Shown: positions 1-64,000 of the stretch, piece by piece | Layout of the letters: the number at the start of each line of letters is the position of its first letter | How positions within the stretch are numbered: the stretch's first letter is position 1 | DNA from: Amphiscolops sp. MND2022 | Taxonomy: Eukaryota | Assembly (NCBI GenBank): GCA_964187785.1 | Contig: OZ076409.1 | Span: 74,960,001-75,024,000 of the forward strand | Length of the DNA: 64,000 bases | Direction of reading: 5' to 3' | The notes under the pieces: generated by a model | What the model was told of the DNA's origin: nothing | Seen by the model: the letters and a program-made list of their open reading frames with translations, nothing else | Database searches by the model: none | Position numbers and translations under genes: made by a program

Positions 1-388
1 GCGCTGTTTAGTGCAGCAACGCTATTTAGGGCCTTAGGACCCATTTTGGTAAGTTTTGAAACCGTCTTATCCTTCTAATAGCACAAAACAGTTTCGTACA
101 TTCCATCTCCCTCTCGGGGGAGATGAGAATGTACTCACAAAAAACCAAGTATGACACCCCCAATCTACCAGCAATGGCGTTATGAAGGCAGCAGCGTGAG
201 CTTTACAGTAGTCTCTACGTGTGTTGACTCTGAGCTAGTAATGTATTTATATCACCAAACGTGAATGAAATGTTTTACTCCAAAATTATTTTACATTTAA
301 TATGTCATCAATGCACGCATTTCAATCTATCTACAACTACTACTACTACCTACCCCCGTGCTAGTCACGCACAAGCCTGCAGCGCTAG
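1..388 (+). repeat. Cassette D0, 3' part of a D-family unit (partial)
   Basis: Aligns by eye to the D1 tail from ~45550 (gctgtttagtgcagcaa...accgtcttatcc...gtacattccatctccc hairpin); ends gcgCTAG. Confidence 0.8.
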
Positions 389-424
389 GTGGTCCGGGGC
401 TGTATTGTGCCCCACAGTAGTCCT

Positions 425-459
425 TGCGAGGCCGGGGAGGGTCCCGATTGCCGAGCGCA
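425..459 (+). other. Conserved head stem-loop (A1 example; an equivalent follows every core)
   Basis: tgcg-a-ggc-cggg-GAGGGT-cccg-att-gcc-gag-cgca; compensatory stems in other heads. Confidence 0.8.
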
Positions 460-1211
460 TTATCCAAAATACATCACTAGTCCACCGGGTCGGATTTCGG
501 CGATTTTGGAATCTAACCATACGATTTAAATAAAACTTTGCACACATACCTAAAATCAAATTATAAGAACTTTTTTCCCCTGACGTATCATCATTGAAAC
601 ATTTGTTGAAAAGTTATGTGCAAATGATCGTGTTTTTTGGCACTTTTTCGCATTTTTCACACAGTAGCTCCACACTTTACGCTATGCATTTGGCCCATTT
701 TTTGCGTGCGAGGCATAAATGATGTCATGTTCACACATGCCAAAAATTATTTCTCAATTCGCAACAGGAGTGGAGATATGGCGGATAATATAGGCGGAAA
801 AAATAACGAATACGAAAATTTGCACATATTTGGCCAACATTTGTTTGAAAAATGAGAAAAAGTAAAAAGTACGCGGATTGCTTTGAAACTTGGCACACAG
901 GTAGTAGAACAAATTCTAAGAACTTTTTTCTTCTGACGTTTTTCCGAAAAATTGCATCTTCAACCTATATTTGCAATATTTCGGGTTTTTTGATTCAACG
1001 TGATTTATCACTCACATATTCAAAGTCCATTTTCAGCATGAAGCAACGCAGATACCGGCAATGAGCACATATTGCAAAATCATCAACGGCCAACGGTCTA
1101 CCGAACAGTCCAAAAAAATTTTGCCCTCGGGCCCAATCAAAGTGGCCAAAGGTGCCAAAATGTTTTTTCTAACAGTATCACCATTACAAAATTGATGATT
1201 TGACCAGGAGG

Positions 1212-2390
1212 AACGGTCCGCACGGTCTCGGACCATAAGGTGAAAAAGTGTCAGTGAGTTATGGTGACGACCAAAATGACATCGGTAGACCTCTAGGAGG
1301 CCTCTGAAAAAAAATTGATTTTTTTGAGTCACGGTCCGAGTTGATCTGTTACGTTGTATGAACATTTCATAATCATGTTACTCATAACCGGGTGCAGATA
1401 GCACCGTTGGTCATCTTTATCAAAATGAACATTGGGCAGCGGTCTAACGATTGAGTGTAAAAAATATACCTTAGTTGCTATTGTGAAAGAAAAAAATTCT
1501 CAGAAGTGTTGTTTTCGATTTTTCATGTCGACTCGCAGTTACAAAAAGGTGATTTTCTCTTCAGGAACGGTCCGAACGGTCTAGGACCATAAGGTCAAAA
1601 ATTGTCAGTGTGACATGGTGGCGCCCAAAAACCCATCAGAACACTTGTAGGAAGCTTCTGAAAGAATATCGGATTTTTACGTGGGTCCGAGAGTTATACT
1701 GTCACATCGTAACAACATTTCGGGTATGCATATCTCCTGACAGAGTACAGATAGCATCATGGGTCACCTTTTCGAAAAAGAACGTGGGCCACTGGTCTAT
1801 CGATTGGTCATAAAAAGTTTTCAGTCACTGCTGCACGGCGTGCACAATATGCCAATATGGGGTATTTAGCATTTTTTTGCACGACTCGGACCTACAAAAG
1901 TCCCATTTCTGCTCCACCAACGGTCCGTACGGTCTTGAACCATAAGGTCAAAAAGTGTCAGTGTGCTATGGTGACGCCCAAAAACCCATCAGTACACTTG
2001 TAGAGTGCTTCTGAAAAATTTTGGAATTTTTAGGTGAGTCCGAGAGTTATAGAGAGTTATGTTGTCACATCGTAACTACTTTTCGGGTATGTATATCTCC
2101 TGACAGAGTACAGATAGCAACATGGGTCATCTTTTGGAAAGTAAACGTGGCCCACTGGCCTACCGAATGGTGATAAAAAGTTTTCACTAGTTGCTACAGG
2201 GAATGATAAAAGTGCTTACATGTGTTACTTACCATTTTTTTAGGCGACTCGGACTTACAAAAAGCTTATTTGCTCGCCAACAACGGTCTCTACGGTCTCC
2301 GACCATAAGGTCAAAAAAGTTTTGTGAGCTATGGTGACGCCCAAGAACCCATCAGTTTACCTGTAGGATGATTCTGAAAAAATTTGTTTT
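1212..2390 (+). repeat. ~354-bp internal tandem subrepeat of A cassettes (A1 example)
   Basis: aacggtcnnnacggtc...ccataaggt-aaaaa-tgtcagtg starts at 1212, 1566, 1919, 2282 (spacing 354, 353, 363). Four starts in A1-A5, five in A6-A8, one in C. Confidence 0.85.
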
Positions 2391-4247
2391 TTTCCAGTTC
2401 ACTATGTTAGATATTACATGGCGAACCGTGTTATTTTTCCAACAAAATTATGTTTTTGAGTGCCCGAAATTAGTTTTTAAAGCACAATAGCCACATAAAA
2501 TGTTGTTTTGCATAACATGGGATGTGAATAACATGAAAAAAGGGCCCACTGTGGGTTTGGGGTCATTTTGAAAAAATCAGCTGCCATTGGACGTTACACA
2601 TCAGAAAATCATACCTCACATATCAATATATGGGTTGAGTGAAAAATAGCTTAAATGATTTTTCAATCAATCAAGACCCTTTTTTGTTCACAACCACGTG
2701 TACAGCTGACGTTGAACGCATATTGATCTTCCGCAATGGTTACATTACGATTTTGAGTGACAAAAGCCCCGTTGACAAACAAAATTCCAAGATAAAGTTT
2801 GTTTCCAAATCATTTTTTGACGTATACGACCGCCAATTTCTGCCCACACACATCAATTATCCACTTCTCTTAGTCCAGTGACATGTGAAAAACACAACTA
2901 GGCATTGACAATCCACATACACTATAAATCGAGTAGTCATGGGCAACAATATTTACAAATCAGTAGTGAAATTTGTCTAAAATTGATAACACATCACAAT
3001 TTTGTTGGAATCAAACTAGCAAAATGGAGGTTTATCAGCAACTTTAGGCTTTCACAGCAACCCACTGGCCCTGTAATATAGGAAAAGGGTGTTTACCGAA
3101 CTTTTAAGGTTTTATTTCAGAGTCTGAGGTAGCTAAAAATATCATACTGAAGAGACGCATGACTTCAACTTCAGTATTTTTCCCGATGTGTCAGCACTTT
3201 TTTGGTATCGGCGGTCCCACCAATACTGTTTTTGGTCTGACACTAAACCTTAGGATCAACCAAGGTGGATACCAGACTTGAAAAATCATTGCAAGGAATT
3301 TCTACATGTCAAAAGTAGTGATGACAGGAGATATTTCCCAAAAATTCCAGTTATTTGTCACGTTCCATTGTGCCTTTTTTAATCGGTCCTTGTCGGTTAT
3401 GGTATTAACGCTCAACAACAACCTCACTGACAAGAAACAACTCGTTTATAGTTATAAAAAGTATTTATAATACAACCATGCTCGGTCTGGACAGGTTTTT
3501 CATCCCATTCGTTGTTAACAAGCAAATTTTTTTCCCCAAAAATCCAATTTTTGTCAGGTCGAAAATTGATTTCCCGTGTTTTGAACAACATTATTGTGTC
3601 TGACGTAACCTGTGGCCTCCAAAATACTGAAAAACAGATACATGACTGGTATCAAATGCTTCATTGACATGTGAGCCACGATAACACGTTTTGCAAAGAA
3701 AAATTCAACTTTTAAGTTAAAATTTTGAAGACACATTTTCATAATAAAAACAAAATTCATAAAAAGTAACTTATTTCCCGTCAAATACTATTGATATACT
3801 ATCAGTGTTGCTAATATGAGGTCTATACAGCGGTGTATGGGAAAAATGTGGCGCATAAAGCATTGTGTAACACAAAACGTTCCAAAGTACTGCGCATTTT
3901 TCACTGTACTTTTTGGACTCTATGACAAAAATTTGATAGTGTAAACATCAATGAGCAGTTCAATTTAGTACGATTATTCAACTGTGCAAATGTTTCAAAG
4001 TGCACGATCTTTCTGTTGTTCCAAAATCCTTTGTTACGGCTGAAAAGATTCATATGTTTTACAACGCAATGTTCATTAAAAGATAAATTAGCAAAGACTG
4101 AATCAATTTTACAAAAGCTAACAAACTTCTCAATACGTCTTTCAGTACTTGGATTTTGCAGACTATATAGATCTGATTTGCATTTTTATAAAGACATTAT
4201 AACTGAATATAGCATTTTTATAAAGAACTTATAAAAAAATTTCGTGA

Positions 4248-4286
4248 TAGCCTTCCAAGTTGGCCTTCGGCCAACTTGGAAGGCTA
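4248..4286. other. Perfect 18-bp-stem hairpin of A cassettes
   Basis: tagccttccaagttggcc-ttc-ggccaacttggaaggcta; copies at 9141, 15074, 19968, 24863, 36760; variants at 30808 and 41496. Confidence 0.9.
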
Positions 4287-5287
4287 GCACTCCAAATACC
4301 AAAAAACAGGAGTTCCTTTATTCTCAAAATAGCTGTGGACAGTTTCATTCAACTTTCTTTTCTCACGTTAATTGATAAATTCAGAACATAAACATTTCCA
4401 TTCGCTATAAGGAGATCATAATTGAGTTCCATAAAAACATCTTTCATTGTGTCGCTTAAAAATACCATAAAAACTAACTTGAAACATATGAATTGTATGT
4501 GGAACGTACATTCTATTTACCAGTGAGTGTCTACCCTTATTGGCTCCACCAAATCCTCTACCCCTCCACTAGACAGTACGTTACATCATACGTTGATGTA
4601 TTTCACAGTGGTGACATAGGGCCAAATAAAAAAGAAATGGAGTGTATGCATTGCTAATGTTATTAAGTCAGCCAATTGTGGTAGGAAAGGTTCAATACTA
4701 CGAAAAATATCTATTCCAACTGAAAATGATTTGGGGCAAACACATGACACACAAAAATACCTCAATAATTTTCACCAATCAAATTCTTCCACAAAAACTT
4801 TTGTGTCCGATGGTGTATAATTTCCTAATTTGGAATCAGCCAGTCACGTCATTTTCGCATCTCAGCTCGGTCATAACAGAGCGTTCTTTTTTGAAATTGT
4901 CTCTACCCAAATTCACGTAACGAGGCTGCTACGTCCCCTATTTGGAGTGTTATTAGTGTTTATAAGGGATTAATCACTCTAATGAACATATACTTCTAAT
5001 GTTGAAACTCTTTCACTTTTCTTTGTAAATTGTTAAAGTAGAACATTGCTGTTATTCAGCAGGAACTCGCTTTGGCTTGCAGAATGATGGAAAATAAATG
5101 ACAAGTCGCCCTGTAAGGCACCACGTGTCGTGGGGATGACAAATATGAAATAAGTTGAACACAACTAAGACTACTTTTGTCAACAGAAGGGAAAACGATA
5201 ATTTTAATTATGAAAATTTTCATGTTTTTTAATACACATTTTCCTCGCATCTCGGCAGTGCAACTGCCACAACCTCGCCTCCACTGG

Positions 5288-8200
5288 GTGGTCCGGGGTG
5301 GTCCCCCACATGAACTTTTGCGAGGCCGGGGAGGGTCCCGGAGCCGAGCGCAATATCCAAAATACATCACTAGTCCACCGGGTCCGATTTCGGCGATTTT
5401 GGAAACTAACCATACGATTTTGATGAAACTTTGCACACATACCTAAAATCAAATTATAAGAACTTTTTTCCCCTGACGTATCATCATTGAAACATTTGTT
5501 GAAAAGTTATGTGCAAATGATCGTGTTTTTTGGCCATTTTTCGCATTTTTCACGTAGCAGCTCCACACTTTACGCTATGCATTTGGCCCATTTTTTGCGT
5601 GCGAGGCATAAATGATGTCATGTTTACACATGCCAAAAATTATTTCTCAATTCGCAATAGGAGTGGAGATATGGCGGATAATATTGGCGGAAAATTTAAC
5701 GAATACGAAAATTTGCACATATTTGGCCAACATTTGTTTCAAAAATGACAAAAAATTAAAAAGTCCGCGGATTGCGTTGAAACTTGGCACACAGGTAGTA
5801 GAACAAATTCTAAGAACTTTTTTCTTCTGACGTTTTTCCGAAAAATTGCATCTTCAACCTATATTTGCAATATTTCGGGTTTTTTGATTCAAGGTGATTT
5901 ATCACTCACATATTCAAAGTCCATTTTCATCATGAAGCAACGCATATAGCGGCAATGTGCACTTTTTGCAAAATCATCAACGGCCAACGGTCTACCGAAC
6001 GGTCCAAAAAAATTTTGCCCTCGGGCCCAATTAAAGTGGCCAAAAGTGCCAAAAGGTTTTTTCTAACAGTATCACCATCACAAAATTGATGATTTGACCA
6101 GGAGGAACGGTCCGCACGGTCTCGGACCATAAGGTGAAAAATTGTCAGTGACTTATGGTGACGACCAAAATGACATCGGTAGACCTCTAGGAGGCCTCTG
6201 AAAAAAATTGATTTTTTTGAGTCACGGTCCGAGTTGATCTGTTACGTTGTATGAACATTTCATAATCATGTTACTCATAACCGGGTGCAGATAGCACCGT
6301 TGGTCATCTTTATCAAAATGAACATTGGGCAGCGGTCTAACGATTGAGTGTAAAAAATATACCTTAGTTGCTATTGTGAAAGAAAAAAATTCTCAGAAGT
6401 ATTGTTTTCAATTTTTCATGTCGACTCGCAGTTACAAAAATGTGATTTTCTCTTCAGCAACGGTCCGAACGGTCTGGTACCATAAGGTCAAAAATTGTCA
6501 GTGTGACATGGTGGCGCCTAAAAACCCATCAGAACACTTGTAGGAAGCTTCTGAAAGAATATCGGATTTTTACGTGGGTCCGAGAGTTATACTGTCACAT
6601 CGTAACAACATTTCGGGTATGCATATCTCCTGACAGAGTACAGATAGCATCATGGGTCACCTTTTCGAAAAAGAACGTGGGCCACTGGTCTATCGATTGG
6701 TCATAAAAAGTTTTCAGTCACTGCTGCACGGCGTGCACAATATGCCAATATGGGGTATTTAGCATTTTTTTGCACGACTCGGACCTACAAAAGTCCCATT
6801 TCTGCTCCACCAACGGTCCGTACGGTCTTGAACCATAAGGTCAAAAAGTGTCAGTGTGCTATGGTGACGCATAAAAACCTATCAGTACACTTGTAGAGTG
6901 CTTCTGAAAAATTTTGGAATTTTTAGGTGAGTCCGAGAGTTATAGAGAGTTATGTTGTCACATCGTAACTACTTTTCGGGTATGTATATCTCCTGACAGA
7001 GTACAGATAGCAACATGGGTCATCTTTTGGAAAGTGAACGTCGGCCACTGGCCTACCAAATGGTGATAAAAAGTTTTCACTAGTTGCTACAGGGAATGAT
7101 AAAAGTGCTTACATGTGTTACTTACCATTTTTTTAGGCGACTCGGACTTACAAAAAGCTTATTTGCTCGCCAACAACGGTCTCTACGGTCTCCGACCATA
7201 AGGTCAAAAAAGTTTTGTGAGCTATGGTGACGCCCAAGAACCCATCAGTTTACCTGTAGGATGATTCTGAAAAAATTTGTTTTTTTCCAGTTCACTATGT
7301 TAGATATTACATGGCGAACCGTGTTATTTTTCCAACAAAATTATGTTTTTGAGTGCCCGAAATTAGTTTTTAAAGCACAATAGCCACATAAAATGTTGTT
7401 TTGCATAACATGGGATGTGAATAACATGAAAAAAGTGCCCACTGTGGGTTTGGGGTCATTTTGAAAAAATCAGCTGCCATTGGACGTTACACATCAGAAA
7501 ATCATACCTCACATATCAATATATGGGTTGAGTGAAAAATAGCTTAAATGATTTTTCAGTCAATCAAGACCCTTCTTTGTTCACAACCACGTGTACAGCT
7601 GACGTTGAACGCATATTGATCTTCCGCAATGGTTACATTACGATTTTGAGTGACAAAAGCCCCGTTGACAAACAAAATTCCAAGATAAAGTTTGTTTCCA
7701 AATCATTTTTTGACGTATACGACCGCCAATTTCTGCCCACACACATCAATTATCCACTTCTCTTAGTCCAGTGGCATGTGAAAAACACAACTAGGCATTG
7801 ACAATCCACATACACTATAAATCGAGTAGTCATGGGCAACAATATTTACAAATCAGTAGTGAAATTTGTCTAAAATTGATAACACATCACAATTTTGTTG
7901 GAATCAAACTAACAAAATGGAGGTTTATCAGCAACTTTTGGCTTTCACAGCAACCCACTGGCCCTGTAATATAGGAAAAGGGTGTTTACCGAACTTTTAA
8001 GGTTATATTTCAGAGTCTGAGGTAGCTAAAAATATCATACTGAAGAGACGCATGACTTCAACTTCAGTATTTTTCCCGATGTGTCAGCACTTTTTTGGTA
8101 TCGGTGGTCCCACCAATACTGTTTTTGGTCTGACACTAAACCTTAGGATCAACCAAGGTGGATACCAGACTTGAAAAATCATTGCAAGGAATTTCGACAT

Positions 8201-10180
8201 GTCAAAAGTAGTGATGACAGGAGATATTTCCCAAAAATTCCAGTTATTTGTCACGTTCCATTGTGCCTTTTTTAATCGGTCCTTGTCGGTTATGGTATTA
8301 ACGCTCAACAACAACCTCACTGACAACAAACAACTCGTTTATAGTTATAAAAAGTATTTATAATACAACCATGCTCGGTCTGGACAGGTTTTTCATCCCA
8401 TTCGTTGTTAACAAGCAATTTTTTTTCCCCAAAAACCCAATTTTTGTCAGGTCGAAAATTGATTTCCCGTGTTTTGAACAACATTATTGTGTCTGACGTA
8501 ACCTGTGGCCTCCAAAATACTGAAAAACAGATATATGACTGGTATCAAATGCTTCATTGACATGTGAGCCACGATAACACGTTTTGCAAAGAAAAATTCA
8601 ACTTTTAAGTTAAAATTTTGAAGACACATTTTCATAATAAAAACAAAATTCATAAAAAGTAATTTATTTCCCGTCAAATACTATTGATATACTATCAGTG
8701 TTGCTAATATGAGGTCTATACAGCGGTGTATGGGAAAAATGTGGCGCATAAAGCATTGTGTAACACAAAACTTTCCAAAGTACTGCGCATTTTTCACTGT
8801 ACTTTTTGGACTCTATGACAAAAATTTGATAGTGTAAACATCAATGAGCAGTTCAATTTAGTACGATTATTCAACTGTGCATATGTTTCAAAGTGCACGA
8901 TCTTTCTGTTGTTCCAAAATCCTTTGTTACGGCTGAAAAGATTCATATGTTTTACAACGCAATGTTCATTAAAAGATAAATTAGCAAAGACTGAATCAAT
9001 TTTACAAAAGCTAACAAACTTCTCAATACGTCTTTCAGTACTTGGATTTTGCAGACTATATAGATCTGATTTGCATTTTTATAAAGACATTATAACTGAA
9101 TCTTGCATTTTTATAAAGAACTTATAAAAAAATTTCGTGATAGCCTTCCAAGTTGGCCTTCGGCCAACTTGGAAGGCTAACACTCCAAATCCCAAAAAAC
9201 AGGAGTTCCTTTACTCTCAAAATAGCTGTGGACAGTTTCATTCAACTTTCTTTTCTCACGTTAATTGATAAATTCAGAACATAAACATTTCCATTCGCTA
9301 TAAGGAGATCATAATTGAGTTCCATAAAAACATCTTTCATTGTGTCGCTTAAAAATACCATAAAAACTAACTTGAAACATATGAATTGTATGTGGAACGT
9401 ACATTCTATTTACCAGTGAGTGTCTACCCTTATTGGCTCCACCAAATCCTCTACCCCTCCACTAGACAGTACGTTACATCATACATTGATGTATTTCACA
9501 GTGGTGACATAGGGCCAAAAAAAAACGAAATGGAGTGTATGCATTGCTAATGTTATTAAGTCAGCCAATTGTGGTAGGAAAGGTTCAATACTACGAAAAA
9601 TATCTATTCCAACTGAAAATGATTTGGGGCAAACACATGGCACACAAAAAAACCTCAATAATTTTCACCAATCAATTTCTTCCACAAAAACTTTTGTGTC
9701 CGATGGTGTATAATTTCCTAATTTGGAATCAGCCAGTCACGTCATTTTCGCATCTCAGCTCGGTCATAACAGAGCGTTCTTTTTTGAAATTGTCTCTACC
9801 CAAATTGACGTAACGAGGCTGCTACGTCCCCTATTTGGAGTGTTATTAGTGTTTATAAGGGATTAATCACTCTAATGAACATATACTTCTAATGTTGAAA
9901 CTCTTTCACTTTTCTTTGTAAATTGTTAAAGTAGAACATTGCTGTTATTCAGCAGGAACTCGCTTTGGCTTGCAGAATGATGGAAAATAAATGACAAGTC
10001 GCCCTGTAAGGCACCACGTGTCGTGGGGATGACAAATATGAAATAAGTTGAACACAACAAAGACTACTTTTGTCAACAGAAGGGAAAACGAAAATTTTAA
10101 TTATGAAAATTTTTATGTTTTTTAATACACATTTTCCTCGCATCTCGGCAGTGCAACTGCAACAACCTCGCCTCCACTGG
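5288..10180 (+). repeat. Cassette A2 (4893 bp)
   Basis: Between cores 5284 and 10177; near-identical to A1 except the first ~60 bp and scattered substitutions. Confidence 0.88.
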
Positions 10181-10961
10181 GTGGTCACGAGTATACTCTA
10201 CCAGAATATTTGCGAGGTGGGGGAGGGGCCCCGAGTCCGAGCCTCCTGTCAGATATCTATCTAGAGTGAGGGGTCCAGAAAAACAGCGATTTTGGAATTG
10301 AGCCATACGATTTGAATGAAACTTTGTGTGTCGGTAGATCTCAAAATTATAAGAACTTTTTTCTCCTGGCAAAACATGGTTGCAACACTGTGTCGGAAGT
10401 TATGAGCAAATGATCGGTTTTTTCACCTATTATCGGCATGTTTACGCCTCGGTACAACCAGCCTGTGGATACAATTGGCTGAAACTTTGCATGCGAGGCA
10501 TAAATGAAGGAATATGTTTGCATGTCAAAAACCATTAGGCTGGTGATACTAGGCTGGGAGATAGAAGCTGAAATATAAACCGAAAATTGTGAAAAATCCG
10601 GTCATTCCGTCATAACTTCCGAACTTTTGTATTGATGGTGTTTCCTTTAGCGGTAGCAGTACTTTGGAGGTACTTTCATCATCACGTGGTCAGGATAAAA
10701 AATAAAAAATAAAAAAGTTCTTCAAAAGTTCTACAAAAATTCTAAAATTGACGAATTTTTCAAAAAAAAAGATTTTTTCGTTTTTCGACGCTTTTTCACA
10801 TTCTGAGCATGAAAATGACGTAACCCTGCACTTACGATGACTACTTGAAGGATTTTCACATACCTCTTCGTCGATGAGTGGCCACTTTACAGAACTAATT
10901 GTTCTTTTGTTAGAAGTCCCGCCATTGTTTTGTCCCGGAAAAAAGTTCAAGAAACAACTTC

Positions 10962-11006
10962 TCCGTTGTTCCTGAGAAATGCGAAGCAGTTCGCAGGAAC
11001 AACGGA
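10962..11006 (+). other. B/C-family hairpin capped by GC-GAA-GC
   Basis: tccgttgttcctg/caggaacaacgga 13-bp stem; homologues at 26679, 32623, 43325, 44395. Confidence 0.8.
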
Positions 11007-11061
11007 TAGAAATAACGAAGTACCCGGGTGGTTGGAATGAGAGATATGTAATCATTCGTTA

Positions 11062-11092
11062 AACTGATGAAAAACAGAGTTTTTCATCAGTT
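11062..11092. other. Perfect 14-bp-stem hairpin in B1
   Basis: aactgatgaaaaac-aga-gtttttcatcagtt; B2 copy at 26779-26809 has one G.T pair. Confidence 0.85.
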
Positions 11093-11216
11093 GAACAGAC
11101 GAAAAACGTTTCCATGGATGTTACCTAAAGTGAACAGTGCTGGTAGCGTATTTTAAAATTTAATTCAACAGAAGCCGCCCGCCCACTCTGGTAATTAGTT
11201 TCCTTGCCTCCACTGG

Positions 11217-14200
11217 GTGGTCCGGGGCTGTATTGTGCCCCACAGTAGTCCTTGCGAGGCCGGGGAGGGTCCCGATTGCCGAGCGCATTATCCAAAATAC
11301 ATCACTAGTCCACCGGGTCCGATTTCGGCGATTTTGGAATCTAACCATACGATTTAAATAAAACTTTGCACACATACCTAAAATCAAATTATAAGAACTT
11401 TTTTCCCCTGACGTATCATGATTGAAACATTTGTTGAAAAGTTATGTGCAAATGATCGTGTTTTTTGGCACTTTTTCGCATTTTTCACACAGTAGCTCCA
11501 CACTTTACGCTATGCATTTGGCCCATTTTTTGCGTGCGAGGCATAAATGATGTCATGTTCACACATGCCAAAAATTATTTCTCAATTCGCAACAGGAGTG
11601 GAGATATGGCGGATAATAGTGGCGGAAAATTTAACGAATACGAAAATTTGCACATATTTGGCCAACATTTGTTTGAAAAATGAAAAAAAGTAAAAAGTAC
11701 GCGGATTGCTTTGAAACTTGGCACACAGGTAGTAGAACAAATTCTAAGAACTTTTTTCTTCTGACATTTTTCCGAAAAATTGCATCTTCAACCTATATTT
11801 GCAATATTTCGGGTTTTTTGATTCAAGGTGATTTATCACTCACATATTCAAAGTCCATTTTCAGCATGAAGCAACGCAGATACCGGCAATGAGCACATAT
11901 TGCAAAATCATCAACGGCCAACGGTCTACCGAACGGTCCAAAAAAATTTTCCCCTCCGGCCCAATCAAAGTGGCCAAAAGTGGCGAAAGCTTTTTTCCAA
12001 CAGTATCACCATTACAAAATTGATGATTTGACCAGGAGGAACGGTCCGCACGGTCTCGGACCATAAGGTGAAAAAGTGTCAGTGAGTTATGGTGACGACC
12101 AAAATGACATCGGTTGACCTCTAAGAGGCCTCTGGAAAAATTTGTTTTTTTTGAGTCACGGTCCGAGTTGATCTGTTACGTTGTATCAACATTTCATAAT
12201 CATGTTACTCATAACCGAGTACAGATAGCACCGTGGGTCATCTTTATCAAAATGAACGTTGGGCAGCGGTCTAACGATTGAGTGCAAAAAATATACCTTA
12301 GCTGCCATAGTGAAAGAAAAAAATTTTCAGAAGTGTTGTTTTCAATTTTTCATGTCGACTCGCAGTTACAAAAATGTGATTTTCTCTTCAGCAACGGTCC
12401 GAACGGTCTGGTACCATAAGATAAAAATTTGTCAGTGTGACATGGTGGCGCCCAAAAACACATCAGAACACTGGTAGGAAGCGTCTGAACGATTTTCGAA
12501 TTTTCACGTGGGTCCGAGAGTTATAGTGTCACATCGTAACTACATTTCGGGTATGCATATCTCCTCACAGAGTACAGATAGCATCATGGGTCACCTTTTC
12601 GAAAAAGAACGTGGGCCACTGGTCTATCGATTGGTCATAAAAAGTTTTCAGTCACTGCTGCACGGCGTGAATAATATGCCTATATGCGGTATTTAGCATT
12701 TTTTAGCACGACTCGGACCTACAAAAGGCCCATTTCTGCTCCACCAACGGTCCGTACGGTCTTCAACCATAAGGTCAAAAAGTGTCAGTGTGCTATGGTG
12801 ACGCCCAAAAACCCATCAGTACACTTGTAGAGTGCTTCTGAAAAAATTTGGAATTTTTAGGTGAGTCCGAGAGTTATAGAGAGTTATGTTGTCACGTCGT
12901 AACTACATTTCGGGTATGTATATCTTTTGACAGAGTACAGATAGCAACATGGGTCATCTTTTGGAAAGTGAACGTGAGCCACTGAACTACCGGATGGTGA
13001 TAAAAAGTTTTCACCAGTTGCTACAGGCAGTGATAAAAGTGCTTACATGTGTTACTTACCATTTTTTCAGGCGACTCGGACTTACAAAAAGCTCATTTGC
13101 TCGCCAACAACGGTCTCTACGGTCTCCGACCATAAGGTCAAAAAAGTTTTGTGAGCTATGGGGACGCCCAAGAACCCATCAATTTACCTGTAGGATGACT
13201 CTTTAAAAATTTTGTGTTTTCACGCTTACTATGTTAGATATTACATGGCGAACCGTGTTATTTTTCCAACAAAATTATGTTTTTGAGTGCCCGAAATTAG
13301 TTTTTAAAGCACAATAGCCACATAAAATGTTGTTTTGCAAAACATGGGATGTGAATAACATGAAAAAAGTGCCCACTGTGGGTTTGGGGTCATTTTGAAA
13401 AAATCAGCTGCCATTGGACGTTACACAACAGAAAATCATACCTCACATATCAATATATGGGTTGAGTGAAAAATAGCTTAAATGATTTTTCAGTCAATCA
13501 AGACCCTTTTTGTTCACAACCACGTGTACAGCTGACGTTGAACGCATATTGATCTTCCGCAATGGTTACATTACGATTTTGAGTGACAAAAGCCCCGTTG
13601 ACAAACAAAATTCCAAGATAAAGTTTGTTTCCAAATCATTTTTTGACGTATACAACCGCCAATTTCTGCCCACACACATCAATTATCCACTTCTCTTAGT
13701 CCAGTGGCATGTGAAAAACACAACTAGGCATTGACAACCCACATACACTAAAAATCGAGTAGTCATGGGCAACAATATTTACAAATCAGTAGTGAAATTT
13801 GTCTAAAATTGATAACACATCACAATTTTGTTGGAATCAAACTAGCAAAATGGAGGTTTATCAGCAACTTTTGGCTTTCACAGCAACCCACTGGCCCTGT
13901 AATATAGGAAAAGGGTGTTTACCGAACTTTTAAGGTTATATTTCAGAGTCTGAGGTAGCTAAAAATATCATACTGAAGAGACGCATGACTTCAACTTCAG
14001 TATTTTTCCCGATGTGTCAGCACTTTTTTGGTATCGGCGGTCCCACCAATACTGTTTTTGGTCTGACACTAAACCTTAGGATCAACCAAGGTGGATACCA
14101 GACTTGAAAAATCATTGCAAGGAATTTCGACATGTCAAAAGTAGTGATGACAGGAGATATTTCCCAAAAATTCCAGTTATTTGTCACGTTCCATTGTGCC

Positions 14201-16111
14201 TTTTTTAATCGGTCCTTGTCGGTTATGGTATTAACGCTCAACAACAACCTCACTGACAAGAAACAACTCGTTTATAGTTATAAAAAGTATTTATAATACA
14301 ACCATGCTCGGTCTGGACAGGTTTTTCATCCCATTCGTTGTTAACAAGCAAATTTTTTTCCCTAAAAATCCAATTTTTGTCAGGTCGAAAATTGATTTCC
14401 CGTGTTTTGAACAACATTATTGTGTCTGACGTAACCTGTGGCCTCCAAAATACTGAAAAACAGATACATGACTGGTATCAAATGCTTCATTGACATGTGA
14501 GCCACGATAACACGTTTTGCAAAGAAAAATTCAACTTCTAAGTTAAAATTTTGAAGACACATTTTCATAATAAAAACAAAATTCATAAAAAGTAACTTAT
14601 TTCCCGTCAAATACTATTGATATACTATCAGTGTTGCTAATATGAGGTCTATACAGCGGTGTATGGGAAAAATGTGGCGCATAAAGCATTGTGTAACACA
14701 AAACTTTCCAAAGTACTGCGCATTTTTCACTGTACTTTTTGGACTCTATGACAAAAATTTGATAGTGTAAACATCAATGAGCAGTTCAATTTAGTACGAT
14801 TATTCAACTGTGCATATGTTTCAAAGTGCACGATCTTTCTGTTGTTCCAAAATCCTTTGTTACGGCTGAAAAGATTCATATGTTTTACAACGCAATGTTC
14901 ATTAAAAGATAAATTAGCAAAGACTGAATCAATTTTACAAAAGCTAACAAACTTCTCAATACGTCTTTCAGTACTTGGATTTTGCAGACTATATAGATCT
15001 GATTTGCATTTTTATAAAGACATTATAACTGAATCTTGCATTTTTATAAAGAACTTATAAAAAAATTTCGTGATAGCCTTCCAAGTTGGCCTTCGGCCAA
15101 CTTGGAAGGCTAGCACTCCAAATACCAAAAACAGGAGTTCCTTTATTCTCAAAATAGCTGTGGACAGTTTCATTCAACTTTCTTTTCTCACGTTTATTGA
15201 TAAATTCAGAACATAAACATTTCCATTCGCTATAAGGAGATCATAATTGAGTTCCATAAAAACATCTTTCATTGTGTCGCTTAAAAATACCATAAAAACT
15301 AACTTGAAACATATGAATTGTATGTGGAACGTACATTCTATTTACCAGTGAGTGTCTACCCTTATTGGCTCCACCAAATCCTCTACCCCTCCACTAGACA
15401 GTACGTTACATCATACGATGATGTATTTCACAGTGGTGACATAGGGCCAAAAAAAAACGAAATGGAGTGTATGCATTGCTAATGTTATTAAGTCAGCCAA
15501 TTGTGGTAGGAAAGGTTCAATACTACGAAAAATATCTATTCCAACTGAAAATGATTTGGGGCAAACACATGGCACACAAAAATACCTCAATAATTTTCAA
15601 TAATCAATTTCTTCCACAAAAACTTTTGTGTCCGATGGTGTATAATTTCCTAATTTGGAATCAGCCAGTCACGTCTTTTTCGCATCTCAGCTCGGTCATA
15701 ACAGAGCGTTCTTTTTTGAAATTGTCTCTACCCAAATTCACGTAACGAGGCTGCTACGTCCCCTATTTGGAGTGTTATTAGTGTTTATAAGGAATTAATC
15801 ACTCTAATGAACATATACTTCTAATGTTGAAACTCTTTCACTTTTCTTTGTAAATTGTTAAAGTAGAACTTTGCTGTTATTCAGCAGGAACTCGCTTTGG
15901 CTTGCAGAATGATGGAAAATAAATGACAAGTCGCCCTGTAAGGCACCACGTGTCGTGGGGATGACAAATATGAAATAAGTTGAACACAACAAAGACTACT
16001 TTTGTCAACAGAAGGGAAAACGAAAATTTTAATTATGAAAATTTTTATGTTTTTAATACACATTTTCCTCGCATCTCGGCAGTGCAACTGCAACAACCTC
16101 GCCTCCACTGG
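11217..16111 (+). repeat. Cassette A3 (4895 bp), mosaic of A1-like and A4/A5-like sequence
   Basis: Between cores 11213 and 16108; head matches the A1 head. Confidence 0.88.
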
Positions 16112-19100
16112 GTGGTCAGGGGTGGTCCCCCACACGAACCATTGCGAGGCCTGGGGAGGGTCCCGGAGCCGAGCGCTATATACAAAATGCATCCATGGTA
16201 GACCGGGAGAAAAACAAGCGATTTTCCAATCTAACCGTTAGATTTCCATGAAACTTTGCACACATATATAAAATCAAATTCTAAGAACTTTTTTTCCCTG
16301 ACGTATCATGATTGAAACATTTGTTGAAAAGTTATGTGCAAATGATCGTGTTTTTTGGCCGTTTTTTGCATTTTTCACGCAGCAGCTCCACACTTTACGC
16401 TATGCATTTGGCCCATTTTCTGCATGCGAGGCATAAATGATGTCATGTTTGCACATGCCAAAAATTATTTCTCAATTCGCAACAGGAGTGGAGATAGGGC
16501 GGATAATATTGGCGGAAAATTTAACGAATACGAAAATTTGCACATATTTGGCCAACATTTGTTTCAAAAATGAGAAAAATTGAAACGTCCGCGGATTGCG
16601 TTGAAACTTGGCACACAGGTAGTAGAACAAATTTTAAGAACTTTTTTCACCTGACGTTTTTCCGAAGAATTGCATTTTCAACCTATATTTGCAATATTTC
16701 GGATTTTTTGATTCAACGTGATTTATCACTCACATATTCAAAGTCCATTTTCAGCATGAAGCAACGCAGATACCGGCAATGTGCATATATTGCAAAATCA
16801 TCAACGGCCAACGGTCTACCGAACGGTTCAAAAAAATTTTGCCCTCGGTCCCAATCAAAGTGGCCAAAAGTGCCAAAAGGTTTTTTCCAACAGTATCACC
16901 ATTACAAAATTGATGATTTGACCAGGAGCAACGGTCCGCACGGTCTCGGACCATAAGGTGAAAAAGTGTCAGTGAGTTATGGTGACGACCAAAATGACAT
17001 TGGTTGACCTCTAAGAGGCCTTTGGAAAAAATTGATTTTTTTGAGTCACGGTCCGAGTTGATCTGTTACGTTGTATCAACATTTCATGTTCATGTTACTC
17101 ATAACCGAGTACAGATAGCACCTTGGGTCATCTTTATCAAAATGAACATTGGGCAGCGGTCTAACGACTGAGTGCAAAAATTATACCTTAGTTGCCATAG
17201 TGAAAGAAAAAATTTTTCAGAAGTGTTGTTTTCAATTTTTCATGTCGACTCGCAGTTACAAAAATGCGATTTTCTCTTCAGCAACGGTCCGAACGGTTTG
17301 GGACCATAAGATAAAAATTTGTCAGTGTGACATGGTGACGCCCAAAAACACATCTGAACACTGGTAGGAAGCTTCTGAACGATTTTCGAATTTTCACGTG
17401 GGTCCGAGAGTTATAGTGTCACATCGTAACTACATTTCGGGTATGCATATCTCCTCACAGAGTACAGATAGCATCATGGGTCACCTTTTCGAAAAAGAAC
17501 GTGGGCCACGGGTCTATCGATTGGTCATAAAAAGTTTTCAGTCACTGCTGCACGGCATGAATAATATGCCAATATGTGGTATTTAGCATTTTTTTGAACG
17601 ACTCGGACCTACAAAAGGCCCATTTCTGCTCCACCAACGGTCCCTACGGTCTTCAACCATAAGGTCAAAAAGTGTCAGTGTGCTATGGTGACGCCCAAAA
17701 ACTCACCGGTACACTTGTAGAGTGCTTCCGAAAAATTTTGGAATTTTTAGGTGAGTCCGAGAGTTATAGAGAGTTATGTTGTCACATCGTAACTACATTT
17801 CGGGAATGTATATCTCCTGACACAGTACAGATACCAACATGGGTCATCTTTTGGAAAGTGAACGTGAGCCACTGGCCTACCAAATGGTGATAAAAAGTTT
17901 TCATCAGTTGGTACAGGGAGTGATAAAAGTGCTTACATGTGTTACTTAGCATTTTTTCAGGCGACTCGGACTTACAAAAAGCTCATTTGCTCGCCAACAA
18001 CGGTCTCTACGGTGTCCGACCATAAGGTCAAAAAAATTTTGTAAGCTATGGTGACGCCCAATAACCCATCAGTTTACCTGTAGGAAGATTCTTTAAAAAT
18101 TTTGTGTTTTCACGCTGACTATGTTAGAGATTACATAGGCATCCGCGTTCGTTTCCTATCGAAATCATGTTTTTGACTGCCCAAAATCCTTTTTTAAAGC
18201 TCAATAACCACATAAAGTGTTGTTTTGCATAACATGGGATGTGAATACCATGAAAAAAGTGCCGACTGTGGGTTTGGAGTCATTTTGAAAAAGTCACATG
18301 CCATTAGACGTTACACATCAGAAAATGGTACCTCATATATCAATATATGGGTTGAGTGAAAACTAGCCTAAATGATTTTTCAGTCAATCAAGACTCTTTT
18401 CTGTTCACAACCACGTGTACAGTTGAAGTGGAACGCATATTGACCTTCTGCAATGGTTATATTAAGATTTTGAGTGACAAAAGCCCCTTTGACAAACAAA
18501 ATTCCAAGATAAAGTTTGTTTCCAAATCATTTTTTGACGTATAGAACCACAAATTTTTGCCCACAAACATCAACTATCCATTTCTCTTAGTCCAGTGACA
18601 TGTGAAATATACAACGGGGCTTTGACAAGGCACATACACTATAATTCGAGTAGTCATGGGAAACAATATTTATAAATCACTAGTGAAATATGTCAAAAAT
18701 TGATAAAGCATCACAATTTTGGTGGAGTCGAACTAACAAAATGGAACTTTATCAGCAACTATTGGCTTTTAACGCAACCCACTGGCCCTGTAAAATAAGA
18801 AAATGATGTTTACCGAACTTGTAAGGTTATATTTCAAAGTCTGAGGTAGCTAAAAATATCATACTGAATAGACGCATGACTTCAACTTCAGTATTTTTCC
18901 CGATGTGTCACTACTTTCTTGGTATCGGCGGTCCCACCAAGACTATTTTTGGTCTAACACTAAACCTTAGGATCAACCAAGGTGGATACCAGACTTGACA
19001 AATCAATGCAAGGAATTTCGACATGTCAAAAGTAGTGATTACAGGAGATATTTTTTTAAAACTCCTGTTATTTGTCACGTTCCATTGTGCCTTTTTTAAT

Positions 19101-21009
19101 CGGTCCTTGTCGGTTATGGTATTAGCGCTCAACAACGACCTCACAGACAACAAACAGCTTGTTTACAGTTGTAAAAAGTTTTTATAATACAACCATGCTC
19201 GGTCTGGACAGATTTTTCACCCCATTCGTTCTGAACAAGAAAAATTTTTTTCCCAAAAAACCCATTTTTGTCAGGTCGAAAATTGATTCCCTGTCTTTTG
19301 AACAACAATATTGTGTCTGATGTAACCTCTGGCCTCCAAAATACTGAAAAACAGTTATATGACTGGTATCAAATGCTTCAGTGACATGTGAGCCACGATA
19401 ACACGTTTCGCAAAGGAAAATTCAACTTTCAACTGAAAATTTCGAACACACATTTTCACAATAAAAACAGAATACATAACAATCTAACCTGTTTCCCGTC
19501 AATTACTATTAATATAGTATCAGTGTTGCGAATATGAGGTCTATACAGGGGTGTATGGGAAAAATGTGGCCCATAAAGCATTGTGTAACACAAAGCTTAC
19601 CAAAGTACTAAGAATTTTTCACTGTATTTTTTGCACTCTAACACAAAAATTTGATTGTGTAAACATCTATGAGCAGTTCAATTTAGTACGGTTTATCAAC
19701 TGTGTATCTTTTTATCAAAGTTCACGATCTTTCTGTTGTTCCAAACTCCTTTGTTACGGCTGAAAAGTGTCATAATTTTTACAACGCAATGTTCATTAAA
19801 CGATACATTAGCAAAGACCGAATCAACTTCACAGCAGGTAATCAAATTCTCAATACGTCTTTCAGTACTTGGATTTCGCAGACTATATAGATCTGATTTG
19901 CATTTTTATAAAGACTTTATAACTATATCTTGCATTTTTATAAAGAGTTTATAAAAAAATTTCGTGATAGCCTTCCAAGTTGGCCTTCGGCCAACTTGGA
20001 AGGCTAACACTACAAACACCAAAAACCAGGAGTTCCTTTATTCTCAAAATAGGCGGAGAAACTTTCATTCAACTTTCTTTTCTCAGGTTAATTGATAAAT
20101 TCAGGACATGAGCAATTCTATTCGCTATACGATGACCACCATTGTGTTCAATAAAGAACTCTTTCATTGTGACGCTTAAAAATACCGTAAAAACTAACTT
20201 GAAACTTATGAATTGTATGTGGAACGTACATTCATCTAACCAATGGGTGGCTACCCCTATTGGTTCCACGAAATCCTCTACCCCTCCACCAGACAGTACG
20301 TTACAATATACGTTGATGTCTTCCACAGTGGTGACATACGGCAAAAAAAAGGAAATGGAGTTGGAGTGTATGTATTTCTAATGCATTTAAGTCAGCCACT
20401 TGTGGTAGAAAAACTTCACTACTACGAAATAAATCTATCCCAGCTAAAAATTATTTGGGCAAACACATGGCACACGAAAATACTTCAAAAATTTTCAGCA
20501 GTCAAATCCTTTCACAAAAATTTTACTGTCCGATAGTGAATATTTTCAAAATTTGGAATCCGCCAGTCCCGTCATCTTCGCATCTCAGCTCGGTCACAAC
20601 AGAGCTTTCTTTTTTACAATTCTCTCCACCCATTTCCACATAACGAGGCAGTTACGTTCACTATTTGGAGTGTTATTGGAGATTATAAGGCATTAATCAC
20701 TATAATGAACAATTACTTCTAATGTTGAAACTCTTCCACTTTTCTTTGTACATTGTTAAAGTAGAACATCGCTGTTATTCAGCAGGAACGTCGCGCTGGC
20801 TTGCAGATTGATGGAGAATAAGTGACAAGTAGGATTGTAAGGCACCACGTGTCGTGGAGATGCCAAATATGAAATACGTTGAACACAACAAAGACTACTT
20901 TTGTCAACAGAACGGAAAACGAAAATTTTATTGTTGAGAATTCTTTTCTTTCTATACACATTTTCCTCGCTTCTCGGCAGTGTAACTGCAACAACCTCGC
21001 CTCCACTGG
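16112..21009 (+). repeat. Cassette A4 (4898 bp)
   Basis: Between cores 16108 and 21006; colinear with A1, moderately diverged. Confidence 0.88.
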
Positions 21010-24000
21010 GTGGTCCGGGGTGGTCCCCCACAAGAACTATTGCGAGGCCTGGGGAGGGTCCCGGAGCCGAGCGCTATATACAAAATGCATCCATGGTAGA
21101 CCGGGAGAAAAACAAGCGATTTTCCAATCTAACCGTTAGATTTCCATGAAACTTTGCACACATACATAGAATTAAATTCTAAGAACTTTTTCCCCCTGAC
21201 GTATCATGATTGAAACATTTGTTGGAAAGTTATGTGCAAATGATCGTGTTTTTTGGCCATTTTTCGCATTTTTCACGCAGCAGCTCCACACTTTACGCTA
21301 TGCATTTGGCCCATTTTTTGCGTGCAAGGCATAAATGATGTCATGTTTACACATGCCAAAAATTATTTCTCAATTCGCAACAGGAGTGGAGATATGGCGG
21401 ATAATATTGGCGGAAAATTTACCGAATACGAAAATTTTCACATATTTGGCCAAAATTTGTTTCAAAAATGAGAAAAATTAAAAAGTCCGCGGATTGAGTT
21501 GAAACTTGGCACACAGGTAGTAGAACAAATTTTAAGAACTTTTTTCTCCTGACGTTTTCCCGAAAAATTGCATCTTCAACCTTTATTTGCAATATTTCGG
21601 GTTTTTTGATTTAACGTGATTTATCACTCACACATTCAAAGTCCATTTTCAGCATGAAGCAACGCAGATACCGGCAATGTGCACATATTGCAAAATCATC
21701 AACGGCCAACGGTCTACCGAACGGTCCAAAAAAAATTTCCCCTCGGGCCCAATCAAAGTGGTCAAAAGTGGCAAAAGGTTTTTTCCAACAGTATCACCAT
21801 TACAAAATTGATGATTTGACCAGGAGGAACGGTCCGCACGGTCTCGGACCATAAGGTGAAAAAGTGTCAGTGAGTTATGGTGACGACCAAAATGACATCG
21901 GTTGACCTCTAAGAGGCCTCTGGAAAAATTTGATTTTTTTGAGTCACGGTCCGAGTTGATCTGTTACGTTGTATCAACATTTCATAATCATGTTACTCAT
22001 AACCGAGTACAGATAGCACCGTGGGTCATCTTCATCAAAATGAACGTTGGGCAGCGGTCTAACGATTGAGTGCAAAAAATATACCTTAGCTGCCATAGTG
22101 AAAGAAAAAAAATTTCAGAAGTGTTGTTTTCAATTTTTCATGTCGACTCGCAGTTACAAAAATGTGATTTTCTCTTCAGCAACGGTCCGAACGGTCTGGT
22201 ACCATAAAATAAAAATTTGTCAGTGTGACATGGTGGCGCCCAAAAACACATCAGAACACTGGTAGGAAGCGTCTGAACGATTTTCGAATTTTCACGTGGG
22301 TCCGAGAGTTATAGTGTCACATCGTAACTACATTTCGGGTATGCATATCTCCTCACAGAGTACAGATAGCATCATGGGTCACCTTTTCGAAAGAGAACGT
22401 GGGCCACTGGTCTATCGATTGGTTATAAAAAGTTTTCAGTCAGTGCTGCACGGCGTGAATAATATGCCTATATGCGGTATTTAGCATTTTTTTGCACGAC
22501 TCGGACCTGCAAAAGGCCCATTTCTGCTCCAACAACGGTCCGTAGGGTCTTCGACCATAAGGTCAAAAAGTGTCAGTGTGCTATGGTGACGCCCAAAAAT
22601 CTATCAGTACACTTGTAGAGTGCTTCTGAAAAATTTTGGATTTTTTAGGTGAGTCCGAGAGTTATGGAGAGTTATGTTGTCACATCGAAACTACATTTCG
22701 GGTATGTATATCTCCAGACAGAGTACAGATAGCAACATGGGTCATCTTTTGGAAAGTGAACGTGAGCCACTGGCCTACCGAATGGTGATAAAAAGTTTTC
22801 ACCAGTTGCTACAGGGAGTGACAAAAGTGCTTACATGGGGTACTTAGCATTTTTTCAGGCGACTCGGACTTACAAAAAGCTTATTTGCCCGCCAACAACG
22901 GTCTGTACGGTCTCCACTCAATGGGTCGAAAATTTTTTGTGGGCTATGGTGACGCTCAAAAACCCATCAGTTTACTTGTGGGATGATTCTGTAAAAATTT
23001 AGTGTTTTCGTGCAGACTATGTTACATATTACATTGGGAACCGTGTTTTTTTCTCTCCAAAATCATGTTTTTGAGTGCCCAAAAACTGTTTTTAAAGCCC
23101 AGTAGCCATCTAAAATGTACTTTTGCATAACATGGGGTGTGAGTAACGTGAAGAAAGTGCTCACTGTGGATTTGGAGTTATGTCGAAAAAATCAGCTGCC
23201 ATTAGACGTTACATTACAGAAAATCGTACCTTACATATCGATTCATGGGTTGAGTCAAAAACAGCTAAAGTTCTTTTTCAGTCAATCAAGACTCTTTTTT
23301 GTTCACAACCAAGCGTACTGCTGACGTCGAACCTATTTTGACCTTCCACAAGGGTTATAGTGCAATTTTGCGGTACAAAAGCCTCGTTGACAAACAAAAT
23401 TCCAAGATGAAATTGCTTTCCAAATCATTTTTTGAAGTATAGGAACGCCATTTTTAGCCGACAACCATCAAATATCCACTTCTCTTGGCCCAGTGGCTTG
23501 TGAAAAAAACAACTGGGCATTGAGAAGGCACAAGGACCTTACTTCGAGTAGTCATGTGCCACAATATTTGCTAATCGATAGCAAATTTTGTTGAAAATTG
23601 AAACAACATCACATTTTTGGTGGACTCGGAATGACAAAATGGAGCTTCTGCAGCAACTATAGGCTTTTAGTGCAACTCAGTGGCACTGTTATTTAGGAAA
23701 ATACGGTCTACAGTAGTTTCATGCTACTTTTTCAGAATCTGAGGTACATAAAAATATCATACTGAATAGACATTTGACTTAAACATTGGAATTTTTCCGG
23801 TTGTGTCACCACTTTTTTGGTATCAGCGGTCCTACCAACACTGTTTTTGGTCTAAAACTAAACCCGAGGCTCAACCAAGATGTATATCAGACTTGTAAAA
23901 TCAATGCAAGGACTTTCGACGTGTCAAAATTACTGATAAGAAGAGAAACTTCTCAAAAAATCATGATATGTGTCATATTCCATTCCACGTTTTTTAATCG

Positions 24001-25902
24001 GTGCTTGTCGGTTATGGTATTAACGCTCAACAACAACCTCACAGACAACAAACAACTCGTTTATAGTCATTAAAAGTGTTTATAATAAAACCATGCTTGG
24101 TCTGGACACATTTTTTATCCCATTCGTTTGTAACAATAAAATTTTTTCCCCAATAACCCAATTTTTGTCAGGTCGAAAACTGATTTCCCGTGTTTTGAAC
24201 AACAATATTGTGTCTGACGTAACCTGTGGCCTCTAAAATACTGAAAAAGAGATATATGACTGGTATCAAATGCTTCAGTGACATGTGAGCCACGATAACA
24301 CGTTTTGCAAAGAAAAATTCAACTTTCAACTGAAAATTTCGAAGACACATTTTCACAATAGAAACAGAATATATGACAATCTAACCTAATTCCCGTCAAT
24401 TACTATTAATATAGTATCATTGTTGCGAATATGAGGTCCATACAATGGTGTATGGGAAAAATATGGCGCATAAAGCATTGCGTAACACAAAGTTTACCAA
24501 AGTACTAAGAATTTGTCACGGTTTTTTTGCACTCTAACTCTAAAATTTGATGATGTAAACATCAATGAGCAGTTCAATTTAGTACGGTTTATCAACTGTG
24601 TATCTTTTTCAAAGTGCACGATCTTTCTGTTGTTCCAAAATCCTTTGTTAGGGCTGAAAAGTGTCATAAGTTTTACAACGCAATGTTCATTAAAAGATAC
24701 ATTAGCAAAGACCGAATCAACTTCACTGCAGGTAATCAAACTCTCAATACGTCTTTCAGTACTTGGATTTCGCAGACTATATAGATTTGATTTGCATTTT
24801 TATAAAGACTTTATAACTGAATCTTGCATTTTTATAAAGAGTTTATAAAAAAAATTTCGTGATAGCCTTCCAAGTTGGCCTTCGGCCAACTTGGAAGGCT
24901 AACACTACAAACACCAAAAACCAGGAGTTACTTTATTCTCAAAATAGGCGGGGAAACTTTCATTGAACTTTCTTTTCTCACCTTAATTGATAAATTCAGG
25001 ACATGAGCATTTCTATTCGCTATACGATGACCACCATTGTGTTCAATAAATAAATCTTTCCTTGTGACGCTTAAAAATACCATAAAAACTAACTTGAAAC
25101 ATATGAATTGTAAGTGGAACGTACATTTATCTAACCAATGAGTGGCTACCACTATTGGTTCCACGAAATCCTCTACCCCTCCACCAGACAGTACGTTATA
25201 TCATACGTTGATGTCTTCCACAGTGGTGACATAGGGCCAAAAAAGGAAATGGAGTTGGCGTGTATGTATTTCTAATGCATTTAAGTCAGCCACTAGTGGT
25301 AGGAAAGGTTCAATACTACGGAATAAATCTATCCTACCTGAAAATTATTTGGGCAAACACATGGCACACAAAAATACTTCAAAATTTTCTGCTGTCAATT
25401 CCTTCCACAAAAATTTTTCTGTCCGATTGTGAATAATTTCAATATTTGGAATTCGCCAGTCCCGTCATCTTCGCATCTCAGCTCGGTCACAACAGAGCTT
25501 TCTTTTTTACAATTCTCTCCACCCATTTCTACATAACGAGGCAGTTACCTTCACTATTTGGAGTGTTATTGGAGATTATAAGGCATTAATCACTGTAATG
25601 AACAATTACTTCTAATGTTGATACTCTTCCACTTTTCTTTGTAAATTTTTAAAGTAGAACATCGCTTTTATTCAGCAGGAACGTCGCCTTGGCTTGCAGA
25701 TTGATGAATAATAAGTGACAAGTAGCATTGTAAGGCACCACGTGTCGTGGAAATGCCAAATATGAAATACGTTGAACACAACAAAGACTACTTTTGTCAA
25801 CAGAACGGAAAACAAAAATTTTATTGTTGAAAATTCTTATCTTTCTATACACATTTTCCTCGCTTCTCGGCAGTGTAACTGCAACAACCTCGCCTCCACT
25901 GG
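21010..25902 (+). repeat. Cassette A5 (4893 bp)
   Basis: Between cores 21006 and 25899; head and tail resemble A4. Confidence 0.88.
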
Positions 25903-26933
25903 GTGGTCACGAGTATACTCTACCACAATATTTGCGAGGTGGGGGAGGGGCCCCGAGTCCGAGCCATGCTGTCAGATTTCTATCTAGACTGAGGGGTCCA
26001 GAAAAACAGCGATTTTGGAATTGAGCCATACGATTTGAATGAAACTTTGTGTGTAGGTAGATCTCAAAATTATAAGAACTTTTTTCTCCTGGCAAAACAT
26101 GGTTGCAACACTGTGTCGGAAGTTATGAGCAAATGATCGGTTTTTTCACCTATTATCGGCATGTTTACGCCTCGGTACAACCAGCCTGTGGATACAATTG
26201 GCTGAAACTTTGCATGCGAGGCATAAATGAAGTAAAGTGTTTGCATGTCAAAAATCATTAGGCTGGTGACACTAGGCTGAGAGATAGAAGTGGAAAAATA
26301 AGTGGAAAATTGTGAATTCTCCGGTCATTGCGTCATAACTTCCGAACTTTTGTATTGATGATGTTTCCTTCAGCGGTAGCAGTACTTTGGAGGTGGTTTC
26401 ATCATCACGTAGTGAGGATAAAAAACAAAAAATAAAAAAGTTCTTCAAAAGTTCTACAAAAATTCTAAAATTCAAGAATTTTTCAAAAAAAAGATTTTCT
26501 CATTTTTCGCTGCTTTTTCACATTTTGAGCACGAAAATGACGTAACATAGCACTTACGATCACTACTTGAAGGATTTTCACATACCTCTTCCTCAATGTG
26601 TTGCCACTGTACAGAACTAATTGTTCTTTTGTTAGAAGTCCCGCCCTTGTTTGCGGAAAAAAGTTCAGGAACAACTTCTCCGTTGTTCCTGAGAAATGCG
26701 AAGCAGTTCGCAGGAACAACGGATAGAATTAACAAAGTACCCGGGTGGTTGGAATGAGAGATATGTAATCATTCGGTAAACTGATGGAAAACAGAGTTTT
26801 TCATCAGTTGAAAAGACGAAAAACGTTTCCATGGATGTCACTCAAAGTGAACAGTACTGGTAGCGTATTTCAAAATATAATTCGACAGAAGCCGCCCGCC
26901 CACTCTGGTAATTAGTTTCCTTGCCTCCACTGG
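25903..26933 (+). repeat. Cassette B2 (1031 bp)
   Basis: Between cores 25899 and 26930; homologue of B1. Confidence 0.88.
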
Positions 26934-29900
26934 GTGGTCACGTGTTGTCCCACTGCAATAATGTGCGAGGCCGGGGAGGGACCCGGGACCGAGCGCGTTA
27001 TATAAGGATCTCTATATACTACCCGACACCTACGTGTGGGAAGGTTATTTCTTAAATGAGCCGTGAGAATTTCTTGAAAATTTGCATACGCCCATTTCTC
27101 CCAATTCTAAGAACTTTTTTCTGCTGACGTTTTTCCCGCAAACTTGTCCTTCATGGTGTTTTTGACAAAAGTTCGGATATAACGAATTTTTGTTCGGATA
27201 TAACGTTTTTCTCTAATAACTTTTACACGGTGCACGCTAGCCCAATGATGCATACTAACAAAAAGTTGTAAAATGCAACGATGCAATTGATGGTGCCAAA
27301 AAAGTGCCGCTGGAGGCACTTAAAGTGCCAAAAAATGCCGAAATGTGAAGTATCACCAATATCACCTGTACTTATAGGTCATTTTAAGCATGTTAAACGG
27401 TCCGAACGGTCTCGGACTATAAGACCACAAATTGTCAGCATTCAATGAGGGTTTCAAAAATTTAATTTTTACACCTGGGGGGAACATAATAAAAAAGTCG
27501 ATTTTTTGGGGTGTATGGCATGATGAGCAATGATGAAATTTTTTATACAGTACTTTTCATTCAATTGCTCAACACGCAGCACCAGTAGCAGCGTAAGTCA
27601 CATATATGAAAAAGATCAGGGGGCTGGGGTCTCTCCACGGTACTACCGCAAAGTATGCCTGGAGCAATGATTGTGCCAAAAAATGCCTTATAGTGAGAAA
27701 TGATTTTTTGAAAATCAGCTCATATTTCGAAACATGTGAATTCCTCGACAACAACGGTCCACACGGTCTCCGACAATATAACCGAAAATTGTCAGTGAGC
27801 TATGGCGACACCGAAAATGACATTGGTGAACCTCTGGGGGACCTCTGAAAAAAATTAATTTTTTTGAGTGACGGTCCGAGTTGATGGTATACGTCGTATG
27901 AACATTTCATAATCATATTACTCATAACCGAGTACACATAGCACCGTGGGTCATCTTTATGAAAATGAACCTTGGCCAGTGGTCTAACGATTGAGTGCAA
28001 AAAACATAGCCTAGTTGCCATTGTGAAAGAAAAAAATTCCAAGAAGTGGTGTTTTCAATTTTTCATGTCGACTCGGAGTCACAAAATGGTGATTTTCTCT
28101 TCAGAAACGGTCTGAACGGTCTCGGACCATAAGGTCAAATTTCGTCAGTGTGACATGGTGGCGCCCAAAAACACACGAAAACAAGTGTAGGTAGGTTCTG
28201 AACGAATTTCGAAATTTTACGTGGGTCAGAGAGTTATGGTGTCACATCGTAACAACATTTCGGGTATGCATATCTCCTGCCAGAGTACAGATACCATCAT
28301 GGGTCACCTTTTTGAAAATGAACGTGGGCCACTGGTCTATTGAGTTGTTGTAAAAAGTTTTCAATAAGTGCTGCATGGCGTGAAAAATATACCAAGATGT
28401 TGTATTTAGCATTTTTTTCCACGACTCGGACTTACAAAAAGCCCATTTGTGCTCCACCAACGGTCCGTACGGTCTTCGACCATAAGGTCAAAAAGTGTCA
28501 GTGTGCTATGGTGACGCCCAAAAACCCAACAGTACACTTGTAGAGTGCTTCTGAAAAAATTTGGTATTTTTAGGTGAGTCCGAGAGGTTTTGAGAGTTAT
28601 GTTGTCACATCGTAACTACATTTCGGGTATGTATATCTCCTGAAAGAGTACAGATAGCAACATGGGTCATCTTTTGGAAAGTAAACGTGGCCCACTGGCC
28701 TACCGAATGGTGATAAAAAATTTTCACCAGTTGCTACAGGTAGTGATAAAAGTGCTTACATGGGTTACATAGCATTTTTTCAGGCGACTCAGACTTACAA
28801 AAAGGTCGTTTGCTCGCGAACAACGGTCTGTACGGTCTCTGTCCATGAGGTCGAAAAATTTTCGTGAGCTATGGTGACGCCCAAAAACATATCAGTTTAC
28901 TTGTGGGATAATTCTGTAAAAATTTAATTTTTTCGTGCTCACTATGTTACATATTACATTGGGAACCGTGTTTTCATAACACCGAAATCATGATTTTGAG
29001 TGCCCAAAAACCGTTTTTAAAGCCCAGTAGCCACGTAAAATGTTCTTTTGCATAACATGGGATGTGAATAACGTAAAGAAACTGCTCACTGTGGGTTTGG
29101 AGTCATTTCAAAAAAATCAGCTGCCATTAGACGTTACATTACAGAAAATGATACCTTACATATCGATATATGGATTGAGTCCAAAATAGCTAAACTGCTT
29201 TTTCAGTCAATCAAGACTCTTTTTCGTTCACAACCAAGTGTACAGCTGACGTCGAACCTATTTTGACCTTCCACAATGGTTATAATGCGATTTTGAGGGA
29301 CAAAAGCCTCGTTGACAAACGAAATTCCAAGATGAAATTGCTTTCCAAATCATTTTTTGAAGTATAGGAACCCCATTTTTTGCCGACAACCATCAAATAT
29401 CCACTTCTCTTGGCCCAGTGGCTTGTGAAAAATAGAACTGGGCATTGACAAGGCACATGGACTTGAATTCGCGTAGTCATGGGCAACAATATTTACTAAT
29501 CGATAGCAAATTTCGTCGAAAACTGATACAACATCACATTTTTGGTGGACTCGAAATGACAAAATGGAGCTTCAGCAGCACCTATTGGCTACTAGTGCAA
29601 CTCATGGGCATTTTAATGTAGGAAAACGATGCTTACAGTAGTTTCAAGGTACTTTTTGAGATTCTGAGGTACCTAAAAATATCATACTGAATAGACATAT
29701 TACTTCAAACTCGTCATTTTTCCGGATGTGTCACCACTTTTTCGGTATCGGCGGTCCTACTAACACTTGTTTTGGTCAAACATGAAACCTGAGGATCAAT
29801 CAAAGTGGATACCAGACTTGTAAAAACAATACAAAGAGTTTCGACATGTCAAAAGTAGTGATGAGAGGAGATATTATCCAAAAATTCTTGTTATATGTCA

Positions 29901-31841
29901 TTTTCCATTCCACCATTTTTATTCGGTGCTTGTCGGTTAAGGTATTAACGCTCAACAACAAGCTCACTGACAGCAAACAAGTTGATTACCGTTATTAAAA
30001 GTGTTCACAATACCTGTTTCCTCGTTCTTGACACATTTTCCACCGTGTTCGTTCTTAAAATGTAAAACTTTTTCCCGTAACACCCAATTTTTGACCGGTC
30101 GAAAATTGAATTTTTGTCTTTTGAACAACATTTTTGTGTCTGACGTAACCTGTGGCCCCCAAAATACTCAAAAACAAAAGCATCATTGGTATCAAATGTT
30201 TGAGTGACATGTGAGCCGCGATAACACGTTTCGCAAAGAAAAATTCTTCTTTGAAGTCAAAATTTCGAAGACTCATTTTCACAATAAAAAGAGAATAATT
30301 GAAAAACTTATTTGTTTCCCGTCAAAGACTATCAATATAGCATCAGTCTTGCGAATATGACGTCTATAGAGGGGAGTATATGAAAACTGTGGTGCATAAA
30401 GCATTGAGTAACACAAAACTTACCATATTACTAAAATATTTTCACTAAATTTTTTGCCATTTATATCGAAAAGTTAACATTTAAAACATCAATCAGCACT
30501 TCAATTCAGTAAAATTAGTCAAGTCTGGATATGTGTTAATGAGCTCGATCTTTCCGTTGCTCCAAACTCCTTTGTTACAGCTGAATATATTCAGACTTTT
30601 TTCAAAACGTAATATTCATTAATAGATGTATTAGCAAATACTCATTCATCTATATGATAGCTAACCAAATTGCCGATATGACTCTCAGGACTTGAATTTC
30701 TCAGACTGTATAGATTTGAAAACCTACTCACATTGATGACGTTTTTCTTATATTACGCTTGATATTGGACCATGTATTTTTAGAAGCAGCTGATAACTGA
30801 ATCTTGTGATAGCCTTTCAAGTTGGCCTTGTGTCAACTTGGGAAGGCTATCACTACAAACAACAAAAAGCAAGAATTTCTCTTCTTTCACTTTAGCTGTA
30901 GACCATATTGTTCAGCCTTTAATGCAGTCTTCAGTTGATAAATGTTAATTAGGTTACAAGTTCTTTCCGTATATGATTATCACCATAAACTTCACAAAGA
31001 CTACATTTTTTCTTTGTCTTTCGAAAAATACCGCAAACAAACTACTGAAAATCAATGAATTTTACTTGGAACGTCCTGATAAAGGACATTTCCATTTCTT
31101 ATAGTCGCATCGGGAACCCCTTTATCTCCTCCACCTGACAATAGCTTAATTTTTCCATTGAAAGCTTCCTTTATTCGTAACATAGAGCCAAAAACCCGGG
31201 TAGAGTGTCAGAATTTAAAATCTTTTAAAGTCAGCAATCATAGTGGTAAACGTTTTGTTCCTTTAAATTTTGTTTACCCAAAATAATTGTTCCGCATAAC
31301 ACAAAAAGTCATCAAAAGTTGTTACAAAGCAACATTTTTATAATTTTTTGTTCGTTTGCAATGTACTTTCAAATGGTCATTGAACATTTTTATGTCTTCT
31401 CGAATGTCATCTGAGTTTCACTGAAGAGTTTGCATCCAATCGTAACCACCTCATTTACCGCCACTTTCTATCCAAATATTACTAAGGATTTCAACACATT
31501 GTTGAGTAATTGCGACAAATTTATATGTAGCAAAATTTCATTGTCACTGATGTCATTATCAGCGGTGCTTCGAGGTTCGCAGCATCTTGCAGACTCAACG
31601 GTGCCTGCTTGAAAAGTACTTCTCGTAAATTTCAGGATACCTTATCTAGTATCAACGGCATTCACTGTTGTCAATTCTGTATCATGGTTGCTATGAAGTT
31701 TATCAATGTTTCCCTGACAAATTGAACCAAAAAGGAAGCAGGAAGTACAACAAAACATTTCAATCTTCAGTACCACACGTTTCACCCTTCTTATGTTTAG
31801 GCCTCTCTCCCCTCTAGTCGTGCTCTAATTACCTCCGCTGG
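26934..31841 (+). repeat. Cassette A6 (4908 bp), divergent A subfamily
   Basis: Between cores 26930 and 31838; shares subrepeats, central body and hairpin (30808) with A1; different head and tail. Confidence 0.85.
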
Positions 31842-32875
31842 GTGGTCCGGGGTAGTTCCCCACATTATTTAGTGCGAGGCCGGGGAGGGTCCCGATGCCG
31901 AGCTTAATTTTCGCGTGTCGTACTATATCCTTTAGCACACCAGTCAAAAAACGGCGATTTTCGAATTGAACCGATAAAACTTCTTTAAACTTTGCATGTG
32001 TACTTATCTTGCCGATGTAAGAATGATGTTCTGCTGGTCAAACATGATCCTATTACTTGGCGGGAAGTTATGAGCAAATGATCGGGTTTTTCACCCATTT
32101 TCGGTACTTTTTCGCTGCGCTATCTGCAGCATGTGGATACAATTGGCTGATACTTTGCATGCGAGGCATAAATGATGTCAGGTGTGTGCATGCCAAAAAT
32201 CATTAGGCTGGTGATACTAGGCTGAGAGATAGAAGTAGAAAAAGAAGTGGAAAATTGTGAATTTTCCGGTCATCGCGTCATAACTTCCGATCTTTGGATG
32301 AGATGGTGTTTACTTGAGCGGTAGCAGTGCAGGCGATGTGTTTTCAACATCACCTGGCCAGGATAAAAAATAAAAAATAAAAAAGTTCTACAAAAGTTCT
32401 ACAAAAATTCTAAAAATTGCGAATTTTTCAAAAAAAAAAGATTTTCTCGTTTTTCGATGCTTTTTCACATTTTGAACGCAAAAAAGAAGTGACTCTGCAC
32501 TTACGGTGACAACTAAAGGGGTTTCAGAGGTCACAAAAAGTAAATCAGACAAAACTGAACTGTTCTTTCAGTTGTTGGAACTGAAATTGTCAGTATATTT
32601 TTGTTGAATTGTAAATAACAACATCACCGTTCTCCGGAGGACCGCGAAGCAGTTCGGAGGAAGAACGGTGATAACAAACAACCATGGCCTGTACATCACC
32701 TGTGGTGGTTCGCGCGTGCGGTATAGGATGAATTATTGCTGATGAAAGAACACTTTTGAGCAACTTTTGTACAAAGCAAACAATTGATGGTTGTTATCCT
32801 GTGACTTTTGCCTCATTGCTTACCTCTACAATGTCATTACGGCCTTTCTCGTGATTGTACCTTTGCCTCCACTGG
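31842..32875 (+). repeat. Cassette B3 (1034 bp), divergent B subfamily
   Basis: Between cores 31838 and 32872; 32060-32510 is clearly homologous to B1 10395-10850. Confidence 0.85.
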
Positions 32876-35800
32876 GTGGTCAGGGGTGTTACCCGTCAAA
32901 AATACTGCGAGGCCGGGGAGGGACCCGGGACCGAGCACATTATATAAGGATCAATTTCTACCTCCCGGCAATCGTATTTCTCGACACGATTTCGAAAATG
33001 AACCACACGAATTGGCTGAAAATTTGCACACAGATAGAAGAGCAAATTCTAAGAACTTTTTCCTGCTGACGTTTTTCTGGGAAAATTCATTTTCGAGGGT
33101 TTTTTGCGTTTTTTGGGTTTTTTTCATCTTTTTCATCTTTGATTAATCAATAACCGAATCAAAGGCCATTTTCAGCATGAAGGAAAGCCAATAGCGGTAA
33201 AGTTGACTTCTATGAAAATCATCAACGGTCAACGGTCTTTCGAACGGTCCAAAAAAATTTTCCCCTGGGGGCATCCAAAGTGCCGAAAAGTGCCAAAATA
33301 ATTTTTTTGACTGAATCACTTGCATCAAATTGCTGATTTGAGCAGCCGGAACGGTCCGCACGGTCTCGGACCATAAGGTTAAAAAGTGTCAGCATTCAAT
33401 GATGGTTTCAAAAATACAACTCATTCAACTGTAGGGGTCCTAATAAAAAAGTTGATTTTTTGGGGTGTATCGCTTGATGAGCTAAGATGACATTTTTTAT
33501 TTTGTACATTTCATTCAATTACTCACCACGCAGCACCAGTAGCAGCGAAAGTCATATTTATGAAAAATATCAGGGGGCTGGGGTGTACCCACGGTATTGT
33601 CGCAAAAAATGCGTTGGGCAATGATTGTGCCAAAAAATGCCTTATAGTGAGCAATGACTTTTTGCAAATCAGCTCATTGTTACAAACATGTGAATTCCTC
33701 GCCAACAACGGTCCGCACGGTCTCCGACAATAAGGTCAAAAAATGTCAGTGAGCTATGGCGACACCGAAAATGACATTGGTTAATTGCTGGAGGTCCTCT
33801 GAAAAAAAGTAAAATTTTTGAGTCACGGTCCGAGTTGATCTCATACGACGTATGAACATTTCATGATCATGTTACTCATAACCGAGTACACATAGCACCG
33901 TGGGTCACCTTTATGAAAATGAACATTGGCCAGTGGTCTAACGATTGAGTGCAGAAAATATACCTTAGTTGCCATAGTGAAAGAAAAAAATTCTCAGAAG
34001 TGTTGTTTTCAATTTTTCATGTCGACTCGGAGTCACAAAATGGTGATTTTCTCTTCAGGAACGGTCCGAACGGTCTCGGACCATAAGATCAAAAGTTGTC
34101 AGTGTAACATGGTGGCGCCCAAAAACACATTAGAACAAGTGTAGGTAGCTCCTGAACGAATTTCGAATTTTTACGTGGGTCAGAGAGTTATGGTGTCACA
34201 TGGTAACTACATTTCAGGTATGCATATCTCCTGCCAGAGTACAGATAGCATCATGGGTCACCTTTTCGAAAAAGAACGTGGGCCACTGGTCTATCGAATG
34301 GTAACAAAAAGTTTTCAATAAGTGCTGCATGGCGTGAATAATATGCCAAGATGTGGTATTTACCATTTTTTTGCACGACTCGGACCTACAAAAAGCCCAT
34401 TTCTGCTGCACCAACGGTCCGTACGGTCTTCGACCATAAGGTCAAAAAGTGTCAGTGTGCTATGGTGACGCCCAAAAACCTATCAGTACACTTGTAGAGT
34501 GCTTCTGAAAAATTTTGGATTTTTTAGGTTAGTCCGAGAGTTATGGAGAGTTATGTTGTCACATCGAAACTACATTTCGGGTATGTATATCTCCTGACAG
34601 ATTACAGATAGCAACATGGGTCATCTTTTGGAAAGTGAACGTGAGCCACTGGCCTACCGAATGGTGATAAAAAGTTTTCACCAGTTGCTATAGGGAGTGA
34701 TGAAAGTGCTTACATGTGTTACATAGCATTTTTTCGAGCGACTCGGACTTACAAAAAGCTCATTTGCTCGCCAACAACGGTCTGCACGGTCTCCGACCAT
34801 AAGGTCAAAAACTTTTCGTGAGCTCTGGTGACGCCCAAAAAGCCATCAGTTTAGGTGTAGCATGCTTCTGTAAAAATTTGGAATTTTCGTGCTCACAAAG
34901 TGAGATTTTGGGTTTTGAAAAACAATTTTTCACCCAAAAACCATGTTTTTCAGTGCCCAAAATCAATTTTTAAATCACAATAGGCACATAAAATGTTTAT
35001 TTTGCATAACAGGGCACGTGAATAGCATGAGGAAAGGGCCCACTGTGGTTTTGGAGTCATTTTCGAAAAATCAGCTGCCATGGGACGTTACACAAGAGAA
35101 ATTGATACTTTACATATCGATACTTTGGTTGAGTGGAAAGTAGCTAAATTGCTTTTTCAGTCAATCAAGACTCTTTTTTGTTCACATCCAAGTGTACAGC
35201 TGACGTGAAACACATATTGACCTTCCACAATGGTTATATTGCGATTTTGAGTGACAAAATCCCAGTTGACAAACAAAAATCCAGCCTAAACGTTGTTTCC
35301 AATTCAATTTTTGAAGTATAGGACCGCCAATTTTTGTCCACAAACATCAACTAACCTATTTTCTTCGTCTAGTGGCAATAAAAAAACGCCACTGGGCATT
35401 GACATGACACTGACACTATCATTCGAGTAGTCATGGGCAACAATATTTACTAATCAATAGGAAAATTCGTCGAAAATTCATACAACATCACATTTTTGGC
35501 GGAGTCGAATTCACAAAATGGAGCTTTATCACCAACTATTGGCTTCTAATGCAACCCACTGGAACACTAATTTAGGAAAATGATGTTTACAGAACTTTCA
35601 AGGCAGTTTTTCATAATCGGAGGTACCTAAAAATATCATAATGAATAGACATATTACTTCAAAATCGGCATTTTTCCGGATGTGTCACCACTTTTTCGGT
35701 ATCGGAGGTTTTACTAACACTGTTTTTGGTCTAACACTAAGCCTGAGGATCGCCCAAGGTACATACCAGACTTGTAAAAACAATGCAAAGACTTTCGACA

Positions 35801-37786
35801 TGTCAAAAGTACTGATGAGAAGATATATTTCCCGAAAATTTCTTTTTTATGTCATATTCAATTCTGTCGTTTTTAGTCGGTGCATGTTGGTTATAGTCTT
35901 AGCCCTAAAGAACGTGCTCACTGACAACAACCAACTTGTTGAGAGTTCTAAAAAGTATTTATAACTCCACCCTGCTCGGTTTTGTCAGATTTTTCTTCCC
36001 ATTCGTTCTTAACAAGAAATTATTTTTCCCAAAAACCCAATTTTTGTCAGGTCGAAAATTCGATTTTCGTGTTTTGAACAACATTAATGTGTCTGACGTA
36101 ACCTGTGGCCTCCAAAATACTGAAATATAAATATATGACTGGTATAAAAGGCCTCATTGGCTTGTGAGCCACGATAACACGTTTTTCAAAGACAAATTCA
36201 ACTTTTAAGTGAAAATTTCGAAGACACATTTTAACATTAAAAACAGAATACATGAAAAGCTTACCTATTTTCCGTCAATTGCTATTGCTTTAGTATCAGT
36301 GTTGCGAATATGAGGCCTATAGAGGGGTCTATATGAAAACTGTGGTGCATAAAGCATTGTGTAACACAAAACTTACCATAGTACTGAAAGAATTTCACTG
36401 TATTTTTTCCACTTTATGTCAAAAAGTTGATCCACTATACATCAATCAGCAGTTGAATTAGTAGGGTTATACAACTGTGGATATGTTTCAAAGTCTTTGA
36501 TCTTCCCGTTGTTCCAAACTCCTTTGTTACTGCTGAAAAGAGTCATATGTTTTACAAGTAATGTTATTTAAAAGATAAACTAGCAAAGACTGAAGCAACT
36601 TTATAGTAGCTAATTCAAACTCCTCCCTCACTACTTGCACTTTGCAGACTCTATAGACTTGACAACCTACTCACATTGATGACGTTTGCTTATTATACAA
36701 TTCACCTTGAACCATGCATTTTCGGGAAGAGCTTATAACTTATAACTGAATCTTGTGGTAGCCTTCCAAGTTGGCCTTCGGCCAACTTGGAAGGCTTTCA
36801 CTACAAACAACAAGAAGCAAGAAATCCTCCTCTTCAAATTTTGTTGTAGACAATATTGTTTAACCTTCAATCGTCTCTTCAGTTTATAACATGTAGGTCA
36901 CTTTTTCATTCAGTATATGATTGTCACCATCGAATTCAAATATTACATTTTTTGTTTGTATCTGTCAAAAAATAACCTGAAGAAATTACTCTAAATCTTG
37001 TATTCTTGAATTTTATGTAGAACATTCAGTCAATTTAACATTTCGCATTTTTTTCGGCTTCAGGAAACCTCGTACCCCCTCCACCTGACAACACGTTACA
37101 TCTTTTTTTTGAAAGCTTTCTTTAGTCGTAACTTAGAGCCAAAAACCTCGAATCGGCTGTCAGGATTTATCATGGTTTAAAATCAGTGACATATCCCGGT
37201 AAACATTTTTTTTACTTTTAAAAGTTGTTCACCCACAAAATTTGATTTGTTCCGGATAACACAAAGACTCCTCAAAAATTGTTACAATACAAAATTTTTA
37301 AAACTTATTTTTAAATATTGTTATGTAACTTCAGATATTTCACGTCATTTCGCATGTTATCTGGGTTGGAGTGGAGTCTTTTGATGCAATACTAACCACC
37401 TCATTCACCACGACGTTTTATCCTAATATTATTAAGGATTTCCACAAATCGTTCGGTAATTGCGACAAATTCATTTGCACAAAAATTTCATTGTCACTGA
37501 TGTCATTATCAGCGGTGCTTCCATGTTCGCAGCATCTCACAAGATTAACGGTGCTTGCTTGAAAAGGAATGCTCGGGATACCCAAATTTTGTTTTCAAAG
37601 CATTCACCGTTGGCAATTTCGTGGCATGATTGTGATGATTTTCATCGTTGATCCCTTGACGAATTGAAACAAAACAGGTAGCCTGGTGTTATGCCTTTAA
37701 AGAAATTTTTGAATCTTCAGTTGCAAACCATTCCCTCTATTGTTTAGGCCTCCTTCTAGCAGTGCTCTAAATCGCTCCATCGCTAG
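32876..37786 (+). repeat. Cassette A7 (4911 bp), divergent A subfamily
   Basis: Between cores 32872 and 37783; five subrepeats; hairpin at 36760. Confidence 0.85.
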
Positions 37787-40700
37787 GTGGTTGGGGCGTT
37801 ATTCCCCACGAAGTTCGCGGCCGCGGGAGACGGGACCCGCGGACCGCCCATCCAATGCAAAAATATACACTCTAAACAGCACCATTATAAACACGATCTC
37901 GAAAATGAACCGTAGGAATGTCTTGAAATTTTGCATACGGATAGAAGAGAAAATTCTAAGAACTTTATCCTGCTGGCACTTTTCCGAAAAAAATGCCCTT
38001 CATGGGTTTTTTTGGGTTTTTTTTGGTTTTTTCTCATCTTTCTCATCTTTGATTAATCAATCACTGAATCAAAGGCCATTTTCAGCATGAAGGAATGCCC
38101 GTAGCGGCAAAGTGCACTTTTACAAAAATCATCAACAGTCAACGGTCTTTCGAACGGTCCAAAAAATTTTCCCCCCGGGGGCATCCAAAGTGCCGAAAAG
38201 TGCCAAAATATTTTTTTGGTCTGAATCATTTTGATGAAATTGTTGATTTGAGCAGCAGGAACGGTCCGCACGGTCTCGGACCATAAGGTCAAAAATTGTC
38301 AGTGAGTTATGGTGACGACCAAAATGACATTGGTTGAGCTGTAGGAGGCCTCTGAAAAAATTTGAATTTTTTGAGTCTACAATCCGAGCTGAACTGTTAC
38401 GTAATATGAACTTTTCAGTACTATGTTGCCAATGACCGAGTACAGATAGATGCATGGGTCAGCCTTATTGAAATGAACATTGGGCACTGGGCTACCGATT
38501 GAGTGCAAAAATTATAGCCTAGTTGCTGTAGTCGAAGAACAAAATTCTCAGAAGTGTTACTTTCAATTTGTCATGTTGACTCGGAGTTACAAAAAGGTGA
38601 TTTTCTCGCCAACAACGGTCCGAACGGTCTTCGACCATGAGATCAAAAATTGTCAGTGTGCTATGGTGACGCCCAAAAACCCACCGGAACAAGCGTAGGA
38701 TGCTTCTGAAAAAATTTCGAATTTTTACGTCGGCCCAAGAGTTATTGTGTTACATCGTAACAACTTTTCGTGTATGCATATCTCCTGACAGAGTACAGAT
38801 AGCATCATGGGTCACCTTTATGAAAGTGAACGTGGGCCACTGGTGAACTGCATGGTTATAAAAAATTTAGACTAAGTGCTGCACGGCGTGAATAATATGC
38901 CAAGATGTGTTATTTACGATATTTTAGCACGACTCGGACTGACAAAAAGCCTATTTCTGCCCCAGCAACGGTCCAAACGGTCATCAAGTGTAAGGTCAAA
39001 AAATGTCAGTGTGACATGATGGCGCCTAAAAACCCACCAGAACATTGGTAGGAAGCTTCTGGAAAAAATTCGAATTTTTACGTGGGCCCGAGAGTTATGA
39101 TGTTGCATCGTAGCAACATTTCGTGCATGCATATCTCCTGACAGAGTACAGATAGCATCATGGGTCACCTTTTTGAAAAAGAACGTGGGCCACTGGTCTA
39201 TCGATTGGTTGTAAAAAGTTTTCAATCACTGCTGCACGGCGTGAATAATATGCCAATATGTGGTATTTAGCATTTTTTTGCACGACTCGGACCTACAAAA
39301 GTCCCATTTCTGCTCCACCAACGGTCCGTACGGTCTTCAACCATAAGGTCAAAAAGTGTCAGTGTGCTATGGTGACGCCCAAAAACCCACCAGTACACTT
39401 GTAGAGTGCTTCCGAAAAATTTTGGAATTTTTAGGTGAGTCCGAGAGTTATAGAGAGTTATGTTGTCACATCGTAACTACATTTCGGGAATGTATATCTC
39501 CTGACACAGTACAGATACCAATATGGGTCATCTTTTGGAAAGTGAACGTGGGCCACTGGCCTACCGAATGATGATAAAAAGTTTTCACCAGTTGCTACAG
39601 GGAGTGATAAAAGTGCTTACATGGGTTACATAGCATTTTTTCAGGCGACTCGGACTTACAAAAAGCTCATTTGCTCGCGAACAACGGTCTGTACGGTCTC
39701 CACTCAATGGGTCGAAAATTTTTTGTGGGCTATGGTGACGCTCAAAAACCCATCAGTTTACTTGTGGGATGATTCTGTAAAAATTTAGTGTTTCCGTGCA
39801 GACTATGTTACATATTACATTGGGAACCGTGTTTTTTTCTCACCAAAATCATGTTTTTGAGTGCCCAAAAACAATTTTTAAAGCCCAGTAGCCACCTAAA
39901 ATGTTCTTTTGCATAACATGGGATGTGAATAACGTGAAGAAAGTGCTCACTGTGGATTTGGAGTTATCTCGAAAAAATCAGCTGCCATTAGACGTTACAT
40001 TACATAAAATCGTTCCTTACATATCGATTCATGGGTTGAGTCAAAAACAGCTAAAGTTCTTTTTCAGTCAATCAAGACACTTTTTTGTTCACAACCAAGT
40101 GTACAGCTGACGTCGAACCTATTTTGACCTTTCACAATGGTTATAGTTCAATTTTGAGGTACAAAAGCCTCTTTGACAAACAAAATTCCATGATGAAATT
40201 GCTTTCCAAATCATTTTTTGAAGTATAGGAACGCCATTTTTAGCCGAGAACCATCTAATATCCACTTCTCTTGGCCCAGTGGCTTGTGAAAAATACAACT
40301 GGGCATTGACAAGGCACAAGGACCTTACTTCGAGTAGTAATGTGCCACAATATTTGCTAATCGATAGCAAATTTTGTTGAAAATTGATACAACATCACAT
40401 TTTTGGTGGACTCGAAATGACAAAATGGAGCTTCAGCAGCAACTATTGGCTTTTAGTGCAACTCACTGGCACTGTAGCTTACGAAAATACGGTTTACAGT
40501 AGTTTCATGCTACTTTTTCAGAATCTGAGGTACATAAAAATATCATACTGAATAGACATATAACTTCCACATCGGAATTTTTCCGGATGTGTCGCCGCTT
40601 TTTTGGTATCAGCGGTCCTACCAACACTGTTTTTGGTCTAACACTAAACCCGAAGATCAACCAAGGTGTATATCAGACTTGTAAAATCAATGCAAGGACT

Positions 40701-42520
40701 TTCGACATGTCAAAAGTACTGATAAGAAGAGAAACTTCTCAAAAATTCATGTTATGTGTCATATTCCATTCCACGTTTTTTAATCGGTGCTTGTCGGTTA
40801 TAGTATTAACGCTCAGCAACGAGGTTACTGACAAGATACAACTTGTTAACAGTTATTAAAAGTATTTATAATACCACCTTGCTCGGTCTTGGCACATTTT
40901 TCATCCCATTCGGTCTTAACGTGTAAATTTTACTTCCCAAAAACCCTATTTTTGTCAGGTCGAAATTCGAATTTTTGTGTTTTGATCAATATTATTGTGT
41001 CTGACGTAACCTGTGGCCTCCAAAATACTCAAAAACAATAGTATGACTGCTATCAAATGCTTCAGTGATATGTGGGGCACGTTAACACGTTTTGGTAGGA
41101 ACAATTCCACTTTGAAGTGAAAATTTGGAAGACACATTGTGTCAATAAAAACTGAATAGGTGAAAAACGTACCTAACTCTCGTCAATTAGTATTGATGTA
41201 GTAACTGTGTTGCGAATTAGAGGTCTATAGAGTGGTGTATGGGAAAACTGTGGCGCATAAAGCGTTGTTCATAACAAAGTTCTTCCAGTAACTACTATTG
41301 TGTTTTCAAAAGTTTCATTATATTTCACATATCCACAGAATGTGATTGATGCTACCTAGTAATGGAAAACCACTGTCGAATCTTCTTTAGTGGACTCAAC
41401 AGTCCTGAAAATCACAGACATACATCATGTTTCATAATTATACGATCGAGGCTACACAATAATTTATTTCCGCTAGTTGCTGATAAATGAATTTCCTGAT
41501 AGCCTTCCAAGTTGGCCTTGTGTCAACCTGGGAAGGCTATCAGTACAAAACACAAAGAACACAGCTTGTTGTTGCCTTTAATTTGCTGTTGTTTTCGTTA
41601 AGATTCTATGGTACCGTTTCTTTATAACATGTGGTTAACATAAGACAATTTCTCTCGGTATGGAACGACATCCATTGATAAGAAAGATTACAGTTTTTTA
41701 GTTGAAAAAGACCTTGAAAGTACTGCGCAATTCATGCAATTCATCCAAAAAGCTCAATCATTTCAATACTTTGCGTCCCATTGAGCGTCACGAACCACAA
41801 TACTCCCTTTAACTGACAGTACAAAGACACATCATCATTTGACCGTCCACAGAGCGAAGGCGTGGCGAGGCACGCCTTTCGAAGTCCTTTGGCAAAAAAG
41901 TACTAACGTCCGTTCGTGACGCATACGAAAAACTCTTTTCATTTCAACAATCGTCATAAAGCATATTCGTTATATCGGCTTTTGGTTACATTTGTGCAGT
42001 GATACCTTTATCAGTGAAATATTAAGTTATACCTAGGTAACAGCAGTTACTTCGTGATTACCAAAGTGATATTAAAATGTTGTTACATAAATATTTCTGA
42101 CAGCGGAATTCCGAAGTGTCATTAGGTACTTTTGCAGTGCTCGTTAGGAAAGCGAGTACTTTTGCTTGGACCAAACATGCTTGTATCAGATTGGTCATGT
42201 GAAGGCAGGTAACGGAATCAAAACAATGTTCCTCATCAACTTTTTGGTAGGGTCAGAAACACAATGTTTCCTTTTTACCGTCCCCCAATTGTTTGTTAGC
42301 TTCTGTTCATAGAGAATTGTTTCTGCGCAGACCAAAATATAGCAAGTTATCCAATACGCCTGATATCGGTTTTGCCCCACACAGAACTATCACTTAACAT
42401 TTTTGTATGTTGACATCTTTTTACCCCGTAGTTCAACAACTCATGCACCTTCATTTCTTCTTCAACAACTAACTCGCCACCTCCGTGTCGTCTCGTGGTT
42501 TGTTTAGCCTCCAGCGCTAG
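37787..42520 (+). repeat. Cassette A8 (4734 bp), divergent A subfamily with unique 3' ~1.2 kb
   Basis: Between cores 37783 and 42517; five subrepeats; hairpin at 41496. Confidence 0.85.
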
Positions 42521-43590
42521 GTGGTCAAGGGGGATGCCCATCAGAAAATATTGCGAGGCCGGGGAGGGTCCCGAGAGCCGAGCACATTCTATCAATTCCT
42601 ACCTTCAGGATTGCGAAGTATTTTAACCGATCTCGAAATTCACCCGTAGGATTTGTCTGAAACTTTGCATGTGGCTTTATCTCAAAAATTTAAGAATTTT
42701 TTTCTGCTGACGTTTTTCCAGGAAAATTCATTTTGTAGGTTTTTTTTGCGTTTTTTTGGTTTTTTTCATCTTTTTTCATCTTTGATTAATCAATGACCGA
42801 ATCAAAGGCCATTTTCACCATGAAGGAAAGCCCGTAGCGGCAAAGTGCACTTTTATGAAAATCATCAACGGTCAACGGTCTTTCGAACGGTCCGAAAAAA
42901 TTTCCCCCCGGGGGAAACCAAAGTGCCGAAAAGTGCCAAAATTATTTTTTTGACTGAATCACTTTGATCAAATTGATGATTTGAGCAGCCGGAACGGTCC
43001 GCACGGTCTCGGACAATAAGGTCAAAAATTGTCAGCATCCAATGGGGGTTCCAAAAATGTAATTTGTTCACCTGTAGGAGACATCAGAAAAAAGTTGATT
43101 TTTTGGGGTATATGTCATTATGAGTGATTGGATGAGAAATAATTGTATCACTTTCAGTTGGATATGATGCAGCACAGGAAGCAGCTGCAGCAAACTTGAA
43201 ACTGATTATGGGGCTGGGGTTTACCCTCTGTATCGAGCAAAATAGCCCTAGGGCATAAGTTGTGCCAAAAAATGCCTCAAACTGATGATTTGGTTATTGC
43301 AAATCGATCAGCAAAATTTATTGTCACCGGTGTTCCGAGAGTTGCGCAGCATCTCGCAGGAACAACGGTGCTTGCTTAGAAAGCAAAAAACCACAAAATC
43401 CCTTAGGTTAAGTTGACGGCAGTCACCATAGACATTCACTCGTCAGGGTGATGATATTCATCGTTCAATCCCAGAATAACTTACAAAAAATTGCTAGCCT
43501 CAATATTTCTTTTTCATACTCCATTAGCAAAGGTTGCGCTGTTAAGTTTAGGCCTTTTACTAGCAGTGCTCTAAATCGCTCCATCGCTAG
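42521..43590 (+). repeat. Cassette C1 (1070 bp), probable internal-deletion relative of A7
   Basis: Between cores 42517 and 43587; 5' part resembles A7 33050-33670; 3' end resembles the A7 tail. Confidence 0.87.
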
Positions 43591-44660
43591 GTGGTCAAGG
43601 GGGATGCCCATCAGAAAATATTGCGAGGCCGGGGAGGGTCCCGAGAGCCGAGCACATTCTATCAATTCCTACCTTCAGGATTGCGAAGTATTTTAACCGA
43701 TCTCGAAATTCACCCGTAGGATTTGTCTGAAACTTTGCATGTGGCTTTATCTCAAAAATTTAAGAATTTTTTTCTTCTGACGTTTTTCCAGGAAAATTCA
43801 TTTTGTAGGGTTTTTTTGCGTTTTTTTGGTTTTTTTCATCTTTTTTCATCTTTGATTAATCAATGACCGAATCAATGGCCATTTTCACCATGAAGGAAAG
43901 CCCGTAGCGGCAAAATGCACTTTTGTGAAAATCATCAACGGTCAACGGTCTTTCGAACGGTCCGAAAAAATTTCCCCCCGGGGGAAACCAAAGTGCCGAA
44001 AAGTGCCAAAATTATTTTTTTGACTGAATCACTTTGATCAAATTGATGATTTGAGCAGCCGGAACGGTCCGCACGGTCTCGGACAATAAGGTCAAAAATT
44101 GTCAACATCCAATGGGGGTTCCAAAAATGTAATTCGTTCACCTGTAGGAGACATCAGAAAAAAGTTGATTTTTTGGGGTATATGTCATTATGAGTGATTG
44201 GATGAGAAATAATTGTATCACTTTCAGTTGGATATGATGCAGCACAGGAAGCAGCTGCAGCAAACTTGAAACTGATTATGGGGCTGGGGTTTACCCTCTG
44301 TATCGAGCAAAACAGCCCTAGGGCATAAGTTGTGCCAAAAAATGCCTCAAAGTGATGATTATGTTATTACAAATCGATCAGCAAAATTTATTGTCACCGG
44401 TGTTCCGAGAGTTGCGCAGCATCTCGCAGGAACAACGGTGCTTACTTAGAAAGCAAAAAACCACAAAATCCCTTGAGTTAAGTTGACGGCAGTCACCATA
44501 GACATTCACTCGTCAGGGTGATGATATTTATCGTTCAATCCCAGAATAACTTACAAAAAATTGCTAGCCTCAATATTTCTTTTTCATACTCCATTAGCAA
44601 AGGTTGCGCTGTTAAGTTTAGGCCTTTTACTAGCAGTGCTCTAAATCGCTCCATCGCTAG
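43591..44660 (+). repeat. Cassette C2 (1070 bp)
   Basis: Near-identical tandem copy of C1. Confidence 0.87.
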
Positions 44661-45930
44661 GTGGTCTGTCCCGGTTAGGACATTAAAATAGGGCGAGGCC
44701 GGGGAGGGTCCCGTGCCGAGTTTTGGGTAGCGCGGAGCAGGGTTCAACATCTTACGTACCCCCGACCAAAAAACGACGATCTCGAATCCCACCCGTACGA
44801 TTCGGCTGAAATTTGGCATGCGGCTTCCTCTAGCGATTCTAAGAACTTTTCCCTACTACCATTTTGCCCAGAAATTATTTTTTGTTGACTTTTAGACTAT
44901 TTTATGGTCAGGAAGGAGCGTTTTTTCAAAAAAATTTTTTTCAAGAGCTCATATCTCGCTCCCACGTGCTCGGAGCGGGTCGCATGTGGACGTTGATATT
45001 GCTGGGCACTTCGTAAGGAGTCCGTAGACAAATTTTCGTCCAGATCGGATAAAAATTGACTGAGTAATAGCCGCAAATCGGACGATTTTTCTCGAAAATT
45101 TTGGTACATCTAGTCTATCTCTGCCGTTTTTTGCCCAGATTTTTTTCCAAGACCTCTCCTAAAGACCTCCCCTGGCCAGTTTACCTCCCAAAAAAACCAT
45201 TTGCCCCTTTTGCCGCAGTTTCAGCGTTCCAGGATTCCCCGGGTAAAAGATAAATGACTTAGAATTTTTTCAAAAATTTTTCAAAATTTTTTTTTTAAAC
45301 TTCAGGCCTCCCAAAGTCAAACAACTTCCACACAACTAGTATTGCAAGTGAATGCATGTGGAAAGTACTTGGATAGACGAGAAAAATGAGCTATTATAAA
45401 CTTCTGTAGCTTGACCTGACGTTGACTTATGACAATTTTAGTGTGAGCTTGCTATGTGAGAAAAAAATTCAAAAATTGAAAATCGAAGCTAAGTTTCATC
45501 TAAAACTCATCGGAATCCGTTGAATCCATTCTAAAGCGGTTCAATTCCAGCTGTTTAGTGCAGCAATACCATTCAAGGTCGTTTGACTCATTTTCATAAG
45601 TTTTGACACCGTCTTATCCATCCGAAAGTTCGAAACAGTTGAGTACATTCCATCTCCCCTCCGTGGGAGATGGTAATGTACTCGAAAAAAGCCAGAGTCC
45701 TACCACCCCATTCTACCCGGAGTGGTGCTAGCTATGCAGTAGCGTGAGCTCCAGGTTGTTTGCAGTAGCCTTTACGTATGTTGTGACTATGTATTACAAT
45801 TATATCTCTTTAACTAAACATGAAAAAATTGTTTCAATCCCAAAATTTTTGTTCAACTTTAGTATGTATATACATATACAACATTATACAGTGTCGCCCT
45901 ACTTGCCATCACAGTCATTGCCTGCACTGG
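44661..45930 (+). repeat. Cassette D1 (1270 bp)
   Basis: Between cores 44657 and 45927; 45110-45435 is homologous to D2 61720-62035 and D3 62990-63300. Confidence 0.85.
45641..45683. other. D-family bulged hairpin
   Basis: gagtacatt-ccatctccc-ctccgt-gggagatgg-t-aatgtactc; also at 96-134, 62263-62301, 63532-63575. Confidence 0.85.
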
Positions 45931-48900
45931 GTGGTCAGTGCTGTTGCGTTCATTTTTTTCCGGCCGTGGGGGAGGGCCCCTCTGAGGCCGGTCATTTTTC
46001 AGGTAACAGCTTTCTTATACAAAAAAGCGGGAAAAAACCTCAGTGCTCAAATCCCAACCGTCAGAATGAGCTGAAATTTGGCATGTAGCTAGTGCATTGC
46101 AAATGACTACGATGGGTTATAACGCTATGTTTGGCAAAATTGGTTTTGTTGCATTTTTTTTGTCATATAGGGCCAAAAATGGCCTTTTTTGCGTATTTTT
46201 TGCTTGACTAGCTAATAACTCGCGTTGGGTTGGTACTAGCGATACGGGTGTGGGGTATGGAATTGAAAGATTACCAAGTACCTTGCTGATGACGTTATTT
46301 GATTTCCGCTCACATCACCCCCCACGCCGGAAATGCCCAATTTGTCACTTCCGGTCGCAATTTTTGACTTTTTTGGATGGAGTTAAAACCCATTTCCGGT
46401 GTGAAGGAGTGGGTTGAGCGCTTCGACCCCAATATACTAAAAGTAGGTTTAGACAAAGTCCTATTAGGAAAAAAGTAATGTAAGCCCGTACCTATCACCC
46501 CCTCACCGGAAATAGGGGTCACGCCTCCTTTTTCTGTGTTGCAAAAGTGACATGTGCACATTTGTCCAACTCCGAAGCCCCGGAGCACCGTGGGACCGTT
46601 ATACTTTCTAAACACCTATCCCACACGCTACCGGAAATGACCGGAAGTTTCACCGGAAATGACATCCTTGGACCGGAAATGGTCAAAAAAGGACTTTTTC
46701 AATAAAAAAAAGACACTTTTGGTGCAATTTTTAGGCAAAAAGCATAATTCGTGATACGCTTGTTGCAGTTGAAAGGGCCATTGTTCAGCAAGAATGCATA
46801 CAGCATTACGTAGCACATCAAGTGGTTGATAATTTTTCGTCCATAATATCCATAGGACCGGAAATGGCCATTTTTGAATCGGAAATTTCTTCAGCTTGAT
46901 TTTTAACAAGTTTTTCCACAATATTAGTGTAGGAATTGCTCGTCGGATGCTTTAGGTCTATTTTAAAACTAGCTGACTGCTTCTTAGAAATGTATTTCAG
47001 AAATTCCAACCAATTCGAGATTACCGGAAATGGGAGTAATTGCCTCCTTTATGACCTTTGAATGATAAATTGTTAAAATCCGCAAATTATTTTATTCCAC
47101 AACTGTTGCTCAGGTTATATCTAAGCAATAACATCTGCTTGTTTTGAAGTGCTGTATTGTGGGAGATACAAATATTGCTTTTTAATAGTAATACATACGT
47201 GATATTCGCCGCAATAAAGATTTTTCAAATCAACCATTTTGAAGTCCTACTGGTGTTCCGCACACCCGAAATAATTTAAGTTTCTAGTTTCGATTTTCAG
47301 GCTTCCGCGACTATTGAGTTGAGATGATAGTTTTCACGTTCTCTGCAAAACGGGCATTTCATTGTGTATGTGACATTTATTGGGTTGTTTCACATGGTAA
47401 TTCAAAACTAATTGATCATACAATTTAGAACAATTGAAAATTTTCAATTGAACAATAAATGTTTTAATAATTTCTCTTTCGTTAAAGATACTCTTTTGTG
47501 GCCATTAGAACAGGTTGAATTGGTTGAATAAGTAACCAGTGCGATACATCGTTTAATACATAACGTTTGACATCGTTTTCTTGCGAACAAAGACAAGCAT
47601 GATTTGTTGGAAGTTTTTACCATATCGCTTCAAATCGGTCGTGACAAACAATGAATTTCTCGTTTTAATTGCTACTTCGAAAGCAGCCTGAAAACGCAAA
47701 TCGATCTATTGAGTTATGGAGATGCAACTAAGCATTTCAAGTCTGGGTTTCAATTTAATACTATCACTCCGGACTATTTTTATGTCGCAAAAGTGATAAA
47801 GGGTGTTAGCAAGGTTAAAAACATCGAACAATTTTAAAAATGATGCCTCCGGAAAGGGAAGAAAAATGAGTTTTCCTGTCAAAACAATGATAACCACGTA
47901 CGAAACATCAAGTATTTGCATTGTTCAATAGTCCAAAACATGAATGAAGTTTTTAAATATCCAAGAGTTTCTAATCAAGCATGCGTTTCAAATGTCTCAC
48001 AGGGCAGCATCGTTTTCAAAAAACAGTGCTTTCAATGTGGTTTCATACCAGCAAAACGAACGCAGGCACAACCACACTCTCAAAATTCTTGCACAACAAC
48101 CAATTTCTTTGAAAATCCTATTTGATTCCTCAAGGTATATGGTGAGAACCCTGTTGGGTTCCAAAGTTGATGTGCTGTTTTCTTGGGTTTGCGAGATAAG
48201 TTACAACGGAAATCTGAAAGCAGGTCGTCTCAATAAAATACCTGTTGCTCTTTAAACGATTGGACTTAAGTAGTCGAAATTTATTCTCAGACACTTTCGA
48301 TCAGAGAATGTTTGAGTCCTAACGTTCGAATCAGGTTGGTTTCAGGTGGCTCGAAGTGCCAGCTGAACCAACCTTTCAAATAAAGAAAAACCCCACACCT
48401 CCCTTCATGCCACGCTACCCCGTATAGCGTTTCAACTTGACAGAAATTGGAACGTTTGATTTTGGCGTCGCTTGGGATTGACACACCAGTGTTGATACTA
48501 AATTTGGCAAAGAGAAATCGCACAAATGATTGTTTCTGTTTTTCCCTTTGATTTAGTGTGTCGAGCGTACAAAGCAGTTTGGGAAACTAACTTGCATTTC
48601 CACTGAACGAAAAGCAAAAGTAGTAACATTGAAAACTTTCGGAATAAATTTAATCAGGTTTCCGTATTTGTGAGATCAGCTGCCACTCAGTTATCAGTTA
48701 CATCTTTCAAATTTTTAAGAACAACTAATCAAACTTTGCTCGACTCTCTTGGATAAGGCAACAATAGTTTACTAATCTGTACTCGTGGAAAAAAGTCAAC
48801 TGCCGGGTCAAAAACAATCTGTATGTAACTTTTCTCTCGTGCAAAGTTATTTTTTACCCCCTCTGACTCAACTATAGCATGTACGTAATGAAACCAATAA

Positions 48901-49002
48901 CACCTTCAACTGTTAATCAACGCCCACCGTCCGTAGGCATGCCGAGGCATGCCTTTCGACGACGCGCGCCAAAAACAATATAACGGCGCCACCCGCTTCT
49001 GG
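45931..49002 (+). repeat. Cassette E1 (3072 bp)
   Basis: Between cores 45927 and 48999; first of five tandem copies. Confidence 0.9.
48928..48961. other. E-type subterminal hairpin
   Basis: cgtc-cgt-aggcatgc-cgag-gcatgcct-ttc-gacg, ~70 bp before the core in all E copies, D2 and D3. Confidence 0.85.
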
Positions 49003-52000
49003 GTGGTCAGTGCTGTTGCGTTCATTTTTTTCCGGCCGTGGGGGAGGGCCCCTCTGAGGCCGGTCATTTTTCAGGTAACAGCTTTCTTATACAAAAAAGC
49101 GGGAAAAAACCTCAGTGCTCAAATCCCAACCGTCAGAATGAGCTGAAATTTGGCATGTAGCTAGTGCATTGCAAATGATTAGGATGGGTTATAACGCTAT
49201 GTTTGGCAAAATTGGTTTTGTTGCATTTTTTTTGTCATATAGGGCCAAAAATGGCCTTTTTTGCGTATTTTTTGCTTGACTAGCTAATAACTCGCGTTGG
49301 GTTGGTACTAGCGATACGGGTGTGGGGTATGGAATTGTAAGAATACCAAGTACCTTGCTGATCACGTTATTTGATTTCCGCCCACATCACCCCCCACGCC
49401 GGAAATGCCCAATTTGTCACTTCCGGTCGCAATTTTTGACTTTTTTGGATGGAGTCAAAACCCATTTCCGGTGTGAAGGAGTGGGTTGAGCGCTTCGACC
49501 CCATTATACTAAAAGTAGGTTTAGACAAAGTCCTATTAGGAAAAAAGTAATGTAAGCCCGTACCTATCACCCGCTCATCGGAAATAGGGGTCACGCCTCC
49601 TTTTTCTGTGTTGCAAAAGTGACATGTGCACATTTGTCCAACTCCGAAGCCCCGGAGCACCGTGGGACCCTTATACTTTCTAAACACCTATCCCACACGC
49701 TACCGGAAGTGACCGGAAGTTTCACCGGAAATGACATCCTTGGACCGGAAATGGTCAAAAAATGACTTTTCAATGCAAAATAGACACATTTGGTGCGATT
49801 TTTAGGCAAAAAGCATAGTTCGTGAAACGCTTGTTGCAGTTGGAAGGGCCATTGTTCAGCAAGAATGCGTACAGCATTACGTAGCACATCAAGTAGTTGA
49901 TACTTTTTCGTCCATAATATCCTTAGGACCGGAAATGGCCATTTTTGAATCGGAAACTTCTTCAGCTTGATTTTTAACAGGTTTTTCCGCAATATTAGCG
50001 TAGGAATTGCTCGTCGGATGCTGTAGGTCTATTTTAAAACTAGCTAACTGCTTCTTAGAAATGTATTTCAGAAATCCCAACCAATTCCAGATTACCGGAA
50101 ATGGGAGTAATTGCCTCCTTTATGACCTTTGAATGATAAATTGTTAAAATCCGCAAATTATTTTATTCCACAACTGTTGCTCAGGTTATATCTAAGCAAT
50201 AACATCTGCTTGTTTTGAAGTGCTGTATTGTGGGAGATACAAATATTGCTTTTTAATAGTAATACATACGTGATATTCGCCGCAATAAAGATTTTTCAAA
50301 TCAACCATTTTGAAGTCCTACTGGTGTTCCGCACACCCGAAATAATTTAAGTTTCTAGTTTCGATTTTCAGGCTTCCGCGACTATTGAGTTGAGATGATA
50401 GTTTTCACGTTCTCTGCAAAACGGGCATTTCATTGTGTATGTGACATTTATTGGGTTGTTTCACATGGTAATTCAAAACTAATTGATCATACAATTTAGA
50501 ACAATTGAAAATTTTCAATTGAACAATAAATGTTTTAATAATTTCTCTTTCGTTAAAGATACTCTTTTGTGGCCATTAGAACAGGTTGAATTGGTTGAAT
50601 AAGTAACCAGTGCGATACATCGTTTAATACATAACGTTTGACATCGTTTTCTTGCGAACAAAGACAAGCATGATTTGTTGGAAGTTTTTACCATATCGCT
50701 TCAAATCGGTCGTGACAAACAATGAATTTCTCGTTTTAATTGCTACTTCGAAAGCAGCCTGAAAACGCAAATCGATCTATTGAGTTATGGAGATGCAACT
50801 AAGCATTTCAAGTCTGGGTTTCAATTTAATACTATCACTCCGGACTATTTTTATGTCGCAAAAGTGATAAAGGGTGTTAGCAAGGTTAAAAACATCGAAC
50901 AATTTTAAAAATAATGCCTCCGGAAAGGGAAGAAAAATGAGTTTTCCTGTCAAAACAATGATAACCACGTACGAAACATCAAGTATTTGCATTGTTCAAT
51001 AGTCCAAAACATGAATGAAGTTTTTAAATATCCAAGAGTTTCTAATCAAGCATGCGTTTCAAATGTCTCACAGGGCAGCATCGTTTTCAAAAAACAGTGC
51101 TTTCAATGTGGTTTCATACCAGCAAAACGAACGCAGGCACAACCACATTCTCAAAATTCTTGCACAACAACCAATTTCTTTGAAAATCCTATTTGATTCC
51201 TCAAGGTATATGGTGAGAACCCTGTTGGGTTCCAAAGTTGATGTGCTGTTTTCTTGGGTTTGCGAGATAAGTTACAACGGAAATCTGAAAGCAGGTCGTC
51301 TCAATAAAATACCTGTTGCTCTTTAAACGATTGGACTTAAGTAGTCGAAATTTATTCTCAGACACTTTCGATCAGAGAATGTTTGAGTCCTAACGTTCGA
51401 ATCAGGTTGGTTTCAGGTGGCTCGAAGTGCCAGCTGAACCAACCTTTCAAATAAAGAAAAACCCCACACCTCCCTTCATGCCACGCTACCCCGTATAGCG
51501 TTTCAACTTGACAGAAATTGGAACGTTTGATTTTGGCGTCGCTTGGGATTGACACACCAGTGTTGATACTAAATTTGGCAAAGAGAAATCGCACAAATGA
51601 TTGTTTCTGTTTTTCCCTTTGATTTAGTGTGTCGAGCGTACAAAGCAGTTTGGGAAACTAACTTGCATTTCCACTGAACGAAAAGCAAAAGTAGTAACAT
51701 TGAAAACTTTCGGAATAAATTTAATCAGGTTTCCGTATTTGTGAGATCAGCTGCCACTCAGTTATCAGTTACATCTTTCAAATTTTTAAGAACAACTAAT
51801 CAAACTTTGCTCGACTCTCTTGGATAAGGCAACAATAGTTTACTAATCTGTACTCGTGGAAAAAAGTCAACTGCCGGGTCAAAAACAATCTGTATGTAAC
51901 TTTTCTCTCGTGCAAAGTTATTTTTTACCCCCTCTGACTCAACTATAGCATGTACGTAATGAAACCAATAACACCTTCAACTGTTAATCAACGCCCACCG

Positions 52001-52073
52001 TCCGTAGGCATGCCGAGGCATGCCTTTCGACGACGCGCGCCAAAAACAATATAACGGCGCCACCCGCTTCTGG
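49003..52073 (+). repeat. Cassette E2 (3071 bp)
   Basis: Between cores 48999 and 52070. Confidence 0.9.
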
Positions 52074-55000
52074 GTGGTCAGTGCTGTTGCGTTCATTTTT
52101 TTCCGGCCGTGGGGGAGGGCCCCTCTGAGGCCGGTCATTTTTCAGGTAACAGCTTTCTTATACAAAAAAGCGGGAAAAAACCTCAGTGCTCAAATCCCAA
52201 CCGTCAGAATGAGCTGAAATTTGGCATGTAGCTAGTGCATTGCAAATGATTAGGATGGGTTATAACGCTATGTTTGGCAAAATTGGTTTTGTTGCATTTT
52301 TTTTGTCATATAGGGCCAAAAATGGCCTTTTTTGCGTATTTTTTGCTTGACTAGCTAATAACTCGCGTTGGGTTGGTACTAGCGATACGGGTGTGGGGTA
52401 TGGAATTGTAAGAATACCAAGTACCTTGCTGATCACGTTATTTGATTTCCGCCCACATCACCCCCCACGCCGGAAATGCCCAATTTGTCACTTCCGGTCG
52501 CAATTTTTGACTTTTTTGGATGGAGTCAAAACCCATTTCCGGTGTGAAGGAGTGGGTTGAGCGCTTCGACCCCAATATACTAAAAGTAGGTTTAGACAAA
52601 GTCCTATTAGGAAAAAAGTAATGTAAGCCCGTACCTATCACCCCCTCACCGGAAATAGGGGTCACGCCTCCTTTTTCTGTGTTGCAAAAGTGACATGTAC
52701 ACATTTGTCCAACTCCGAAGCTCCGGAGCACTGTGGGACCCTTATACTTTCTAAACACCTATCCCACACGCTACCGGAAGTGACCGGAAGTTTCACCGGA
52801 AATGACATCCTTGGACCGGAAATGGTCAAAAAAGGACTTTTTCAATAAAAAAAAAGACACTTTTGGTGCAATTTTTAGGCAAAAAGCATAATTCGTGATA
52901 CGCTTGTTGCAGTTGAAAGGGCCATTGTTCAGCAAGAATGCATACAGCATTACGTAGCACATCAAGTGGTTGATAATTTTTCGTCCATTATATCCATAGG
53001 ACCGGAAATGGCCATTTTTGAATCGGAAATTTCTTCAGCTTGATTTTTAACAAGTTTTTCCACAATATTAGTGTAGGAATTGCTCGTCGGATGCTTTAGG
53101 TCTATTTTAAAACTAGCTGACTGCTTCTTAGAAATGTATTTCAGAAATCCCAACCAATTCCAGATTACCGGAAATGGGAGTAATTGCCTCCTTTATGACC
53201 TTTGAATGATAAATTGTTAAAATCCGCAAATTATTTTATTCCACAACTGTTGCTCAGGTTATATCTAAGCAATAACATCTGCTTGTTTTGAAGCGCTTTA
53301 TTGTGGGAGATACAAATATTGCTTTTTAATAGTAATACATACGTGATATTCGCCGCAATAAAGATTTTTCAAATCAACCATTTTGAAGTCCTACTGGTGT
53401 TCCGCACACCCGAAATAATTTAAGTTTCTAGTTTCGATTTTCAGGCTTCCGCGACTATTGAGTTGAGATGATAGTTTTCACGTTTTCTGCAAAACGGGCA
53501 TTTCATTGTGTATGTGACATTTATTGGGTTGTTTCACATGGTAATTCAAAACTAATTGATCATACAATTTAGAACAATTGAAAATTTTCAATTGAACAAT
53601 AAATGTTTTTAATAATTTCTCTTTCGTTAAAGAGACTCTTTTGTGGCCATTAGAACAGGTTGAATTGGTTGAATAAGTAACCAGTGCGATACATCGTTTA
53701 ATACATAGCGTTTGACATCGTTTTCTTGCGAACAAAGACAAGCATGATTTGTTGGAAGTTTTTACCATATCGCTTCAAATCGGTCGTGACAAACAATGAA
53801 TTTCTCGTTTTAATTGCTACTTCGAAAGCAGCCTGAAAACGCAAATCGATCTATTGAGTTATGGAGATGCAACTAAGCATTTCAAGTCTGGGTTTTAATT
53901 TCATTCTATCACTCCGGACTATTTTCATGTCGCAAGAGTGACAAAGCGTCTTAGCAAGGTTAAAAACATCGAACAATTTTAATAATAAAGCCTCCGGAAA
54001 GGGAAAAAAATGAGTTTTCCTGTCGAAACAATGATAACCACGTACGAAACATCAAGCTTTTGTATTGTTCAATAGTCCAAAACGTGAATGAAGTTTTTAA
54101 ATATCCAAGAGTTTCTAATCAAGCATGCGTTTCAAATGTCTCACAGGGCAGCATCGTTTTCAAAAAGCAGTGCTTTCAGTGTGGTTTCACACCAGCAAAA
54201 CGAGCGCAGGCACAACCACATTCTCAAAATTCTTGCACAACAACCAATTTCTTTGAAAATCCTATTTGATTCCTCAAGGTATATGGTGAGAACCCTGTTG
54301 GGTTCCAAAGTTGATGTGCTGTTTTCTTGGGTTTGCGAGATAAGTTACAACGGAAATCTGAAAGCAGGTCGTCTCAATAAAATACCTGTTGCTCTTTAAA
54401 CGATTGGACTTAAGTAGTCGAAATTTATTCTCAGACACTTTCGATCAGAGAATGTTTGAGTCCTAATGTTCGATTCAGGTTGGTTTCAGGTGGCTCGAAG
54501 TGCCAGCTGAACCAACCTTTCAAATAAAGAAAAACCCCACACCTCCCTTCATGCCACGCTACCCCGTATAGCGTTTCAACTTGACAGAAATTGGAACGTT
54601 TGATTTTGGCGTTGCTTGGGGTTGACACACCAGTGTTGATACTAAATTAGGCAAGAGAAATCGCAGAAATGATTGTTTCCGTTTTTTTCCTTTGATTCAG
54701 TCTGTCGAGCGTACAAAGCAGTTTGGGAAACTAACTTGCATTTCCACTGAAAGAAAAAAAAGTAGTAGCCTTGCGAACTCCTGGAAGAGATTGAATCAGG
54801 TTTCCCTATTTGTGAGATCAGCTGTCACTCAATTATCAATTACTTTTTAAAAAAAATTATGAACAACTAATCTAACTCTGCTCGACTCTCTTGGATAATG
54901 CAACAATAGTTTACTGATCTGTACTCGTGAGAAAAAAAATCAACTGCAGGTCCAAAAACAATCTATATGTATTTGGTTTATTCCGTGCAAAGCTTTTTTT

Positions 55001-55144
55001 CACACCATGTGACTCAACTATAACATGTATGTAATGAAACCAATAACACCTTCAACTATCAACGCTCACCGTCTGTAGGCATGCCGAGGCATGCCTTTCG
55101 ACGACGCGCGCCGAATACAAATTAACGGCGCCACCCGCTTCTGG
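52074..55144 (+). repeat. Cassette E3 (3071 bp)
   Basis: Between cores 52070 and 55141. Confidence 0.9.
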
Positions 55145-58100
55145 GTGGTCAGTGCTGTTGCGTTCATTTTTTTCCGGCCGTGGGGGAGGGCCCCTCTGAG
55201 GCCGGTCATTTTTCAGGTAACAGCTTTCTTATACAAAAAAGCGGGAAAAAACCTCAGTGCTCAAATCCCAACCGTCAGAATGAGCTGAAATTTGGCATGT
55301 AGCTAGTGCATTGCAAATGATTAGGATGGGTTATAACGCTATGTTTGGCAAAATTGGTTTTGTTGCATTTTTTTTGTCATATAGGGCCAAAAATGGCCTT
55401 TTTTGCGTATTTTTTGCTTGACTAGCTAATAACTCGCGTTGGGTTGGTACTAGCGATACGGGTGTGGGGTATGGAATTGAAAGATTACCAAGTACCTTGC
55501 TGATGACGTTATTTGATTTCCGCTCACATCACCCCCCACGCCGGAAATGCCCAATTTGTCACTTCCGGTCGCAATTTTTGACTTTTTTGGATGGAGTTAA
55601 AACCCATTTCCGGTGTGAAGGAGTGGGTTGAGCGCTTCGACCCCAATATACTAAAAGTAGGTTTAGACAAAGTCCTATTAGGAAAAAAGTAATGTAAGCC
55701 CGTACCTATCACCCCCTCACCGGAAATAGGGGTCACGCCTCCTTTTTCTGTGTTGCAAAAGTGACATGTGCACATTTGTCCAACTCCGAAGCCCCGGAGC
55801 ACCGTGGGACCCTTATACTTTCTAAACACCTATCCCACACGCTACCGGAAGTGACCGGAAGTTTCACCGGAAATGACATCCTTGGACCGGAAATGGTCAA
55901 AAAATGACTTTTCAATGCAAAATAGACACATTTGGTGCGATTTTTAGGCAAAAAGCATAGTTCGTGAAACGCTTGTTGCAGTTGGAAGGGCCATTGTTCA
56001 GCAAGAATGCGTACAGCATTACGTAGCACATCAAGTAGTTGATACTTTTTCGTCCATAATATCCTTGGGACCGGAAATGGCCATTTTTGAATCGGAAACG
56101 TCTTCAGCTTGATTTTTAACAGGTTTTTCCGCAATATTAGCGTAGGAATTGCTCGTCGGATGCTGTAGGTCTATTTTAAAACTAGCTAACTGCTTCTTAG
56201 AAATGTATTTCAGAAGTCCCAACCAATTCCAGAATACCGGAAATAAGAGTAATTGCCTCCTTTATGACCTTTGAATAATAAATTGTTAAAATCCGCATAT
56301 TATTTTTTTCCACACTTGTTGCTGAGATTATATCTAAGCAATAACATGTGCTTGTCAGGAAGTGCTGTAATGTGGGAGTTACGAATATTGCTCTTTAAGA
56401 GTATTACATACGTGAATATCCGCCGTAATAAAGATTTTTAAAACAACCACTTTTGAAGTCCTATAGATTGTCCGCACACCCGAAACAATTCAAGTTTCTA
56501 GTTTCGATTTTAAGGCTTCCGCGACTATTTAGTTGAGATGATAGTTTTCACGTTCTCTGCAAAACGTGCATTTCATTGTGTTTTTGACATTTATTGGGCT
56601 GTTTCACATTGTAATTCAAAACTAATTGATCATACAATTTGGAACAATTGAAAATTTTCAATTGAACATTAAATGTTTTAATAGTTTCTCTTTCGTTGAA
56701 GATACTATTTTGTGGCCATTAGAACAGGTTGAATTAGTTGAATAAGTAGCCAGTGCGATACATCGTTTAATAAATAGCGTTTGACATCGGTTTTTTTGCG
56801 AACAAAGACAAGCATGATTTGTTGAAAGTTTTTACCATATCGCTTCAAATCGGGTGTGACAAACAAGGAATTTCTCGTTTTATGTGCTACTCCGAAAGCA
56901 ACCTGAAAACGCAAATCGATCTATTGAATTATCGAGATGAAACTAAGCATTTCAAGTCTGGATTTCAATTTAATTCTATCACTCCGGTCTATTTTTATGT
57001 CGCAAGAGTGATAAAGCGTGTTAGCAAGGTTAAACACATCGAACAATTTTAATAATAAAGCCTCCGGAAAGGGAAGAAAAAATGAGTTTTCCTGTCAAAA
57101 CTATGATAACCACGTACGAAACATCAAGTTTTTGTATTGTTCAATAGTCCAAAACGTGAATGAAGTTTTTAAATATCCAAGCGTTTCTAATCAAGCATGT
57201 GTTTCAAATGTCTGACAGGGCAGCATCGTTCTCAAAAAACATTGCTTTCAATGTGGTTTGATACCAGCAAAACGAACGTAGGCACAACCAGATTCTCAAA
57301 TTTCTTGCAAAACAGCCGATTTCTTTGAAAATCCTAATTGATTTCACAGGGTATATGGTGAAACCCTGTTGGATTCCAAAAATGAAAAGCTGATTTCTTG
57401 GGTTTGCGAGATAAAAGACAACGGGAATCTGAAAGCAAGTCATCTCAATAAAATACATGTTGCTCTTTAAACAAATGGACTTTAGTAGTCGAAATTTTTT
57501 CTCAGACACTTTCGATCAGAGAATGTTTGAGTCCTAACGTTCGAATCAGGTTGGTTTCAGGTGGCTCGAAGTGCCAGCTGAACCAACCTTTCAAATAAAG
57601 AAAAACCCCACATCTCCCTTCATGCCACGCTACCCCGTATAGCGTTTCAACTTGACAGAAGTTGGAACGTTTGATTTTGGCGTCGCTTGGGATTGACACA
57701 CCAGTGTTGATACTAAATTTGGCAAAGAGAAATCGCAGAAATGATTGTTTCTTTTTTTCCCTTTGATTTAGTCTGTCGAGCGTACAAAGCAGTTTGGGAA
57801 ACTAACTTGCATTTCCACTGAACGAAAAAAAGTAGTAGCCTTGCAAACTCCTGGAAGAAATTGAATCAGGTTTTCCTATTTGTGAGATCAGCTGTCACTC
57901 AATTATCAATTACTTTTTCAAAAACTTTTAGGAACAACTAACCTAACTCTGCTCGACTCTCTTGAATAATGCAACAATCGTTTACTGATCTGTACTCGTG
58001 AGAAAAAAATCAACTGCAGGTCCAAAAACAATCTATATATCTTTGGTTTATTCCGTGCAAAGCTTTTTTTCACACCATGTGACTCAACTATAACATGTAT

Positions 58101-58214
58101 GTAATGAAACCAATAACACCTTCAACTATCAACGCCCACCGTCCGTAGGCATGCCGAGGCATGCCTTTCGACGACGCGCGCCGAAAACAATCTAACGGCG
58201 CCACCCGCTTCTGG
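55145..58214 (+). repeat. Cassette E4 (3070 bp)
   Basis: Between cores 55141 and 58211. Confidence 0.9.
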
Positions 58215-61200
58215 GTGGTCAGTGCTGTTGCGTTCATTTTTTTCCGGCCGTGGGGGAGGGCCCCTCTGAGGCCGGTCATTTTTCAGGTAACAGCTTTCTT
58301 ATACAAAAAAGCGGGAAAAAACCTCAGTGCTCAAATCCCAACCGTCAGATTGAGCTGAAGTTTGGCATGTAGCTAGTGCATTGCAAATGATTAGGATGGG
58401 TTATAACGCTATGTTTGGCAAAATTGGTTTTGTTGCATTTTTTTTGTCATATAGGGCCAAAAATGGCCTTTTTTGCGTATTTTTTGCTTGACTAGCTAAT
58501 AACTCGCGTTGGGTTGGTACTAGCGATACGGGTGTGGGGTATGGAATTGTAAGAATACCAAATACCTTGCTGATCACGTTATTTGATTTCCGCCCACATC
58601 ACCCCCCACGCCGGAAATGCCCAATTTGTCACTTCCGGTCGCAATTTTTGACTTTTTTGGATGGAGTCAAAACCCATTTCCGGTGTGAAGGAGTGGGTTG
58701 AGCGCTTCGACCCCAATATACTAAAAGTAGGTTTAGACAAAGTCCTATTAGGAAAAAACTAATGTAAGCCCGTACCTATCACCCCCTCACCGGAAATAGG
58801 GGTCACGCCTCCTTTTTCTGTGTTGCAAAAGTGACATGTGCACATTTGTCCAACTCCGAAGCCCCGGAGCACTGTGGGACCCTTATACTTTCTAAGCACC
58901 TATCCCACACGCTACCGGAAGTGACCGGAAAATTCACCGGAAATGACATCCTTGGACCGGAAATGGTCAAAAAAGGACTTTTTCAATAAAAAATAGACAC
59001 TTTTGGTGCAATTTTTAGGCAAAAAGCATAATTCGTGGTACGCTTGTTGCAGTTGAAAGGGCCATTGTTCAGCAAGAATGCATACAGCATTACGTAGCAC
59101 ATCAAGTGGTTGATAATTTTTCGTCCATAATATCCATAGGACCGGAAATGGCCATTTTTGAATCGGAAATTTCTTCAGCTTGATTTTTAACAAGTTTTTC
59201 CACAATATTAGTGTAGGAATTGCTCGTCGGATGCTTTAGGTCTATTTCAAAACTAGCTGACTGCTCCCTAGAAATGTATTTCAGAAATCCCAACCAATTC
59301 CAGATTACCGGAAATGGGAGTAATTGCCTCCTTTATGACCTTTGAATGATAAATTGTTAAAATCCGCAAATTTTTTTATTCCACAACTGTTGCTCAGGTT
59401 ATATCTAAGCAATAACATCTGCTTGTTTTGAAGTGCTCTATTGTGGGAGATACAAATATTGCTTTTTAATAGTAATACATACGTGATATTCGCCGCAATA
59501 AAGATTTTTCAAATCAACCATTTTGAAGTCCTACTGGTGTTCCGCACACCCGAAATAATTTAAGTTTCTAGTTTCAATTTTCAGGCTTCCGCGACTATTG
59601 AGTTGAGATGATAGTTTTCACGTTCTCTGCAAAACGGGCATTTCATTGTGTATGTGACATTTATTGGGTTGTTTCACATGGTAATTCAAAACTAATTGAT
59701 CATACAATTTAGAACAATTGAAAATTTTCAATTGAACAATAAATGTTTTAATAATTTCTCTTTCGTTAAAGATACTCTTTTGTGGCCATTAGAACAGGTT
59801 GAATTGGTTGAATAAGTAACCAGTGCGATACATCGTTTAATACATAGCGTTTGACATCGTTTTCTTGCGAACAAAGACAAGCATGATTTGTTGGAAGTTT
59901 TTACCATATCGCTTCAAATCGGTCGTGACAAACAATGAATTTCTCGTTTTATGTGCTACTCCGAAAGCAACCTGAAAACGCAAATCGATCTATTGAATTA
60001 TCGAGATGAAACTAAGCATTTCAAGTCTGGATTTCAATTTAATTCTATCACTCCGGTCTATTTTTATGTCGCAAGAGTGATAAAGCGTGTTAGCAAGGTT
60101 AAACGCATCGAACAATTTTAATAATAAAGCCTCCGGAAAGGGAAGAAAAAATGAGTTTTCCTGTCAAAACTATGATAACCACGTACGAAACATCAAGTTT
60201 TTGTATTGTTCAATAGTCCAAAACGTGAATGAAGTTTTTAAATATCCAAGCGTTTCTAATCAAGCATGCGTTTCAAATGTCTGACAGGGCAGCATCGTTC
60301 TCAAAAAACATTGCTTTCAATGTGGTTTGATACCAGCAAAACGAACGTAGGCACAACCAGATTCTCAAATTTCTTGCAAAACAGCCGATTTCTTTGAAAA
60401 TCCTAATTGATTTCACAGGGTATATGGTGAAACCCTGTTGGATTCCAAAAATGAAAAGCTGATTTCTTGGGTTTGCGAGATAAAAGACAACGGGAATCTG
60501 AAAGCAAGTCATCTCAATAAAATACCTGTTGCTCTTTAAACAAATGGACTTTAGTAGTCGAAATTTTTTCTCAGACACTTTCGATCAGAGAATGTTTGAG
60601 TCCTAACGTTCGAATCAGGTTGGTTTCAGGTGGCTCGAAGTGCCAGCTGAACCAACCTTTCAAATAAAGAAAAACCCCACATCTCCCTTCATGCCACGCT
60701 ACCCCGTATAGCGTTTCATTTTGACAGAAGTTGGAACGTTTGATTTTGGCGTCGCTTGGGATTGACACACCAGTGTTGATACTAAATTTGGCAAAGAGAA
60801 ATCGCAGAAATGATTGTTTCTTTTTTTTCCCTTTGATTTAGTCTGTCGAGCGTACAAAGCAGTTTGGGAAACTAACTTGCATTTCCACTGAACGAAAAAA
60901 AGTAGTAGCCTTGCAAACTCCTGGAAGAAATTGAATCAGGTTTTCCTATTTGTGAGATCAGCTGTCACTCAATTATCAATTACTTTTTAAAAAATTTTTA
61001 GGAACAACTAACCTAACTCTGCTCGACTCTCTTGAATAATGCAACAATCGTTTACTGATCTGTACTCATGAGAAAAAAATCAACTGCAGGTCCAAAAACA
61101 ATCTATATATCTTTGGTTTATTCCGTGCAAAGCTTTTTTTCACACCATGTGACTCAACTATAACATGTATGTAATGAAACCGATAACACCTTCAACTATC

Positions 61201-61284
61201 AACGCCCACCGTCCGTAGGCATGCCGAGGCATGCCTTTCGACGACGCGCGCCGGAAACAATCTAACGGCGCCACCCGCTTCTGG
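58215..61284 (+). repeat. Cassette E5 (3070 bp)
   Basis: Between cores 58211 and 61281. Confidence 0.9.
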
Positions 61285-62558
61285 GTGGCCGTGTCTTTTC
61301 GACGTGCTTTTGCATCGAGGAGTGGGTAGGGCCCCGCGACGACCTAGAAGAATTGGATGCTCACCGAAACGTGCAGAATTCTACGAGATCTCATAGTTTG
61401 AGCCATACGATTTTTCTGAAATTTGGCATGTGGCCTGGAATTGGTGAGTAGGTAAAACGTGTAGAAGGTAATTTTTCCCAAATTCCATTGTGAGAGGAGA
61501 TATGGGCAAATAACGGACCCAAAATTGGGGAAAATGCACTTTTTTCAAGTTTGTCAGCCAATATCTCATTTCCAGGTGCCCGTAGCGTTCCGCACGTGGA
61601 CGTCAATATTGCTCAACGCTGTTGGAAGAGTGCGTGGACAAATTTTGGTTCAAATCGGACTGAAACTTGGCGAGAAATTAACGGTTTTTTGGGCGTTTCC
61701 GGGGTAAATTTTTTAACGGTCCAGCTTATCTTTGCCATTTTTTCGAAAATGTACATGCCTAAAGGCCTCCCCCTGGCCGAATTTACTCCCAGCAAACCCA
61801 TTTGGCCCTAAATACGGAGTTTCAGCTGTCCAGCATTTCCGGGCGAAAAGTTGTGGGACTTTGAAAAATTTCAAAATTTTTCAAAAATTTTTTTTTCCGT
61901 TTTCCGGGCCCCCCAATGAAGGGGAACGACCCCCCAACCAGTATTTTGAGTAATTTCATGAGGAAAGCCCATGTTTAGAGGAGAAAATGCCGCTTAGAAC
62001 GTCTTTTTATCTTAACTTGATGTTGACTTATGATCTTTTGAGTAGCGTATAACACGTGATCACAGTAGTGAAAACCCTAATTTTCAAAAATTTTCAAACC
62101 ATAACGCATGAAAAGAACCTGGAAAAGGTTCCGATGGGTCAGTTGGGATGTCTGAAGCATGTGTACATTCCCGTAGTGTATAGCGGATGTATTTGGGACT
62201 TATTAGAAATTGTGATATGTTTTATACAAGTCTTTGTTTCTCTTAGAATCTTATGCAGTTGAGTACATTCCATCTCCCTCTCAGGGGAGATGTGAATGTA
62301 CGTTTGCCAAATGCCTTGTATATTTCACATCTTTGATGGATTCAAATAACTAAACAAGTGTGATTTGCGTTTGCCGAACCACTGCGACAAAACATCCTAA
62401 ATCTATAGCGAGTATGTATGGTTTTTGTCTTTAGTGTTTCGTCTTGTGTAGCCGACTTCCACATCCAAATATCAACGCCCGCCGTCCGTAGGCATGCCGA
62501 GGCATGCCTTTCGACGACGTATGCCAAATGCCCAATGCCACGCTGTCATTATCGCTAG
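61285..62558 (+). repeat. Cassette D2 (1274 bp), D body with E-type terminal hairpin
   Basis: Between cores 61281 and 62555 (CTAGGTGC); D hairpin at 62263, E-type hairpin at 62483. Confidence 0.83.
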
Positions 62559-63847
62559 GTGCCGGGATTTCTATTCGTTCGAGTATGTGGCGCGTGTGGG
62601 TAGGGCCCCTGGCGCGCTCTTTTATTTCGGGTACACCTACTCCAAATTCACGATGTGATTTCGACGATCTCGTAAACTAGCCACACGATTTGGCTGAAAT
62701 TTGGCACACGTACCCCCCTTGGCACGGTGAAGATGATTCCCTACTGACGTTTTGCCCGCTAAACATTTTTTGTTGACCAAAATAACGGTTTTTGGTGGAA
62801 AATTTTCAACTTTTTTTAAATTTCATCTTATATCTCGCCCCAGGTTTACGCTAGCGCTTCAAAACCTTGCTGACGAAAGTTTGCAAACTGTCTCAGGAAT
62901 GCGGTGTGAAATTTTTAGCTCAATCGGACTTAAACTCGAGGAGATATAGCGTTTTTCCGGAGCGGGGGGGTTTCATTTTTCTAACGGTCCAGCGTATCTT
63001 TGCCATTTTTTCGAAAATGCACTCGCCTAAAGGCCTCCCCTGGCCGGTTTTACTCCCAAAAAAACCATTTGGCCCTAAATACGGGGTTTCAGCGTTCTAG
63101 CATTTTCGGGCGAAAAGTTGTGGGACTTAGAAAATTTCAAAAATTTTCAAAAAATTTTTTTTCCGTTTTTTGGGCCCCCAATGTGGGGGAAAGGACCCCC
63201 CAACCAGTATTTTGAGTGAATGCATGTGCAAAGCGCTTTTTTAGAGGAGAAAAATGTCGTTTAGAACGTCTTTTTATCTTTACTCAACGTTGACTTATGA
63301 CGTTTTGAAGGTGATGTAAAGAGGTGTGAAGCACGTGAAAAGTAAACGTTATGAGTATTTATTTGATCTGAAAGCCATTCAGATGCAATCTGATTTGCCC
63401 AAAATGTAATTCATTTCAGTTTAGCAGTCAATCAACACCCTTTGTTGTCGTTTGACATATTTTTTTGTTGATATAATAAAAAATTTTGTGTATTTATTTA
63501 TTTTTTTCTCATCGAATAACTTGAAACAGTTGAGTACATTCCATCTCCCTTCCCGGGGGAGATGAGAATGTACTCGCAAAAAGCCCCGAACTATGGCCCT
63601 TACCTTCCCGAGCTACGCAGTATAAAGATTGCATATTGGTTTCGACATTTTGTTAGAGTTATATCTTGGTAATCTGTCTGGATATGCAGAAAAATCAGCA
63701 CGTGCCTTTTTATACCAAGTTGCTCACAACGACAATTATTTTATATCAACGCCCCCATATTTATCAACGCCCCCCGTCCGTGGGCATGCCGAGGCATGCC
63801 CTTCGACGACGTGCACCAAGATATACCCCGAACGCGGTAGCAGCTAG
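62559..63847 (+). repeat. Cassette D3 (1289 bp), D body with E-type terminal hairpin
   Basis: Between cores 62555 and 63844; D hairpin at 63532, E-type hairpin at 63775. Confidence 0.83.
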
Positions 63848-64000
63848 GTGGCCGGAAATTTTTTTTTTCAGCAAAATCTTTGCCATTGGGGGAGGGGCCC
63901 CGGATGGCCAGTAGTACGGGATAGCTTCCTACCAAATCCAGGCGGAAAAAACGTGATTTTGGAAACTAGCCGTCAGAATTTGCTCAAAATTTGCATACGG
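63848..64000 (+). repeat. Head of a further cassette (partial)
   Basis: CTAGGTGG core, stem-loop gccat-t-gggg-GAGGGG-cccc-gg-atggc, and box tcaaaatttgca at +140. Confidence 0.8.

Follow-up and report, generated by a model that had tools for sequence, protein, structure and literature searches.

Units and Junctions in the Window

The window, that is the whole stretch analyzed here, comprises 64,000 nt of the forward strand of Amphiscolops sp. MND2022 (GCA_964187785.1, contig OZ076409.1, positions 74,960,001–75,024,000). Units without coding capacity follow one another in a single orientation and are joined at a short core, CT[AG]GGTG, which occurs 22 times on the + strand and 0 times on the − strand, against 3.5 per strand expected from a first-order Markov model of the window. 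The features, all on the + strand, are as follows.

1..388, +: 3' part and CTAG tail of a non-autonomous 1,264-bp unit that starts upstream of the window
385..391, +: example junction CTAG^GTG, putative nick between the 4th and 5th base
5284, 10177, 11213, 16108, 21006, 25899, 26930, 31838, 32872, 37783, +: same core, first ten further sites
42517, 43587, 44657, 45927, 48999, 52070, 55141, 58211, 61281, 62555, 63844, +: same core, remaining sites
389..5287, +: non-coding type A unit, 4,899 bp, containing 363-bp repeats and, also internally, a 47-bp palindrome
421..460, +: hairpin in the head of unit 1; stem GC-rich, six-base loop (437–442) invariant, tandem G.A pairs
1566..2381, +: 363-bp tandem repeat, 2.3 copies, inside the A-type body
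6447, 12381, 17271, 22304, 28106, 34060, 38578, +: further places of the 363-bp repeat of A-type bodies
5288..10180, +: type A unit, 4,893 bp
10181..11216, +: type B unit, 1,036 bp
11217..16111, +: type A unit, 4,895 bp
16112..21009, +: type A unit, 4,898 bp
21010..25902, +: type A unit, 4,893 bp
25903..26933, +: type B unit, 1,031 bp
26934..31841, +: 4,908-bp unit related to A (~82% identity across 65% of A)
31842..32875, +: 1,034-bp unit related to B, its first 590 bp resembling autonomous left ends
32876..37786, +: A-related unit, 4,911 bp
37787..42520, +: 4,734-bp unit related to A, with a variant loop in the hairpin
42521..44660, +: two type-C units, 1,070 bp each, 98.5% identical
44661..45930, +: D-type unit, 1,270 bp, left end resembles the autonomous element at C2:57.83 Mb
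45931..61284, +: five type-E units, 3,070–3,072 bp, mutual identity 93–99%
48937..48952, +: tail palindrome ~50 nt ahead of CTRG; also at 52008, 55079, 58149, 61219, 62492, 63784
61285..62558, +: D-type unit, 1,274 bp, head block and tail in common with the 15.0-kb autonomous element
62559..63847, +: D-type unit, 1,289 bp, GTGC head
63848..64000, +: head of the next unit

An earlier sequence-only reading had described 22 co-oriented CTRG|GTG junctions that lack spacers and duplications and at which heads and tails reassort. All were observed at the places given above (385 to 63844) on the + strand only, neither a spacer nor a duplication was seen at any of the 22, and every head and tail pairing named in that reading is present. 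The core continues as GTGG at 21 junctions, with GTGC at 62555 as the exception. The same reading assigned the R base to the upstream unit, and this was borne out in 274 kb around the window, where the tetramer preceding a family varies and the family's own tail tetramer is constant (a single tetramer in 20 of 20 multi-copy families). Its placement of the breakpoint within GGTG was correct as to region and can be narrowed to CTRG^GTG, because host flanks after the tail begin with A or T and intact heads follow bases other than G. Its view that the cassettes are unrelated holds for some of them; the 4.7–4.9-kb and 1.07-kb types share 60–75% of their bodies, at 72–84% identity, and the 1.27-kb types have sequence blocks in common with one another. 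The longest stop-to-stop frame in the window is 145 aa, no gene cassettes were found in it, and an Rfam search of the window gave no match. The array extends at least 100 kb beyond the window on each side, inside a co-oriented block of ~6.0 Mb.

Element Ends and Target Sites

Solo copies and their flanks, which the earlier reading had suggested looking for, were found, one of them with an empty paralog. In that case, a 1,977-bp unit at C3:15.15 Mb, the paralog shows a clean insertion at CTTG^AT. The solo copies and this one empty site fix the element ends as 5'-GTG...CTRG-3'. The host target is CTDG^WT and is not duplicated, as seen in one clean two-sided case (C3:15.15 Mb) plus one-sided cases. 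The host bases after a free tail were AT 20 times, TT 7 times and AC once (28 of 39 loci examined). Head-side host flanks were CTAG (9), CTGG (2), CTTG (1) and one other, a biased sample in that the search pattern mostly demanded CTRG. The empty paralogs of one array start show CTGG^GA or CTGG^AA, not CTDG^WT, and two intact heads are preceded by no CTDG. The head was absent at 15 of 28 tail-selected loci, intact or nearly so at 10 and unclear at 3, some of these loci being duplicates or perhaps belonging to families absent from the unit library. One head-less dispersed copy was accompanied by the loss of 29 bp of target, and solo copies selected by their heads had kept the tail in 3 of 3 cases. 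The tail is the fixed end of the dispersed copies, which fits an origin at the tail on the − strand as well. Telomeric repeats were absent from junctions and host flanks, and no poly(A) was present at the insertion site of the solo copy.

GTG begins all 251 units that were read, which had been selected by that core, and solo copies located through their tails confirmed this start; the tail tetramer is CTAG in 213 and CTGG in 38. A head hairpin is present in 233 of the 251, and the main conserved hairpin sits 30–65 nt inside the left end. It folds preferentially on the + strand, the + fold being more stable in 39 of 46 heads. Non-Watson–Crick oppositions on the + strand of the 46 distinct head stems were G.T (29), A.G (29) and A.C (1); these stems share descent, and the ratio of 29:1 does not represent 30 independent events. 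Of the 251 units, 189 contain a palindrome ~50 nt upstream of CTRG, as does the 15.0-kb autonomous element described below; the remaining units have no consistent tail palindrome. The ends are not inverted relative to each other, and BLAST at 1e-8, a search not aimed at 12-bp subterminal repeats, gave only the internal palindrome. No inverted dyad surrounds the core, and tail and head have only 7 bases in common at the joint.

Autonomous Elements and Their Enzyme

A unit of 15,001 bp bounded by CTAG|GTGG lies 8.7 kb upstream of the window (C1:74,936,334–74,951,334). It encodes an intronless ORF of 2,369 aa with PF14214 (30.3 bits, cut-off 28.9) and PF05970 (34.7 bits, cut-off 25.9), as well as a weak match to the helicase part of Helraiser 7LCC. 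HUH and YxxxY (Y2) motifs were found and aligned with those of HLE1 and HLE2. Dozens of autonomous units of 13–15 kb with GTG...CTRG ends are located within the same arrays, and their intronless proteins of 2,200–2,850 aa combine an HUH Rep (Y2) with a PIF1 helicase and, in most cases, a C-terminal GIY-YIG domain. Accessory ORFs of these elements are OB-fold-like and SGNH-like. In the autonomous family closest to the window the GIY-YIG domain looks degenerate. The earlier reading had anticipated a site-specific enzyme acting in trans, with an HUH rolling-circle transposase as one candidate, and a member with a long ORF; both are found in these Rep-PIF1 units, which share the ends and the arrays of the short ones.

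Genome-wide there were 114 Rep matches (504 candidates, 111 scored), ~69 of them, by our count, in stop-free frames of at least 2,000 aa. All 35 matches within C1:70.45–76.5 Mb are on the + strand, and CTRG|GTG junctions enclose every one of the 10 autonomous copies for which both flanks were read. The transposase genes are under purifying selection (dN/dS 0.05–0.22 in 4 pairs; 2 further pairs were saturated). The units of the window are non-autonomous and share terminal sequences with the autonomous elements. Over its first 590 bp the unit at 31842 matches, at 88–90% identity, the left end of two autonomous elements of the Rep-PIF1-GIY-YIG kind (C1:3.6 Mb). The unit at 44661 agrees with the left end of the element at C2:57.83 Mb at 88% of positions over 676 bp, and the first 961 bp of the 15-kb element are 96% identical to a 1,272-bp unit.

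The ORFs scanned in autonomous units included no reverse transcriptase (RT). No recombinase was found among the ORFs of the units read, and the long ORFs in 546 kb were Rep-PIF1 and accessory ORFs. A genome search for tyrosine recombinases with PF00589, a profile insensitive to the eukaryotic ones, gave 4 weak matches, none of them in the array intervals seen. The tyrosine or serine recombinase that the sequence-only reading had offered as an option is thus not supported by the units read, and its integron analogy did not hold up either, as no integrase lies beside the array and the units carry no captured genes.

The array proteins form a branch separate from HLE1 and HLE2 (100 SH-aLRT with 69 rows; 100/100 with 47 rows) in unrooted trees that sample fungal, plant and oomycete HLE2 thinly and carry a printed long-branch warning. 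Members of the group are also present in Perkinsus, hagfish and metagenomes, where no array was seen on their contigs of at most 17.6 kb. For one distant member (~30% protein identity), two metagenome contigs are 99.8% alike from CT(G/A)G^GTAG on and have unrelated upstream DNA; its left end is likewise CTRG^GT. Scans of 3 array proteins and 6 relatives showed neither DUF6570 nor the AP endonuclease, and both are missing from the domains precomputed for 42 relatives; in this genome, 8 HLE2 ORFs do carry DUF6570. A search of the published literature found no description of such elements.

Array Architecture and Junction Preference

Junction-plus-hairpin sites numbered 5,277 genome-wide and 7 in the control, and the arrays make up ~1% of the 1.07-Gb genome (~5,700 units x 2.2 kb, extrapolated). 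They are one-directional and mixed, with whole units of ~60 families alternating with intact ends. Some contain 200-N scaffold gaps; the 264 kb around the window are gap-free. Another head follows ~97% of the tested tails, and one tail motif was followed by GTG 1,669 times and by A, C or T 39 times. None of 564 internal CTDG-DT sites (251 units, 546 kb) carries an insertion. Among 43 copy pairs at least 98% identical, 11 share a neighbor and 32 differ in both neighbors, and 143 junctions comprise 98 distinct ordered family pairs. The high share of tails followed by a head, the unused internal sites and the mostly differing neighbors of near-identical copies point to unit-by-unit integration at existing junctions. 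Insertion thus seems to occur exactly at joints between earlier copies, and the earlier claim that existing junctions are targeted appears to be right. Same-family neighbors are enriched (33 of 143, versus 12.3 when shuffled) and units of the same tail group (there are two) tend to sit together (131 of 143, versus 107), from which we conclude that concatemer insertion, family bias or unequal exchange also contribute. Adjacent type E copies are 94–99% identical and non-adjacent ones 93.5–99%.

Proposed Mechanism and Alternatives

Our data make it probable that the units are non-autonomous members of a distinct HLE group, moved by their Rep-PIF1 partners with a preference for existing junctions. 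In the mechanism we propose, Rep would nick the + strand at CTRG^GTG beside the head hairpin, the helicase would peel off the nicked strand, and a second nick at the unit's own CTRG would close a circle, with CTRG^GTG restored at its joint. This joint would then exchange strands with a target to bring about integration. A founder would occasionally enter a host CTDG^WT site, and later units of any compatible family would enter junctions far more often than other places, because every genomic junction is a full Rep substrate, with nick site and head hairpin. Each insertion leaves two junctions, and arrays would therefore grow without limit, keep their polarity and mix families. Plus-strand nicking, circles and precise end-to-end joints are described for Helraiser in the excerpts of PMC5876387, and a tetranucleotide target without duplication for IS91 in those of PMC13181058.

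The same elements and enzyme could instead transfer the − strand, with the CTRG tail as origin and the hairpin head as terminator, and junction targeting would still hold. This arrangement resembles IS91, with the ORF read towards the origin, and the 'HLE2-reverse' arrangement. It agrees with dispersed copies in which the tail is fixed and the head variable, with the IS91 origin being the fixed end (excerpts of PMC13181058), and with the reversed Helitron ORFs on record (excerpts of PMC11417382 and PMC13085455). We nevertheless regard it as unlikely, since the wobble and sheared pairs of the head hairpin favor the + strand 29:1, the + fold is the more stable in 39 of 46 heads, the CTRR-3' agrees with the HLE1 right end, and truncated tandem Helitrons have been reported in plants (cited in the excerpt of PMC5148889). 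More doubtful still is insertion only at simple CTDG^WT sites without junction targeting, the arrays stemming from rolling-circle concatemers together with unequal exchange or conversion where the ends are conserved, and copies in other places being lost to selection. Same-family runs, clustered tail groups, heads and tails swapped among bodies, and the tandem Helitron arrays known to arise by rolling-circle replication (excerpts of PMC5876387 and PMC12001565) would suit this; however, adjacent type E copies are no more alike than distant ones, both neighbors differ in 32 of the 43 near-identical pairs, 98 ordered pairs occur in 143 junctions, the joint offers only 7 common bases, and the 564 internal sites, in neutral DNA, are all unused.

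An RNA route, in which an RT acting in trans starts copying from a GIY-YIG nick, as in Penelope-like elements, and the head hairpin is an RNA structure, would account for precise 3' ends, variable 5' truncation and target deletion, and both the GIY-YIG domain and the G.T pairs would suit it. We consider this very improbable, given that no RT was found among the scanned ORFs of autonomous units, poly(A), duplication and an Rfam match in the window are lacking, and the HUH, Y2 and helicase motifs are intact under purifying selection. A tyrosine or serine recombinase acting on excised double-stranded circles, as in integrons, would explain seamless joints, single orientation and mixed order, but is hardly credible: the long ORFs in 546 kb of units are Rep-PIF1 and accessory, the PF00589 matches are weak and outside the array intervals seen, the core has no inverted dyad and there are no gene cassettes. 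The chance of an assembly artefact is close to negligible. Scaffold gaps of 200 N do interrupt some arrays and the junctions are known from assembled sequence, yet the sites number 5,277, tails are fixed in families that have diverged from one another, solo copies occur and an empty paralog was found, other assemblies contain close relatives of the proteins, and the 264 kb around the window are free of gaps.

Significance

Helitrons are known for inserting almost without target choice (A^T or T^T), and to our knowledge a single exception, insertion into telomeres, has been reported. The divergent group described here appears to aim at its own junctions, a harmless niche for ~60 families. The chances are about even that it represents an undescribed major HLE clade (Rep-PIF1-GIY-YIG), ranging from alveolates to hagfish, in which an HUH transposase serves as site-specific integrase for its own circle joint. 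If so, any unit with a ~60-nt head and a CTRG tail would insert at existing joints, and dozens of families on one landing pad would build polarized, multi-megabase chromosome domains. This would be a eukaryotic, helicase-equipped single-strand system that places 1–15-kb cargo at a defined site of small size. It would also be a way for transposons to give rise to large blocks of heterochromatin or centromere without satellite-type homogenization. With dozens of transposase genes that are intact and free of introns, and with ends that are short and well delimited, the way in which Helitrons choose targets and integrate can be tested directly; the same features suggest a compact tool for site-specific insertion. 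The Rep score is barely above the Pfam cut-off and the elements have none of the end signals on which annotation programs rely, so that in other genomes the group has probably escaped notice or been entered as satellite DNA of unknown kind.

Comparison with Known Systems

The units are Helitron-like elements in the broad sense, with a Rep-PIF1 transposase, no target duplication, and ends common to autonomous copies. Integrons are also co-oriented arrays of units joined at a short core, but here there is no integrase, no attC-like dyad and no genes, and the mobile units are the transposons themselves. HLE1 (e.g., Helraiser), as presented in the excerpts of PMC11417382 and PMC5876387, has in common with our group the Rep-PIF1 transposase, a CTRR-like 3' end, the lack of target duplication, many non-autonomous copies with common ends, and head-to-tail joints. 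It differs in its 5' TC (GTG here) and A^T target (CTDG^WT here), while the present group has a longer motif 2, a C-terminal GIY-YIG, a left-end hairpin 30–65 nt inside, a separate branch, and ~97% of tested tails in mixed arrays. Membership in HLE1 was rejected on the GTG start, the CTDG^WT target and the separate branch. HLE2 (Helitron2/Helentron) is similar in its Rep-PIF1, long ORFs, hairpins at both ends and internal minisatellites in non-autonomous copies, and GIY-YIG has been reported once, in a Sphagnum HLE2 family. However, our group is without DUF6570, AP endonuclease and the T^T target and lies on a separate branch, and membership in HLE2 was rejected on these grounds.

'HLE Paramecium' (PMC13085455) is likewise a divergent third clade; its ORFs are long, its orientation is strict, its insertion is site-specific, and many ORF-less derivatives fill whole chromosome regions. 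Its targets are C4A2 telomeric repeats, its ends are CCAA, and telomeric repeats flank its copies without direct joining; GIY is absent from the main text of that paper, and on these descriptions the two differ. The IS91 family, in the excerpts of PMC13181058, resembles our group in its Y2 HUH enzyme, a tetranucleotide target (CTTG or GTTC) 5' of the nick, an element end resembling the target, subterminal palindromes and no duplication, but is bacterial and has no fused helicase, and those excerpts mention no large mixed arrays. Replitrons have a Y1 Rep without helicase and short terminal direct repeats (PMC10288648); membership was rejected, as the helicase is fused and there are two tyrosines here. 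Tandem, locally accumulated Helitron-related DNA is also found in plant centromeres, Xenopus (2–7 repeats) and Hydractinia (a 372-bp unit; PMC11934779). Those arrays repeat a single family or an internal minisatellite, whereas here whole units of ~60 families are joined.

Units and junctions in the window

The sequence-only reading of the window had claimed 22 co-oriented junctions between cassettes. A motif search of the window confirmed all 22 and their positions: CT[AG]GGTG occurs at 22 sites on the + strand and at none on the - strand, against an expectation of 3.5 per strand. The pairings of heads (the left, GTG ends) and tails (the right, CTRG ends) that it named are likewise all present. 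Different units are indeed joined at the core; the cassettes are not as unrelated as was proposed, as they fall into related groups. The junctions delimit 21 complete units of 1,031-4,911 bp. These units are non-coding, with no frame longer than 145 aa in the window, and an Rfam search of the window gave no matches. The R base of the tail was constant within each of 20/20 families. Because R stays with the tail of its family, what looks like a direct repeat of four bases does not represent a duplication. The bodies of the A-type (4.9-kb) units contain a 47-bp internal palindrome, at 4244-4290 of the window and at the corresponding spot in other A units, that is also found in some 2-kb families.

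Element ends and target site

For one common tail motif, the next bases were GTG at 1,669 sites. At 39 further sites the base after the tail was not G (29 A, 10 T and no C); flanks that start with G but are not GTG are outside these counts. Of the 39 free-tail loci, 28 were examined, among them three pairs of duplicates, a probable chance match and a case inside an array; the host bases after the tail were AT (20), TT (7) or AC (1). Comparison of a solo 1,977-bp unit on contig C3 with its empty paralog revealed insertion at CTTG^AT with no bases gained or lost. Another solo unit had inserted at CTAG^AT within a tRNA-like repeat, and the empty paralog of an array start within an LTR retroelement reads CTAG^ATGG. 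Based on the free-tail flanks and the empty paralogs, the element is GTG...CTRG and its host target is about CTDG^WT (D, A/G/T; W, A/T). Exceptions were an array start whose paralogs read CTGG^GA or CTGG^AA, and two intact heads without any CTDG before them.

Several individual loci had additional features. The LTR retroelement hosting an array start in stretches L035-L036 (C1:23.955-23.962 Mb) has long gag/pol-like frames, and we take it to be of a Pao-like family. One tRNA-like repeat was hit twice independently, four bases apart, in L086 (C2:16.31 Mb) and L097 (C8:15.96 Mb); in L097 only ~16 tail bases are left and the target is without 29 bases on the head side. In the three-unit array of L096 (C6:8.765-8.770 Mb), the first tail is separated from the second head by 17 additional bases, the last four of which are CTAG; these represent either tail read-through or two insertions at adjacent host sites. 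L115, L116 and L117 are older solo copies of one family, at CTAG^AT or CTAG^TT; as they remain solo with both ends intact, founders do not always seed arrays.

The transposase and accessory genes

A member carrying a long ORF, which the sequence-only reading had suggested looking for, lies 8.7 kb upstream of the window. This unit spans 15,001 bp, has CTAG|GTGG at its boundaries and holds a single intronless frame of 2,369 aa in which we detected a Helitron_like_N domain (30.3 bits; cut-off 28.9) and a PIF1 domain (34.7 bits). Motif 1, the HUH motif and the two tyrosines are alignable with their Helitron counterparts. The integron analogy was not borne out, since the autonomous units encode a Rep-PIF1 enzyme and a search for tyrosine recombinases (profile PF00589) found nothing in the array intervals seen.

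A second autonomous unit, 90 kb upstream, encodes in addition a C-terminal GIY-YIG domain (26.1 bits, above the 22.6 threshold), also present in most relatives scanned. In the transposase family nearest the window (L017:781-7890; C2:42.17 Mb) the GIY-YIG consensus residues, judged by eye, are seemingly lost; despite this degenerate appearance, the family is intact and under purifying selection. Longer transposases also have an OTU-like domain at the N terminus; its match is weak in L029 (C1:3.60-3.61 Mb) and above cut-off in the protein relative P0093.

The genome-wide Rep search gave 504 candidates, of which 111 were scored to yield 114 Rep matches; by our count ~69 of these sit in stop-free frames of at least 2,000 aa. 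Each of the 10 autonomous copies for which both flanks were read is bounded by CTRG|GTG junctions. Four transposase pairs had dN/dS values of 0.05-0.22, and two more pairs were saturated.

The non-coding units share sequence with autonomous ones. The first 961 bp of the 15-kb element are 96% identical to a 1,272-bp unit, window unit 31842-32875 matches the left end of the autonomous elements at C1:3.6 Mb with 88-90% identity over 590 bp, and window unit 44661-45930 matches that of an autonomous element at C2:57.83 Mb with 88% identity over 676 bp.

Accessory ORFs downstream of the transposase
L025:6312-6971
L025:7978-9129
Further examples in L028, L038, L119 and L126

One accessory ORF encodes a conserved cysteine-bearing protein of 335-466 aa resembling OB-fold single-strand binders, and another a 219-aa SGNH-hydrolase-like protein. 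These labels come from language-model look-alikes only (OB-fold 0.93, recognition 1869; SGNH 0.94, recognition 2980), and no sequence match was found in Pfam or PDB.

Extent of the arrays

The 274 kb read around the window, which include one 200-N gap, have 145 junctions. These bound 144 units with a total length of 272,224 bp, which fall into 37 families at 80% identity. A wider sample of 251 units from 15 stretches comprised 60 families. The block with the window (C1:74,960,001-75,024,000) begins at C1:70,454,838, where the preceding host DNA has CTAG as its last bases, and its far end lies between C1:76,485,000 and 76,500,000; all 35 Rep matches within it are on the + strand. The continuity of this ~6-Mb block was read over the 274 kb and in samples at both ends, and the block is interrupted at least once, by 1.5 kb or more. 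There, in L064 (C1:76,005,439), a tail is followed by non-array DNA beginning TTAA that is another element or a sub-array edge.

Across the 1.07 Gb searched, a junction-plus-hairpin pattern matched 5,277 times (4,086 forward, 1,191 reverse), and its reversed control 5 and 2 times. As the pattern caught 232/251 known heads, we extrapolate to ~5,700 units, or roughly 12 Mb.

Further arrays in the genome
C1, 3.49-3.64 Mb
C1, 23.96-24.02 Mb
C1, 29.53-29.54 Mb
C1, 37.9-38.2 Mb
Contigs C2, C3, C6, C7 and C10

Scaffold gaps of 200 N occur in or beside arrays (L037:8673-8872, L044:8097-8296 and L035:2473-2672). At C1:23.98 Mb two arrays seem to meet tail to tail; the meeting point is at such a gap and was discounted as evidence. 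In two arrays, at C2:102.0-103.9 Mb and C3:2.4-3.9 Mb, the strand of the Rep matches changes from - to +, giving diverging halves; these switches could be real polarity or scaffolding. The C2 array runs up to the end of its contig, which is 103.9 Mb long.

Array growth

Our data point to arrays growing by the insertion of single units at existing junctions. This is because none of 564 internal CTDG-DT sites (+ strand, 546 kb of units) had been used, only 11 of 43 copy pairs at least 98% identical shared a neighbour, and 98 different ordered family pairs occurred among 143 junctions. Composite units that we checked were junctions altered by a point change or a short deletion. Within a family, adjacent copies were no more similar than distant ones. 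Same-family neighbours nevertheless exceeded expectation (33/143 vs 12.3), as did clustering of the two tail groups (131/143 vs 107), which shows a contribution from family bias, from concatemers or from local duplication as well.

Strand polarity and proposed mechanism

A stem with a six-base loop was found 30-65 nt inside the left end of 233/251 heads. The stem sequence varies between families and pairs within each, with a mean score of 14.2, modestly above the 11.3 of crossed arms. The hairpin was apparent only by cross-family comparison; when 8 junctions were folded individually, no strong signal emerged (z -2.1 to +1.3). Among 46 distinct heads, the non-Watson-Crick oppositions on the + strand were G.T (29), A.G (29) and A.C (1), and the + strand folded more stably in 39; the first 32 head bases were without such a bias (16 vs 37). 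This G.T/A.G bias and the more stable folding suggest that the Rep substrate is the single-stranded + strand, nicked at CTRG^GTG. The tail palindrome, present in 189/251 units, is symmetric. Dispersed copies often lack the head (15/28 tail-selected loci) and kept the tail in 3/3 head-selected solo copies, as might result if polarity were reversed, with the tail as origin and the - strand transferred. Against this, the head-stem oppositions and folding stability favour the + strand, and we consider reversed polarity unlikely.

The ends, the enzyme genes, the duplication-free insertion and the array statistics were all observed directly. In line with established HUH chemistry, Rep would nick at the head and PIF1 unwind the unit, and a second nick at the tail would close a circle with the joint CTRG^GTG. 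The genomic junction would be the same substrate as this joint, so strand exchange between them could insert the unit there, leaving two junctions. Occasional use of a look-alike host site would found a new array. Relaxase-mediated integration at oriT copies and AAV Rep at AAVS1 are analogous. Helraiser is described as nicking the plus strand and forming circles with precise joints (PMC5876387), and a tetranucleotide target is described for IS91 (PMC13181058). Overall, we regard it as highly probable that these are Helitron-like units inserting at their own junctions, and are less confident of the polarity and of the role of GIY-YIG.

Relationship to other Helitron-like elements

Relatives comprised 42 proteins by word search and, among cluster representatives, 555 at E 0.001 or better (85 at 1e-30), with named relatives from Perkinsus olseni and Myxine glutinosa. 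Motif 2 of the group has at least two extra residues in 34/34 rows (type EFQxxxGNLPHIH), and none are present in 34/35 rows of canonical Helitrons (HLE1) and Helitron2/Helentrons (HLE2). Two trees were built, a quick one of Rep plus helicase (69 rows) and one of Rep alone under a mixture model (47 of the 69 rows, 22 close rows omitted), with HLE1 and HLE2 rows from this genome and database searches. In both, which are unrooted, come with a long-branch warning and are sparse in fungal and plant HLE2, a branch with full support sets the group apart from HLE1 and HLE2. Dispersed canonical HLE1 and HLE2 (DUF6570) transposases occur in the same genome (L102-L113), beyond the array intervals seen.

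A metagenome member (~30% identity) is represented by two contigs that are 99.8% alike starting exactly at CTGG^GTAG / CTAG^GTAG, and the head loop recurs in another metagenome contig, 1.8 kb ahead of the ORF. Judged from this shared boundary and loop, the end type is not confined to the Amphiscolops genome. The metagenome contigs (34 loci, of which 20 were inspected for their ends) had no tandem units or terminal overlaps, and the single locus in viral contigs matched only in the GIY-YIG part.

Our literature search, with subscription journals, Repbase and Dfam outside its scope, found no account of the group or of mixed junction-targeted Helitron arrays. A Hydractinia subtelomeric repeat was rejected as the same thing, being described as a minisatellite array (PMC11934779). 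HELIANO reports unclassified Helitron-like elements (HLEs) in 19 genomes (PMC11417382), and these could include this group. The group behaves like Helitrons and, broadly defined, is one of the HLEs, as a rolling-circle transposon that apparently targets its own junctions. It differs from HLE1 and HLE2 in its ends, its target and its tree position; the OTU-like domain of its longer members has elsewhere been described for HLE2. The closest behaviour is that of a Paramecium clade, which is described as targeting telomeres instead (PMC13085455).

Follow-up and report, generated by a model that had tools for sequence, protein, structure and literature searches.

The hairpin at positions 425-459 marks the 5′ end of a Helitron-like element, one of a group whose autonomous members encode an HUH Rep-helicase (RepHel). 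A preliminary description of this DNA had offered two readings of the structure, a recognition end of single-stranded DNA or the 5′ domain of a structured RNA, and it is the first that our results bear out. With some reserve, we incline to a wider reading in which these elements represent a widespread, undescribed Rep-Pif1-GIY-YIG clade with IS91-type ends, whose origin hairpin serves as an integration address and whose transposase, an integrase specific for junctions, assembles at least 60 coding and non-coding families into multi-megabase arrays of one orientation. As part of the same reading, such junction-stacked arrays would be a eukaryotic counterpart of the integron cassette array, built by HUH chemistry.

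Structure of the array

The window, by which we mean the whole 64,000-nucleotide stretch analysed here, is C1:74960001-75024000 of a 1.07-Gb eukaryotic assembly. It contains no ORF of more than 145 aa, and tblastn with 13 RepHel proteins as queries recovered no RepHel remnant anywhere in it. Cores of the form CT[AG]GGTG[GC] are found 22 times on the plus strand and never on the minus strand of the window, and each is a switch between repeat units.

389-64000, plus strand: head-to-tail array of units of 1.0-4.9 kb, all in plus orientation, extending past both sides of the window
385-392, plus strand: tail-head junction CTAG^GTGG, with the putative nick or joining point between 388 and 389
389, 5288, 10181, 11217, 16112, 21010, 25903, 26934, 31842, 32876, 37787, plus strand: array heads, first half
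42521, 43591, 44661, 45931, 49003, 52074, 55145, 58215, 61285, 62559, 63848, plus strand: array heads, second half
389-5287, plus strand: non-autonomous unit of 4,899 bp, GTGG...CTGG
45931-61284, plus strand: five 3.07-kb units, with ends in common with a 14-kb RepHel-encoding unit at G000:C1:71601597
48936-48953, plus strand: subterminal tail hairpin (stem of 8 bp) lying 40-58 nt upstream of the 3′ CTRG, a candidate terminator
52007, 55078, 58148, 61218, 62491, 63783, plus strand: further copies of the tail hairpin
1566-2381, plus strand: internal ~363-bp tandem subrepeats of the 4.7-4.9-kb families
4248-4286, plus strand: perfect hairpin of 18 bp inside units of the 4.7-4.9-kb families
9144, 15077, 19971, 24866, 36762, 41503: further copies of the left-arm motif of the 4248 hairpin
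96-134, plus strand: internal long palindrome of the ~1.27-kb families, ~260-320 nt upstream of the 3′ end; also at 45643, 62263 and 63534

The 3.07-kb family matches the 14-kb RepHel unit at 96% over its first 907 bp and at 94% over its last 86 bp and is, as judged from these matches, a deletion derivative of that coding unit. The 4.9-kb family, represented by the unit at 389, matches the sampled autonomous units over only 74 bp. An exact 18-mer of the tail hairpin is present in 41 of 60 families, and some tails also carry small variable hairpins, the conserved one lying 40-58 nt upstream. The ~363-bp subrepeats (1566-2381 and homologues) occur in two to three copies of ~78% identity, and the palindromes at 4248-4286 and 96-134 are each specific to different unit families.

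The same organization continues well outside the window. In the 264 kb around it there are 142 cores on the plus strand, and neither of the two matches on the minus strand is a head. Heads, all in plus orientation, were present at all 11 positions sampled in C1:71.0-76.0 Mb (14 blocks of 10 kb) and were absent from four blocks beyond C1:76.6 Mb; among the heads listed, the first lies at C1:70.5 Mb. The largest single-orientation array, G000:C1:~70.5-76.5 Mb, thus spans about 6 Mb, and other large arrays lie at C1:~38.0-38.2 Mb, C3:~2.4-3.8 Mb, C2:~102.4-103.9 Mb, C8:~25.7 Mb and C5:~22.7 Mb. Plain satellite DNA was ruled out by the discrete ends, the solo insertions and the coding partners. 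An origin from a tyrosine recombinase or a retro-element was likewise rejected, since a scan of 264 kb of array revealed no ORF of either kind.

Ends and target sites

The element reads GTG...CTRG and is inserted after CTNG, with one G formally ambiguous (that at 388 can be assigned to the tail or to the head side). In a census of 1,261 copies of one tail type, CTAG was followed by GTG in 1,219, by GT(A/C/T) in 19, by AT in 16 and by TT in 7, and in no case by C or by G and a base other than T; CTA followed by a base other than G was seen 5 times, against 5 in a reversed control. As a few of the 1,219 GTG will be host DNA, the head-joined share of these tails is put at about 96%. The corresponding census of one head type gave CTRG before the head in 863 cases and CTYG in 7, with no other base at -3 or -4; a base other than G at -1 was seen twice, against three times in the control, and one of the two is a real head. 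GTGG or GTGC begins 182 of 184 heads, which were gathered with an RT start, and solo copies start with GTG directly after host DNA.

Where both flanks of an off-junction target site could be reconstructed, the site was CTNG^DT in 16 of 20 cases (the exceptions are L240, L241, L257 and L264). No target-site duplication was found, either on comparing a nested insertion with its empty site or at the off-array sites, and a target between T and T, as in HLE2, was not seen at the off-junction sites. At L255 (G000:C1:76.236 Mb) a ~34-bp post-tail spacer stands on both sides of one unit and resembles a duplication. Of 36 off-array tails, 10 are short 3′ pieces that lack a head within 10 kb, in a search that was based on tails and is biased accordingly. 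Tail-only pieces of this kind, shorter than about 200 bp and ending in an intact CTAG^DT, are L235, L238, L239, L242, L246, L247, L250, L252, L253 and L263.

Order of families and growth of arrays

Clustering at 90% identity divided 176 sampled units into 63 clusters. A run of 142 consecutive units belongs to 49 clusters and forms 120 distinct neighbour pairs, against 127.7 ± 2.7 for random order (P 0.006), and neighbours of the same family number 18 against 5.9 expected. Among 184 junctions there are 136 distinct combinations of tail and head, and one tail type precedes 14 head types in 17 cases. The order of families is therefore largely shuffled. Exchange between identical units creates no new neighbours, and we infer from this that most junctions are separate joining events; the excess of same-family neighbours and the slight shortage of distinct pairs indicate that local duplication also acts, and duplicated multi-unit blocks are present in the arrays.

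It could be argued that the hairpin is simply an origin mark without active targeting, and that concatemeric rolling-circle products, together with unequal exchange and the selective removal of scattered copies, account for the arrays. Tandem Helitron arrays are indeed described from plants and bats (PMC5876387, PMC12628747), and the excess of same-family neighbours and the duplicated blocks would be expected. We nevertheless regard this explanation as unlikely, since concatemers would give arrays of one family rather than the 49 families in 142 consecutive units seen here. The 176 sampled units also offer 1,504 internal CTNG^DT sites, which exceed junctions 8:1 and are almost unused, with only two nested insertions, and three insertions missed an existing end by 13, 16 and 17 bp, each sitting at the next CTNG^DT. 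The rarely used internal sites and the near-end insertions together point to end-directed targeting, on which local duplication is superimposed.

The head hairpin

396-413, plus strand: small first hairpin, located in the spacer that leads from the junction to the main one, in some families only
425-459, plus strand: main head hairpin, an outer stem with a tandem G.A/A.G pair, a 3′ bulge and an inner GGG/CCC stem
437-442, plus strand: loop GAGGGT of the main head hairpin
37817-37847, plus strand: variant of the head hairpin in which the loop is AGACGGGA (8 nt) and the outer stem is re-paired throughout (z -2.7)
45960-45991, plus strand: hairpin at the head of a 3.07-kb family unit (z -2.4)

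The hairpin at 425-459 and the six further examples given in the preliminary description have the sequences reported there, and the claim of a conserved AGGG-type loop holds: the loop is KAGGGN in 21 of the 22 window heads and AGACGGGA in the remaining one, and in all 22 it starts 41-48 nt after the CTRG^GTG junction. The inner GGG/CCY stem and the loop are nearly invariant. In 21 of 24 arm types, taken from 246 heads, the distance from junction to loop start is 39-45 nt despite the variable sequence of the spacer; the small first hairpin reaches a dG of -2 or below in 19 of 60 families. Taken alone, the sequence 420-465 folds no better than its shuffles (z 0.11, with 105 of 200 shuffles equally good). 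Of six cited hairpins only those at 37812-37852 and 45955-45996 reach z < -2 on the plus strand; of the 24 arm types only 9 reach z < -2. A ~2.2-kb family with six head variants (for example G000:C1:74888866; similar heads start GTGGAGG) lacks the AGGG loop and occurs in arrays with normal junctions, and for this reason the hairpin is not strictly required.

Strong covariation had been proposed for the stem as a whole, and it is the outer stem for which the proposal stands; the inner stem that had been cited is conserved and does not covary. When 14 of the 22 window heads were aligned with MAFFT, RNAalifold returned only 4 pairs with a covariation term of 0.03, that is, just the invariant inner stem, because in a plain alignment the variable bulge misregisters the outer stem. 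Once a variable 3′ bulge is allowed the outer stem covaries, with G-C, C-G, A-T and T-A swaps in columns -4 to -11. In the set of 24 arm types the energy of the outer-arm duplex is -8.2 for cognate arms against -5.6 ± 2.2 for non-cognate arms, a difference reached by none of 20,000 permutations, and a strand-symmetric pairing score is 18.7 against 15.7 ± 1.7, reached by none of 100,000. Reducing the set to 14 dissimilar groups, which only approximates a full tree-based correction, did not abolish the signal (18.9 against 15.9), so that, to this approximation, the loss of covariation after phylogenetic correction by which the earlier claim was to be judged was not observed.

The preliminary description had the hairpin fold on the plus strand. 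G.T pairs in the outer stem number 23 and A.C pairs 3, although this ratio is to be read against a non-cognate background of 34:14 that exists already because the 5′ arm is G-rich. A tandem GA/GA closes the stem in 8 arm types and TC/TC in none, and the plus strand folds better than the minus strand in 20 of 24. Tandem GA pairs are stable in DNA, and folding programs do not score them as pairs. The tandem GA closure favours folding on the plus strand.

A reversed polarity, in which transfer of the minus strand would begin at CYAG and the hairpin would serve as a terminator before a CAC 3′ end, seems to us improbable given these G.T and tandem-GA pairs. It would accommodate the tail-only fragments with intact CTAG, which resemble one-ended transposition from the tail, as well as a metagenome locus, L197, whose motif lies on the strand opposite to the ORF, and Helitrons with reversed ORF orientation have been described (PMC3627910, PMC13085455). 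On the other hand CTRG is the canonical Helitron 3′ end, the CTNG before the break matches IS91, and 41 of 60 families have a tail hairpin distinct from the one at the head.

The idea of a structured-RNA 5′ domain found no support in Rfam, which gave no match at gathering thresholds in the 64-kb window and none at E <= 1 on the heads in its first 12 kb. More generally, it is highly improbable that the hairpin acts as RNA, whether as the 5′ domain of a transcript or as a self-cleaving motif, and that the units move or are controlled through RNA. Pairs compatible with G.U and tandem GA are motifs of RNA as well, but the partner in the array is an HUH-helicase, poly(A) tails and target duplications are absent, and 264 kb contain no ORFs of at least 180 aa other than RepHel and two accessory ORFs.

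Autonomous units

The nearest autonomous partner lies outside the window, 9-24 kb upstream. A 15-kb unit just upstream of the window has a 2,369-aa frame with Helitron_like_N and PIF1 domains, and the next coding unit in the array has a C-terminal GIY-YIG domain as well. Units of 12-15 kb with open frames of 2,369-2,380 aa, each starting with the head hairpin, occur in eight of the ten regions that we looked at. Seven of the nine regions fetched elsewhere around such hits are arrays of like build, and two have broken copies in which a CTAG tail but no head was detected. Frames of ~2,375 aa are numerous at C1:73.4-76.5 Mb, all on the plus strand, and a natural intact RepHel lies, for example, at G000:C8:25696550-25703671. 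The proteins carry an HUH motif (EFQ...H.H) and two tyrosines (YxxKY/YxxSY), match Pfam Helitron_like_N at 30-40 bits (cut-off 28.9) and PF05970 (PIF1) above its cut-off, and find Pif1 helicases as their best PDB sequence matches.

The C-terminal GIY-YIG nuclease is probably accessory because its motif, intact in young copies, is degenerate though alignable in two array-resident long-ORF copies of one lineage (L039:781-7887 and L168:2890-9999). We consider it very unlikely that this fused domain instead recognises the junction or hairpin and cleaves the target in the manner of a homing endonuclease, with the copy, also a 5′-truncated one, being made from the cut end. Against such a role stand the degenerate motif, the 46 of 159 long clade proteins (some of them truncated) in which the domain is undetected, and off-array sites without target-site duplication; for it speak the wide occurrence of the domain (113 of 159 with our own profile built from 7 proteins, 17 of 19 diverse clade proteins by Pfam), its intact state in young copies, and the short 3′ fragments.

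The two accessory ORFs lie downstream of RepHel and have no Pfam match. One, of ~380 aa (L031:7978-9126), is OB-fold-like with a high Atlas score and a low recognition score; the other, of ~220 aa (L031:6312-6968), is like an SGNH/GDSL hydrolase, with similarly high Atlas scores. The resemblance to an OB-fold single-strand binder and an SGNH hydrolase comes from Atlas matches and is offered as a pair of leads. The source genome also contains canonical HLE1 and several DUF6570-bearing HLE2 (L157-L161, L163 and L170), and its HLE2 elements carry OTU, JAB, UCH or AP-endonuclease domains.

Distribution and phylogeny of the transposases

A search of 1.84 billion representative proteins, clustered at 50% identity, gave 344 clusters matching at E <= 1e-30. 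DUF6570 was detected in none of 159 clade proteins with our own profile and in 0 of 19 and 0 of 10 by Pfam, and is present in all five HLE2 references scanned. AP endonuclease was found in 0 of 159 by profile, its C-terminal position being held by GIY-YIG. In trees of the Rep and helicase regions all 115 members form one group (SH 1.0; UFBoot 100 in a 37-sequence subset), split by a branch of 1.04 from one HLE1 of this genome and six DUF6570-bearing references, these being the only references in a tree that has no clean HLE2 clade and no outgroup. The patristic distance from the clade to the HLE1 or DUF6570-bearing references is 4.7, compared with 3.3 between those references. The tree sample kept 127 of 166 proteins, both motifs being needed, and 19 near-identical ones were listed for removal; seven further HLE1 loci and L166 were left out, their helicase segment being unusable. 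By profile and tree, then, the transposases are a large clade outside HLE1 and HLE2, without DUF6570 and AP endonuclease, which may overlap the unclassified set of HELIANO or the Paramecium clade. The cluster names of 20 clade proteins are only 'predicted GIY-YIG superfamily endonuclease' or 'hypothetical protein', and a scan of viral contigs found no relative among 600 candidate stretches. Some relatives have a fused protease, Ulp1 in P0106 and OTU in P0017, P0036 and P0039.

The strict loop motif occurs 7 times in 55 metagenome loci, against a mean of 0.17 and a maximum of 2 in 30 shuffles, with paired flanks, and 5 of the 7 matches lie within about 60 nt of a contig end. Those in L189, L195, L197, L201 and L202, of which L201 and L202 look like one locus, flank proteins that are 24-26% identical to the query. 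The metagenome locus L183 consists of RepHel, then a tail that ends like the window tail at 42520, then a head. The same loop motif beside transposases of ~25% identity suggests that such an address would be ancient.

Relation to known elements

These elements work like a Helitron with IS91-type ends. They belong to the Helitron-like superfamily, lack the 5′ TC and the A^T target of HLE1, and lack the ATIR, the T^T target and the DUF6570 of HLE2. With HLE1 and Helraiser they share a RepHel with HUH, two tyrosines and a Pif1-like helicase, a 3′ CTRR end (CTAG is invariant in the censused tail type), the absence of target duplication, non-autonomous derivatives with both ends in common, and reported tandem arrays (PMC11417382, PMC5876387). 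They differ in beginning with GTG where HLE1 has TC, in a target of CTNG^DT instead of A^T, in the conserved 5′ hairpin, in the fused GIY-YIG, and in arrays that mix dozens of families. HLE1 has a short hairpin 10-12 nt before its 3′ end; here the conserved tail hairpin lies 40-58 nt away, and small variable hairpins are present in some tails. Core identity to the HLE1 of this genome is 19%, and the match to Helraiser is weak and confined to the helicase (E 2.6e-6).

Helitron2 has been described with a 5′ hairpin showing compensatory changes (PMC3627910, PMC5148889, PMC11417382); such a hairpin is present here, but it is subterminal (about 30-75 nt in) and outside any ATIR. Further likenesses to HLE2 are the OTU domain of some clade relatives and the CTAG in which the proto-Helentron is described to end, and one Sphagnum HLE2 is reported to carry GIY-YIG, with unclassified HLEs in 19 genomes (PMC11417382). 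An ATIR was not detected: the longest end match averages 4.8 nt, equally in cognate and non-cognate pairs, and reaches 8 bp in 1 of 60 families, the same as in the control. With no T^T target, DUF6570 or AP endonuclease either, and with a long separating branch (UFBoot 100), membership of HLE2 was rejected.

The IS91 family (IS91, IS801, IS1294) is likened to our elements by its end features. It has a Y2 HUH enzyme and no target duplication (PMC13181058, PMC5714925), a tetranucleotide target CTTG (CTNG here) adjoining the origin end, which for our elements is itself a deduction, a terminus CTCG (CTRG here) and imperfect subterminal palindromes at the origin. Its members are bacterial and stand-alone, without helicase or GIY-YIG, in contrast to the 2,370-aa Rep-helicase-GIY fusion found here, and mixed end-to-end arrays are not described for IS91 in the accessible text of these sources (PMC13181058, PMC5714925). 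The third clade formed by the Paramecium Helitrons is also further from HLE1 and HLE2 than those are from each other, and it is target-specific, with an absolute orientation bias, a 3′ end like the target and satellite-rich non-autonomous copies (PMC13085455). Its target is the telomeric C4A2 repeat and its end CCAA, the accessible text describes no self-stacking, and the term GIY-YIG is absent from that paper (PMC13085455).

The preliminary description had compared the hairpin with the ends read by IS200/IS605 TnpA and with attC folding. IS200/IS605 end hairpins are single-strand hairpins near a short cleavage motif, and integron cassette arrays are ordered, heterogeneous units joined at one site type. 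What can be kept of the comparison is the single-stranded DNA end; the enzyme here is a Helitron-type Y2 RepHel with IS91-like end logic, distinct from both the Y1 TnpA and the tyrosine recombinase, and the units are self-mobilising and replicative. No description of GTG...CTRG ends, a CTNG^DT target or mixed junction-stacked arrays was found in the accessible literature, a scope outside which lie subscription journals and Repbase and which also took in PMC6431247, PMC12628747, PMC10288648, PMC13404089 and 10.64898/2026.09.17.752431. That literature does describe tandem Helitron arrays and telomere-targeted Paramecium Helitrons (PMC5876387, PMC12628747, PMC13085455).

Proposed mechanism

By analogy with characterised systems, the hairpin is probably the origin-side bind site for RepHel and the genomic junction the preferred acceptor, because the junction would combine the nick motif with a Rep-binding hairpin. 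Rolling-circle initiators work with two sites, one for binding and one for nicking (PMC5714925), and the anatomy described above fits this scheme, with a CTNG^DT nick site, a spacer of near-fixed length and free sequence, and a hairpin with a fixed loop. Helraiser is reported to cleave the plus strand only, exactly at the RTS-LTS (tail-head) junction and reversibly (PMC5876387), and IS91 to need CTTG beside an oriIS with imperfect palindromes and to terminate at CTCG (PMC13181058).

In the mechanism that we propose, the nick made by RepHel would fall in the plus strand, at the CTNG^DT some 42 nt before the hairpin, and Rep would become attached to the 5′ GT as in Helraiser and IS91. The Pif1-like helicase would displace the plus strand, on which the hairpin could then fold, and copying would halt at the 3′ CTRG past the tail hairpin, yielding a circle whose CTRG^GT junction would be identical to the junction in the arrays. 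Integration would be the reversal of the nick, and a tail-head junction would be greatly preferred as a target to a bare CTNG^DT. Every insertion would regenerate two junctions, and an array would therefore grow in one orientation and mix any families that keep their ends. The near-miss insertions at 13, 16 and 17 bp are compatible with targeting directed by either the head or the tail, and the 10 of 36 off-array tails that are tail-only 3′ pieces are counter-evidence in that junction targeting does not predict them.

Implications

If this reading is true, a major branch would be added to the two-clade scheme of Helitrons, and the GTG...CTRG ends seem to connect the IS91 of bacteria with the Helitrons of eukaryotes. 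It would also give a testable answer to the question of how transposons build tandem, satellite-like blocks of chromosome, namely by using their own junctions as targets, which would explain why new copies are stacked exactly end to end as opposed to being scattered over the genome. The natural long open frames and the defined ends with a small origin structure make target selection by an HUH enzyme directly testable, and they suggest an integrase that could add DNA repeatedly at one planted landing site.
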